DNA of 64,000 nucleotides, taken from NCBI GenBank assembly GCA_950097015.1, contig CATNEN010000009.1, positions 1,054,001-1,118,000 on the forward strand. The letters are read 5' to 3'. The first letter of the stretch is position 1. Each line of letters begins with the position of its first letter. This document shows positions 1-64,000 of the stretch, piece after piece. The notes beneath the pieces are model-generated. The model did not search any database. It was not told the origin of the DNA and saw only the letters and a program-made list of their open reading frames with translations. The stretch comes from Macrostomum hystrix. Its lineage: Eukaryota; Animalia; Platyhelminthes. Position numbers and translations under genes: made by a program.

Positions 1-702
1 AAGTGGCTCGGCGTGGAGTGCTTCGAGTCCGGACTGTTTAGCCACAAGTCGGATGTGTGGAGCTACGGAGTGCTTCTGTGGGAGATCTGCACCTTCGGCG
101 AGTCGCCCTACAACCCGTACGGAATTCGGTCGGTCGAGGACATCACAGGACTGCTGAAGAAGGGCATCCGACTGAACCAGCCCGACATCTGCAGCATCGA
201 CTTCTACAACATCCTGCTGAGCTGCTGGCTGCCTCAGCCGGAGTCTCGACCGAGCTTCCGCGACTTGGTGGACACAATGACCGAGTGCCTGAATATTCCG
301 TCCAAGTACATTGCCCAGGGCTACAGCATCGCTGATCCGGAGATGGGCACCGATGATGCCTTCGGCGATGTCAACGAGATGTCCCTGTCGTCGCTGGCGC
401 AAAAGAGCGGTGGCGACCGCAGGTTCGTTTGCAGTCACGACAAGCACGGCAAGGAGCTGAATGCGTATATCTCAGACCCGACCAGCCGCTACGCACCGCA
501 GCTGCGCCACCCTCCGGTGGGTCCAGTGAGTTCCAGCGACACCAGCGAGAGCTCCAAGCTGCTGTGCGGCCAGTTCAGTGTTCAGTCCGAGCCGGACGAC
601 TATCTGACCCCGACATCGCCGAGCGGCGTAAATGGAAGCAGCGATGCAGCTGAAGGTTCAAACGGCGTCTTGGATGACTACCTGACGCCGAAGAAGGCTT
701 GA
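1..702 (+). CDS. EGFR: EGFR-like receptor tyrosine kinase, type A, 3' part (kinase C-lobe and tail; runs off the left edge)
   Basis: Frame open from base 1 (KWLGVECF...SDVWSYGVLLWEI) to TGA at 702; near-identical to the 3' ends of 12420-15683 and 35921-39184, with the type A tail ending DDYLTPKKA. Confidence 0.93.
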   Translation, partial: KWLGVECFESGLFSHKSDVWSYGVLLWEICTFGESPYNPYGIRSVEDITGLLKKGIRLNQPDICSIDFYNILLSCWLPQPESRPSFRDLVDTMTECLNIPSKYIAQGYSIADPEMGTDDAFGDVNEMSLSSLAQKSGGDRRFVCSHDKHGKELNAYISDPTSRYAPQLRHPPVGPVSSSDTSESSKLLCGQFSVQSEPDDYLTPTSPSGVNGSSDAAEGSNGVLDDYLTPKKA

Positions 703-1364
703 GCCTCTGGACTCTCTGTTTCGTGAGTTTGAAGTTGCAGTGGCGTAAATGACTGATTTATTTGTAACACATTTATTTGCTGCATAGCTACCTAGGTTTC
801 ATTGGCTACCGGCCAGACAGATTCGGATATACTTTTGTTTTACTTACTCGATACGCTCGAAAATGGGAAGAATTCATCGCTAATACCCGATGTTGAATTG
901 AATTTTAACGTACAGTTTTTCTATAACACTGTGAGTATGGCAATAGCCCATGCAAGGGTCATCGCCGGAACTTCGTGATTCAGGCATGTTTGCTGTCAGC
1001 TGTCAGCTGAGTGGTAACTTCCCAACCTTTTCAGAAGAAATATCTCCCCTTGCCGTAGAGATTTCGCTTATGTATAATATACTACGCAATACCGAATCGA
1101 GTTTGTTAATCCTAATCCCTTTTTTCCTCGATCCAGGCGCTGTATAATGTACCAGAACTCATTTTTTTAATCTAAGGACTTTGTACGCTACATTCGCTTA
1201 CATTAAAGCAGTACTTTAATCACTTTCTCTTGAGTTGCCATTTGAGCAGTAATGTTTGTATAAATGCAAAAATTTGTATTTGTATAAATGTTTGTATAAA
1301 ATAAAATAAGCATTTTATTATTTGTGTCTCACACTCGGCCGAAAAAATAAACAATGCGTGCCGT

Positions 1365-2434
1365 ACACTCATGAATGCTGACTTCAGGGCTAGGACACTC
1401 ATGAATGCTGACTTCAGGGCTAGGACACTCATGAATGCTGACTTCAGGGCTAGGACACTCATGAATGCTGACTTCAGGGCCAGGACACTCATGAATGCTG
1501 ACTTCAGGGCTAGGACACTCATGAATGCTGACTTCAGGGCTAGGACACTCATGAATGCTGACTTCAGGGCTAGGACACTCATGAATGCTGACTTCAGGGC
1601 TAGGACACTCATGAATGCTGACTTCAGGGCCAGGACACTCATGAATGCTGACTTCAGGGCCAGGACACTCATGAATGCTGACTTCAGGGCCAGGACACTC
1701 ATGAATGCTGACTTCAGGGCTAGGACACTCATGAATGCTGACTTCAGGGCTAGGACACTCATGAATGCTGACTTCAGGACTAGGACACTCATGAATGCTG
1801 ACTTCAGGGCTAGGACACTCATGAATGCTGACTTCAGGGCTAGGACACTCATGAATGCTGACTTCAGGGCTAGGACACTCATGAATGCTGACTTCAGGGC
1901 TAGGACACTCATGAATGCTGACTTCAGGGCCAGGACACTCATGAATGCTGACTTCAGGGCCAGGACACTCATGAATGCTGACTTCAGGGCCAGGACACTC
2001 ATGAATGCTGACTTCAGGGCTAGGACACTCATGAATGCTGACTTCAGGGCCAGGACACTCATGAATGCTGACTTCAGGGCTAGGACACTCATGAATGCTG
2101 ACTTCAGGGCCAGGACACTCATGAATGCTGACTTCAGGGCCAGGACACTCATGAATGCTGACTTCAGGGCTAGGACACTCATGAATGCTGACTTCAGGGC
2201 TAGGACACTCATGAATGCTGACTTCAGGGTCAGGACACTCATGAATGCTGACTTCAGGGCTAGGACACTCATGAATGCTGACTTCAGGGCCAGGACACTC
2301 ATGAATGCTGACTTTAGGTTCAGGACACTCATGAATGTTGACTTCAGGTTCAGGACACTCATGAATGCTGACTTCAGGGCTAGGACACTCATGAATGCTG
2401 ACTTCAGGGCCAGGACACTCATGAATGCTGACTT
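1365..2434. repeat. 30-bp minisatellite (ACACTCATGAATGCTGACTTCAGGGCYAGG), ~36 copies
   Basis: Exact 30-bp periodicity; same array at 17761 and 42457. Confidence 0.97.
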
Positions 2435-2780
2435 ACTTCAGGTTTAGGAAAGTGAAGAGTAGGACTAACACATTTACCAAGGAATAATTGGTTAATACAA
2501 TACTGTAAATAGTACTAGCAGTAGTAGAATAGTCTGTTGCTTGTTTAATTGGTGGCCCAAGAAAGTGGCCAACAAAACCATGCTTTTTGATCAACATAGA
2601 ACAAGAATTTGAATATCATTTCACTGCAGAGAACTTTAAATTAAAATATGAAAGAAGACAACAGCATCAATGACAGACTGACTCAACAGGAGTGCAAATA
2701 ACAGGATCTAGCAAGTCCGAGTTCTTGAAGTTTGAGCTCTCAGAGCCTCACGAGCCGCTGCGTTTCCGTGGCCGCCCGAC

Positions 2781-2834
2781 TCACTCGATCGGTGGCAGCA
2801 GCTTCGCCAGGAACTGCTTCATGTCCGCCATCTC
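2781..2834 (-). pseudogene. Orphan copy of the LYPLA terminal exon (EMADMKQFLAKLLPPIE*), with 3' flank and part of the last intron
   Basis: Identical to exon 44173-44226 with CAG acceptor kept; upstream exons absent because the intron repeat runs into the type B upstream region. Confidence 0.85.
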
Positions 2835-2861
2835 CTGTGGTGCGAGCAACAAGAATTGGTG

Positions 2862-4255
2862 ACTGCAGCCACTGTCACATCAGACACTGCACCCACTGCC
2901 ACACCTGACACTGCAGCCACTGTCACATCAGACACTGCACCCACTGCCACATCAGACACTGCACCCACTGCCACATCAGACACTGCACCCACTGCCACAT
3001 CAGACACTGCAGCCACTGCCACATCAGACACTGCACCCACTGCCACACCTGACACTGCAGCCACTGTCACATCAGACACTGCACCCACTGCCACATCAGA
3101 CACTGCACCCACTGCCACATCAGACACTGCAGCCACTGCCACATCAGACACTGCACCCACTGCCACATCAGACACTGCACCCACTGCCACATCAGACACT
3201 GCACCCACTGCCACATCAGACACTGCAGCCACTGCCACATCAGACACTGCACCCACTGCCACATCAGACACTGCACCCACTGCCACATCAGACACTGCAC
3301 CCACTACCACACCTGACACTGCAGCCACTGTGACATCAGACACCCTGCCTTCACCCACTGCCACATCAGACACCCTGCCTTCACCCACTGCCACATCAGA
3401 CACTGCACCCACTGTGACATCAGACACCCTGACTTCACCCACTGCCACATCAGACACTGCAGCCACTGCCACATCAGACACTGCACCCACTGCCACATCA
3501 GACACTGCACCCACTGCCACATCAGACACTGCACCCACTGCCACATCAGACACTGCACCCACTGCCACATCAGACACTGCACCCACTGCCACATCAGACA
3601 CTGCACCCACTGCCACATCAGACACTGCACCCACTGCCACACCTGACACTGCAGCCACTGTCACATCAGACACTGCACCCACTGCCACATCAGACACTGC
3701 ACCCACTGCCACATCAGACACTGCAGCCACTGCCACATCAGACACTGCACCCACTGCCACATCAGACACTGCACCCACTGCCACATCAGACACTGCAGCC
3801 ACTGCCACATCAGACACTGCACCCACTGCCACATCAGACACTGCACCCACTGCCACATCAGACACTGCAGCCACTGCCACATCAGACACTGCACCCACTG
3901 CCACATCAGACACTGCAGCCACTGCCACATCAGACACTGCAGCCACTGCCACATCAGACACTGCACCCACTGCCACATCAGACACTGCACCCACTGCCAC
4001 ATCAGACACTGCACCCACTGCCACACCTGACACTGCAGCCACTGTCACATCAGACACTGCACCCACTGCCACATCAGACACTGCAGCCACTGCCACATCA
4101 GACACTGCACCCACTGCCACACCTGACACTGCAGCCACTGTCACATCAGACACTGCACCCACTGCCACATCAGACACTGCAGCCACTGTGACATCAGACA
4201 CCCTGCCTTCACCCACTGTCACACCAGACACTGCAGCCACTGCCACATCAGACAC
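2862..4255. repeat. 24-bp minisatellite (GCCACATCAGACACTGCACCCACT and variants), ~58 copies; duplicated LYPLA intron
   Basis: 24-bp periodicity; homologous to 44254-45681. Confidence 0.95.
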
Positions 4256-4586
4256 CACATCCCACACAGTCAGGACCATTCAATTGACATCCCACACAGT
4301 CAGGACCATTCAATTGGAATCCCACACAGTCAAGACGATCCAATTGACATCCCACACAGTCAGGACCATTCAATTGGCATCCCACACAGTCAAGACGATC
4401 CAATTGACATCCCACACAGTCAAGACCATTCAATTGGCATCCCACACGGTCAAGACCATTCAATTGGCATCCCACACAGTCAAGACGATTCAATTGACAT
4501 CTCACACAGTCAGGACCATTCAATTGACATCCCACACAGTCAAGACCATTCAATTGACATCTCACACGGTCGGGACCTATCATTTG
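4256..4586. repeat. Second 30-bp minisatellite (ACATCCCACACAGTCAGGACCATTCAATTG), ~11 copies
   Basis: 30-bp periodicity, directly abutting the 24-bp array. Confidence 0.92.
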
Positions 4587-4994
4587 CCACCCCATGCACG
4601 CAGTTATAATCAGTCAGTCTCACACCGACTGCATAAATCTACTTGACTTTTGCTCTACAGAAAGTACAACCGCGAGGGCTCCGAGAGTGCGCTATTCACG
4701 CAGCCAATGAGAGCCCAGAACCAACAGCAGCCAGTAAAGCAACAGAATTTTGGCGTTATTGGGCTGCAACTCGACCCGCCTCTCCCAGTGGATTCGCTCT
4801 GCTTGTGAAGAAAGGCATTTAAGCGCTCTCCTCGATACAAGCGTAGAAGAGAAGAACGTTACCAGAATTTCATTTCTGAATCTGGGCGTCAAAGATTCAC
4901 TTCTAAGAGACTTTCGCAACACAGACAGGAGCAGCAACAATCTTCTGACTGAAGAAAGTTACTCAGCACGATAGCCTTCAGGTGTCAACTTTCG

Positions 4995-7466
4995 ATGACA
5001 ACCAGAATGCTCAAGCTGCTGATTCTGCAGCTCCTCACAGCGCTTGCATCTTGCAGACAGCCACTGGGCTCCGACAGTCGCCGGTGCACCACCATCATCA
5101 TCAGTGACGGTCAGTACCAGAGCCACCGCAACGTCACGCGGCTGAATGAGGAGCTCAAAGCTAAAGTGGCCGGGTGCCAGTACGTGATCGGCGACCTTGT
5201 CCTCGAGAAAATCGGGGTCGATCAAGATTCATATGAACCCATCGACGAAGTCCGCAAACTTCGGACGGACTTTCTCGACTCCATCGTCGAGATCAGCGGA
5301 CGGTTGATCATCAAGTATGTCAACCTGGAGCGCATCACCTTGCGCAACCTGCGCATCATTCGCGGCTACAACATCCAGAATGAGGTCGATTTCTTCGCAA
5401 TGGAAATCTGGGAGTTGAGATACCCAACCCGACTGGAGCTGCCCAAGCTGAGCGCCATCCTGCAAGGCAGCGTCAAAACTGTCGGAACATTGCATGCGGA
5501 CCTGTACTGCCATTTGACTCGCAGCGTGAACTGGACGAGTCTATTCAACATATCGTCACAAATATTCCATGGAAACTCGTACGAAATGGCTTTCGGCAAA
5601 CAGCTGATAAGAGTCAATCAGTTCGATGAGATCGAGAGGGCCTGCAGTTCAGTACTGAATTGCAGTAGCAGCTGCCACACTGAAAGGTCTGGTCGACAGC
5701 TCTGCTGGTCCGACGGGCAAGACGGCTGCCAGAGCTTCAACGGATGTCTCAAGCGACAGTGCCGAAATGCTGCCTGCGACCCTCAGTGCAGAGACGAGTG
5801 CTGGGGACCCGGACCGGACATGTGCGTGGCCTGCAGGAACTTCGAGGTGGACGGTCGCTGTCATGCCACGTGCAAGCATGCAGGCCGATATCAGCTAGGC
5901 TCCTCGTGTCTGCCGTGCCACAGTGAGTGCGAAGGCGGCTGCAGCGGTCCGAGCGCTTCCGAGTGCGAGCGATGCCGAAAACTGAAGGAGGACGACAAGT
6001 GCGTGGCCTCCTGCAGTCGAGAAATGCGCGCGAGCTCAAAGGGCGTCTGCTACTCGGTGGCGACAGCGAGGCTCTTTGCTGTCGGCATCGGTGTCGGCCT
6101 GCTGATTCTGCTGCTGCTGCTGCTGCTGCCGCTCGCCTACCTGCACTACCGCAAGCGAATGCGAAAGTACGAGATGGTCGACCTGGACGAGTACCTGAAG
6201 GATCCGAGCAATCCGAGCGACATGGCGAAGCTGCTGATTGTGAACGACGACGATGTGGTGAAGCAGAAGGAGATCGGCAGCGGCGCGTTCTGCACCGTGT
6301 ACAAGGGCATTCTGAGGTCCAGCACAAACAAGGGTGTGCGCGAGCTGCCTGTGGCCATCAAGGTGTTGCGCGGTCACAGTCCGAAGCTGGGACAGGAGCT
6401 GCTGAATGAGGCGAGTGTCCTGGCCAGAGTGCAGCATCCGTGCTGCATCCGGCTGGTGGCTCTGTGCCTGACCCAGGAGCCGCAGCTGATCACGGCGCTG
6501 ATGCCTCGAGGCTGTCTGCTGGAGTTCCTGCGAACTCACCACAACCAAATCGGAGCGGAGCGAATGCTGCGTTGGGGCCTGCAGGTGGCAGAGGGCATGG
6601 AGTACCTGGAGTCTCTCGGCATTGTACACCGCGACCTGGCTGCTCGCAACGTGCTGCTTCAGTCTCCGGATCAGGTCCGCATCACGGACTTCGGTCTGGC
6701 TCGCCTGCTGAACCTGTCGGAGGGCGAGTTCGTCCAGACTGCGGGCCTCCTTCCAGTGAAGTGGCTCGGCGTGGAGTGCTTCGAGTCCGGACTGTTCAGC
6801 CACAAGTCGGATGTGTGGAGCTACGGAGTGCTTCTGTGGGAGATCTGCACCTTCGGCGAGTCGCCCTACAACCCGTACGGAATTCGGTCGGTCGAGGACA
6901 TCACAGGACTGCTGAAGAAGGGCATCCGACTGAACCAGCCCGACATCTGCAGCATCGACTTCTACAACATCCTGCTGAGCTGCTGGCTGCCTCAGCCGGA
7001 GTCTCGACCGAGCTTCCGCGACTTGGTGGACACAATGACCGAGTGCCTGAATATTCCGTCCAAGTACATTGCCCAGGGCTACAGCATCGCTGATCCGGAG
7101 ATGGGCACCGATGATGCCTTCGGCGATGTCAACGAGATGTCCCTGTCGTCGCTGGCGCAAAAGAGCGGTGGCGACCGCAGGTTCATTTGCAGTCACGACA
7201 AGCACGGCAAGGAGCTGAACAAATACATTTCGTATCCCAGCCGCAGCTATTCGAAGAAGCATCAGCACTCTCCTGAGCGTCGGAGTTCCAGCAAGGCCAG
7301 CGAAAGCTCCAAGCTGCTGTGCCGTCGAGTCGGCGTTCAGTCCGAGCCGGACGACTATCTGACTCCAACATCGCAGAGCGGCGTTAATGGAAGCAGCGAA
7401 GGCGCTGATGCAGACAACGGAGCGTCGAGGGACTTGGATGACTACCTGACACCGAAGAAGGTCTGA
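4995..7466 (+). CDS. EGFR: EGFR-like RTK, type B (823 aa): signal peptide, L1, fused Cys-rich region, TM, kinase, tail; lacks domain III
   Basis: Intronless ORF; L-domain motif IVEISGRLIIKYVNLERITLRNLRIIRG; furin-like Cys repeats; TM LFAVGIGVGLLILLLLLLLPLAYL; VAIK, HRDLAARN and DFG intact; Gly loop reads GSGAFC in this copy. Confidence 0.93.
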   Translation: MTTRMLKLLILQLLTALASCRQPLGSDSRRCTTIIISDGQYQSHRNVTRLNEELKAKVAGCQYVIGDLVLEKIGVDQDSYEPIDEVRKLRTDFLDSIVEISGRLIIKYVNLERITLRNLRIIRGYNIQNEVDFFAMEIWELRYPTRLELPKLSAILQGSVKTVGTLHADLYCHLTRSVNWTSLFNISSQIFHGNSYEMAFGKQLIRVNQFDEIERACSSVLNCSSSCHTERSGRQLCWSDGQDGCQSFNGCLKRQCRNAACDPQCRDECWGPGPDMCVACRNFEVDGRCHATCKHAGRYQLGSSCLPCHSECEGGCSGPSASECERCRKLKEDDKCVASCSREMRASSKGVCYSVATARLFAVGIGVGLLILLLLLLLPLAYLHYRKRMRKYEMVDLDEYLKDPSNPSDMAKLLIVNDDDVVKQKEIGSGAFCTVYKGILRSSTNKGVRELPVAIKVLRGHSPKLGQELLNEASVLARVQHPCCIRLVALCLTQEPQLITALMPRGCLLEFLRTHHNQIGAERMLRWGLQVAEGMEYLESLGIVHRDLAARNVLLQSPDQVRITDFGLARLLNLSEGEFVQTAGLLPVKWLGVECFESGLFSHKSDVWSYGVLLWEICTFGESPYNPYGIRSVEDITGLLKKGIRLNQPDICSIDFYNILLSCWLPQPESRPSFRDLVDTMTECLNIPSKYIAQGYSIADPEMGTDDAFGDVNEMSLSSLAQKSGGDRRFICSHDKHGKELNKYISYPSRSYSKKHQHSPERRSSSKASESSKLLCRRVGVQSEPDDYLTPTSQSGVNGSSEGADADNGASRDLDDYLTPKKV

Positions 7467-10452
7467 GTCATTCGGCTAATAATCCCATAGCTCTGTGCTG
7501 CATTGAGTGACGATTTGATAATCGATTATCGATTCAATTATCGAGAGATTCGTTTCCTAAATTTTATCGTTTCGGACTAATGGCATTAGAGACGGAGAGA
7601 GCGAAACCTATGGCATGAGTGAAATGAAAGAGAAATGAAAAAGAACAATGTTATGCAATCCAACATCTTGAGTATGCTGAGCGGTCGTGTGTGGTTTGCA
7701 TGAATTTTATTCAGATTTAGTCAGCTGAAATCAAGTCGTATTAACCAGCAGCCTGCTACTTTACACAAGTCACGCCATTGTCATGCTTAAGTGTGCAGTG
7801 TTTGGGTGTGGTCGAATGAAGTAATTTATCCTTGGGTAACTACCCGACAGGACTACCAACCGTAACACCTCTTAGACTTTAACATTTAGCCTTCACCTTT
7901 AATCTTTAAACTTAACGAGTAGTTCTGAAATTATATCCAAGAAACTCATAAAACACTGTCACACTATCCTAGCCTCGAATGCCAGACACCATGATATTAT
8001 TTTGTTATTGTTGACAGCGCTCAGCTGATTTTCGACTACTGCTCGATCTGTCCTGTGGTTCATTACAATGCAAGGCCTTCAATGCGAATTGAGATGTACT
8101 TTTAATCTGTGAAAACTAATCAGTGCTTACTCAGAATGCTTTGTTACTCAGTTCAGCCACAGCCACAGCCACAGCCACAGCCACAGTAGATTTGGCACTC
8201 CAGCATGTGTTTCTGACCTTTCGAAGTTATTGTTTCTAAACGCTTCTTAGTGTATCCCAGGTGATCAATTTGATGCTTCTAAATGTTATTTTCATGAATC
8301 CTAGCTTTCGGTTTGAAGTGTTTGGGATCGCACATTTAAAATTAACGACTAGAAGGTCGTGTCTGTCGGTGTGTCGACGCGTGCTTGCTTAATAAACGAG
8401 TGGCGTTTTTGTCAGCTTCGCTGGCGTCTATAATGGAAGGCCGAGAAATCGCTATCAACCGCAGGTGTTGCCTAAATTGCTGAGTCATGCTAGTCTTCAA
8501 CTAGAATACTGATCTTTAGATCTCCTTGATACACTAGGATATAAAAAAGTGAAAACCTCGTGGGCGGACGCAGTGAATCGTTAGTATCCTTAGCCAATGA
8601 TTGTGTTTATCTTATTCAGCATCCGGTGTTCACCAAAATATGCAATGCGCCCGCCAGTATGGACACAAGTCGATTCAATAAACACTATGGCTCGAGCTGT
8701 CAGGTATGGGCTATTTGTGAATAATTGGCACGAATAAATCTCAGTTGTGGCAGAGCGAAAAAAGCTACAGAGAGAACAGACTATTTTCTATTACTTTTTA
8801 TAATGCGGAGCTCGTGATGTTTCGTTCTCTGAGCCCGCCGTTTTCGCAGTTTGGCTGAAAGTTTGTTGAGTGCGTATGCGACAGACGGAAATGGCAGAGG
8901 AAGCCAGCGTGTCCAAGCTTGTTGGATAAACATCGATTAATTAAAAATAGCATTTTAGCGGCCTGCACGTCAAATGCAGCGGGATTTGAGAATTCGAATG
9001 CGTCTTCTACAAGCCCAGTCCTGCAGCCCATGTTTGTAGCTTAGACCTGTGGCTAAAAACTGAGTACGAGTGTAAACAATAGCTGGGCTTTTTTTGACAT
9101 TGCCGCCACGGTGCAAACGGAAACATAGCCTATTATTAGCCTGGCAGTTTTAGTGTTTATGTAAATAATTTCGATAAAAATAGAATATTTGACTTGACCG
9201 CCAGATCGCCAACCACTGAAACAGCTGCAACAATATTGTTCATTATCTGCCTATTAAACTAGACATTTGCATTTTTGTTGTCTTACTAATGGTTGGTTGT
9301 GAGGCCATCTCGGGATATTCAAGAGAATTGCGCAGCATGCCGCAGGTCGCGAGCCACTCGATCCCTGTCTCGCCAGTAAGGTGCACTAGCTCACGATTGT
9401 TCACATTGAGGTCGCATAGCTTGATGGCAGGTCTCAAAAGATTCGGCACAACAATGAAACGGGCTGCTTGAGGTCGGCGGCAATTGTAAGCTGAAAAAAG
9501 ACGGAAACATATTAAACGCGGCAAATTAAAATATTGCCCCATTAGATTACTTAGGCCAGGTTCTCCAAACCCAGGGTCAGGCTACCTTTTTAAGACTAAG
9601 AATCCTCAGGTGCATCATGGCTCTTTCCGCCCTGGTTGAGTGGAACAGACCTGCAGTAGTACTGTACTTGCTGGTCACGGGTCCAACGGCTCCAACACCC
9701 GAGCTAAAAGTCCGTGGCCTTGTCGTATGTTGCGCGTTGGGCGGTCACCGTTCCATCAAACCTCTAGTCACACCTGATGGTGAGCATGATGCTGTGGACT
9801 GGCCGCAGAGTTTCACAAAGCGCAGAGACAATTAAAGTTACCTGAGCCTCAGTTCATCCACTTCATCATGTCGCCCTGGGAATCCATTCGTCAGCGATGA
9901 GGGATGCTGCACTGGGCAGCTCCTGCCGTGACCTACTTCAGAGAGCAAAGTTGAAGCATCGCAAACCGAATCTGTTTCTATTCACAGGTCCCGCGAGTGC
10001 TGTAAAGATCCTCGATCACTTTGAACACTGATTTACTATTCTGTTGTTGACTTTCATCTCGATGTCGTGGCAGCGAGCAGCAGCAAAATTAGCTTTGTAG
10101 GCAATTCATGGGAAACAATAAGCAATAATTGGTACTAAATTATTGCTTATTATTGCTTCAAAATCTTCATATTTCTTAAAGCCAGATGTAGCCATCCTAC
10201 TTGCAACATCATTGACATATAACCAAGTGTGCGTAAACGTCTCAAGCTCGTGTATAGTTTATGGCCCAAAGGCCATCAAAGAAATAGATTGAAGTGTGCA
10301 GTAAATTCCGCAACTGTGCGGTAAATGATACTCCACTTGATCTCCGTGCCATCCCTCTTCTGAGCTACTATGCAGTAAATCCCAGACGGGTATTGTCTAT
10401 GGGCCGAAGGAGCTGGTCTTGCGCACACACACTTGGTCATAAATCAATGCAC

Positions 10453-10548
10453 TTATGCTAGGCTTCCTAGTGCGTAAATAGTCTATGGCACTCGCGCGCT
10501 GCGCGCACTCGTGCAAAGACTATTTACGCACTCGGAAGCCTAGCATAA
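10453..10548. mobile_element. Small hairpin or MITE-like element with 32-bp inverted arms
   Basis: TTATGCTAGGCTTCCTAGTGCGTAAATAGTCT and AGACTATTTACGCACTCGGAAGCCTAGCATAA pair at 31/32 positions; TA at both ends. Confidence 0.55.
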
Positions 10549-10666
10549 ATCTACCATTGAAAACACAAGAAGACATTGTTTACGGTAGGCCTTTTGGGAT
10601 GGCATAGAAAAACGAAGTCAAAATAATATAATTGCGCTTTTCGCGTTTCTTGCACTACTAAGCAAA

Positions 10667-11022
10667 GGTGGCAGAGTGGTAAACGCGTTTGCCTCTCGCA
10701 CCACGGTCCCTAAGTTCGATTCCACGGCGAGGCCGCATTCATTTGGGGCGCAGCCGCGGAGAGAAGGCTTGGGGCTTGTCGTGCGATAACGCCCTTGAGG
10801 GCCAATCTCCAAGGCACAGTGAAATGTGCACTGCCTGACGATGAGAAAGTCAGGGCAGATGTACTCACCTGTGTGAGCACATGCTGGCGTACAGTATCTG
10901 TGTGCGTGTGTGCTCAGGAGTCAGCGAAATGGGCAGAATTGCCTCCTCGCTGGCAGCGGGTCTAGTGTCACTAAATGATGTGCCATTACCTGCAGCCCTC
11001 CTGCAATTATTATTATTATTAT
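10667..11022 (+). mobile_element. tRNA-derived SINE, family 2
   Basis: A-box-like TGGCAGAGTGG, B-box-like GTTCGATTCC, (TTA)n tail; copy at 28036 and diverged copy at ~55945. Confidence 0.7.
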
Positions 11023-11061
11023 TTAAGCAAAGATACATTATTCGGTGCCTTGCGCCATTAC

Positions 11062-11296
11062 TGATTGTGCATTCTACTGACATGTAAGAAGTAGGGTGTC
11101 ACAAACATTGATTGTGCATTCTACTGACATGTAAGAAGTAGGGTGTCACAAACATTGATTGTGCATTCCACTGACATGTAAGAAGTAGGGTGTCACAAAC
11201 ATTGATTGTGCATTCTACTGACATGTAAGAAGTAGGGTGTCACAAACATTGATTGTGCATTCTACTGACATGTAAGAAGTAGGGTGTCACAAACAT
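11062..11296. repeat. 47-bp tandem repeat, 5 copies
   Basis: TGATTGTGCATTCTACTGACATGTAAGAAGTAGGGTGTCACAAACAT periodicity. Confidence 0.92.
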
Positions 11297-11763
11297 TTTT
11301 GGCTGTTTTAATATTTGTGAATCCACCAAAAAATGTAAAAAAGTAAGAAGCAGCCAGGGTGGCCGGAAGTAGAGTTAGAGAGGCCAGATGCTGTGAAGAC
11401 TGCCATGCGCAGGCTCAGTAGATGGCGAGTGAAAAAAGGCCATCGAAAGACTTCCTGTCACGCCAGCAGTTGTTCTTGTTATTAGCATTACGTGGGGTGC
11501 AAAAATAAAAGCCTTTGAGGCTCAGATCTGAACAGCTGACCCGGCAGAGACCAAAGGGTGATGGCCTGCGGCGTCTGTGCTGAACTGCCTGACATCAGCA
11601 GGCCTGATGTGCATCTGAAACATTTTTGGCGCTTGCCTCACGGCCTGCGGTTCTGTCTTGCGTCATCATCCGCTGATCTGCTGCTTTCGACTTCTAGAGA
11701 GTCGGATAAATAATTCCACTTTGGCTTCCAACAGGCCACTTACTGTATATTTTTATACTTTAT

Positions 11764-11956
11764 CCATGGACTGGGTGGGACGCCACACCCGCCCTCCAAT
11801 ACCCTGAAGTTACTGCTCCTACCCATTTAATAGCTGCGTGAACTGAACCAACAAAGAGCTAATTGTCTTGCTAAAGAACAAAAATGATTTTGCGCATTCG
11901 GGAATCGAACCTTCGATCTTCAAGTGGTGATGGCAACGCTCTAACCACTAGGCTAC
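11764..11956 (-). mobile_element. tRNA-derived SINE, family 1 (CORE-like body)
   Basis: Minus strand GTAGCCTAGTGGTTAGAGCG...GGTTCGATTCCC, followed by GTTCTTTAGCAAGACAATTAGCTC, resembling the CORE-SINE CCTTGGGCAAGACACTTAAC motif. Confidence 0.65.
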
Positions 11957-12419
11957 AATCGCTACCTTTTTGATACAAAAATGATTAAATTTCCAGATGT
12001 GTAAATATCATGCTTCCATTCCAACTGATGTTTACATGGAACAAGCTTAGGTGTGAAATAGCAAAATCCAACCTGGTGTTGTCAAAACTTGCACACAGTG
12101 CAACAGCCGCTCCACACAGCCAAGATCTGAATCTCCTATTGGCGCAAACTCACAAAGCACCTAATCGAAAGGCTATATTTAAGATCGCCCTCGGACTAGA
12201 AGAGCTTGGAGGAAAACGCTCTGGCCTTTCAAACTGTCACAGAGCCGTTGCCCAACTTCACTTCCAAATTCGGGCCTCGCCGTGAGTGCGCAACTGTGGG
12301 CTGATTAGATAAAGCCGTGAATTCACTTTCAAAAGACTGCGGAAAATCGCAGAGCAGAAACTGCTATCTCCACAATTCTCGCTGACAGGTGCAGGAAAGA
12401 GGAAAACTGCGCAATTTCA

Positions 12420-15400
12420 ATGCGTTCGACAACTACTACTATGCTTGAGCTGCTGCTTCTGCAACTGCTCGCAAGCCTCGGCTCCAGCAGCCAGCCACTG
12501 GGCTCCAACAGTCGCCTGTGCAAGACCATCACCATCACGAACGGACTGTACGAGACCCACCGGAACATCAGCCGACTGCACGCAGAACTCAGCGCCACGG
12601 TGGCCGGATGCCAGTATTTGAACGGCGATCTCAATATCTTGAATGTCGGCGCTGATCCGACATCCGAGCAGCCTCTCGACGACGCTATCCGTGGACTTGA
12701 GACAGACTTTCTCGACTCCATCGTTGAGATCAGCGGGCGGTTGGTCATTAAACGTGTCAACTTGAAGCGACTCACCTTGCGCAACCTGCGGGCTATACGC
12801 GGCTACAATCACGAGAATGTGAGTCCATTCTACTCAATGGAAGTCTGGCAGACGAGATACCCCACCCAACTGGAGCTGCCCAAGCTGAGCGCCATCCTGC
12901 AAGGCAGTGTCAACATGATTGGCACAGTGCATGCGGACCTGTACTGCCATTTGACTCGCAGAGTACACTGGCTGAGTCTGTTTCAAAACCCAGCGCTGCA
13001 AAAATTCATCGATGATGCCTCCCTCATGGCTCTCGGCGACCAACTAATAAGAGTCGATAAGTTCGATGAGATCGAGAGGGCCTGCAGTTCAGTACTGAAT
13101 TGCAGTAGCAGCTGCCACACTGAAAGGTCTGGTCGACAGCTCTGCTGGTCCGACGGGCAAGACGGCTGCCAGAAATTCAACGGATGTCTCGAGCGACCGT
13201 GCCTAAATTGCTACCGACATCCCCAAACACGCACCGAGGAGTGTTGCAACACCGACTGTCTCGGCGGCTGCTCCGACCGGCCTGATGGCTGTTTCTCCTG
13301 TCGCGATGTCATTCTGCATGGGGTTTGCAAGGGCGCGTGTCCACTCAAGTCGGACCCGAACCCTGGCACAAATAGGGTCGACAGTTTCAACTCCAGCATG
13401 AAGCGGGTGGGCCACATCTGTGTGAACAAGTGCGAGATGCCGTTTGTGACGAGCTCCAACGAAGAGCACTGCTTGAGCGAGTGTCCTCAGACTGAGTACC
13501 CGTACCAAGGTGTCTGCAAAAAATGCACCCTGTCGTCTTGCAAGTCATGCACGATCACAAAGCTAATCCTGAATGACGATGAGGCACAGAAGCTCAAGGA
13601 CAGAAACTGCACGACCTGGCGAACGGACGCCTCCTTGGAAGTCAGCGGCGACAAGCTGAGCAGCAAGGCCAGTCTGATGACACTGGAATCACTACAAATA
13701 TTTTATGGTCGCTTGTTTATCAAGAGAAGCGAAGGCCTGGTACAAAATCTAGGAATTCTCAAGAATTTAAAGTTCGTGTCGGACAACTTTGGAATTACGA
13801 CTTTAAAGACAACCTACATTGGTCTCGCCAAGCTCAGATACGCAAAGTCTCTCTTGTTTATGAGGGTGAGCGGTCTGTGCAAGGCTTGGTACCCCAGCAA
13901 CAGAATTCATGAAATCATGGAGGTCACCAAGGAGTTTCCGATATCCATCAGAGACATCAGCTTCGACAACTCGAGCGAAGTGTGCCGAAATGCTGCCTGC
14001 GACCCTCAGTGCAGAGACGAGTGCTGGGGACCCGGACCGGACATGTGCGTGGCCTGCAGGAACTTCGAGGTGGACGGTCGCTGTCATGCCACGTGCAAGC
14101 ATGCAGGCCGATATCAGCTAGGCTCCTCGTGTCTGCCGTGCCACAGTGAGTGCGACGGCGGCTGCAGCGGTCCGAGCGCTTCCGAGTGCGAGCGATGCCG
14201 AAACCTGAAGGAGGACGACAAGTGCGTGGCCTCCTGCAGTCGAGAAATGCGCGCGAGCTCAAAGGGCGTCTGCTACTCGGTGGCGACAGCGAGGCTCTTT
14301 GCTGTCGGCATCGGCGTCGGCCTGCTGATTCTGCTGCTTCTGCTGCTGCTGCCGCTCGCCTACCTGCACTACCGCAAGCGAATGCGAAAGTACGAGATGG
14401 TCGACCTGGACGAGTACCTAAAGGATCCGAGCAATCCGAGCGACATGGCGAAGCTGCTGATTGTGAACGACGACGATGTGGTGAAGCAGAAGGAGATCGG
14501 CAGCGGCGCGTTCGGCACCGTGTACAAGGGCATTCTGAGGTCCAGCACAAACAAGGGAGTGCGCGAGCTGCCTGTGGCCATCAAGGTGTTGCGCGGTCAC
14601 AGTCCGAAGCTGGGACAGGAGCTGCTGAATGAGGCGAGTGTCCTGGCCAGAGTGCAGCATCCGTGCTGCATCCGGCTGGTGGCTCTGTGCCTGACCCAGG
14701 AGCCGCAGCTGATCACGGCGCTGATGCCTCGAGGCTGTCTGCTGGAGTTCCTGCGAACTCACCACAACCAAATCGGAGCGGAGCGAATGCTGCGTTGGGG
14801 CCTGCAGGTGGCAGAGGGCATGGAGTACCTGGAGTCTCTCGGCATTGTACACCGCGACCTGGCTGCTCGCAACGTGCTGCTTCAGTCTCCGGATCAGGTC
14901 CGCATCACGGACTTCGGTCTGGCTCGCCTGCTGAACCTGTCGGAGGGCGAGTTCGTCCAGACTGCGGGCCTCCTTCCAGTGAAGTGGCTCGGCGTGGAGT
15001 GCTTCGAGTCCGGACTTTTTAGCCACAAGTCGGATGTGTGGAGCTACGGAGTGCTTCTGTGGGAGATCTGCACCTTCGGCGAGTCGCCCTACAACCCGTA
15101 CGGAATTCGGTCGGTCGAGGACATCACAGGGCTGCTGAAGAAGGGCATCCGACTGAACCAGCCCGACATCTGCAGCATCGACTTCTACAACATCCTGCTG
15201 AGCTGCTGGCTGCCTCAGCCGGAGTCTCGACCGAGCTTCCGCGACTTGGTGGACACAATGACCGAGTGCCTGAATATTCCGTCCAAGTACATTGCCCAGG
15301 GCTACAGCATCGCTGATCCGGAGATGGGCACCGATGATGCCTTCGGCGATGTCAAAGAGATGTCCCTGTCGTCGCTGGCGAAAAAGAGCGGTGGCGGCCG

Positions 15401-15683
15401 CAGGTTCGTTTGCAGTCACGACAAGCACGGCTTGGAGCTGAATGCGTATATCTCAGACCCGACCAGCCGCTACGCACCGCAGCTGCGCCACCCTCCGGTG
15501 GGTCCAGTGAGTTCCAGCGACACCAGCGAGAGCTCCAAGCTGCTGTGCGGCCAGTTCAGTGTTCAGTCCGAGCCGGACGACTATCTGACCCCGACATCGC
15601 CGAGCGGCGTAAATGGAAGCAGCGATGCAGCTGAAGGTTCAAACGGCGTCTTGGATGACTACCTGACGCCGAAGAAGGCTTGA
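12420..15683 (+). CDS. EGFR: EGFR-like RTK, type A (1087 aa): signal peptide, L1-CR1-L2-CR2, TM, kinase, tail
   Basis: Intronless ORF; two L domains separated by furin-like Cys repeats; GSGAFG, VAIK, HRDLAARN, DFG; QLITALMPRGCLL matches the EGFR hinge region. Confidence 0.95.
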   Translation: MRSTTTTMLELLLLQLLASLGSSSQPLGSNSRLCKTITITNGLYETHRNISRLHAELSATVAGCQYLNGDLNILNVGADPTSEQPLDDAIRGLETDFLDSIVEISGRLVIKRVNLKRLTLRNLRAIRGYNHENVSPFYSMEVWQTRYPTQLELPKLSAILQGSVNMIGTVHADLYCHLTRRVHWLSLFQNPALQKFIDDASLMALGDQLIRVDKFDEIERACSSVLNCSSSCHTERSGRQLCWSDGQDGCQKFNGCLERPCLNCYRHPQTRTEECCNTDCLGGCSDRPDGCFSCRDVILHGVCKGACPLKSDPNPGTNRVDSFNSSMKRVGHICVNKCEMPFVTSSNEEHCLSECPQTEYPYQGVCKKCTLSSCKSCTITKLILNDDEAQKLKDRNCTTWRTDASLEVSGDKLSSKASLMTLESLQIFYGRLFIKRSEGLVQNLGILKNLKFVSDNFGITTLKTTYIGLAKLRYAKSLLFMRVSGLCKAWYPSNRIHEIMEVTKEFPISIRDISFDNSSEVCRNAACDPQCRDECWGPGPDMCVACRNFEVDGRCHATCKHAGRYQLGSSCLPCHSECDGGCSGPSASECERCRNLKEDDKCVASCSREMRASSKGVCYSVATARLFAVGIGVGLLILLLLLLLPLAYLHYRKRMRKYEMVDLDEYLKDPSNPSDMAKLLIVNDDDVVKQKEIGSGAFGTVYKGILRSSTNKGVRELPVAIKVLRGHSPKLGQELLNEASVLARVQHPCCIRLVALCLTQEPQLITALMPRGCLLEFLRTHHNQIGAERMLRWGLQVAEGMEYLESLGIVHRDLAARNVLLQSPDQVRITDFGLARLLNLSEGEFVQTAGLLPVKWLGVECFESGLFSHKSDVWSYGVLLWEICTFGESPYNPYGIRSVEDITGLLKKGIRLNQPDICSIDFYNILLSCWLPQPESRPSFRDLVDTMTECLNIPSKYIAQGYSIADPEMGTDDAFGDVKEMSLSSLAKKSGGGRRFVCSHDKHGLELNAYISDPTSRYAPQLRHPPVGPVSSSDTSESSKLLCGQFSVQSEPDDYLTPTSPSGVNGSSDAAEGSNGVLDDYLTPKKA

Positions 15684-16694
15684 GCCTCTGGACTCTCTGT
15701 TTCGTGAGTTTGAAGTTGCAGTGGCGTAAATGACTGATTTATTTGTAACACATTTTTTTTGCTGCATAGCTACCTAGGTTTCATTGGCTACTGGCCAGAC
15801 AGATTCGGATATACTTTTGTTTTACTTACTCGATACGCTCGAAAATGGGAAGAATTCATCGCTAATACCCGATGTTGAATTGAATTTTAACGTACAGTTT
15901 TTCTATAACACTGTGAGTATGGCAATAGCCCATGCAAGGGTCATCGCCGGAACTTCGTGATTCAGGCATGTTTGCTGTCAGCTGTCAGCTGAGTGGTAAC
16001 TTCCCAACCTTTTCAGAAGAAATATCTCCCCTTGCCGTAGAGATTTCGCTTATGTATAATATACTACGCAATACCGAATCGAGTTTGTTAATCCTAATCC
16101 CTTTTTTTCCTCGATCCAGGCGCTGTATAATGTACCAGAACTCATTTTTTTAATCTAAGGACTTTGTACGCTACATTCGCTTACATTAAAGCAGTACTTT
16201 AATCACTTTCTCTTGAGTTGCCATTTGAGCAGTAATGTTTGTATAAATGCACTTTTATTTGTCGCTCATGTCTGCACTGTTGTACGTCGCAAATTCAATA
16301 TTGCTACAAGCATAGTCTCCAATCTGATCTGCACTTTCGTTGCCATGGAATTACCCAGTAATTTATGATTTTCTAATTCAATGGCCTTCTGCAGCGAATA
16401 TGTTTAGACTCCAGTGAGCTGCCTCAGCCAAATGCGCAGCCAGAAGACCCTGTGAAAAGTTTTCGAAATCGCAAATAAACTAAATGTTTAGCAGACAAAT
16501 GAAATCGCTTAACTTTTTCTGGTTCGCCTGTCATTTTTAGGGCTATATTTTAGCTGTTGGTGCCTGGCCAAGTGTGTAAGTAAGATGAAGACAAATAGCA
16601 GTTCACAGCTGTTTACAGCCCAGTCCACTGAGTAGTCACTGCACCTACGAGCTACTCTATAGTGAATAGGGAATAAGGTGCCTTGCTCGAGATT

Positions 16695-16937
16695 CGGGTG
16701 GCTTTCACAAGACCGCAATTTCACAACGCCGAAAATTCTTGCACTGTCCATTCATACGACCGAAACTTCACAAGACCGAAATTTCACAACGCCGAAAAAT
16801 AAAAATGCAGAAGGACAGTGCAAGACTTTTCGGCGTTGTGAAATTTCGGTCTTGTGAAGTTTCTGTCTTGTGAAGTTTCTGTCTTATGAAGTTTCTGTCT
16901 TATAAAAAATGTGTTTCGGCGTTGTGAAAGCCATCCC
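16695..16937. mobile_element. MITE-like foldback element, 243 bp
   Basis: Termini CGGGTGGCTTTCACAA and TTGTGAAAGCCATCCC, internal inverted subrepeats, GAGATT direct repeat on both flanks. Confidence 0.65.
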
Positions 16938-17498
16938 GAGATTGTAACTGCTCTAGGCACTGGTCTCCGGCCTAGTTTTAATTAATTAAATTTATAATTA
17001 ATTGCATATCCAGTTTAAATTTTTGCATAACGAAGCAGTTATAACAGTAGTTGCAATCTCGTCTCCGTGTCAGAAAATATTTACGAGCATAATTTTCATG
17101 AAATTCAATAAGCATTTAACACTATGGCAATGGTGCAGTCGCACTGCCGCAGCTGTTGAGGTCGGGTGCAAGCTGGTCCTGCATCTGGGACTTAATAATT
17201 GCCAGCTGTTTGCCCGTGCTTACACATTCAGCCGCAAAACTTTAATAAAACAAAAACTCCTCTCAGGTAAACCGATTTCCACAAAATTCAGGAAATTAGT
17301 AAAATTTGCAGCACTACAACTTCTAGTGTTTAATAACTGGAAAATTGTATCATTTGTTTTTATTAGCTTTCGTTATAACTTATATCGATTATTCATTACT
17401 CAACTATTGCCATATTTCTAAGATGCAAAATCTGAAAGATGCAAAAGTTTTGGCAGGGCACTTTTCAGGTTCTCCACCCAGAACTCGACGGCGTAACG

Positions 17499-17699
17499 CT
17501 GCAACTCATTAGCTAACACTTATCTAATTATATGGCCTCTGCAACTCATTAGCTAACACTTATCTAATTATATGGCCTCTGCAACTCATTAGCTAACACT
17601 TATCTAATTATATGGCCTCTGCAACTCATTAGCTAACACTTATCTAATTATATGGCCTCTGCAACTCATTAGCTAACACTTATCTAATTATATGGCCTC
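17499..17699. repeat. 40-bp tandem repeat, 5 copies
   Basis: CTGCAACTCATTAGCTAACACTTATCTAATTATATGGCCT periodicity. Confidence 0.92.
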
Positions 17700-17760
17700 A
17701 AAGAAGCATTTTATTATTTGTGTCTCACACTCGGCCGAAAAAATAAACAATGCGTGCCGT

Positions 17761-19460
17761 ACACTCATGAATGCTGACTTCAGGGCTAGGACACTCATGA
17801 ATGCTGACTTCAGGGCTAGGACACTCATGAATGCTGACTTCAGGGCTAGGACACTCATGAATGCTGACTTCAGGGCCAGGACACTCATGAATGCTGACTT
17901 CAGGGCCAGGACACTCATGAATGCTGACTTCAGGGCCAGGACACTCATGAATGCTGACTTCAGGGCTAGGACACTCATGAATGCTGACTTCAGGGCTAGG
18001 ACACTCATGAATGCTGACTTCAGGACTAGGACACTCATGAATGCTGACTTCAGGGCTAGGACACTCATGAATGCTGACTTCAGGGCTAGGACACTCATGA
18101 ATGCTGACTTCAGGGCTAGGACACTCATGAATGCTGACTTCAGGGCTAGGACACTCATGAATGCTGACTTCAGGGCCAGGACACTCATGAATGCTGACTT
18201 CAGGGCCAGGACACTCATGAATGCTGACTTCAGGGCCAGGACACTCATGAATGCTGACTTCAGGGCCAGGACACTCATGAATGCTGACTTCAGGGCTAGG
18301 ACACTCATGAATGCTGACTTCAGGGCCAGGACACTCATGAATGCTGACTTCAGGGCCAGGACACTCATGAATGCTGACTTCAGGGCCAGGACACTCATGA
18401 ATGCTGACTTCAGGGCTAGGACACTCATGAATGCTGACTTCAGGGCTAGGACACTCATGAATGCTGACTTCAGGGCTAGGACACTCATGAATGCTGACTT
18501 CAGGGCCAGGACACTCATGAATGCTGACTTCAGGGCTAGGACACTCATGAATGCTGACTTCAGGGCTAGGACACTCATGAATGCTGACTTCAGGGCTAGG
18601 ACACTCATGAATGCTGACTTCAGGGCTAGGACACTCATGAATGCTGACTTCAGGGCCAGGACACTCATGAATGCTGACTTCAGGGCCAGGACACTCATGA
18701 ATGCTGACTTCAGGGCCAGGACACTCATGAATGCTGACTTCAGGGCCAGGACACTCATGAATGCTGACTTCAGGGCTAGGACACTCATGAATGCTGACTT
18801 CAGGACTAGGACACTCATGAATGCTGACTTCAGGGCTAGGACACTCATGAATGCTGACTTCGGGGATAGGACACTCATGAATGCTGACTTCAGGGCTAGG
18901 ACACTCATGAATGCTGACTTCAGGGCTAGGACACTCATGAATGCTGACTTCAGGGCCAGGACACTCATGAATGCTGACTTCAGGGCTAGGACACTCATGA
19001 ATGCTGACTTCAGGGCCAGGACACTCATGAATGCTGACTTCAGGGCCAGGACACTCATGAATGCTGACTTCAGGGCCAGGACACTCATGAATGCTGACTT
19101 CAGGGCTAGGACACTCATGAATGCTGACTTCAGGGCCAGGACACTCATGAATGCTGACTTCAGGGCCAGGACACTCATGAATGCTGACTTCAGGGCTAGG
19201 ACACTCATGAATGCTGACTTCAGGGCTAGGACACTCATGAATGCTGACTTCAGGGTCAGGACACTCATGAATGCTGACTTCAGGGCTAGGACACTCATGA
19301 ATGCTGACTTCAGGGCCAGGACACTCATGAATGCTGACTTTAGGTTCAGGACACTCATGAATGTTGACTTCAGGTTCAGGACACTCATGAATGCTGACTT
19401 CAGGGCTAGGACACTCATGAATGCTGACTTCAGGGCCAGGACACTCATGAATGCTGACTT
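17761..19460. repeat. 30-bp minisatellite, ~57 copies
   Basis: Same unit as 1365-2434. Confidence 0.97.
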
Positions 19461-19805
19461 ACTTCAGGTTTAGGAAAGTGAAGAGTAGGACTAACACATT
19501 TACCAAGGAATAATTGGTTAATAGAATATGTAAATAGTACTAGCAGTAGTAGAATAGTCTGTTGCTTGTTTAATTGGTGGCCCCAGAAAGTGGCCAACAA
19601 AACCATGCTTTTTGATCAACATAGAACAAGAATTTGAATATCATTTCACTGCAGAGAACTTTAAATTAAAATATGAAAGAAGACAACAGCATCAATGACA
19701 GACTGACTCAACAGGAGTGCAAATAACAGGATCTAGCAAGTCCGAGTTCTTGAAGTTTGAGCTCTCAGAGCCTCACGAGCCGCTGCGTTTCCGTGGCCGC
19801 CCGAC

Positions 19806-19859
19806 TCACTCGATCGGTGGCAGCAGCTTCGCCAGGAACTGCTTCATGTCCGCCATCTC
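19806..19859 (-). pseudogene. Second orphan copy of the LYPLA terminal exon
   Basis: Identical to 44173-44226, with acceptor and 3' flank but no upstream exons. Confidence 0.85.
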
Positions 19860-19886
19860 CTGTGGTGCGAGCAACAAGAATTGGTG

Positions 19887-21934
19887 ACTGCAGCCACTGT
19901 CACATCAGACACTGCACCCACTGCCACACCTGACACTGCAGCCACTGTCACATCAGACACTGCACCCACTGCCACATCAGACACTGCACCCACTGCCACA
20001 CCTGACACTGCAGCCACTGTGACATCAGACACCCTGCCTTCACCCACTGTCACACCAGACACTGCAGCCACTGCCACATCAGACACTGCAGCCACTGTCA
20101 CATCAGACACTGCACCCACTGCCACATCAGACACTGCACCCACTGCCACATCAGACACTGCACCCACTGCCACACCTGACACTGCAGCCACTGTCACATC
20201 AGACACTGCACCCACTGCCACATCAGACACTGCACCCACTGCCACATCAGACACTGCACCCACTGCCACATCAGACACTGCAGCCACTGCCACATCAGAC
20301 ACTGCACCCACTGCCACACCTGACACTGCAGCCACTGTCACATCAGACACTGCACCCACTGCCACATCAGACACTGCACCCACTGCCACACCTGACACTG
20401 CAGCCACTGTCACATCAGACACTGCACCCACTGCCACATCAGACACTGCACCCACTGCCACATCAGACACTGCACCCACTGCCACATCAGACACTGCAGC
20501 CACTGCCACATCAGACACTGCACCCACTGCCACACCTGACACTGCAGCCACTGTCACATCAGACACTGCACCCACTGCCACATCAGACACTGCAGCCACT
20601 GCCACATCAGACACTGCACCCACTGCCACATCAGACACTGCACCCACTGCCACATCAGACACTGCACCCACTGCCACATCAGACACTGCAGCCACTGCCA
20701 CATCAGACACTGCACCCACTGCCACATCAGACACTGCACCCACTGCCACATCAGACACTGCACCCACTACCACACCTGACACTGCAGCCACTGTGACATC
20801 AGACACCCTGCCTTCACCCACTGCCACATCAGACACCCTGCCTTCACCCACTGCCACATCAGACACTGCACCCACTGTGACATCAGACACCCTGACTTCA
20901 CCCACTGCCACATCAGAAACTGCACCCACTGCCACACCTGACACTGCAGCCACTGTCACATCAGACACTGCACCCACTGCCACATCAGACACTGCACCCA
21001 CTGCCACATCAGACACTGCACCCACTGCCACACCTGACACTGCAGCCACTGTCACATCAGACACTGCACCCACTGCCACATCAGACACTGCAGCCACTGC
21101 CACATCAGACACTGCACCCACTGCCACATCAGACACTGCACCCACTGCCACATCAGACACTGCACCCACTGCCACATCAGACACTGCACCCACTGCCACA
21201 TCAGACACTGCACCCACTGCCACACCTGACACTGCAGCCACTGTCACATCAGACACTGCACCCACTGCCACATCAGACACTGCACCCACTGCCACACCTG
21301 ACACTGCAGCCACTGTCACATCAGACACTGCACCCACTGCCACATCAGACACTGCAGCCACTGCCACATCAGACACTGCACCCACTGCCACATCAGACAC
21401 TGCACCCACTGCCACACCTGACACTGCAGCCACTGTCACATCAGACACTGCACCCACTGCCACATCAGACACTGCAGCCACTGCCACATCAGACACTGCA
21501 CCCACTGCCACATCAGACACTGCACCCACTGCCACATCAGACACTGCAGCCACTGCCACATCAGACACTGCACCCACTGCCACATCAGACACTGCAGCCA
21601 CTGCCACATCAGACACTGCAGCCACTGCCACATCAGACACTGCACCCACTGCCACATCAGACACTGCACCCACTGCCACATCAGACACTGCACCCACTGC
21701 CACACCTGACACTGCAGCCACTGTCACATCAGACACTGCACCCACTGCCACATCAGACACTGCAGCCACTGCCACATCAGACACTGCACCCACTGCCACA
21801 TCAGACACTGCACCCACTGCCACATCAGACACTGCACCCACTGCCACACCTGACACTGCAGCCACTGTGACATCAGACACCCTGCCTTCACCCACTGTCA
21901 CACCAGACACTGCAGCCACTGCCACATCAGACAC
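19887..21934. repeat. 24-bp minisatellite, ~85 copies; duplicated LYPLA intron
   Basis: 24-bp periodicity. Confidence 0.95.
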
Positions 21935-22295
21935 CACATCCCACACAGTCAGGACCATTCAATTGACATCCCACACAGTCAGGACCATTCAATTGGAATC
22001 CCACACAGTCAAGACGATCCAATTGACATCCCACACAGTCAGGACCATTCAATTGGCATCCCACACAGTCAAGACGATCCAATTGACATCCCACACAGTC
22101 AAGACCATTCAATTGGCATCCCACACGGTCAAGACCATTCAATTGGCATCCCACACGGTCAAGACCATTCAATTGGCATCCCACACAGTCAAGACGATTA
22201 AATTGACATCTCACACAGTCAGGACCATTCAATTGACATCCCACACAGTCAAGACCATTCAATTGACATCTCACACGGTCGGGACCTATCATTTG
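21935..22295. repeat. Second 30-bp minisatellite, ~12 copies
   Basis: Same unit as 4256-4586, one extra copy. Confidence 0.92.
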
Positions 22296-22703
22296 CCACC
22301 CCATGCACGCAGTTATAATCAGTCAGTCTCACACCGACTGCATAAATCTGCTTGACTTTTGCTCTACAGAAAGTACAACCGCGAGGGCTCCGAGAGTGCG
22401 CTATTCACGCAGCCAATGAGAGCCCAGAACCAACAGCAGCCAGTAAAGCAACAGAATTTTGGCGTTATTGGGCTGCAACTCGACCCGCCTCTCCCAGTGG
22501 ATTCGCTCTGCTTGTGAAGAAAGGCATTTAAGCGCTCTCCTCGATACAAGCGTAGAAGAGAAGAACGTTACCAGAATTTCATTTCTGAATCTGGGCGTCA
22601 AAGATTCACTTCTAAGAGACTTTCGCAACACAGACAGGAGCAGCAACAATCTTCTGACTGAAGAAAGTTACTCAGCACGATAGCCTTCAGGTGTCAACTT
22701 TCG

Positions 22704-25175
22704 ATGACAACCAGAATGCTCAAGCTGCTGATTCTGCAGCTCCTCACAGCGCTTGCATCTTGCAGACAGCCACTGGGCTCCGACAGTCGCCGGTGCACCA
22801 CCATCATCATCAGTGACGGTCAGTACCAGAGCCACCGCAACGTCACGCGGCTGAATGAGGAGCTCAAAGCTAAAGTGGCCGGGTGCCAGTACGTGATCGG
22901 CGACCTTGTCCTCGAGAAAATCGGGGTCGATCAAGATTCATATGAACCCATCGACGAAGTCCGCAAACTTCGGACGGACTTTCTCGACTCCATCGTCGAG
23001 ATCAGCGGACGGTTGATCATCAAGTATGTCAACCTGGAGCGCATCACCTTGCGCAACCTGCGCATCATTCGCGGCTACAACATCCAGAATGAGGTCGATT
23101 TCTTCGCAATGGAAATCTGGGAGTTGAGATACCCAACCCGACTGGAGCTGCCCAAGCTGAGCGCCATCCTGCAAGGCAGCGTCAAAACTGTCGGAACATT
23201 GCATGCGGACCTGTACTGCCATTTGACTCGCAGCGTGAACTGGACGAGTCTATTCAACATATCGTCACAAATATTCCATGGAAACTCGTACGAAATGGCT
23301 TTCGGCAAACAGCTGATAAGAGTCAATCAGTTCGATGAGATCGAGAGGGCCTGCAGTTCAGTACTGAATTGCAGTAGCAGCTGCCACACTGAAAGGTCTG
23401 GTCGACAGCTCTGCTGGTCCGACGGGCAAGACGGCTGCCAGAGCTTCAACGGATGTCTCAAGCGACAGTGCCGAAATGCTGCCTGCGACCCTCAGTGCAG
23501 AGACGAGTGCTGGGGACCCGGACCGGACATGTGCGTGGCCTGCAGGAACTTCGAGGTGGACGGTCGCTGTCATGCCACGTGCAAGCATGCAGGCCGATAT
23601 CAGCTAGGCTCCTCGTGTCTGCCGTGCCACAGTGAGTGCGAAGGCGGCTGCAGCGGTCCGAGCGCTTCCGAGTGCGAGCGATGCCGAAAACTGAAGGAGG
23701 ACGACAAGTGCGTGGCCTCCTGCAGTCGAGAAATGCGCGCGAGCTCAAAGGGCGTCTGCTACTCGGTGGCGACAGCGAGGCTCTTTGCTGTCGGCATCGG
23801 TGTCGGCCTGCTGATTCTGCTGCTGCTGCTGCTGCTGCCGCTCGCCTACCTGCACTACCGCAAGCGAATGCGAAAGTACGAGATGGTCGACCTGGACGAG
23901 TACCTGAAGGATCCGAGCAATCCGAGCGACATGGCGAAGCTGCTGATTGTGAACGACGACGATGTGGTGAAGCAGAAGGAGATCGGCAGCGGCGCGTTCG
24001 GCACCGTGTACAAGGGCATTCTGAGGTCCAGCACAAACAAGGGTGTGCGCGAGCTGCCTGTGGCCATCAAGGTGTTGCGCGGTCACAGTCCGAAGCTGGG
24101 ACAGGAGCTGCTGAATGAGGCGAGTGTCCTGGCCAGAGTGCAGCATCCGTGCTGCATCCGGCTGGTGGCTCTGTTCCTGACCCAGGAGCCGCAGCTGATC
24201 ACGGCGCTGATGCCTCGAGGCTGTCTGCTGGAGTTCCTGCGAACTCACCACAACCAAATCGGAGCGGAGCGAATGCTGCGTTGGGGCCTGCAGGTGGCAG
24301 AGGGCATGGAGTACCTGGAGTCTCTCGGCATTGTACACCGCGACCTGGCTGCTCGCAACGTGCTGCTTCAGTCTCCGGATCAGGTCCGCATCACGGACTT
24401 CGGTCTGGCTCGCCTGCTGAACCTGTCGGAGGGCGAGTTCGTCCAGACTGCGGGCCTCCTTCCAGTGAAGTGGCTCGGCGTGGAGTGCTTCGAGTCCGGA
24501 CTGTTCAGCCACAAGTCGGATGTGTGGAGCTACGGAGTGCTTCTGTGGGAGATCTGCACCTTCGGCGAGTCGCCCTACAACCCGTACGGAATTCGGTCGG
24601 TCGAGGACATCACAGGACTGCTGAAGAAGGGCATCCGACTGAACCAGCCCGACATCTGCAGCATCGACTTCTACAACATCCTGCTGAGCTGCTGGCTGCC
24701 TCAGCCGGAGTCTCGACCGAGCTTCCGCGACTTGGTGGACACAATGACCGAGTGCCTGAATATTCCGTCCAAGTACATTGCCCAGGGCTACAGCATCGCT
24801 GATCCGGAGATGGGCACCGATGATGCCTTCGGCGATGTCAAAGAGATGTCCCTGTCGTCGCTGGCGCAAAAGAGCGGTGGCGACCGCAGGTTCATTTGCA
24901 GTCACGACAAGCACGGCAAGGAGCTGAACAAATACATTTCGTATCCCAGCCGCAGCTATTCGAAGAAGCATCAGCACTCTCCTGAGCGTCGGAGTTCCAG
25001 CAAGGCCAGCGAAAGCTCCAAGCTGCTGTGCCGTCGAGTCGGCGTTCAGTCCGAGCCGGACGACTATCTGACTCCAACATCGCAGAGCGGCGTTAATGGA
25101 AGCAGCGAAGGCGCTGATGCAGACAACGGAGCGTCGAGGGACTTGGATGACTACCTGACACCGAAGAAGGTCTGA
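22704..25175 (+). CDS. EGFR: EGFR-like RTK, type B (823 aa), canonical GSGAFG loop
   Basis: Differs from 4995-7466 at three residues that I could find; all catalytic motifs intact. Confidence 0.93.
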   Translation: MTTRMLKLLILQLLTALASCRQPLGSDSRRCTTIIISDGQYQSHRNVTRLNEELKAKVAGCQYVIGDLVLEKIGVDQDSYEPIDEVRKLRTDFLDSIVEISGRLIIKYVNLERITLRNLRIIRGYNIQNEVDFFAMEIWELRYPTRLELPKLSAILQGSVKTVGTLHADLYCHLTRSVNWTSLFNISSQIFHGNSYEMAFGKQLIRVNQFDEIERACSSVLNCSSSCHTERSGRQLCWSDGQDGCQSFNGCLKRQCRNAACDPQCRDECWGPGPDMCVACRNFEVDGRCHATCKHAGRYQLGSSCLPCHSECEGGCSGPSASECERCRKLKEDDKCVASCSREMRASSKGVCYSVATARLFAVGIGVGLLILLLLLLLPLAYLHYRKRMRKYEMVDLDEYLKDPSNPSDMAKLLIVNDDDVVKQKEIGSGAFGTVYKGILRSSTNKGVRELPVAIKVLRGHSPKLGQELLNEASVLARVQHPCCIRLVALFLTQEPQLITALMPRGCLLEFLRTHHNQIGAERMLRWGLQVAEGMEYLESLGIVHRDLAARNVLLQSPDQVRITDFGLARLLNLSEGEFVQTAGLLPVKWLGVECFESGLFSHKSDVWSYGVLLWEICTFGESPYNPYGIRSVEDITGLLKKGIRLNQPDICSIDFYNILLSCWLPQPESRPSFRDLVDTMTECLNIPSKYIAQGYSIADPEMGTDDAFGDVKEMSLSSLAQKSGGDRRFICSHDKHGKELNKYISYPSRSYSKKHQHSPERRSSSKASESSKLLCRRVGVQSEPDDYLTPTSQSGVNGSSEGADADNGASRDLDDYLTPKKV

Positions 25176-28035
25176 GTCATTCGGCTAATAATCTCATAGC
25201 TCTGTGCTGCATTGAGTGACGATTTGATAATCGATTATCGATTCAATTATCGAGAGATTCGTTTCCTAAATTTTATCGTTTCGGACTAATGGCATTAGAG
25301 AGAGAGCGAAACCTATGGCATGAGTGAAATGAAAGAGAAATGAAAAAGAACAATGTTATGGAATCAAACATCTTGAGTATGCTGAACGGTCGTGTGTGGT
25401 TTGCATGAATTTTATTCAGATTTAGTCAGCTGAAATCAAGTCGTATTAACCAGCAGCCTGCTACTTTACACAAGTCACGCCATTGTCATGCTTAAGTGTG
25501 CAGTGTTTGGGTGTGGTCGAATGAAGTAATTTATCCTTGGGTAACTACCCGACAGGACTACCAACCGTAACACCTCTTAGACTTTAACATTTAGCCTTCA
25601 CCTTTAATCTTTAAACTTTACGAGTAGTTCTGAAATTATATCCAAGAAACTCATAAAACACTGTCACACTATCCTAGCCTCGAATGCCAGACACCATGAT
25701 ATTATTTTGTTATTGTTGACAGCGCTCAGCTGATTTTCGACTACTGCTCGATCTGTCCTGTGGTTCATTACAATGCAAGGCCTTCAATGCGAATTGAGAT
25801 GTACTTTTAATCTGTGAAAACTAATCAGTGCTTACTCAGAATGCTTTGTTACTCAGTTCAGCCACAGCCACAGCCACAGCCACAGCCACAGTAGATTTGG
25901 CACTCCAGCATGTGTTTCTGACCTTTCGAAGTTATTGTTTCTAAACGCTTCTTAGTGTATCCCAGGTGATCAATTTGATGCTTCTAAATGTTATTTTCAT
26001 GAATCCTAGCTTTCGGTTTGAAGTGTTTGGGATCGCACATTTAAAATTAACGACTAGAAGGTCGTGTCTGTCGGTGTGTCGACGCGTGCTTGCTTAATAA
26101 ACGAGTGGCGTTTTTGTCAGCTTCGCTGGCGTCTATAATGGAAGGCCGAGAAATCGCTATCAACCGCAGGTGTTGCCTAAATTGCTGAGTCATGCTAGTC
26201 TTCAACTAGAATACTGATCTTTAGATCTCCTTGATACACTAGGATATAAAAAAGTGAAAACCTCGTGGGCGGACGCAGTGAATCGTTAGTATCCTTAGCC
26301 AATGATTGTGTTTATCTTATTCAGCATCCGGTGTTCACCAAAATATGCAATGCGCCCGCCAGTATGGACACAAGTCGATTCAATAAACACTATGGCTCGA
26401 GCTGTCAGGTATGGGCTATTTGTGAATAATTGGCACGAATAAATCTCAGTTGTGGCAGAGCGAAAAAAGCTACAGAGAGAACAGACTATTTTCTATTACT
26501 TTTTCTAATGCGGAGCTCGTGATGTTTCGTTCTCTGAGCCCGCCGTTTTCGCAGTTTGGCTGAAAGTTTGTTGAGTGCGTATGCGACAGACGGAAATGGC
26601 AGAGGAAGCCAGCGTGTCCAAGCTTGTTGGATAAACATCGATTAATTAAAAATAGCATTTTAGCGGCCTGCACGTCAAATGCAGCGGGATTTGAGAATTC
26701 GGATGCGTCTTCTACAAGCCCAGTCCTGCAGCCCATGTTTGTAGCTTAGACCTGTGGCTAAAAACTGAGTACGAGTGTAAACAATAGCTGGGCTTTTTTG
26801 ACATTGCCGCCACGGTGCAAACGGAAACATAGCCTATTATTAGCCTGGCAGTTTTAGTGTTTATGTAAATAATTTCGATAAAAATAGAATATTTGACTTG
26901 ACCGCCAGATCGCCAACCACTGAAACAGCTGCAACAATAGTCATTGTTCATTATCTGCCTATTAAACTAGACATTTGCATTTTTGTTGTCTTACTAATGG
27001 TTGGTTGTGAGGCCATCTCGGGATATTCAAGAGAATTGCGCAGCATGCCGCAGGTCGCGAGCCACTCGATCCCTGTCTCGCCAGTAAGGTGCACTAGCTC
27101 ACGATTGTTCACATTGAGGTCACATAGCTTGATGGCAGGTCTCAAAAGATTCGGCACAACAATGAAACGGGCTGCTTGAGGTCGGCGGCAATTGTAAGCT
27201 GAAAAAAGACGGAAACATATTAAACGCGGCAAATTAAAATATTGCCCCATTAGATTACTTAGGCCAGGTTCTCCAAACCCAGGGTCAGGCTACCTTTTTA
27301 AGACTAAGAATCCTCAGGTGCATCATGGCTCTTTCCGCCCTGGTTGAGTGGAACAGACCTGCAGTAGTACTGTACTTGCTGGTCACGGGTCCAACGGCTC
27401 CAACACCCGAGCTAAAAGTCCGTGGCCTTGTCGTATGTTGCGCGTTGGGCGGTCACCGTTCCATCAAACCTCTAGTCACACCTGATGGTGAGCATGATGC
27501 TGTGGACTGGCCGCAGAGTTTCACAATGCGCAGAGACAATTAAAGTTACCTGAGCCTCAGTTCATCCACTTCATCCTGTCGCCCTGGGAACCCATTCGTC
27601 AGCGATGAGGGATGCTGCACTGGGCAGCTCCTGCCGTGACCTACTTCAGAGAGCAAAGTTGAAGCATCGCAAACCGAATCTGTTTCTATTCACAGGTCCC
27701 GCGAGTGCTGTAAAGATCCTCGATCACTTTGAACACTGATTTACTATTCTGTTGTTGACTTTCATCTCGATGTCGTGGCAGCGAGCAGCAGCAAAATTAG
27801 CTTTGTAGGCAATTCATGGGAAACAATAAGCAATAATTGGTACTAAATTATTGCTTCATAATCTTCATATATTCATATCTTCATATTTCTTAAAGCCAGA
27901 TGTAGCCATCCTACTTGCAACATCATTGAAAACACAAGAAGACATTGTTTACGGTAGGCATTTTGGGATGGCATAGAAAAACGAAGTCAAAATAATATAA
28001 TTGCACTTTTCGCGTTTCTTGCACTACTAAGCAAA

Positions 28036-28392
28036 GGTGGCAGAGTGGTAAACGCGTTTGCCTCTCGCACCACGGTCCCTAAGTTCGATTCCACGGCGAG
28101 GCCGCATTCATTTGGGGCGCAGCCGCGGAGAGAAGGCTTGGGGCTTGTCGTGCGATAACGCCCTTGAGGGCCAATCTCCAAGGCACAGTGAAATGTGCAC
28201 TGCCTGACGATGAGAAAGTCAGGGCAGATGTACTCACCTGTGTGAGCATATGCTGGCGTACAGTATCTGTGTGCGTGTGTGTTCAGGAGTCAGCGAAATG
28301 GGCAGAATTGCCTCCTCGCTGGCAGCGGGTCTAGTGTCACTAAATGATGTGCCATTACCGGCAGCCCTCCTGCAATTATTATTATTATTATT
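28036..28392 (+). mobile_element. tRNA-derived SINE, family 2 (duplicate of 10667-11022)
   Basis: Near-identical sequence with A/B boxes and TTA tail. Confidence 0.7.
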
Positions 28393-31227
28393 TAAGCAAA
28401 GATACATAGAAAAAAAACATTTATTACACGAAATTTTACGGAATTTCGCGGCAACTCATGTTCAAAGAAAGGACGAGCAAATAGCGTAAGCGGCCATGGT
28501 CTTCCTGCTTTTTCTGTCTGCCCGGCAAAAAGAGTCCGAGAATGGGCTTCCAAGGTCGATGTGGATCGCGCACTGTAAGGGCTTTGTACCATAGACACCA
28601 ATGAACAGACCCATCACAGTTATTCAACAGATTTTACAAGGCAAAGGAGAGGCAGCGAGCCGTTTCTGTTCAGCGGCACAGTATTGGAACAAGGCACTGG
28701 CAACGGCAAGCTAGCGGTTTCGAAGCCTGTGACTTGGGGCCACACAGCGGAGCAGCAGCACCTTGACAAGAATCTCGACTTGTGCTACCGCTCATTTACG
28801 ATGCCATTATCCAACAAGGCCAAAACACACAATTTTACATTCTTTATTATCATTCGCTTTAACATCGCACAAAAGCACAAAAATTCATTTGATGGGATTG
28901 TGAACTAGCATTTCGAGTTCGGAATGCGTTAACAACAGTCGTTACGTAATATTTGAGGGCTAAAATGTACATCAGTAAGGCGGTATGGTCTCCAGTGCAC
29001 ATTCAAGAGAGCGAAAGAGAGAGTGCGTCAGGAGTGTGATATTCATACTGTCCTACGCTCTGATGTCTTCTAGCGACCCGCAAAACGTCCTCCGTTGTTA
29101 TCTGGACTAGTGCGAAAGTCCTCTTCGGCTAGCAGCAGGGTCTCAGTAGGCAGTGCGAAGTTTGCGCTCCTCCGGGGTAACGCCGTCCAGATTCAACGCA
29201 AGTCGCATCCCATCAGAGTCCGGACGGCTATCCGCACTTTGCAGCTCCTCACGTCGGGGCCGACTGCTGATATGGACCGGATGGCGTCATCAACTGCAAC
29301 CTGTTACAGTTTGACCAAAAGTCGCGAAAATGATTCCTCCGCTTTGCGTGTGGGCCTTCGGCTTCTCTGTAGGCGCTCGATATTCACGCGAGGGTCCAGC
29401 AGTGAACGGAAGCCAGCGGTCCTTCTTGTCCAAGCTTGTTAAATAAGCATCATATAAATAAAACTAGCATTTTAGCGGCGTGCAGGTGAAATGCAGCGTG
29501 ATTTGAGAATTCGGATGCTGTTGCTACAAGCGCTTCAGGTACTGATAGCTCATATGCAGATGTCCCGTTCAGTCCACAAGTTCACGACCTTGTAAAGGTT
29601 TGTGCACCCGTTTAAGTTATTAATGGCAACATTTTTATCTTCTTATAGGGGGATATTCGTTCTCTATTGAAGGGGGGCAATGCTTGCTTTCTGGGGGACA
29701 TTGTTTCTTTGCTGCTGTGGATGTAACATTGGATCTGCTTCTGGGGGCGTCAGTGGTTGCCTTCTCTCGGAGAGAAATTGGTTGTCTGCTGCTGGGGAGG
29801 GAGTTTTTCGTCTGCTAAGGGTGTTTGCCTGCCTGTTACCCCTAGAGGGGATGTTACTCTCTGAGGTATTTGTGTTTCAGCCATTTGTAGGATGTCCAAG
29901 GGCTAGCAACTTCAGTATGTTCGTTCATCTGCGCTTGTGTCTGACTCTGCTCTCCTCTGACTAGTGTCATGAATGTACGCTAGGTGTTTAAGTCCTGGGT
30001 GGGAGTTCAGTTCAATTTAATGTTTATCCTGATCATCGGATTTCAATGAAAATACGAGACCCGCTGCGGCTGAATCGAAATTGGCTGCGGGCATGGGTCG
30101 AAGCCTTTGACGCTCAAGCGCTGTCAAAGTGAGTGTAGGACACCAATGAAAAGCTGTCGCTGACTCGGTGTCTGGTCAGTCTTGGTGTGGCCCGATTCAT
30201 CTATGTCAAGCCGCTAGTCAGACCTAAAAAATGAAAGACGTGAGAATTATCAACGATGGGCTTAAGGCCTAGACAAGAAAAGAAGCTACTGCTGACGATC
30301 AGGACGAGCAGGCCAACCGGGAATCGTGCGGCCGGCCGGATGCATCCAACTCGGCGGACGGCTCAGCTGCTTCAAGACAAGCCAGCCTCGGTGCTCATGA
30401 CCACTGAAACTGTGGAGCTGCCCCGGCCAGAGCTCGGAGAACAGGCAGCCGTGTGGACTGCGTTCTCGTCGACCATTCAGCTACAAAGACTAGTGATGTG
30501 GTTTTGCGTTATGGAGTGTCGGAATTTTTTGGTGATGTGAAGCTGCTATAACCCTGTCTCTTTGTTTTCTTCTTCGGTGTTTTGTGAGACAATTGTGGGG
30601 AGCAATGTTACGAGCGTAGTTTGTGCTCTGACGTACAAGTTGTGCTTTTTTCACTTAGTCCAAGCTGCGCCAGCTCTCCTGTTATTTGTATCGTGCATGT
30701 AAGCTTGGTGGTTTAGTCCTGGGTTACTGTTACTCAAATTCAGTGTTCATCCTGTCGCGTGTTATATTGACAGACCTTCGTGTGATTGCGTCTCTTAAGT
30801 GTGGGTTTTTTCTTGTCATCGCAAGCTCTAGCCTTGGCTTGTTATTCATAAAAGACCATCAATGATTGTCGGGATGGATTGAGCTGGTGTGTTTAAATAG
30901 CCCAACTGGGCTTGGTGTCATTTTTGGTCATTCCTCAATAAATCAAAAGCAAGAGTTGCGTGAATGTCGACCTGAACCAATTAAACCAAGAAGCATTGGT
31001 AAGCTTCTGCTAATTACGCTTGTTACGATTTGCTCAATAGTAATAAGACACCTAAAATAGTAGCTTTAGGGTGACGCATGTGAAGCTCAGAAGTTTATAT
31101 AGACTTCAGTCACGGCAAACCATTATTGCATTGCTAAGAACATCAGAAGATTCCGAATCAACCACCACCAGCGCCATCAGCGCGGAGTCAACACCCATTA
31201 ATTACGAGCTAGATTGTTACGGCAACT

Positions 31228-33487
31228 TCACTTCAGGTAGATGAGGAAGCGGTCAGCGAACTTGGCGCCGCCAGATTGCAGCGCGCTGGCCTGACTCTCC
31301 GTGTACACCAGCGCTGGCGCCTTTCCGCGCCAGCCGTTGTAGCCCCAGGCGCAGGGGTCGCGCGCGTCTGACACGGTCCAGAAGGCCCTGTCGCCTCCAC
31401 AGCCGGCGTATGAGAACAGGATGAAGAAGCCGCGCTTCCAGTGCGTGTCGCCAGCGATTGAGAATTTCTGGAACCTTGGATCGGCCACGCTTGGGTTGTG
31501 GTAGAACCCGTCAGAGTGCTTCAGTTCGCGGACTGCACGGTAGGGAAAGCTGGACACCACGCGGCTCTGGTGGAACCAGTTCTGCTTGTCCAGTCCCTGC
31601 CTTCTGATGGAGACGTCGAACACGACCTGGGCGACTTTGCGGTTGGCGACTCGCATCTCCGCCACCAGGTACTGCCGGCCACTGGCGATCACAGCCTGGC
31701 TGAGGTTGTCGATCAAGTCCGATCGGTAGACTTCGGGTAGAGATCCTGTGCTTGCCTTGGAGAATGCGGGCTGCCTGTTCAGGAAGGTGGCCACGGCTTG
31801 ATGACCGGAGCCCGCCTTCACAGTGAACAGAATAATCTTGTCGTTCTCTGCGGGCGGGTACATGTATTTGACGCTTTTGCACTTATAAAATATATTCGAG
31901 TCGATTAAGTAAGTACAGCACTAGCAGAGTTTTGCATGGATCTGCATGTGAAGTTGCATTCGTTGAATCCACAAAACATGATTCGATTGAAAGGCCAAAA
32001 AATCATCGAAAAGTTCGTCCTAAAAAGCAACATTTGCTGAATCGAGAATTGAGAATACTCCCAAAAGCATGATGATCTTGGCAGAATAGATTTCGAAATG
32101 AGTAGAGTTTTTGAACCCTCACACCGGCCATCTCACCGAACGTGAAGGCTCCAGGTAAGGCCTTTCTGGACACAGCAAACGGCGGGAGCACAGGCGTCTC
32201 AAGGCGCAGGTAGACGAGGAAGCGATCAGCAAAGGCTGTGTTGCCCTCGTGGTAGGGCTTGCTGTCCACTTTGCTGTATACCAGAAGAGGTGACTTTCCC
32301 TTCCAGCCGCGGTTGCTGTAGGTGCAGGGGTCCCTCACATCGGAGACGTAGAACAGCCCAGTGTCCTTCTCGCAGCCTCCGTAGTGACGGTTGATTTGAA
32401 ATCGGCGCAAAAGGCTCGCACCACGGTTATCTCCGTCGATGCCAAAGATGTTATAGTTGCTGCGGCCGAACCAGAAAGGCTTTGTGGACAGCAGCCTCTT
32501 GGGGCTGAACCAGCTGTTCTTGTCCAAGCCCTCCGGCTCGGCGCTGAACACCGCCTGCGAAACTGTGCGACCAGCTTCGTCGCGCATCTCAGCAACGATC
32601 TGCCATCGGCCGCCTTTGGCCACCCGTGCGAGCTGGTCGAGGAGGCCTGACCGGTAGAGGGTGGGCAGGGAGCCGTCCCTCGGCACTGCGTAGGTTTGCT
32701 CGCTCTGAAAAGTTGGGTAGACCTGGTGACCGCTGTTGGCCTTCACAGTGTAGAGCAGCAGCTTGTCGGACTCTGCAGAGGCGTGATTTCGAGTTCTTAG
32801 GAAACAATGCGGTATCTGAGAACACAGTAAAATGGTGATGAACTTCATGTGAAAGCCGAACTTACCGAACCAGAAGGCGTTCCTGAAGGGTCGCTTGACA
32901 GCATTGGCCACCGGAAGGCCGACGCGGCTCAGTTCAAAGCTCTGGCCGTTAGCCTTGCCGTGGAAGGTGAATCTCAGAGAGCCTAGCAGCTCAGCATGGT
33001 CCGGACCGGTGAAGCGCAAGGCGCGCTTGAGTCGGAGACAGGCGGCGCGGCTCCGGCAGCGGAAGGTGACTACGGGATGGCGACCTCGGTTCCAGCGTCC
33101 TGAAACCGTCACCGAGGGGCAGCTGCTGGCACAAGCACCTGTAATGGACTTGCGAATAGTCACCTTGAAGCTCTGCACCTGCAACAGCTCCCACTTGCGG
33201 GTGCCGTCGGCTGGCAGCTTCACTCCGGACTCAACGACAAGGGGCACCGTCATGAAGAACCCCTGGCCCAGCGGGTCCGGCCGGATGTCCACGCCCCTGC
33301 GCGGCAACCGCATGGCGATGTAGGGCTCCACGACGCGAACTTCGTTGTTAGCGAAGCAGCGCAGCCGAGCGCCACGGAACATCAGCGCGGGAGCCTCCTC
33401 CCAACTCCCAGGCTGCTGCTCCGACAGGCCACCCTGAGCGGACGGTGTCGTCAGCAGCAGAATGCTCAGGCTGAAGAAATAGAACAT
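31228..33487 (-). CDS. Secreted protein, ~625 aa, 3 exons (33487-32866, 32772-32137, 31847-31228), two tandem homologous domains of unknown family
   Basis: Signal peptide MFYFFSLSILLLTTPSAQG; phase-1 introns GTAAG...CTGCAG (93 nt) and GTGAG...CCGCAG (289 nt); spliced CDS 1878 nt stays in frame; exons 2 and 3 align (YGGCEKDTG/YAGCGGDRA, DVRDPC/DARDPC, FADRFLVYL/FADRFLIYL). Confidence 0.78.
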
Positions 33488-34102
33488 TGCGGCACTCTTG
33501 TTTGAATAATATTTTAGACCGAATCAGAAAAGATAGTTGAACGCAAAAATGGCAATGGCTCTCGCATTCTTATACACAATTCTTATGCACCTAGGCAGCT
33601 GCTAGGAGGAGAGCTGAGAGCTCTGAAATGGCTGCGTTTGCAGCATATGGTGAGCGAAGCCACCGCGGAGGCGAGACCGGAGGTATGAGGGCCTGGATCA
33701 ACAGCTGCAATTCGAGTCAGGGGACCACCACCTCGCGCCGCCCTCACCTGACAAACTCTTCAGCCACGAAGCTGCCTGCCAGGGTCATCTCTGTCTTCAA
33801 CTTTCAAACCGCTCTGCGCCTCGAGTTCGACCTGCGTGAGCAAGTGCCAGGCTGAGTTGCTGCTCCTGAGACTTGAGCAGCCTAATCCAAGAGAATGCTC
33901 AGTGGCTGCAGTTTGCCAACAACTTGACGGACAGAAGGGAATCTTTACTGAGAAGCTATTCTGTTCGCTATTGACTCTTTGCGATTAAACTTCTGTGACT
34001 TGAGTCGACAGCTTTTTTCTTTATTTTCCAGGCTGAAATTGTTTCGCGTGTCAAGTGCTTGACTCTGTCATTTAGTAGCCATTCGGTGCCTTGCGCCATT
34101 AC

Positions 34103-34337
34103 TGATTGTGCATTCTACTGACATGTAAGAAGTAGGGTGTCACAAACATTGATTGTGCATTCTACTGACATGTAAGAAGTAGGGTGTCACAAACATTGAT
34201 TGTGCATTCCACTGACATGTAAGAAGTAGGGTGTCACAAACATTGATTGTGCATTCTACTGACATGTAAGAAGTAGGGTGTCACAAACATTGATTGTGCA
34301 TTCTACTGACATGTAAGAAGTAGGGTGTCACAAACAT
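34103..34337. repeat. 47-bp tandem repeat, 5 copies
   Basis: Duplicate of 11062-11296. Confidence 0.92.
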
Positions 34338-34804
34338 TTTTGGCTGTTTTGGTATTTGTGAATCCACCAAAAAATGTAAAAAAGTAAGAAGCAGCCAGGG
34401 TGGCCGGAAGTAGAGTTAGAGAGGCCAGATGCTGTGAAGACTGCCATGCGCAGGCTCAGTAGATGGCGAGTGAAAAAAGGCCATCGAAAGACTTCCTGTC
34501 ACGCCAGCAGTTGTTCTTGTTATTAGCATTACGTGGGGTGCAAAAATAAAAGCATTTGAGGCTCAGATCTGAACAGCTGACCCGGCAGAGTCCAAAGGGT
34601 GATGGCCTGCGGCGTCTGTGCTGAACTGCCTGACATCAGCAGGCCTGATGTGCATCTGAAACATTTTTGGCGCTTGCCTCACGGCCTGCGGTTCTGTCTT
34701 GCGTCATCATCCGCTGATCTGCTGCTTTCGACTTCTAGAGAGTCGGATAAATAATTCCACTTTGGCTTCCAACAGGCCACTTACTGTATATTTTTATACT
34801 TTAT

Positions 34805-34997
34805 CCATGGACTGGGTGGGACGCCACACCCGCCCTCCAATACCCTGAAGTTACTGGTCCTACCCATTTAATAGCTGCGTGAACTGAACCAACAAAGAGC
34901 TAATTGTCTTGCTAAAGAACAAAAATGATTTTGCGCATTCGGGAATCGAACCTTCGATCTTCAAGTGGTGATGGCAACGCTCTAACCACTAGGCTAC
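34805..34997 (-). mobile_element. tRNA-derived SINE, family 1 (duplicate of 11764-11956)
   Basis: Near-identical sequence. Confidence 0.65.
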
Positions 34998-35920
34998 AAT
35001 CGCTACCTTTTTGATACAAAAATGATTAAATTTCCAGATGTGTAAATATCATGCTTCCATTCCAACTGATGTTTACATGGAGCAAGCTTAGGTGTGAAAT
35101 AACTTCGGGAATAATATCTACGCAGTGCAAGGTAACTAGTCTCCACTGGCAAAGTTTTCGAATGCGAGGCAAAATTCTAGGTCCAGATAAATGCAACGAA
35201 TACGATATGCGCGGTTATTTTCGAATAGCAAATTTATAACTTATGGGCATGGCCATCCACTTGTGAAAAATAAGCTGTGCAACAATGAGGCCATTCGGCC
35301 GCCTAATTTGGCCAAATGGCGGGCGCTCTCATTGAATGTGCGCACACAAATGAGGCGGCACACAGTGGCCCGCCGCTCAGCACGCACACAAGTTATCTGG
35401 GGGCGCGCTCTGCCGTGAGTACGCTAGTGGCGGTGAGCCATTAAGTCAGCCGGCCCAGCCAATTGGGTACGGGCAAACCCTGCCCCCTACTGGCTCATTG
35501 TGCGTAATAACTGATAAGCCCGCAGCGGAGGTGAAGACTGGGAGGCCTCTTATTTCCTGTAGCAAAATCCAACCTGGTGTTGTCAAAACTTGCACACAGT
35601 GCAACAGCCGCTCCACACAGCCAAGATCTGAATCTCCTATTGGCGCAAACTCACAAAGCACCTAATCGAAAGGCTATATTTAAGATCGCCCTCGGACTAG
35701 AAGAGCTTGGAGGAAAACGCTCTGGCCTTTCAAACTGTCACAGAGCCGTTGCCCAACTTCACTTCCAAATTCGGGCCTCGCCGTGAGTGCGCAACTGTGG
35801 GCTGATTAGATAAAGCCGTGAATTCACTTTCAAAAGTCTGCGGAAAATCGCAGAGCAGAAACTGCTATCTCCACAATTCTCGCTGACAGGTGCAGGAAAG
35901 AGGAAAACTGCGCAATTTCA

Positions 35921-38900
35921 ATGCGTTCGACAACTACTACTATGCTTGAGCTGCTGCTTCTGCAACTGCTCGCAAGCCTCGGCTCCAGCAGCCAGCCACT
36001 GGGCTCCAACAGTCGCCTGTGCAAGACCATCACCATCACGAACGGACTGTACCAGACCCACCGGAACATCAGCCGACTGCACGCAGAACTCAGCGCCACG
36101 GTGGCCGGATGCCAGTATTTGAACGGCGATCTCAATATCTTGAATGTCGGCGCTGATCCGACATCCGAGCAGCCTCTCGACGACGCTATCCGTGGACTTG
36201 AGACAGACTTTCTCGACTCCATCGTTGAGATCAGCGGGCGGTTGGTCATTAAACGTGTCAACTTGAAGCGACTCACCTTGCGCAACCTGCGGTCTATACG
36301 CGGCTACAATCACGAGAATGTGAGTCCATTCTACTCAATGGAAGTCTGGCAGACGAGATACCCCACCCAACTGGAGCTGCCCAAGCTGAGCGCCATCCTG
36401 CAAGGCAGTGTCAACATGATTGGCACAGTGCATGCGGACCTGTACTGCCATTTGACTCGCAGCGTACACTGGCTGAGTCTGTTTCAAAACCCAGCGCTGC
36501 AAAAATTCATCGATGATGCCTCCCTCATGGCTCTCGGCGACCAACTAATAAGAGTCGATAAGTTCGATGAGATCGAGAGGGCCTGCAGTTCAGTACTGAA
36601 TTGCAGTAGCAGCTGCCACACTGAAATGTCTGGTCGACAGCTCTGCTGGTCCGACGGGCAAGACGGCTGCCAGAGCTTCAACGGATGTCTCGAGCGACCG
36701 TGCCTAAATTGCTACCGACATCCCCAAACACGCACCGAGGAGTGTTGCAACACCGACTGTCTCGGCGGCTGCTCCGACCGGCCTGATGGCTGTTTCTCCT
36801 GTCGCGATGTCATTCTGCATGGGGTTTGCAAGGGCGCGTGTCCACTCAAGTCGGACCCGAACCCTGGCACAAATAGGGTCGACAGTTTCAACTCCAGCAT
36901 GAAGCGGGTGGGCCACATCTGTGTGAACAAGTGCGAGATGCCGTTTGTGACGAGCTCCAACGAAGAGCACTGCTTGAGCGAGTGTCCTCAGACTGAGTAT
37001 CCGTACCAAGGTGTCTGCAAAAAATGCACCCTGTCGTCTTGCAAGTCATGCACGATCACAAAGCTAATCCTGAATGACGATGAGGCACAGAAGCTCAAGG
37101 ACAGAAACTGCACGACCTGGCGAACGGACGCCTCCTTGGAAGTCAGCGGCGACAAGCTGAGCAGCAAGGCCAGTCTGATGACACTGGAATCACTACAAAT
37201 ATTTTATGGTCGCTTGTTTATCAAGAGAAGCGAAGGCCTGGTACAAAATCTAGGAATTCTCAAGAATTTAAAGTTCGTGTCGGACAACTTTGGAATTACG
37301 TTTTTAAAGACAACCTACATTGGTCTCGCCAAGCTCAGATACGCAAAGTCTCTCTTGTTTATGAGGGTGAGCGGTCTGTGCAAGGCTTGGTACCCCAGCA
37401 ACAGAATTCATGAAATCATGGAGGTCACCAAGGAGTTTCCGATATCCATCAGAGACATCAGCTTCGACAACTCGAGCGAAGTGTGCCGAAATGCTGCCTG
37501 CGACCCTCAGTGCAGAGACGAGTGCTGGGGACCCGGACCGGACATGTGCGTGGCCTGCAGGAACTTCGAGGTGGACGGTCGCTGTCATGCCACGTGCAAG
37601 CATGCAGGCCGATATCAGCTAGGCTCCTCGTGTCTGCCGTGCCACAGTGAGTGCGACGGCGGCTGCAGCGGTCCGAGCGCTTCCGAGTGCGAGCGATGCC
37701 GAAAACTGAAGGAGGACGACAAGTGCGTGGCCTCCTGCAGTCGAGAAATGCGCGCGAGCTCAAAGGGCGTCTGCTACTCGGTGGCGACAGCGAGGCTCTT
37801 TGCTGTCGGCATCGGTGTCGGCCTGCTGATTCTGCTGCTGCTGCTGCTGCTGCCGCTCGCCTACCTGCACTACCGCAAGCGAATGCGAAAGTACGAGATG
37901 GTCGACCTGGACGAGTACCTGAAGGATCCGAGCAATCCGAGCGACATGGCGAAGCTGCTGATTGTGAACGACGACGATGTGGTGAAGCAGAAGGAGATCG
38001 GCAGCGGCGCGTTCGGCACCGTGTACAAGGGCATTCTGAGGTCCAGCACAAACAAGGGAGTGCGCGAGCTGCCTGTGGCCATCAAGGTGTTGCGTGGTCA
38101 CAGTCCGAAGCTGGGACAGGAGCTGCTGAATGAGGCGAGTGTCCTGGCCAGAGTGCAGCATCCGTGCTGCATCCGGCTGGTGGCTCTGTTCCTGACCCAG
38201 GAGCCGCAGCTGATCACGGCGCTGATGCCTCGAGGCTGTCTGCTGGAGTTCCTGCGAACTCACCACAACCAAATCGGAGCGGAGCGAATGCTGCGTTGGG
38301 GCCTGCAGGTGGCAGAGGGCATGGAGTACCTGGAGTCTCTCGGCATTGTCCACCGCGACCTGGCTGCTCGAAACGTGCTGCTTCAGTCTCCGGATCAGGT
38401 CCGCATCACGGACTTCGGTCTGGCTCGCCTGCTGAACCTGTCGGAGGGCGAGTTCGTCCAGACTGCGGGCCTCCTGCCAGTGAAGTGGCTCGGCGTGGAG
38501 TGCTTCGAGTCCGGACTGTTTAGCCACAAGTCGGATGTGTGGAGCTACGGAGTGCTTCTGTGGGAGATCTGCACCTTCGGCGAGTCGCCCTACAACCCGT
38601 ACGGAATTCGGTCGGTCGAGGACATCACAGGGCTGCTGAAGAAGGGCATCCGACTGAACCAGCCCGACATCTGCAGCATCGACTTCTACAACATCCTGCT
38701 GAGCTGCTGGCTGCCTCAGCCGGAGTCTCGACCGAGCTTCCGCGACTTGGTGGACACAATGACCGAGTGCCTGAATATTCCGTCCAAGTACATTGCCCAG
38801 GGCTACAGCATCGCTGATCCGGAGATGGGCACCGATGATGCCTTCGGCGATGTCAACGAGATGTCCCTGTCGTCGCTGGCGCAAAAGAGCGGTGGCGACC

Positions 38901-39184
38901 GCAGGTTCGTTTGCAGTCACGACAAGCACGGCTTGGAGCTGAATGCGTATATCTCAGACCCGACCAGCCGCTACGCACCGCAGCTGCGCCACCCTCCGGT
39001 GGGTCCAGTGAGTTCCAGCGACACCAGCGAGAGCTCCAAGCTGCTGTGCGGCCAGTTCAGTGTTCAGTCCGAGCCGGACGACTATCTGACCCCGACATCG
39101 CCGAGCGGCGTAAATGGAAGCAGCGATGCAGCTGAAGGTTCAAACGGCGTCTTGGATGACTACCTGACGCCGAAGAAGGCTTGA
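35921..39184 (+). CDS. EGFR: EGFR-like RTK, type A (1087 aa)
   Basis: Intronless ORF; about 11 residues differ from 12420-15683; all motifs intact. Confidence 0.95.
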   Translation: MRSTTTTMLELLLLQLLASLGSSSQPLGSNSRLCKTITITNGLYQTHRNISRLHAELSATVAGCQYLNGDLNILNVGADPTSEQPLDDAIRGLETDFLDSIVEISGRLVIKRVNLKRLTLRNLRSIRGYNHENVSPFYSMEVWQTRYPTQLELPKLSAILQGSVNMIGTVHADLYCHLTRSVHWLSLFQNPALQKFIDDASLMALGDQLIRVDKFDEIERACSSVLNCSSSCHTEMSGRQLCWSDGQDGCQSFNGCLERPCLNCYRHPQTRTEECCNTDCLGGCSDRPDGCFSCRDVILHGVCKGACPLKSDPNPGTNRVDSFNSSMKRVGHICVNKCEMPFVTSSNEEHCLSECPQTEYPYQGVCKKCTLSSCKSCTITKLILNDDEAQKLKDRNCTTWRTDASLEVSGDKLSSKASLMTLESLQIFYGRLFIKRSEGLVQNLGILKNLKFVSDNFGITFLKTTYIGLAKLRYAKSLLFMRVSGLCKAWYPSNRIHEIMEVTKEFPISIRDISFDNSSEVCRNAACDPQCRDECWGPGPDMCVACRNFEVDGRCHATCKHAGRYQLGSSCLPCHSECDGGCSGPSASECERCRKLKEDDKCVASCSREMRASSKGVCYSVATARLFAVGIGVGLLILLLLLLLPLAYLHYRKRMRKYEMVDLDEYLKDPSNPSDMAKLLIVNDDDVVKQKEIGSGAFGTVYKGILRSSTNKGVRELPVAIKVLRGHSPKLGQELLNEASVLARVQHPCCIRLVALFLTQEPQLITALMPRGCLLEFLRTHHNQIGAERMLRWGLQVAEGMEYLESLGIVHRDLAARNVLLQSPDQVRITDFGLARLLNLSEGEFVQTAGLLPVKWLGVECFESGLFSHKSDVWSYGVLLWEICTFGESPYNPYGIRSVEDITGLLKKGIRLNQPDICSIDFYNILLSCWLPQPESRPSFRDLVDTMTECLNIPSKYIAQGYSIADPEMGTDDAFGDVNEMSLSSLAQKSGGDRRFVCSHDKHGLELNAYISDPTSRYAPQLRHPPVGPVSSSDTSESSKLLCGQFSVQSEPDDYLTPTSPSGVNGSSDAAEGSNGVLDDYLTPKKA

Positions 39185-40191
39185 GCCTCTGGACTCTCGG
39201 TTTCGTGAGTTTGAAGTTGCAGTGGCGTAAATGACTGATTTATTTGTAACACATTTTTTTTGCTGCATAGCTACCTAGGTTTCATTGGCTACTGGCCAGA
39301 CAGATTCGGATATACTTTTGTTTTACTTACTCGATACGCTCGAAAATGGGAAGAATTCATCGCTAATACCCGATGTTGAATTGAATTTTAACGTACAGTT
39401 TTTCTATAACACTGTGAGTATGGCAATAGCCCATGCAAGGGTCATCGCCGGAACTTCGTGATTCAGGCATGTTTGCTGTCAGCTGTCAGCTGAGTGGTAA
39501 CTTCCCAACCTTTTCAGAAGAAATATCTCCCCTTGCCGTAGAGATTTCGCTTATGTATAATATACTACGCAATACCGAATCGAGTTTGTTAATCCTAATC
39601 CCTTTTTTCCTCGATCCAGGCGCTGTATAATGTACCAGAACTCATTTTTTAATCTAAGGACTTTGTACGCTACATTCGCTTACATTAAAGCAGTACTTTA
39701 ATCACTTTCTCTTGAGTTGCCATTTGAGCAGTAATGTTTGTATAAATGCACTTTTATTTGTCGCTCATGTCTGCACTGTTGTACGTCGCAAATTCAATAT
39801 TGCTACAAGCATAGTCTCCAATCTGATCTGCACTTTCGTTGCCATGGAATTACCCAGTAATTTATGATTTTCTAATTCAATGGCCTTCTGCAGCGAATAT
39901 GTTTAGACTCCAGTGAGCTGCCTCAGCCAAATGCGCAGCCAGAAGACCCTGTGAAAAGTTTTCGAAATCGCAAATAAACTAAATGTTTAGCAGACAAATG
40001 AAATCGCTTAACTTTTGCTGGTTCGCCTGTCATTTTTAGGGCTATATTTTAGCTGTTGGTGCCTGGCCAAGTGTGTAAGTAAGATGAAGACAAATAGCAG
40101 TTCACAGCTGTTTACAGCCCAGTCCACTGAGTAGTCACTGCACCTACGAGCTACTCTAGTGAATAGGGAATAAGGTGCCTTGCTCGAGATT

Positions 40192-40434
40192 CGGGTGGCT
40201 TTCACAAGACCGCAATTTCACAACGCCGAAAATTCTTGCACTGTCCATTCATACGACCGAAACTTCACAAGACCGAAATTTCACAACGCCGAAAAAGAAA
40301 AATGCAGAAGGACAGTGCAAGACTTTTCGGCGTTGTGAAATTTCGGTCTTGTGAAGTTTCTGTCTTGTGAAGTTTCTGTCTTATGAAGTTTCTGTCTTAT
40401 AAAAAATGTGTTTCGGCGTTGTGAAAGCCATCCC
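40192..40434. mobile_element. MITE-like foldback element (duplicate of 16695-16937)
   Basis: Same termini and GAGATT flanks. Confidence 0.65.
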
Positions 40435-40993
40435 GAGATTGTAACTGCTCTAGGCACTGGTCTCCGGCCTAGTTTTAATTAATTTAATTTATAATTAATT
40501 GCATATCCAGTTTAAATTTTTGCATAACGAAGCAGTTATAACAGTAGTTGCAATCTCGTCTCCGTGTCAGAAAATATTTACGAGCATAATTTTCATGAAA
40601 TTCAATAAGCATTCAACTCCATGGCAATGGTGCAGTCGCACTGCCGCAGCTGTTGAGGTCGGGTGCAAGCTGGTCCTGCATCTGGGACTTAATTTGCCAG
40701 CTGTTTGCCCGTGCTTACACATTCAGCCGCAAAACTTTAATAAAACAAAAACTCCTCTCAGGTAAACCGATTTCCACAAAATTCAGGAAATTAGTAAAAT
40801 TTGCAGCACTACAACTTCTAGTGTTTAATAACTGGAAAATTGTATCATTTGTTTTTATTAGCTTTCGTTATAACTTATATCGATTATTCATTACTCAACT
40901 ATTGCCATATTTCTAAGATGCAAAATCTGAAAGATGCAAAAGTTTTGGCAGGGCACTTTTCAGGTTCTGCACCCAGAACTCGACGGCGTAACG

Positions 40994-41194
40994 CTGCAAC
41001 TCATTAGCTAACACTTATCTAATTATATGGCCTCTGCAACTCATTAGCTAACACTTATCTAATTATATGGCCTCTGCAACTCATTAGCTAACACTTATCT
41101 AATTATATGGCCTCTGCAACTCATTAGCTAACACTTATCTAATTATATGGCCTCTGCAACTCATTAGCTAACACTTATCTAATTATATGGCCTC
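40994..41194. repeat. 40-bp tandem repeat, 5 copies
   Basis: Duplicate of 17499-17699. Confidence 0.92.
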
Positions 41195-41690
41195 AAAGAA
41201 GCATTTTATTATTTGTGTCTCACACTCGGCCGAAAAATAAACAATGCGTGCCGTACAGATCGGTAAAGTCCTGTCTATAAGCTCGTCAATGTCGAATTCA
41301 GGCTGTGCAGATCCTGCAGTTCACGCGGACTCAAACATACTCCACTGCCCAGCAACAGTGGGATTGTGAAAGCAACATGATAAATGGCCAGGGCCGTGTC
41401 TGGTGCTCGGAGACTAAGCCGGAACTGCTCATAAAAGGAGTGCATGCACTGATTGCAGTTTGCTCATAGATCAGGATTTCATGGAAACTCATCCAGCTCA
41501 TATTCCAGCTCATATTCCAGCTCATATTCCAGCTCACATCAGAGCGACCATACAGGCCTCATTTATTGACCATACAGAACCCATTTATGTGCAATGGCCT
41601 GCGATTTTGGTTCAGTCTAACTGAGACACTTTTTATCAATACTCATTTGTGTCAGACGTGCAGCCGACAGCACAGGCGCAGCTGTTCAGT

Positions 41691-41856
41691 CCATGGACAC
41701 GCCACACAGACCCTCGGTTTCCCCAGAAAATGCTGGTACCCACTGCAGCAAGGCAGAGTTAAGTGTCTTGCAAAAAGACACGACCTGTTCTAGTGGAGTT
41801 GGGAATCGAACCCCCGACCTTCAAGCCGTGAGTGCAACTCTCTAACCACTAGGCTA
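41691..41856 (-). mobile_element. tRNA-derived SINE, family 1, diverged independent copy
   Basis: Minus strand TAGCCTAGTGGTTAGAGAG...GGTTCGATTCCC, then GTGTCTTTTTGCAAGACACTTAACTC; shares motifs with 11764-11956 but has different flanks. Confidence 0.65.
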
Positions 41857-42456
41857 AAACAATTTTATAATAAGTACGCACGCTAACTAAAGAAACAAAG
41901 AACTAATGACACGCGTGGCGCAACCCATGTTTTATGTTTATAACAGTTAAAATCGCTTTTATAAATATATTTTCAGGCCCAAAATTGCGACGAAGTGGCC
42001 GTAAAAGGAAACCCTTATATTTTTTACACAACTTACAGACGCAGTTGACCAAACAAATTCCCTGCTAGCTTTCAGTATACTTGCACCAATGGAGAACTCC
42101 ACAAGAAGTTTTCGTCTATCGAAATTGCATATATTGCGAAATTTGTGAAATCAGAAATCATACCCAAAGAAGTTAAGCATTTGCAAGCATTACTCCATAT
42201 GAAACATTGTCATGCAGCATTGTGTTCTCTTCAATCTAAATTTTTTAGTCCCGTGTCTGCCATTTATTGCTTACTCTATCATCTACTTAGGACAGTTAAT
42301 AATATTCGCTCTCACTAATTACTGTCGTCGTAAGTAGAATAGCAGTGAATAAGAACATTTTAGTCAGACTAAACAACCAAAAAAGTTATTTAAAAAACTG
42401 ACAAGCCGGAAAGGAAATAGCTCGGTGCATATTAAATGATGGCTTAACTAACATAA

Positions 42457-43826
42457 ACACTCATGAATGCTGACTTCAGGGCCAGGAGACTCATGAATGC
42501 TGACTTCAGGGCCAGGAGACTCATGAATGCTGACTTCAGGGCTAGGACACTCATGAATGCTGACTTCAGGGCCAGGAGACTCATGAATGCTGACTTCAGG
42601 GCCAGGAGACTCATGAATGCTGACTTCAGGGCCAGGAGACTCATGAATGCTGACTTCAGGGCCAGGACACTCATGAATGCTGACTTCAGGGCCAGGACAC
42701 TCATGAATGCTGACTTCAGGGCTAGGACACTCATGAATGCTGACTTCAGGGCCAGGACACTCATGAATGCTGACTTCAGGGCTAGGACACTCATGAATGC
42801 TGACTTCAGGGCTAGGACACTCATGAATGCTGACTTCAGGGCTAGGACACTCATGAATGCTGACTTCAGGGCCAGGACACTCATGAATGCTGACTTCAGG
42901 GCTAGGACACTCATGAATGCTGACTTCAGGGCCAGGACACTCATGAATGCTGACTTCAGGGCTAGGACACTCATGAATGCTGACTTCAGGGCTAGGACAC
43001 TCATGAATGCTGACTTCAGGGCCAGGACACTCATGAATGCTGACTTCAGGGCCAGGACACTCATGAATGCTGACTTCAGGGCTAGGACACTCATGAATGC
43101 TGACTTCAGGGCCAGGACACTCATGAATGCTGACTTCAGGGCTAGGACACTCATGAATGCTGACTTCAGGGCTAGGACACTCATGAATGCTGACTTCAGG
43201 GCTAGGACACTCATGAATGCTGACTTCAGGGCTAGGACACTCATGAATGCTGACTTCAGGGCCAGGACACTCATGAATGCTGACTTCAGGGCTAGGACAC
43301 TCATGAATGCTGACTTCAGGGCTAGGACACTCATGAATGCTGACTTCAGGGCCAGGACACTCATGAATGCTGACTTCAGGGCTAGGACATTCATGAATGC
43401 TGACTTCAGGGCCAGGACATTCATGAATGCTGACTTCAGGGCCAGGACACTCATGAATGCTGTCTTCAGGGCCAGGACACTCATGAATGCTGACTTCAGG
43501 GCCAAGACACTCATGAATGCTGACTTCAGGGCCAGGACACTCATGAATGCTGACTTCAGGGCCAGGACATTCATGAATGCTGACTTCAGGGCCAGGACAC
43601 TCATGAATGCTGACTTCAGGGCCAGGACACTCATGAATGCTGACTTCAGGGCCAGGACATTCATGAATGCTGACTTCAGGGCCAGGACACTCATGAATGC
43701 TGACTTCAGGGCCAGGACACTCATGAATGCTGACTTCAGGGCTAGGACACTCATGAATGCTGACTTCAGGGCCAAGACACTCATGAATGCTGACTTCAGG
43801 GCCAGGACACTCATGAATGCTGACTT
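42457..43826. repeat. 30-bp minisatellite, ~46 copies, downstream of the LYPLA 3' end
   Basis: Same unit as 1365-2434, with different variant units. Confidence 0.97.
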
Positions 43827-44172
43827 ACTTTAGGTTTAGGAAAGTGAAGAGTAGGACTAACACATTTACCAAGGAATAATTGGTTAATACAATACTGTAA
43901 ATAGTACTAGCAGTAGTAGAATAGTCTGTTGCTTGTTTAATTGGTGGCCCCAGAAAGTGGCCAACAAAACCATGCTTTTTGATCAACATAGAACAAGAAT
44001 TTGAATATCATTTCACTGCAGAGAACTTTAAATTAAAATATGAAAGAAGACAACAGCATCAATGACAGACTGACTCAACAGGAGTGCAAATAACAGGATC
44101 TAGCAAGTCCGAGTTCTTGAAGTTTGAGCTCTCAGAGCCTCACGAGCCGCTGCGTTTCCGTGGCCGCCCGAC

Positions 44173-47100
44173 TCACTCGATCGGTGGCAGCAGCTTCGCC
44201 AGGAACTGCTTCATGTCCGCCATCTCCTGTGGTGCGAGCAACAAGAATTGGTGACTGCAGCCACTGCCACACCTGACACTGCAGCCACTGTCACATCAGA
44301 CACTGCACCCACTGCCACATCAGACACTGCACCCACTGCCACATCAGACACTGCACCCACTGCCACACCTGACACTGCAGCCACTGTGACATCAGACACC
44401 CTGCCTTCACCCACTGTCACACCAGACACTGCAGCCACTGCCACATCAGACACTGCAGCCACTGTCACATCAGACACTGCACCCACTGCCACACCTGACA
44501 CTGCAGCCACTGCCACATCAGACACTGCAGCCACTGTCACATCAGACACTGCAGCCACTGCCACATCAGACACTGCAGCCACTGCCACATCAGACACTGC
44601 AGCCACTGTCACATCAGACACTGCACCCACTGCCACACCTGACACTGCAGCCACTGTGACATCAGACACCCTGCCTTCACCCACTGCCACATCAGACACC
44701 CTGCCTTCACCCACTGCCACATCAGACACCCTGCCTTCACCCACTGCCACATCAGACACTGCACCCACTGTGACATCAGACACCCTGACTTCACCCACTG
44801 CCACATCAGAAACTGCACCCACTGCCACACCTGACACTGCAGCCACTATCACCCTGCCTTCACCCACTGCCACATCAGACACCCTGCCTTCACCCACTGT
44901 CACATCAGACACTGCACCCACTGCCACATCAGACACCCTGCCTTCACCCACTGTCACATCAGACACTGCACCCACTGCCACACCTGACACTGCAGCCACT
45001 GTCACATCAGACACTGCACCCACTGCCACATCAGACACCCTGCCTTCACCCACTGTCACATCAGACACTGCACCCACTGCCACATCAGACACCCTGCCTT
45101 CACCCACTGTCACATCAGACACTGCACCCACTGCCACACCTGACACTGCAGCCACTGTCACATCAGACACTGCAGCCACTGTCACATCAGACACTGCAGC
45201 CACTGTGACATCAGACACCCTGCCTTCACCCACTGCCACATCAGACACCCTGCCTTCACCCACTGCCACATCAGACACCCTGCCTTCACCCACGGCCACA
45301 TCAGACACCCTGCCTTCACCCACTGCCACATCAGACACCCTGCCTTCACCCACTGCCACATCAGACACCCTGCCTTCACCCACTGCCACATCAGACACTG
45401 CAGCCACTGTCACATCAGACACTGCAGCCACTATTACATCAGACACTGCAGCCACTGTCACATCAGACACTGCAGCCACTGTCACATCAGACACTGCAGC
45501 CACTGTCACATCAGACACTGCAGCCACTGTCACATCAGACACTGCAGCCACTGTCACATCAGACACTGCACCCACTGCCACATCAGACACCCTGCCTTCA
45601 CCCACTGCCACATCAGACACTGCAGCCACAGTCACATCAGACACTGCACCCACTGTGACATCAGACACTGCACCCACTGTCAGCCCAGTCTCACCTCATC
45701 CGATGAGGAGTGCACGAGCCCAGGGTAAGACTTAAACTGGGCGGCCCCAAGGCCGAGCTGTCGCATCATCTTGTGCGTCATGTCGCCCATCATGTGGGGC
45801 ACCATCTGGTCGCTGTCGCCGTGGGCCTGGAACACGGCTGGGCGGTTCACCACTAGGCCGGGGTTGGCCAGCAGCTTCTGGTGCAGCGGCAGCCAGCTGG
45901 ACAGAGCCACAACACCGGCCGGGCTGGCCTTCGTGCTGGTCAGGCCGCTGTACAGCGCCAGGGCGCCGCCCATGGAGAAGCCGCCGATAACCAGTCGGCT
46001 GAGGGGCAGGCCAGCCCCCGTCTCCTCGGCGATGAGCTTCTCGACCAGGTCACGGCCGCGCTCGATGCCGATCTCGTCCTGCTCCGAGTTCGGGCTGAGG
46101 CCGCGGATGTCAAACCAGGCGGGCATCCGCATGCCGCCATTCAGTGTCACCGGGATTGATGGCGCATGCGGGCAGACAATCTTGCAGTAGGTCGGCACCA
46201 CATCATGCAGAATGGAGGCCCAGCCATGTCCCGTGTCGCCAAGGCCATGCAGAAAGATCAGCTGCGCGAGTTGTGAAAGGAAAGTTCATGTTAGCAGCAG
46301 AAAAGTACAAGTCCTAGCAACCACAGCAAGCTCATTCAAACTTATTTAAACTTATAATTCAAATGAGAATATATACAGTTTGATTAGTTTGTAGTTTCAG
46401 TAAGGCTGCATTGTCATTTTTTGCTTCTGTTTATTATAGAATGTGTTCTTTTTATAACTGACTGACTGAAAATGTAGGAAGATGACAGTAAATGAAAATT
46501 TCTAAGAAACAAACTTTTTGAAAAAGCCCAAGTTTTGTCTTTGGTAATTTGTAAATTGTATTAGTAGTTCTAATGATTCTGTATAATTATACTTTTTACA
46601 GACTTATATATAATTTTTTAAGTTAGCCCACAAATCCCCATTCTTTTATCACAAACACTTCAATTTGAATAAATGTAAGCATAAGCAATAAGCAGAATGC
46701 AACAAAATCACTTTCCTTTGTCTATCACCTCTAAATATTTAGACCCTTAGTAGTGGTTAAGTTAAGGTTAAGGTTAGGTTAACCTTAGGTTAAGGTTAAG
46801 TAGAGACATTGTTTTATTTTAATAATATTATTTTTACACAAAAAATATTTATTGTATATACATATTATTTTTATAAGTACAGACTTGTATTAAAGGTTAA
46901 GTTGAGAGATTTGTATAAGCTGCAAACTAAAATATTTGTAGGAGGAATGACCATTAGTGTTACTGACTCAAAAGGACTGTTGCATTAATTAAAATTAACT
47001 TAAGATCTCTGCTCTCTAAAAAAACTAGGCTATAAGTTAGCCTCTCATTCATCATTTTGTGTTTCTGAGTTTTCAAATAGAGCTTTAGTTTAGGTAACAT

Positions 47101-47869
47101 CTTAGTGATGTATCACAATATGAAAATGAAAAATCAAAGACTTCGTATTAGCTTATTGACATGTATATTAATGGATATTGGCAATGTCCTAGTTTCCCAC
47201 GTTAAATAATTATTTTGACCAGATTTTTTTAATTTCAGCGCATCTGACATGGCTGGCCGACCTAGAGTGCCAACAACAATCATTCCTATCATGGATTTAC
47301 TGGCTGCTGCTGACCTATGTGACCTGAATGTCACCCTGCCTGAACTAGTACTGTTCTGAAGTTCTGGCACATGCATGGCACCAGCAATGGCCTTTTTGAG
47401 TCGCAACTTAGCAAGTACCTCTGGTGGCACCTCTATCAGGAGAAGACCTTCGGCAAATTTCTCTACTGGGTTGCCCATCATTATGGCGTTTAATACAGTA
47501 ACGTGACTGCTGACTACCATGGACTGACTTGTTTTACTTTGCTTTTTCTGTTTCTGAACTCAAAATAATTTAATGCAGGAAACAAGGACATTGCCATGGA
47601 TATTATCTAGATCTGCAAATAATAAAAGCACTAGGCCTACCTAATGGTTACAGGCACACCATGCATTGCGAATTGCATTTGGGCAATCCTCTAGTTTAGT
47701 TAGTCTTGTTTAGATGAACTAAGAGAGAAAGATAATCATTATATTATAGGGGGCCTACTTGTATTTGTACTATGACACTTAAGTTAACTCAAGCGTGTAG
47801 ACGCTTTAAAGGGCATAAAATACTTACTGTTGCAGTATGAACCGCTGGTTTATGTACTACTGCAGCCAT
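44173..47869 (-). CDS. LYPLA1: Acyl-protein thioesterase / lysophospholipase 1/2 homolog, 220 aa; exons 47869-47828, 46261-45695, 44226-44173
   Basis: MAAVVHKPAVHTAT|LIFLHGLGDTGHGW...GGFSMGG...HGDSDQMVP...HSSSDE|EMADMKQFLAKLLPPIE; Ser-Asp-His triad; phase-0 GT-AG introns. LYPLA1 vs LYPLA2 cannot be distinguished. Confidence 0.92.
44254..45681. repeat. 24-bp minisatellite filling LYPLA intron 2
   Basis: 24-bp periodicity between the donor at 45694 and the acceptor at 44227. Confidence 0.95.
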
Positions 47870-49146
47870 ATCGTCGCCTCTTTGCTGTCCTCGAAGCATA
47901 AAACAATTTCCCATAGACCTTGGGGCTCAAAGGGCAGAGGGCAGTTGTTGGCTGACTATCTGTTAAAGGATATTTCTACGAAAAATATTTTTTTAAAAGA
48001 GGGAGACTTCTAACCTTTGATTTGAACTTCTTAATAGTGCTGAATGTTTTTATCGGACTTTTTTATGTGTATTTTGCCGCATTTATATACTTTCTACTGT
48101 CATGTTTGTTTTTTTAGTTCGAATATATTTGCAGAATAGGGGTTTTCTTCGAAACATTTCTCTTGAGGCAGTTCCACCGGACTTCATGTAAAAACCCACA
48201 TGTTTTACTAATAGTATCACTTTTTAGGCCAACGTATTTTCTTTTATACCTTAAAATTTGATCACTAGGCCTACTTTAGTTAGATTAGATTAAGCACATG
48301 TACATGTAGGGTCTATTTCCTTATAGTGTAATTATAAGACTGTCATTGGCATTGCAACAATTCTGCTAACAGTGCTAAGATTAACAAGGTTTAGCAAGGC
48401 TTAGTAAATACTTCTATGATGAAATTTTAAAGCCAGGGCATTGAAAATCAGTTATAATTATAGGCTAGCTACTATGTGGTTCTTGATAAGAAAGCCTGTT
48501 AGTAAAAGTTTGCACTTTATTTAACAGGTATATCACTGCCACTGATATGTTAACAGGATCAAGGCTTGTTTACATGTAATTTTAAATAGGCCTAAGGACA
48601 TAAAACATGATAGTGCATTTTTTATGACCGTTGAACTATTTAGTTAAAATGCACAAATGTACTCAGTGCTAGGGCCTATAGCCAAGAGTTTGCCTAGATT
48701 GTCATATGTGATGATCCCATAGCCCATGGGCCCCCCTAACCCACTCCTCAGTGCAATAGTATCAGCCCTAAAAATCAAGCATCTCGGCTTTGAGGGGTCA
48801 TTAACCCATTGACCCCTCTTGGCTATGCCACAAATGTACTTTTAAATGAATCATTTGACAGCTGTGTGAATGTAGATAAGCCTTTTTAAGGCTTCTGATT
48901 TAAATATCATTCGTTATTTAGTTGGAAATAACTTAAGATATGAGAACTAGACATGGAAAACAAAAGCTCTTGCAACCAAAATCATAACTTTTTATAACTT
49001 TTGTAAAAAAGGCTCAGTATTGTTTAATCCCTTTAGCATTATCTATAGCTACAACTAGCAAGTTTTGCCCCCCTTCGGGGAGCAGAAATACTTTTAATTC
49101 GTCTACTATATACTTTTTAGCAGCTGAATTTACTGCTTTTTAAAGC

Positions 49147-49998
49147 TACAATGAACCCCCAGTTGACAATGATCCCCCCGTTGATGATGATCTCCCAGTT
49201 GATGATGATCCCCTAGTTGACAATAATCCCCCAGTTGACAATGATCCCCCAGTTGACAATGAACCCCCAGTTGACAATGATCCCCCAGTTGACAATGATC
49301 CCCCAGTTGACAATGATCCCCCAGTTGACAATGATCCCACAGTTGACAATGATCACCCAGTTGATGATGATCCCCCAGTTGATGATGATCACCCAGTTGA
49401 AAATGATCCCCCAGTTGACAATGATCCCGCCCGTTGACAATGATCCCACAGTTGACAATGAACCCCCAGTTGACAATGATCCCCCCAGTTGACGATGATC
49501 CCCCAGTTGACAATGATCCCCCAGTTGACAATGAACCCCCAGTTGACAACAATCCCCCAGTTGACAATGATCCCCCAGTTGACAATGATCCCCCAGTTGA
49601 CAATGATCCCCCAGTTGACAATGATCCCCCAGTTGACAAAGATCCTCCAGTTAACAATGATCCCCCAGTTGATGATGACTCCCCATTGATGATGATCCCC
49701 AGTTAACAATGTTCCTCCAGTTGACAATGATCCCCCAGTTGATGATGATCACCCAGTTGACAATGAACCCCCAGTTGACAACGATCTACCAGTTGACAAT
49801 GATCCCCCAGTTGACAATGATCCCCCAGTTGATGATGATCACCCAGTTGACAATGATCCCCAAGTTGACAATGATCCCACAGTTGACAATGATCCCCCAG
49901 TTGACAATTAACCCCTAGTTTACCATGATCCCCCAGTTGACGATTATCCCCCAGTTTACCATGATCCCCATTTTGATGATGACTCCCCAGTTGACGTT
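49147..49998. repeat. 18-19-bp minisatellite (AGTTGACAATGATCCCCC)
   Basis: Degenerate 18-bp periodicity. Confidence 0.9.
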
Positions 49999-50014
49999 GA
50001 TTTTTCAAACGCTG

Positions 50015-51007
50015 GGTAAGCCAAGATTCAAACTCAGATTTCGCCATGTTTTAAACCCTGGTGGGCTATGATTCAAACTCTCGTTTTGCCATGATTCAGA
50101 CTCTGGTTGACTATGATTCAAACTCTGGTTTTGCCATGATTCAAGCTCTGGTTTAGCCATGATTCAAGCTCTGGTTTAGCCATGATTCAAACTCTGGTTT
50201 AGCCATGATTCAAGCTCTGGTTTAGCCATGATTCAAGCTCTGGTTTAGCCATGATTCAAACTCTGGTTTAGCCATGATTCAAACTCTGGTTTAGCCATGA
50301 TTCAAACTCTGGTTTAGCCATGATTCAAACGCTGGGTTAGCCATGATTGAAACTCTGGTTTAGCAATGATTCAAACTCTGGTTTTGCCATGATTCAAACT
50401 CTGGTTTAGCCAAGATTCAAACTCTGGTTTAGCCATGATTCAGACTCCGGTTGACTATGATTCAAACTCTGGTTTTGCCATGATTCAAACGCTGGTTTAG
50501 CCATGATTCAAACCCTGGTTTAGCCATGATTCAAGCTCTGGTTTAGCCATGATCCAAACTCTGGTTTAGCCATGATTCAGACTCTGGTTTTGCCATGATT
50601 CAAACTCTGGTTTAGCCAAGATTCAAACTCTGGTTTAGCCATGATTCAGACTCCGGTTGACTATGATTCAAGCTCTGGTTTAGCCATGATTCAAGCTCTG
50701 GTTTAGCCATGATTCAAACTCTGGTTTAGCCATGATTCAAACTCTGGTTTAGCCATGATTCAAGCTCTGGTTTAGCCATGATTCAGACTCTGGTTGACTA
50801 TGATTCAAACTCTGGTTTAGCCATGATTCAAGCTCTGGTTTAGCCATGATTCAAGCTCTGGTTTAGCCATGATTGAAGCTCTGGTTTAGCCATGATTCAG
50901 ACTCTGGTTGACTATGATTCAAACTCTGGTTTAGCCATGATTCAAACTCTGGTTTAGCCATGATCCAAACTCTGGTTTAGCCATGATTCAAACTCTCGTT
51001 TTGCTAT
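50015..51007. repeat. 23-bp minisatellite (CTCTGGTTTAGCCATGATTCAAA)
   Basis: 23-bp periodicity. Confidence 0.92.
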
Positions 51008-51947
51008 GCAGAAGTGAGTTAAAAGTTTTCCCTTTATTTTCAAAATAAAATAAAAAAATTGCTTTGCATCTATCACTACTGACTGACAATTCGTTTAAAT
51101 ATTTGACGCAGTGCAGAGTCGAACCAAGGACACTTCGCCTAGCCTAGCCTAACCTATTCCTAGAGCCTGAACATTGGCTACTCCGACTGTTGGATTGTGG
51201 ATGCAAAAATTAGCCTTATAAAATGAATTCTCAAAGTTCTGGCTTTGTACAAATAGAGTACACTTAGGTTCTGTCCAGATCGTGCAGGTTTCTAACTCAG
51301 TCAGCTGGGGGGTGTTGCGCAAGTTGCAATGCAATTCCAATTCAGCGGCAGTCAGTTAAATTCTGACATGGGTGAGAAAAGCTGTGATGTAATCTATTTA
51401 TAAATTCGCACTGACTGTCTCGCCAGTGGGGTTGACAGTGAAATTATTATCAGTGGTCCTGATGCAATCATTAAAATTGGCAGTGGTATGCACGTTGACA
51501 AAACTGGCTCTGATGTAATGCATTAAAAATCCTATCTAAAACAGTTTTTCGAATATTTAATCCCCTTGGCAATGGAATTAAGCTTAATAAAAATACGTGT
51601 ATATGTGTCCCCATATTTGGCATCTTTTGGTGAAGAAATGGTGAAAATCGGTTGAGCCGTTCGGGAAAAAATCAATTACAAGCAACCAAGCATTTCATTT
51701 TTCTATTCATTTTTCTATAGCTACAATGTACATTTACTAGTGACATAAGCTAACATAATACAAAGAAATTTGTAGCTAATTTACTGACAATTTTATGCTC
51801 TAGTAACTTGTATAAAACCATTTAAATTAGTTTTTAATTACTCTCTTTGCCTAGAGTAAATAAGAATGTTTCAATTGCCAAAAATATTTATATATTTATT
51901 AAGAAATTTAAGAGTTGAAATTTCAGCTCCAGATCCCTGGAGTTGCA

Positions 51948-54900
51948 ATGAGTAGTGCCACCAGAGTCTGCGCCAACAACAACAGCAGCAGTCGAAATGC
52001 TGATGCAGGCGCCATCAAAGACTGCTCTGGCAATGGAGACAACAGCTCAGACAAGTTTGTCCTGGCCAGCGATGAAGTCCCAGACAATCGTGAGTCTCCC
52101 GCTGAAGTAGCCGCAGACACCAGCTCTGACAGTCCATCTGCAGCTGCAGCCTGCACAGTCGCCTTCCACACCGACCACCCGGAGGGCACACGGCTGCATC
52201 GTCTGGCCTTCACTGGCGACGTGACTGCTCTGGCTCGAGTGATGCGCGAACTGGGCCCGGAGACCTTGGCCCAGATCATCGACGTGCAGGACAAACATGG
52301 TGAGCGATTGCACCTCTCTCTGATACTTCAGATCCGCTCCCTCTGATACTTCAGATCCGCTCCCTCTGATACTTCAGATCCACTCCCTCTGATACTTCAG
52401 ATCCGCTCCCTCTGATTCTTCAGATCCGCTCCCTCTGATTCTTCAGATCCACTCCCTCTGATACTTCAGATCCGCTCCCTCTGATTCTTCAGATCCGCTC
52501 CCTCTGATACTTCAGATCCGCTCCCTCTGATACTTCAGATCCGCTCCCTCTGATTCTTCAGATCCGCTCCCTCTGATTCTTCAGATCCGCTCCCTCTGAT
52601 ACTTCAGATCCGCTCCCTCTGATACTTCAGATCCACTCCCTCTGATACTTCAGATCCGCTCCCTCTGATTCTTCAGATCCGCTCCCTCTGATTCTTCAGA
52701 TCCGCTCCCTCTGATACTTCAGATCCGCTCCCTCTGATTCTTCAGATCCTCTCCCTCTGATACTTCAGATCCGCTCCCTCTGATACTTCAGATCCGCTCC
52801 CTCTGATTCTTTAGATCCGCTCCCTCTGATACTTCAGATCCGCTCCCTCTGATTCTTCAGATCCGCTCCCTCTGATCCTTAGATTCGCTCCCTCTGATAC
52901 TTTAGATCCGCTCCCTCTGATACTTCAGATCCGCTCCCTCTGATTCTTCAGATCCGCTCCCTCTGATTCTTCAGATCCGCTCCCTCTGATACTTCAGATC
53001 CGCTCCCTCTGATTCTTCAGATCCTCTCCCTCTGATTCTTCAGATCCTCTCCCTCTGATACTTCAGATCCGCTCCCTCTGATACTTCAGATCCGCTCCCT
53101 CTGATACTTCAGATCCGCTCCCTCTGATTCTTCAGATCCGCTCCCTCTGATTCTTCAGATCCTCTCCCTCTGATACTTCAGATCCGCTCCCTCTGATACT
53201 TCAGATCCGCTCCCTCTGATACTTCAGATCCGCTCCCTCTGATTCTTCAGATCCGCTCCCTCTGATACTTCAGATCCGCTCCCTCTGATACTTCAGATCC
53301 GCTCCCTCTGATTCTTCAGATCCGCTCCCTCTGATACTTCAGATCCGCTCCCTCTGATTCTTCAGATCCGCTCCCTCTGATTCTTCAGATCCGCTCCCTG
53401 TGATTCTTCAGATCCGCTCCCTCTGATCCTTAGATTCGCTCCCTCTGATACTTCAGATCCGCTCCCTTTGATACTTCAGATCCGCTCCCTCTGATACTTC
53501 AGATCCGCTCCCTCTGATACTTCAGATCCGCTCCCTCTGATACTTCAGATCCGCTCCCTCTGATTCTTCAGATCCGCTCCCTCTGATACTTCAGATCCGC
53601 TCCCTCTGATACTTCAGATCCGCTCCCTCTGATTCTTCAGATCCGCTCCCTCTGATACTTCAGATCCGCTCCCTCTGATTCTTCAGATCCGCTCCCTCTG
53701 ATTCTTCAGATCCGCTCCCTGTGATTCTTCAGATCCGCTCCCTCTGATCCTTAGATTCGCTCCCTCTGATACTTCAGATCCGCTCCCTTTGATACTTCAG
53801 ATCCGCTCCCTCTGATACTTCAGATCCGCTCCCTGTGATTCTTCAGATCCGCTCCCTCTGATTCTTCAGATCCTCTCCCTCTGATACTTCAGATCCGCTC
53901 CCTCTGATACTTCAGATCCGCTCCCTCTGATACTTCAGATCCGCTCCCTCTGATTCTTCAGATCCGCTCCCTCTGATACTTCAGATCCGCTCCCTCTGAT
54001 ACTTCAGATCCGCTCCCTCTGATTCTTCAGATCCGCTCCCTCTGATACTTCAGATCCGCTCCCTCTGATTCTTCAGATCCGCTCCCTCTGATTCTTCAGA
54101 TCCGCTCCCTGTGATTCTTCAGATCCGCTCCCTCTGATCCTTAGATTCGCTCCCTCTGATACTTCAGATCCGCTCCCTTTGATACTTCAGATCCGCTCCC
54201 TCTGATACTTCAGATCCGCTCCCTGTGATTCTTCAGATCCGCTCCCTCTGATCCTTAGATTCGCTCCCTCTGATACTTCAGATCCGCTCCCTTTGATACT
54301 TCAGATCGGCTCCCTCTGATACTTCAGATCTGTTTTCCCACGGCCCTTCTTCAGTCATTCAAATATATATCCCTGTTTTGCCAAAATCAGCAAACACGCT
54401 TCCTTATTGCTAGGCAACACAGCGCTGCACATCGCCATCATGCGGGGCCATCACGCCTGCGTGACGCTGCTGACTGGCGAAGGCGCCAGCGTCAGGATTC
54501 GCAATCGCGAGTGCTGGTCGCCCATCTGCGAGGCTGTCAGCTATGGCGAGCGCAAGACCAGTGAGTCCCCCCTGCCTGCTCTCATTCTCTTGGGCTTCCA
54601 ACTCCATCGCCTCGGCCACGCCTGCTCTCACTGCCAGTCCCAATTGCCTATTGCTCAGCTACTGTTTCCCCATCCCTTTGCTGCGTCTGAGCTGCATCAG
54701 CAAGCACAGGCAAGCCCAGAAGCCGGAGCAGTTCAGTGTCTTTGAGCAAGGCGCGGCACGTGCTCAAAATAGGAGTGGAGTTTTTTCTGGAGGCGGGGGG
54801 CCGTCCCGTCAGCTGTAATTATCGTCTGAATTCCATGGCTCTGTGTGTGTCTGCGCGTGTTCGCTGCTTTTGAAGTGGAATAATGACGGGAGCTGCAGGC

Positions 54901-57900
54901 TCATCCTGTTTAGTTCTTGAGAAATTCTGCTTCGAGTGCTTCTTATTTCCTTTGCGAGCACTTCCTGCAAGCCGCACAGGCACTCTGCACTTCTCGATTC
55001 CTGTATTCCCCAATCTGACAGATCCCAAACACCTGCCTGCCTGCTACCCGCTTTCAGTCCTGCACATCATTCGCCTGCTGCACAGGGAGCTGCAGGACCT
55101 GGGCGAGTCTCGGCGCCAGGATCTCATTCGACTGCTCAAGTCCATGCCAGACTTCTACTTGGAGATCAATTGGGACTTCCAGACATGGGGTGAGCAGCTG
55201 GCTTTTGAGTTACCTGGCTAACCTGTCAGTTACCTGGCTAACCTGTCAGTTACCTGGCTAACCTGTCAGTTACCTGGCTAACCTGTCAGTTACCTGGCCT
55301 GTCTTTCAGTTACATGACTAAACCTGTCAGTCACCACTCACCTGGCTAACCTGTCAGTCACCTGTTTTACCTGCTAGTTACATGACTAAACCTTTCAGTT
55401 ACCTGGCTAACCTGTCAGTCACCTGTTTGACCTGTCAGTTACCTGGCTAAGTTGTGTCTAAGCATTCAGTAAAGCCTAAATAAGTCAGCACCTGCTTGCC
55501 CAGCTGTTAGCCAGCCGCTTCGCACACCTGTCAAACTCATCCCGCCCGCAGTTCCGCTGCTGTCCCGCCTGCTGCCAAGCGATGTCTGCCGGCTATACAA
55601 GAAAGGCGCCCGGGTCCGCATGGACAGCACCCTGGTGGACTTCGAGGACATGCGCTGGACTCGCGGCGACATTTCGTTTCTGTACAACGGTGAGGAGAAG
55701 GCGCGCAACGCTTTCGTCATGCTGGATAATGCGGTCCGCTGCTACCAGCGAATGCGGCGAGAGCGCAGCAGCGAGCGGGACCTGACCTCCGAGGCGGACA
55801 TGCTCATGGCCAGCGATGTGGTCTTCGCCAAGCTCGACACCGCTAAGGCCCGCTTCACGCGGCAGCAGCAGGTGCGGATTGCTCACATTCGCAGCCTCCC
55901 CAACTCCCCTTTCTGAGTATCCTTCTGGGGATACTCCAAAATAGCCCTCACGGTTCAGTGGCGGAGAGCGCTGAAGTGCCCGAGCTGGAATCCGTGGCGA
56001 AGCCACATTAATTTGGGCGCAGCTGCGGAGAGAAGGCTTTGGGGCTTGTTCAAATAACACCATTGAGAGCCCAAGAGTGCTCAGGAGTCAGCGAAATGGG
56101 GGCAGAATTGCCTCCTCGCTGGCTGCGGGTCTAGTGTCACCAAATGATGCATCAACAAACTCAGCCTCCTATCCTCAGTACCAGTCCTGATCCTGAATAT
56201 CCCGACTGGCCACCCGCTGTGCAGGGCTGGCTGTGGCGCCGTCACGAGCGACACGAGCAGGTGGGCTCATGGAGCGCCAGCTTCTACGAGGTGCGCGGCC
56301 TGCGCCTCTGTGTGCGGAAACGCCGCGAGCACCTGTCGGCTGAGGATGTTCGGCGCAACAAGGAGGTCATGGAAAAGTTCGCCAAGGGCCACGTGGCGCA
56401 GAACCTCGAGTTCGAGGAGCGGCACTCGCTACCGCCTCCGACGCCGGTTATGGAGGCCGGCGATGAAGCCACCGCTGATGCTGCGTGGGCGGCTTACCTG
56501 GCCGGAGACAGTCCCTACCTGGGCAGGCGACCATTGCTGAAGGACAGCGTCAAGAGCCACACCTGTCGACTGGCCATGGCCGAGGACTTCCCACTCGAAG
56601 TCAATAAGTGAGGCCAGCCAGGACTTCTGGCACCGAATGCTTTCAAAGTCTTCTTGACCTAAGCCAAGCTAATAATTCAGCTGCCGTCCTTCTTCCAGAT
56701 TTCTGGAGCTGCTGCGTCTGCTGGCGCCCTTCAAACAGTTCAACAGACTGCGGGAATTCCTCAGCAACCAGCTGCCACCCGGCTTCCCCGTCAAGATTGG
56801 TGAGCGCTGCATGCAACCTGCCACCCCACTGTGCCCTCCCTGCAACCTGCCACCCCACTGTGCCCTCCCTGCAACCTGCCACCCCACTGTGCCCTCCCTG
56901 CAACCTGCCACCCCACTGTGCCCTCCCTGCAACCTGCCACCCCACTGTGCCCTCCCTGCAACCTGCCACCCCACTGTGCCCTCCCTGCAACCTGCCACCC
57001 CACTGTGCCCTCCCTGCAACCTGCCACCCCACTGTGCCCTACCTGCAACCTGCCACCCCACTGTGCCCTCCCTGCAACCTGCCATCCACTGTGCCCTCCC
57101 TGCAACCTGCCATCCACTGTGCCCTACCTGCAACCTGCCACCCCACTGTGCCCTCCCTGCAACCTGCCACCCCACTGTGCCCTCCCTGCAACCTGCCACC
57201 CCACTGTGCCCTTCCTGCAACCTGCCACCCCACTGTGCCCTCCCTGCAACCTGCCACCCCACTGTGCCCTCCCTGCAACCTGCCACCCCACTGTGCCCTC
57301 CCTGCAACCTGCCACCCCACTGTGCCCTCCCTGCAACCTGCCACCCCACTGTGCCCTCCCTGCAACCTGCCACCCCACTGTGCCCTCCCTGCAACCTGCC
57401 ACCCCACTGTGCCCTCCCTGCAACCTGCCACCCCACTGTGCCCTCCCTGCAACCTGCCACCCCACTGTGCCCTCCCTGCAACCTGCCACCCCACTGTGCC
57501 CTCCCTGCAACCTGCCATCCACTGTGCCCTCCCTGCAACCTGCCACCCCACTGTGCCCTACCTGCAACCTGCCACCCCACTGTGCCCTCCCTGCAACCTG
57601 CCAGCCATTGTGCCCTACCTGCAACCTGCCACCCCACTGTGCCCTCTCTGCAACCTGCCACCCCACTGTGGCCTCCCTGCAACCTGCCACCCCACTGTGC
57701 CTCCCTGCAACCTGCCAAACCCACTGTGCCCTCCCTGCAACCTGCCACCCCACTGTGCCCTCCCTGCAACCTGCCACCCCACTGTGCCCTCCCTGCAACC
57801 TGCCATCCACTGTGCCCTCCCTGCAACCTGCCATCCACTGTGCCCTCCATGCAACCTGCCAGCCATTGTGCCCTCCCTGCAACCCGCCACCCCACAGGGC

Positions 57901-58093
57901 CCTTCCTACAACCCGCCACCCCACTGCGTCTCACCTGCCAGCGGCCCCGCCACCCGCAGAGATGCCGGTGTACCCGACCATCACGGCGCAGGTGAGCTTC
58001 CGGCAGTACGAGCTGCGCACGGACCTGGCGGACTCGCTGTTCGCCATCCCGGACGGCTACAAGCAGAGCCGGCGCCGCTTCCCCAACTTGTGA
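51948..58093 (+). CDS. ANKRD13C: Ankyrin repeat domain-containing protein 13C homolog, ~522 aa; exons 51948-52299, 54414-54560, 55058-55189, 55552-55871, 56225-56607, 56699-56799, 57960-58093
   Basis: Ankyrin repeats (LHRLAFTGD, GNTALHIA, WSPICEAVSYG), DFYLEINWDFQTWVPLLSRLLPSD, RKRREHLSAEDV, LPPGFPVKIEMPVYPTITAQVSF, ending RFPNL; all GT-AG; 1569 nt in frame; no UIM tail, as in 13C. Confidence 0.9.
52317..54330. repeat. 23-bp minisatellite (CTCTGATACTTCAGATCCGCTCC), ~87 copies, ANKRD13 intron 1
   Basis: 23-bp periodicity. Confidence 0.95.
55205..55450. repeat. 20-bp degenerate repeat (AACCTGTCAGTTACCTGGCT), ANKRD13 intron 3
   Basis: Several exact units followed by decayed ones. Confidence 0.8.
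55945..56150 (+). mobile_element. Diverged, internally deleted SINE family 2 copy in ANKRD13 intron 4
   Basis: Shares GGGCGCAGCYGCGGAGAGAAGGCTT and GTGCTCAGGAGTCAGCGAAATGGG...GGGTCTAGTGTCAC with 10667-11022. Confidence 0.65.
56812..57930. repeat. 29-bp minisatellite (CCACTGTGCCCTCCCTGCAACCTGCCACC), ANKRD13 intron 6
   Basis: 29-bp periodicity; explains the overlapping spurious ORFs. Confidence 0.95.
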
Positions 58094-58284
58094 CGCGATC
58101 TGGGGGACGCGGCCCTCTCGCTGCCGCTGACGGCGCCGCTGATAGCTGAGGCCGGCGACAGCGAAGGCGGCCACCTGCTATGCGTGGATGTACCGCTGTC
58201 CAACGTTGGCGAGTCCGGGCCCGTCCTCCGAGTCGAACTCTGACGACACCTCCGCCTCATTCGCTCCCTTCTTGTTACCTCTGA

Positions 58285-58798
58285 ATTTTATGAGTTATCC
58301 CCTTCAAATGCTTTGGGATTTTATGAGTTATCCCCATCAGATGCTTTGGGATTTTATGAGTTGTCCCCCTTCAAATGCTTTGGGATTTTATGAGTTATCC
58401 CCATCAGATGCTTTGGATTTTATGAGTTGTCCCCCTTCAAATGCTTTGGATTTTATGAGTTATCCCCTTCAGATGCTTTGGGATTTTATGAGTTATCCCC
58501 TTCAGATGCTTTGGATTTTATGAGTTATCCCCTTCAAATGCTTTGGGATTTTATGAGTTATCCCCTTCAGATGCTTTGGATTTTATGAGTTATCCCCTTC
58601 AGATGCTTTGGGATTTTATGAGTTATCCCCTTCAAATGCTTTGGGATTTTATGAGTTATCCCCTTCAAATGCTTTGGGATTTTATGAGTTATCCCCTTCA
58701 GATGCTTTGGGATTTTATGAGTTATCCCCTTCAAATGCTTTGGGATTTTATGAGTTATCCCCTTCAGATGCTTTGGGATTTTATGAGTTATCCCCTTT
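58285..58798. repeat. 32-33-bp minisatellite (GATTTTATGAGTTATCCCCTTCAGATGCTTTGG), downstream of the ANKRD13 stop
   Basis: 33-bp periodicity with 1-nt length variants. Confidence 0.92.
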
Positions 58799-59430
58799 TG
58801 TAGTCGTAGTATTTCGATGCCCCCTAATTTATTCCCTTCAGTTTCTGGGTGATTTTGTCTTGTCTGACAAATCCCCTCTTGGTCTCTTCTTTTCGGGGAT
58901 TTATATATGTTCCCATGAGCGGGATTTAAAACATCACATTGAGCCATTTGTCCTGGGTGTTGGCTGTCTGCAGTGAACACGAAATCGCAGCGACAGAGTC
59001 AGTATGTGTACATTTCTTATTTATATTTTATATTTCAAGTAGTTTTTGGCCTAACGTCTGCGTTAGATGCTTGTGATTTTATGTTCTATTTGATTTTTGC
59101 TTAGAACTGAGCTTTTACCTCACTTTTTTGCATGGAATGCGCACTTTGCTACTTGCAGTAATACAAGTAGTATATGTATATTATATATTACAGTAGTATC
59201 ATTTTTAACGCAGGGATTTTTGCCCCTGACTCAATCTAGCTGCAATGCTGCGTGAACCAAATAGTTTCCTGTTTATTTCTAGTGTACTTCAGCGGTCCCT
59301 GAGTATGAGCTCATTGTCTGACCTCCCGCACCAGGTTTTATAGTTGATATTCTTGCTGTAGTTATTGAGCTTAGTTGCCGCAACCTGGAATCATATCCTG
59401 CTCATGGCGAGCCGACTGCAAATAAACATT

Positions 59431-59571
59431 GTACTGCTCATCAGTGAGTACTGCTCATCAGTGAGTACTGCTCATCAGTGAGTACTGCTCATCAGTGAGT
59501 ACTGCTCATCAGTGAGTACTGCTCACCAGTGAGTACTGCTCACCAGTGAGTACTGCTCATCAGTGAGTACT
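59431..59571. repeat. 17-bp tandem repeat (CTGCTCATCAGTGAGTA), ~8 copies
   Basis: Direct periodicity. Confidence 0.88.
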
Positions 59572-59800
59572 GATTATCAGATTCTCACCGATTTGCCTGC
59601 CTTTGCTTTGCGGGAAATGACTTCTAGGATTCTCGGAGACAGGAGGGCTTTGGGCACGGGCTATTGTTTATCAGTCGTAAAGTGCGGAGGTTCCACAAGC
59701 CCTCTCTCCGCGGCAGCACGTAGAATCGAGTTCGAGTGGCTTGGTGCAAGCGCTGACCTGCCACGTTCTTGAATGTCTTCCAGATCTGCCGCCCCTCCAC

Positions 59801-60454
59801 ATGGCCGACCTCAGACGTCAGGGCGGCGTCGGGAGCAGCGACTCAACCCGCCGGCTGCTGTCCTACGTGGCCGAGTTCGTGGAGATCCTGCTGCACCAGC
59901 TGCTGCGGCGCCACCGCGCCTATCCCTGCGGCGTCTTCCAGCTGCGCCAGCGCTACGGCCTGCCGCTCTGGCAGTGCGCGCACCCGCGCGTGGCCGAGTA
60001 CACCGCCGCCGTTGCCAGCACCTTCGAGATGTGCGCCAGCTTTGTCGACCGGCTGCGAGTGAAATTCCGGCCGAGCGGCGGAGAGCCGCCAGTCAGCTAC
60101 TGCCTGCTGCTGCGCCTGCGGCCACAACATTTCGAGGACTGCGCCGACACCTGCCTGCGGCTAGAGGCTCAACTGGCCCGCCTGCTGCTGCGCCTGCTGC
60201 CAGACGAAGCTGACGCCCTCACTGAGGAGTCTCAGCCAGCTGCGGGCGACACCAGCTGGAGCGTGGAGTTTGTCTCCAGGCAGCCGTTGGAGGACCTTGC
60301 CAGTCCGCACTTTCCCATCGGCCGTGTCAGCGCCGGCGGAGGCGGCGGCTCGCTGCAGCCGCTTGCCAGCGCAGTGGCGCCGTTCATCGGCCTCGACCTG
60401 GCCATGGAGGAGCTGTCGTTGTCGCCGAAAACTGCCGATGATGTCGACTATTGA
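59801..60454 (+). CDS. MAD2L2: HORMA-domain protein, MAD2L2/REV7 homolog, 217 aa, intronless
   Basis: AEFVEILLHQLLRRHRAYPCGVFQLRQRYGLPLWQCAHPRVAEY resembles the REV7 segment [44 protein letters not shown]; C-terminal LQPLASAV...LAMEE resembles LIPLKTM...LYVEE; ATG at 59801 follows a TTCCAG acceptor-like site. Confidence 0.8.
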   Translation: MADLRRQGGVGSSDSTRRLLSYVAEFVEILLHQLLRRHRAYPCGVFQLRQRYGLPLWQCAHPRVAEYTAAVASTFEMCASFVDRLRVKFRPSGGEPPVSYCLLLRLRPQHFEDCADTCLRLEAQLARLLLRLLPDEADALTEESQPAAGDTSWSVEFVSRQPLEDLASPHFPIGRVSAGGGGGSLQPLASAVAPFIGLDLAMEELSLSPKTADDVDY

Positions 60455-60702
60455 ATTGCAGCGCTGTCCCAGACTCAGATCCATATGACACGTCTTTCGG
60501 CCTATTTAAAATCCTCAAACTGAGTTTCTCAAAGCCTTGAAAAAGTTGCTTATCTATGTACAGTGCTGGACATACTCCATCTAATTTGCTCATATCATAT
60601 ATGAATAAATATATATATATAGTCTTTTATGAATGAATTGTTCATTACATTTTGCTGCCGTGAATCATATGGAGACAGATTTTTAAACACTAGCAAAAAT
60701 AT

Positions 60703-62165
60703 GTTGATAGACTAGCCTGTCAGAATCTGCTGATAGACTAGCCTGTCAGAATCTGATGATAGACTAGCCTGTCAGAATCTGCTGATAAACTAGCCTGTCA
60801 GAATCTGATGATAGACTAGCCTGTCAGAATCTGCTGATAGACTAGCCTGTCAGAATCTGATGATAGACTAGCCTGTCAGAATCTGAAGATAAACTAGCCT
60901 GTCAGAATCTGATGATAGACTAGCCTGTCAGAATCTGTTGATATACTAGCCTGTCAGAATCTGCTGATATACTAGCCTGTCAGAATCTGTTGATATACTA
61001 GCCTGTCAGAATCTGCTGATATACTAGCCTGTCAGAATCTGTTGATATACTAGCCTGTCAGAATCTGATGATAGACTAGCCTGTCAGAATCTGATGATAG
61101 ACTAGCCTGTCAGAATCTGATGATATACTAGCCTGTCAGAATCTGCTGATAGACTAGCCTGTCAGAATCTGTTGATATACTAGCCTGTCAGAATCTGTTG
61201 ATATACTAGCCTGTCAGAATCTGCTGATATACTAGCCTGTCAGAATCTGTTGATAGACTAGCCTGTCAGAATCTGATGATAGACTAGCCTGTCAGAATCT
61301 GCTGATAGACTAGCCTGTCAGAATCTGTTGATAGACTAGCCTGTCAGAATCTGATGATAGACTAGCCTGTCAGAATCTGTTGATAGACTAGCCTGTCAGA
61401 ATCTGATGATAGACTAGCCTGTCAGAATCTGCTGATAGACTAGCCTGTCAGAATCTGCTGATATACTAGCCTGTCAGAATCTGCTGATAGACTAGCCTGT
61501 CAGAATCTGTTGATATACTAGCCTGTCAGAATCTGTTGATAGACTAGCCTGTCAGAATCTGTTGATATACTAGCCTGTCAGAATCTGTTGATATACTAGC
61601 CTGTCAGAATCTGTTGATAGACTAGCCTGTCAGAATCTGCTGATATACTAGCCTGTCAGAATCTGCTGATAGACTAGCCTGTCAGAATCTGCTGATAGAC
61701 TAGCCTGTCAGAATCTGCTGATAGACTAGCCTGTCAGAATCTGATGATAGACTAGCCTGTCAGAATCTGATGATAGACTAGCCTGTCAGAATCTGATGAT
61801 AGACTAGCCTGTCAGAATCTGTTGATATACTAGCCTGTCAGAATCTGTTGATATACTAGCCTGTCAGAATCTGTTGATATACTAGCCTGTCAGAATCTGC
61901 TGATAGACTAGCCTGTCAGAATCTGCTGATAGACTAGCCTGTCAGAATCTGCTGATATACTAGCCTGTCAGAATCTGTTGATATACTAGCCTGTCAGAAT
62001 CTGCTGATAGACTAGCCTGTCAGAATCTGCTGATAGACTAGCCTGTCAGAATCTGCTGATATACTAGCCTGTCAGAATCTGCTGATAGACTAGCCTGTCA
62101 GAATCTGCTGATAGACTAGCCTGTCAGAATCTGCTGATAGACTAGCCTGTCAGAATCTGCTGATA
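60703..62165. repeat. 26-bp minisatellite (GATAGACTAGCCTGTCAGAATCTGCT), ~56 copies
   Basis: 26-bp periodicity. Confidence 0.95.
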
Positions 62166-62928
62166 AAGATAGCCTTAATTGAGCCAATTGAAATTCAGAG
62201 TGAAAATGAAGGCTCTGAGTGCAACTCTACAGAATTTTATCCTTAATTTGAGTCAATTTGAATCCTATATTTTACGGCATTTGACTATTTCGAATTAAAA
62301 AACGCGAAGAAGTAATATTACCGGATCTTAATCAATTTAGCTATTACAACAAAAGCCTCAAGTACAAGCAATACAAAATATTTAACACGCTACAGTCACG
62401 GACTTCTATGTGTATTGTTCTCATCAATAAGTTAAGCAACTTTAACAATAGCTTTCATTTTATAGTATCACAGCTACAGAGAAAACATCTTATTGTACAG
62501 AAACAGGACAGGGCAGAGAAGCAGGTAACTGGTGTGTTGAGCGAGCCAATCTGAGCATGGGTATTTATTGTGACAAGTGTCAAAATGTCAGCGTGCACCA
62601 ACAGTGTTCAGTTAAGAGCACTGAAAACAATCTGGGTAAACAGTGCTCATCAACTGGAGCAGCTCTCTAATTAATTAGAAAGGCGTGTAAAATGCTTAAA
62701 ATTCAAATAAGTCTGCGGAAATTATAATATTAAAATTTATGCGCTTTTCAAGGGCAGAACTTGGTTTTTTGGAGAAAAACTGGCATGAATGAAGCCATGA
62801 AAGTGGAAGAGCTGAGTTGGAAATGCTGCGAAATCTCTGCGTACAGCAAAATAGCAAATTTTACTCATTAGCACGGCCAGTTTTTACCTTTGAGACTTTG
62901 ATTCAGGATTGCTAAATTTTAGAAAATA

Positions 62929-63168
62929 CAATCCACTGGAATCCCTAATCAATTGGCTAGGCTAGCAATCCTCTGGAATCCTTAATTAATTGGCTAGGCT
63001 AGCAATCCTCTGGAATCCTTAATTAATTGGCTAGGCTAGCAATCCACTGGAATCCTTAATTAATTGGCTAGGCTAGCAATCCTCTGGAATCCCAAATCAA
63101 TTGGCTAGGCTAGCAATCCTATGGAATCCTTAATTAATTGGCTAGGCTAGCAATCCTCTGGAATCCCC
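62929..63168. repeat. 37-bp tandem repeat (AATCCTCTGGAATCCTTAATTAATTGGCTAGGCTAGC), ~6 copies
   Basis: Direct periodicity; ends just before the stop codon of the minus-strand gene. Confidence 0.88.
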
Positions 63169-63185
63169 AGTATATTGGCATGGAG

Positions 63186-64000
63186 TCAGTCCCTCAGCGT
63201 CAGCGTGGCAAGCATGTCGCTCACTACCTCGTCAGCTCCATCGTCCTCCGCCATCGCCGAAGCAGAACCTGCGGCCGCGCTGCCCCCCGGCAAATCGGCC
63301 AGCTGGTCCTCGTCCAGCAGCACAAAGTCGTCTTCGTCAGCGGCGGCTTGGTGGTCGGAGTTGGACAGCGAGCTGAAGCTGTAGCTGCCACCGGCTGACT
63401 GGGCCTGGTCGTCCTCGTCCTCCTGGAGCTCGCGCTGGCTGAACTCGGCCTCCTGCTCGGGCCCGACCTCCGATGAGTGCAGGTGGCGCAGGTAGAGCGC
63501 GGCCCGTCTGTAGCGGGGCTCCAGCAGCACCGAGCCTGCGCGGCAGGTCTTTGGATGATCGGGCCCGTACACCAGCTGAATGACCTCCGCCCAGCGCCGA
63601 AAATACATGTAGGCCCGGAGGAAGCAGGACTGGGGAGGCCGAGTGGTCAGATATTAGATACGACTCACCTGCCTGTCTCAAACTTGGCTTCATCAAACTA
63701 AATGACGTCATCAAACTAAATGACGTCATCAAACTGGTTAACATAAACAAACTGAATGAACCTAACTATCTGAATTACCTAAATTTTATTATTCTGAGGT
63801 TATGCAAGCCTCATCTGATCTCAAAGAACTTTGTCGCACAAATGTCCGCAGCCTCCAGGAGCTCACCTTGTCCTCGTAGGCGATGCCGATGTTGATGTAC
63901 AACCGGCCCACCAGGCGGTGGCAGTCGCCGAACAGCAGGCGGGCCAGCCGCAGAGCCGCCTTGTACAGCCGCAGCTGGCGGTCTGAGCCACGCTTGGCCA
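63186..64000 (-). CDS. TPR-repeat protein (kinesin-light-chain-like TPRs) with acidic tail; last two exons (>64000-63867, 63629-63186)
   Basis: LYKAALRLARLLFGDCHRLVGRLYINIGIAYEDK|SCFLRAYMYFRRWAEVIQLVYGPDHPKT; AAG|GTGAG donor, CAG acceptor, phase 0. Confidence 0.75.

Follow-up and report, generated by a model that had tools for sequence, protein, structure and literature searches.

Probable gene conversion of a shared signalling cassette among EGFR-type receptors with diverged ectodomains in Macrostomum hystrix

The window analysed here, a 64,000-nt stretch of the Macrostomum hystrix genome, carries five EGFR-type open reading frames on its plus strand, all of them intronless, in the order A (tail only), B, A, B, A. 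The first, A0 (positions 1..702), is represented by its 3′ end only, that is, the kinase C-lobe and the tail, its ORF starting 2561 nt before the window. It is followed by B1 (4995..7466), a type B gene of 823 aa with an internal deletion, in which a signal peptide, L1 (5076-5621) and the start of domain II run through a junction into domain IV (from 5760), the transmembrane (TM) segment (6072-6143), the kinase (6255-7073) and a type B tail. A1 (12420..15683) is a full-length type A gene of 1087 aa, with L1 at 12510-13061, domain IV from 13983, TM at 14295-14366 and the kinase at 14478-15296; its stretch at about 13200-13982 has no counterpart in B1 or B2. The second deletion copy of type B, B2 (22704..25175, 823 aa), and a second full-length type A gene, A2 (35921..39184, 1087 aa), complete the series. 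In the cluster as a whole, C lies on the minus strand and is followed by B0, A0, B1, A1, B2 and A2, where B0 is an intact type B gene ~17 kb upstream of the window and C is a third EGFR type, likewise upstream, placed head-to-head with the type A/B array.

While a first-pass annotation had read this alternation as A-B pairs, the repeat unit is instead B-X-A. Gene X (31231..33523, minus strand) comprises two ORFs, one of 506 codons whose start resembles a signal peptide and one of 230 codons in which the first one's C-terminal half recurs (37%); no family assignment was found, the ESM Atlas yielding no reliable match, and the gene is a passenger of the tandem unit. Unit 1 (B0, X, A0) extends from about -17450 to 4571 and is closed by 30-nt, 24-nt and 30-nt satellite arrays (1365..4571). 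Unit 2 (4572..22280) contains B1, A1 and satellites, gene X being gone with ~5.7 kb lost, and unit 3 (22281..45682) contains B2, gene X, A2 and satellites. The further unit-closing satellites, at 17761-22280 and 42457-45679, differ in copy number. A lysophospholipase-like exon (Abhydrolase_2; 45683..46285, minus strand) provides a synteny marker, this gene also following type A in Macrostomum lignano. Gene X, the lysophospholipase-like gene and the C24 EGFR were considered as separate pieces.

The unit flanks diverge by 0.2-0.6% among the three units, and by sequence the array appears to be a very recent triplication of one 18-23 kb B-X-A segment. Such small distances might also mean that the triplication is in part an assembly artefact, with haplotypes or copy-number alleles of pooled worms laid out in tandem and an alternation that does not exist on one chromosome; pooled worms do stand behind the assembly, for which haplotype purging was needed (PMC10468722). 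However, the three units are structurally distinct (B0 with X; a deletion B without X; a deletion B with X), their satellite lengths differ, and the sequenced worm line is strongly inbred, so that we regard such an artefact as unlikely. It would in any case leave untouched the mosaic of types A, B and C described below, which is confirmed by M. lignano.

Types A, B0 and C all display the EGFR/ErbB architecture of L1-CR1-L2-CR2, a single TM segment and a tyrosine kinase. A1 matches Recep_L, Furin-like, GF_recep_IV and PK_Tyr above the Pfam cut-offs; its L2 is recognised by alignment, with no second Pfam stretch. The best solved structures for the M. lignano type A ortholog are EGFR/ErbB2, and the ectodomain cysteine pattern (46 cysteines, as in the EGFR/ErbB family) aligns with fish ErbBs. 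The canonical catalytic motifs (GxGxxG, VAIK, alphaC Glu, HRDLAARN and DFG) are present with one exception: B1 alone has a Cys for the last Gly of the GxGxxG loop (6291..6293, plus strand), a mutation or a polishing error, while the other six copies keep the glycine. At the asymmetric-dimer interface, every residue that could be aligned is present, and no type differs from another there. M. lignano has 8 EGFRs and 2 ligands according to Barberan et al. 2016 (PMC4914847), and M. hystrix A is the ortholog of Mlig012838 within this Macrostomum expansion. Some 17 further ectodomain-only EGFR loci, listed by position, are found in the genome.

Comparison of types A and B by region gave an uneven picture, as the first-pass annotation had proposed. 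Between A1 and B1, nucleotide identity is 74.4% in L1 (62.6% at the amino acid level) and 74.4% in the last 82 codons (64.6%), versus 99.4% in domain IV, 98.4% in TM and juxtamembrane and 99.4% in the kinase; across A and B copies generally, domain IV to kinase is 98-100% identical. A0 and B0 share an identical run of up to 884 nt, well beyond chance, the maximum in 2000 permutations being 131. The near-identity had also been thought to run unbroken from the FDEIERAC motif to domain IV, which does not hold: B1 and B2 lack most of domain II and L2, and in the intact B0, L2 has diverged from A as far as L1 (76% nt), and the later part of domain II reaches 92%. The first part of domain II is converted as well (99%), while its later part, the dimer arm included, is 84-92% identical between A and B. 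Divergence therefore has two peaks, one on each ligand-binding domain, with converted domain II between them.

Protein conservation alone is excluded as the cause of the shared core, since synonymous sites are homogenised too: the A0/B0 synonymous distance is 0.003 in the core, against 0.64 in L1, 0.72 in L2, 0.71 in the tail end and 0.64 in the signal peptide. Across the six A/B copies, no position of the core sets the A copies apart from the B copies, and incompatibility affects 26 of the 55 site pairs, a count possibly inflated, as short-read polishing may mix variants of near-identical copies. Upstream and downstream flanks show no similarity between types, ruling out shared promoters or 3′ ends. 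In A1, the converted cassette occupies 13983..15431 (plus strand), comprising domain IV, TM, juxtamembrane, kinase and the first 45 tail residues; B shares it as far as 15431, and type C as far as 15296. GC3 within the tract is 0.80 in M. hystrix, versus 0.55-0.75, and 0.88 in M. lignano in core and L1 alike. The dN/dS of L1 and L2 (0.3-0.4) indicates constraint only.

The same mosaic persists between A and C in two species. In both M. hystrix and M. lignano, A and C share 31-43% of ectodomain residues and 100% of the kinase and TM plus juxtamembrane, while in other Macrostomum EGFR paralogs whose ectodomains are just as far apart, the kinases are 73-79% identical. When A and C of the two species are set together, 43 core sites group by species and none by paralog, versus 5 by species and 97 by paralog outside the core (Fisher p 1e-31 vs core); trees likewise group the core by species and the ectodomain by paralog. 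Core dS is 0.003 for A/B, 0.08 for A/C and 0.47 between species. The A/C tract ends are identical in both species and lie at domain borders. M. hystrix and M. lignano differ by ~0.5-2 synonymous changes per site; a published divergence date for the pair was not found. For C of M. lignano, the protein was taken from UniRef gene models, for which no contig is on record, and the comparison was made at the protein level. A fused gene model, in which two runs of 324 and 219 residues upstream of A read as antisense C, points to a head-to-head order in M. lignano too, while on three M. lignano contigs with A, C was not within 10 kb. A free tree suggested that the C head had been grafted from another EGFR lineage; this reading was set aside, as A plus C as one clade was not rejected (AU p 0.062).

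Paralogs closer than orthologs in one tract, with the reverse elsewhere, are thus seen for A/C in two species, on which the case rests, and the sequences indicate long-term gene conversion of the domain IV-TM-kinase cassette, as in TLR1/TLR6. The A/B pair, by comparison, appears young. The array locus of M. lignano carries one gene, of type A only, and trees place the A/B split after the split from M. lignano (support 99/98), which suggests that B was derived from A in the M. hystrix lineage.

For the cluster as a whole, we think it probable that a signalling cassette of about 1.3 kb, from domain IV through TM and juxtamembrane to the kinase, has been copied among A, B and C by repeated interlocus gene conversion, which L1, L2, the tail end and the flanks escape. 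Purifying selection would hold the cassette similar enough for conversion to continue, and the heads are probably kept distinct by selection, so that A, B and C may act as alternative input heads on one kinase. Nothing need be selected as such, however, if conversion just continues wherever identity stays high under purifying selection and has ended where indels and divergence accumulated. L1, L2, tail and signal peptide are indeed equally diverged, a 3-bp indel patch in C domain IV escaped conversion, and conversion is known to end at indels, which could stop it neutrally (PMC3924837). Against such a neutral origin, the tracts end at domain borders, the same ones in both species, and A/B divergence peaks on both ligand-binding domains, as expected around selected sites; we consider it possible but the less favoured account.

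The closest parallel to this cluster is TLR1/TLR6, neighbouring immune-receptor paralogs undergoing gene conversion (Kruithof et al. 2007, PMC2077338). There, too, paralogs resemble each other more than orthologs do in the ectodomain next to the membrane, the TM and the signalling domain, while the ligand-binding part diverges, and nearly the same tract is affected in each species; the converted paralogs are alternatives, each pairing with a third receptor. Unlike TLR1/TLR6, the Macrostomum genes encode a receptor tyrosine kinase, combine an inverted old pair with tandem young copies, and have three heads and ~450 converted aa. Long-lasting concerted evolution has also been described for BMP8A/B, DDX19A/B, TUBG1/2 and CCR2/CCR5 (PMC2720389), which are likewise mosaic pairs with conserved tract borders and diverged regulatory regions, one of them inverted; their tracts ignore protein domains, whereas those in Macrostomum follow them. 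Our literature search for gene conversion in EGFR or other RTKs found no report, and the part of the Macrostomum EGFR paper considered here (PMC4914847) describes no kinase shared by paralogs, conversion or L2-less form.

B1 and B2 depart from the other copies. Their 823 aa, compared with 1087 aa in A, leave 264 A residues without counterpart, which make up the whole of L2 and the greater part of domain II. Relative to the intact B0, from which B1 differs by ~1% (99% nt identity), 783 bp (261 aa) are deleted between 10-bp repeats; the microhomology lies at 5759..5768 (plus strand) in B1 and at 23468-23477 (plus strand) in B2, and B0 has it on both sides of the deleted part. An intron is no explanation, as GT..AG removal would not yield the observed junction. 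The deletion allele would have arisen from B0 by microhomology, very recently, and the segmental triplication would then have copied it. B1 and B2 have one L domain in place of the two of a canonical EGFR, lack the domain II dimer arm and, on sequence grounds, are EGFR-derived rather than canonical receptors; because L2 and the domain II arm are absent, they are predicted to be incapable of normal EGF-ligand binding.

Might they nonetheless be selected, ligand-independent receptors, in which L1 joined to domain IV has no tether partner and the two orphaned cysteines at the junction, five residues apart, bond with each other or bridge a dimer, which would leave the receptor constantly active at a low level or provide A with a ready activator kinase? 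The deletion is in-frame and leaves signal peptide, TM and kinase motifs intact, 26 cysteines remain after removal of 20, an even number, and the form is present twice. AlphaFold2 folds L1 and domain IV of B1 (5058-6062) well, with a mean pLDDT of 86.6 and only the junction below 50. There is a precedent in EGFRvIII and other tumour variants with in-frame ectodomain deletions in the amplified EGFR locus, where loss of ligand binding is likewise predicted, cysteines are orphaned, and EGFRvIII shows that weak constitutive activity is possible in an ectodomain-deleted form with a free cysteine (PMC7024087). However, what EGFRvIII loses is the opposite half: domains I-II are gone and III-IV remain, while B1 and B2 retain I and IV, with III missing entirely and II for the most part; unlike the tumour variant, they come from the germ-line assembly of a wild-type animal. 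At ~1% from B0 they are far too young for selection to be tested, a repeat-flanked deletion requires no selection, B1 has its private Gly-to-Cys change in the glycine loop, and a search of M. lignano did not find the form. A selected role is therefore improbable, and the likeliest reading of B1 and B2 is as copy-number passengers or as weak modifiers.

The first-pass annotation had seen in A and B a co-amplified receptor/co-receptor pair resembling EGFR/ErbB2. Its notion of a kinase kept interchangeable is borne out by the synonymous distances, about 0.003 in the core versus 0.6-0.7 in L1, L2 and tail, and any homo- or heterodimer would be structurally possible, none being obligatory on present evidence; interchangeable kinases do not, however, amount to an ErbB2-like partnership. 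ErbB2 is a ligand-less co-receptor whose full ectodomain exposes its dimer arm and whose kinase has a sequence of its own. B1 and B2 resemble it in that their kinase looks active and could in principle take part in asymmetric dimers, but they are armless, and B0, with its complete, ordinary ectodomain of 46 cysteines like A, shows no sign of being ligand-less. For an obligate pair, amplified because its members act together, speak the identical kinase and juxtamembrane, which would permit mixed asymmetric dimers, the converted first part of domain II (99%), the faster evolution of B (56 vs 35 derived residues, p 0.035) and the presence of one A and one B in every unit. Yet co-amplification is a by-product of the triplication of one segment, in which satellites and the unrelated gene X ride along; late domain II with the dimer arm is only 84-92% identical; and the M. 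lignano locus holds a single gene, A and B having split after the two species parted. The diverged ends give little backing to diverged inputs and docking outputs: L1 and tail diverge at the level of the signal peptide, that is, the unconverted background, and A and B tails have both DDYLTP motifs and N-x-Y-I-S-x-P in common, B adding one tyrosine, so that their docking outputs probably differ little. The C tail is clearly different. We thus consider an obligate A/B pair very improbable. The receptor/co-receptor idea fits the A/C pair, outside the stretch it was proposed for, better.

A still wider reading, to which we attach little credence, is that Macrostomum EGFRs form a variable-head, constant-kinase repertoire of three heads, kinase-less membrane-anchored decoys with fast-changing L2, the ~17 ectodomain-only genes and selected ligand-blind B1/B2. 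If true, this repertoire would far exceed the need of few EGF ligands, and the heads may read non-EGF ligands.

For alternative heads on a converted cassette, the cluster would show the TLR1/TLR6 pattern of diverging heads and a copied signalling module in a receptor tyrosine kinase as well, its tracts ending at domain borders in two species. As a practical consequence, kinase-based trees, probes, read counts and RNAi cannot distinguish A, B and C in Macrostomum. B1 and B2 offer a natural L1-plus-domain-IV receptor for asking what auto-inhibition needs of the ectodomain, while A, B and C are natural chimeras, joining the same kinase to different heads and tails in a tractable regeneration model, and may help to separate input specificity from output.

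The intronless EGFR frames of the window, all on the plus strand and with M. lignano EGFRs as their nearest protein relatives, alternate as the tail of A0 (1-702), B1 (4995-7466), A1 (12420-15683), B2 (22704-25175), and A2 (35921-39184). The genome searched was the M. hystrix assembly of 220,453,370 bases in 42 contigs (PMC10468722, Table 1). Between A1 and B1, DNA identity is 74% in both L1 and the last 82 codons, as against 98-99% across domain IV, the transmembrane segment (TM), juxtamembrane region, and kinase. The longest identical run of A0 and B0 is 884 nt, with at most 131 nt in permutations; this contrast lies far beyond chance, and the A/B mosaic reported by the first-pass annotation is therefore real, although that account had not stated that B1 and B2 lack most of domain II and the whole of L2.

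Between A0 and the intact B0, the core has a synonymous distance of 0.003 and domain II one of 0.14-0.2, while L1, L2, the signal peptide, and the tail end reach 0.61-0.72; judged from sequence, the high values date the duplication and the low ones indicate converted tracts. None of the core sites sorts the six A/B copies by type, and 26 site pairs out of 55 are incompatible with a single tree, a count that polishing may inflate. The heads are constrained, since dN/dS between A and B is 0.3-0.4 in L1 and L2, and B has evolved somewhat faster (56 derived residues versus 35 in A, p = 0.035). Both tails retain two DDYLTP motifs and an N-x-Y-I-S-x-P motif, the latter similar to the Cbl site of EGFR; B has one tyrosine more. 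No similarity between types A, B, and C was detectable in their upstream or downstream flanks. A short inverted repeat with a 16-nt unit lies 3′ of each A copy (16719-16929 and 40248-40400).

B1 and B2 comprise 823 residues compared with 1087 in A, and an intact B0 of 1084 aa lies 17 kb upstream of the window. Both match B0 at 99% identity but lack 783 bp (261 aa). In B0 the missing part is bordered at each end by the same 10-bp sequence; the B1/B2 junction retains a single copy, with an adjacent base changed, a pattern that we infer to be the footprint of a microhomology-mediated deletion. Twenty cysteines are lost and 26 kept; alignment with fish ErbBs, together with the EGFR disulfide map, suggests that two of these, five residues apart, lack their usual partners. 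AlphaFold2 modeled L1 and domain IV of B1 confidently (mean pLDDT 86.6), falling below 50 at ten junction residues only. Dimers form mainly through the hairpin of domain II, which also tethers to domain IV, and domain III is a major EGF-binding domain (PMC6523254), so the B1/B2 protein cannot follow the usual route of ligand binding and dimerisation. In B1 alone, cysteine replaces a glycine of the kinase's glycine loop (6291-6293), a change that may weaken this copy or be a polishing error. B1 and B2 are too young for selection to show and are read as a recent variant; that they make a functional ligand-blind receptor seems improbable. EGFRvIII differs in that its deletion is reciprocal to theirs (PMC7024087).

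Self-comparison over 114 kb resolved B0-X-A0, B1-A1, and B2-X-A2 as tandem units, all three with satellites at their end; the middle one has lost the passenger gene X. As their unique flanks differ by 0.2-0.6%, the A/B alternation reflects a single segmental triplication, or a copy-number variant, of very recent origin; assembly error might account for part of the array. Three M. lignano contigs carry a single A-type gene ahead of the same lysophospholipase gene, and in ectodomain trees hystrix A and B form a clade that leaves out the lignano gene (support 96/96 and 99/98), placing the A/B duplication in the hystrix lineage. One of the three lignano copies, on NIVC01000386.1, is frameshifted where domain IV starts, giving an annotated 549-aa ectodomain-only protein. 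Gene X (31231-33523, minus strand) has a signal-peptide-like start, an internal repeat, no Pfam family match, and a copy at 72-75% on M. hystrix contig C7; the ESM Atlas gave only weak leads (cnidarian unknowns, fibrinogen-C/COLFI-like at 0.82-0.86). Past the cluster, 46700-63200 holds at least eight unrelated satellite arrays (units of 18, 23, 23, 29, 33, 17, 26, and 37 nt).

An older pair involves type C, a single-copy, minus-strand gene situated 7.7 kb ahead of B0. Ectodomain identity between C and A is 31-43%, the same distance as for other EGFR paralogs, whereas TM, juxtamembrane region, and kinase are 100% identical; other Macrostomum EGFR paralogs with similarly distant ectodomains reach only 73-79% in the kinase. 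Orthologs of both A (P0001/P0021) and C (P0002/P0024) were found in M. lignano, with cores 99-100% identical to each other and bearing lignano-specific residues. Across the four proteins, informative core sites group 43 by species and 0 by paralog, compared with 5 and 97 outside the core (p = 1e-31). The core tree likewise clusters by species, and synonymous sites of the core give distances of 0.08 for hystrix A versus C and 0.47 between species. In both species the tract runs from the first residues of domain IV to the kinase end. A fused M. lignano gene model includes C, with its C-specific parts, antisense upstream of A; the head-to-head order is thus conserved. For the C head as sister to the A head, the AU test gave p = 0.062, which does not reject that grouping.

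Three intronless, A-derived genes on M. hystrix contig C3, L018 (4786386-4788308), L020 (4809413-4811506), and L023 (4448190-4450121), encode 640, 697, and 643 aa, all end just past the TM, and have no kinase remnant nearby; they would be membrane-anchored decoy-like receptors. In their L2, dN approximates or exceeds dS (0.22/0.18, 0.21/0.22), and one of the three has a duplicated domain IV module. No M. lignano counterpart was found. An intact-looking non-LTR retroelement frame of 1429 codons (L019) lies between two of them, and an LTR-retroelement gag-pol-like frame (L022) adjoins the third. A set of 17 open frames (575-624 codons each) on contigs C1 (24.5-27.4 Mb), C15, and C39, besides about four broken ones, matches the whole L1-CR1-L2 region at 35-38%, with no EGFR-kinase match adjacent among the matches listed; from their positions, these are probably a large ectodomain-only family. 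Kinase matches of 46-49% with L-domain matches upstream, on C38, C1, C25, and C29 (L035, L037, L039, and L036; open-frame lengths of 1350-1589 codons, or 723 at C29), suggest several intronless insulin-receptor-like genes.

The closest known system is TLR1/TLR6, where the converted stretch takes in the TIR domain, the TM, and the part of the ectodomain next to the membrane, and each receptor pairs with TLR2 (PMC2077338); CCR2/CCR5 and BMP8A/B are similar converted pairs (PMC2720389). An EGFR expansion in M. lignano is known (8 receptors and 2 ligands; PMC4914847), and no case of conversion among EGFRs or other RTKs turned up in the literature searched. Sequence comparison shows that the domain IV-TM-kinase cassette has been repeatedly converted among A, B, and C, for A/C lasting across a speciation. 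Constraint would keep the cassette similar enough for further conversion, while selection probably shields both ligand-binding domains, given that peaks of divergence in converting genes point to sites under selection (PMC3924837); a neutral stop of conversion at indels is a possible alternative. The outcome is several heads on one kinase. Kinase motifs and alignable asymmetric-dimer residues are retained, so every copy could be activator or receiver, which would permit heterodimers without requiring them. Of the receptor/co-receptor pair first proposed, the interchangeable kinase holds (98-100% core identity) but the A/B partnership is unsupported, and the EGFR/ErbB2-type comparison fails on features open to testing. 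The robust result is the cassette common to A and C across species.
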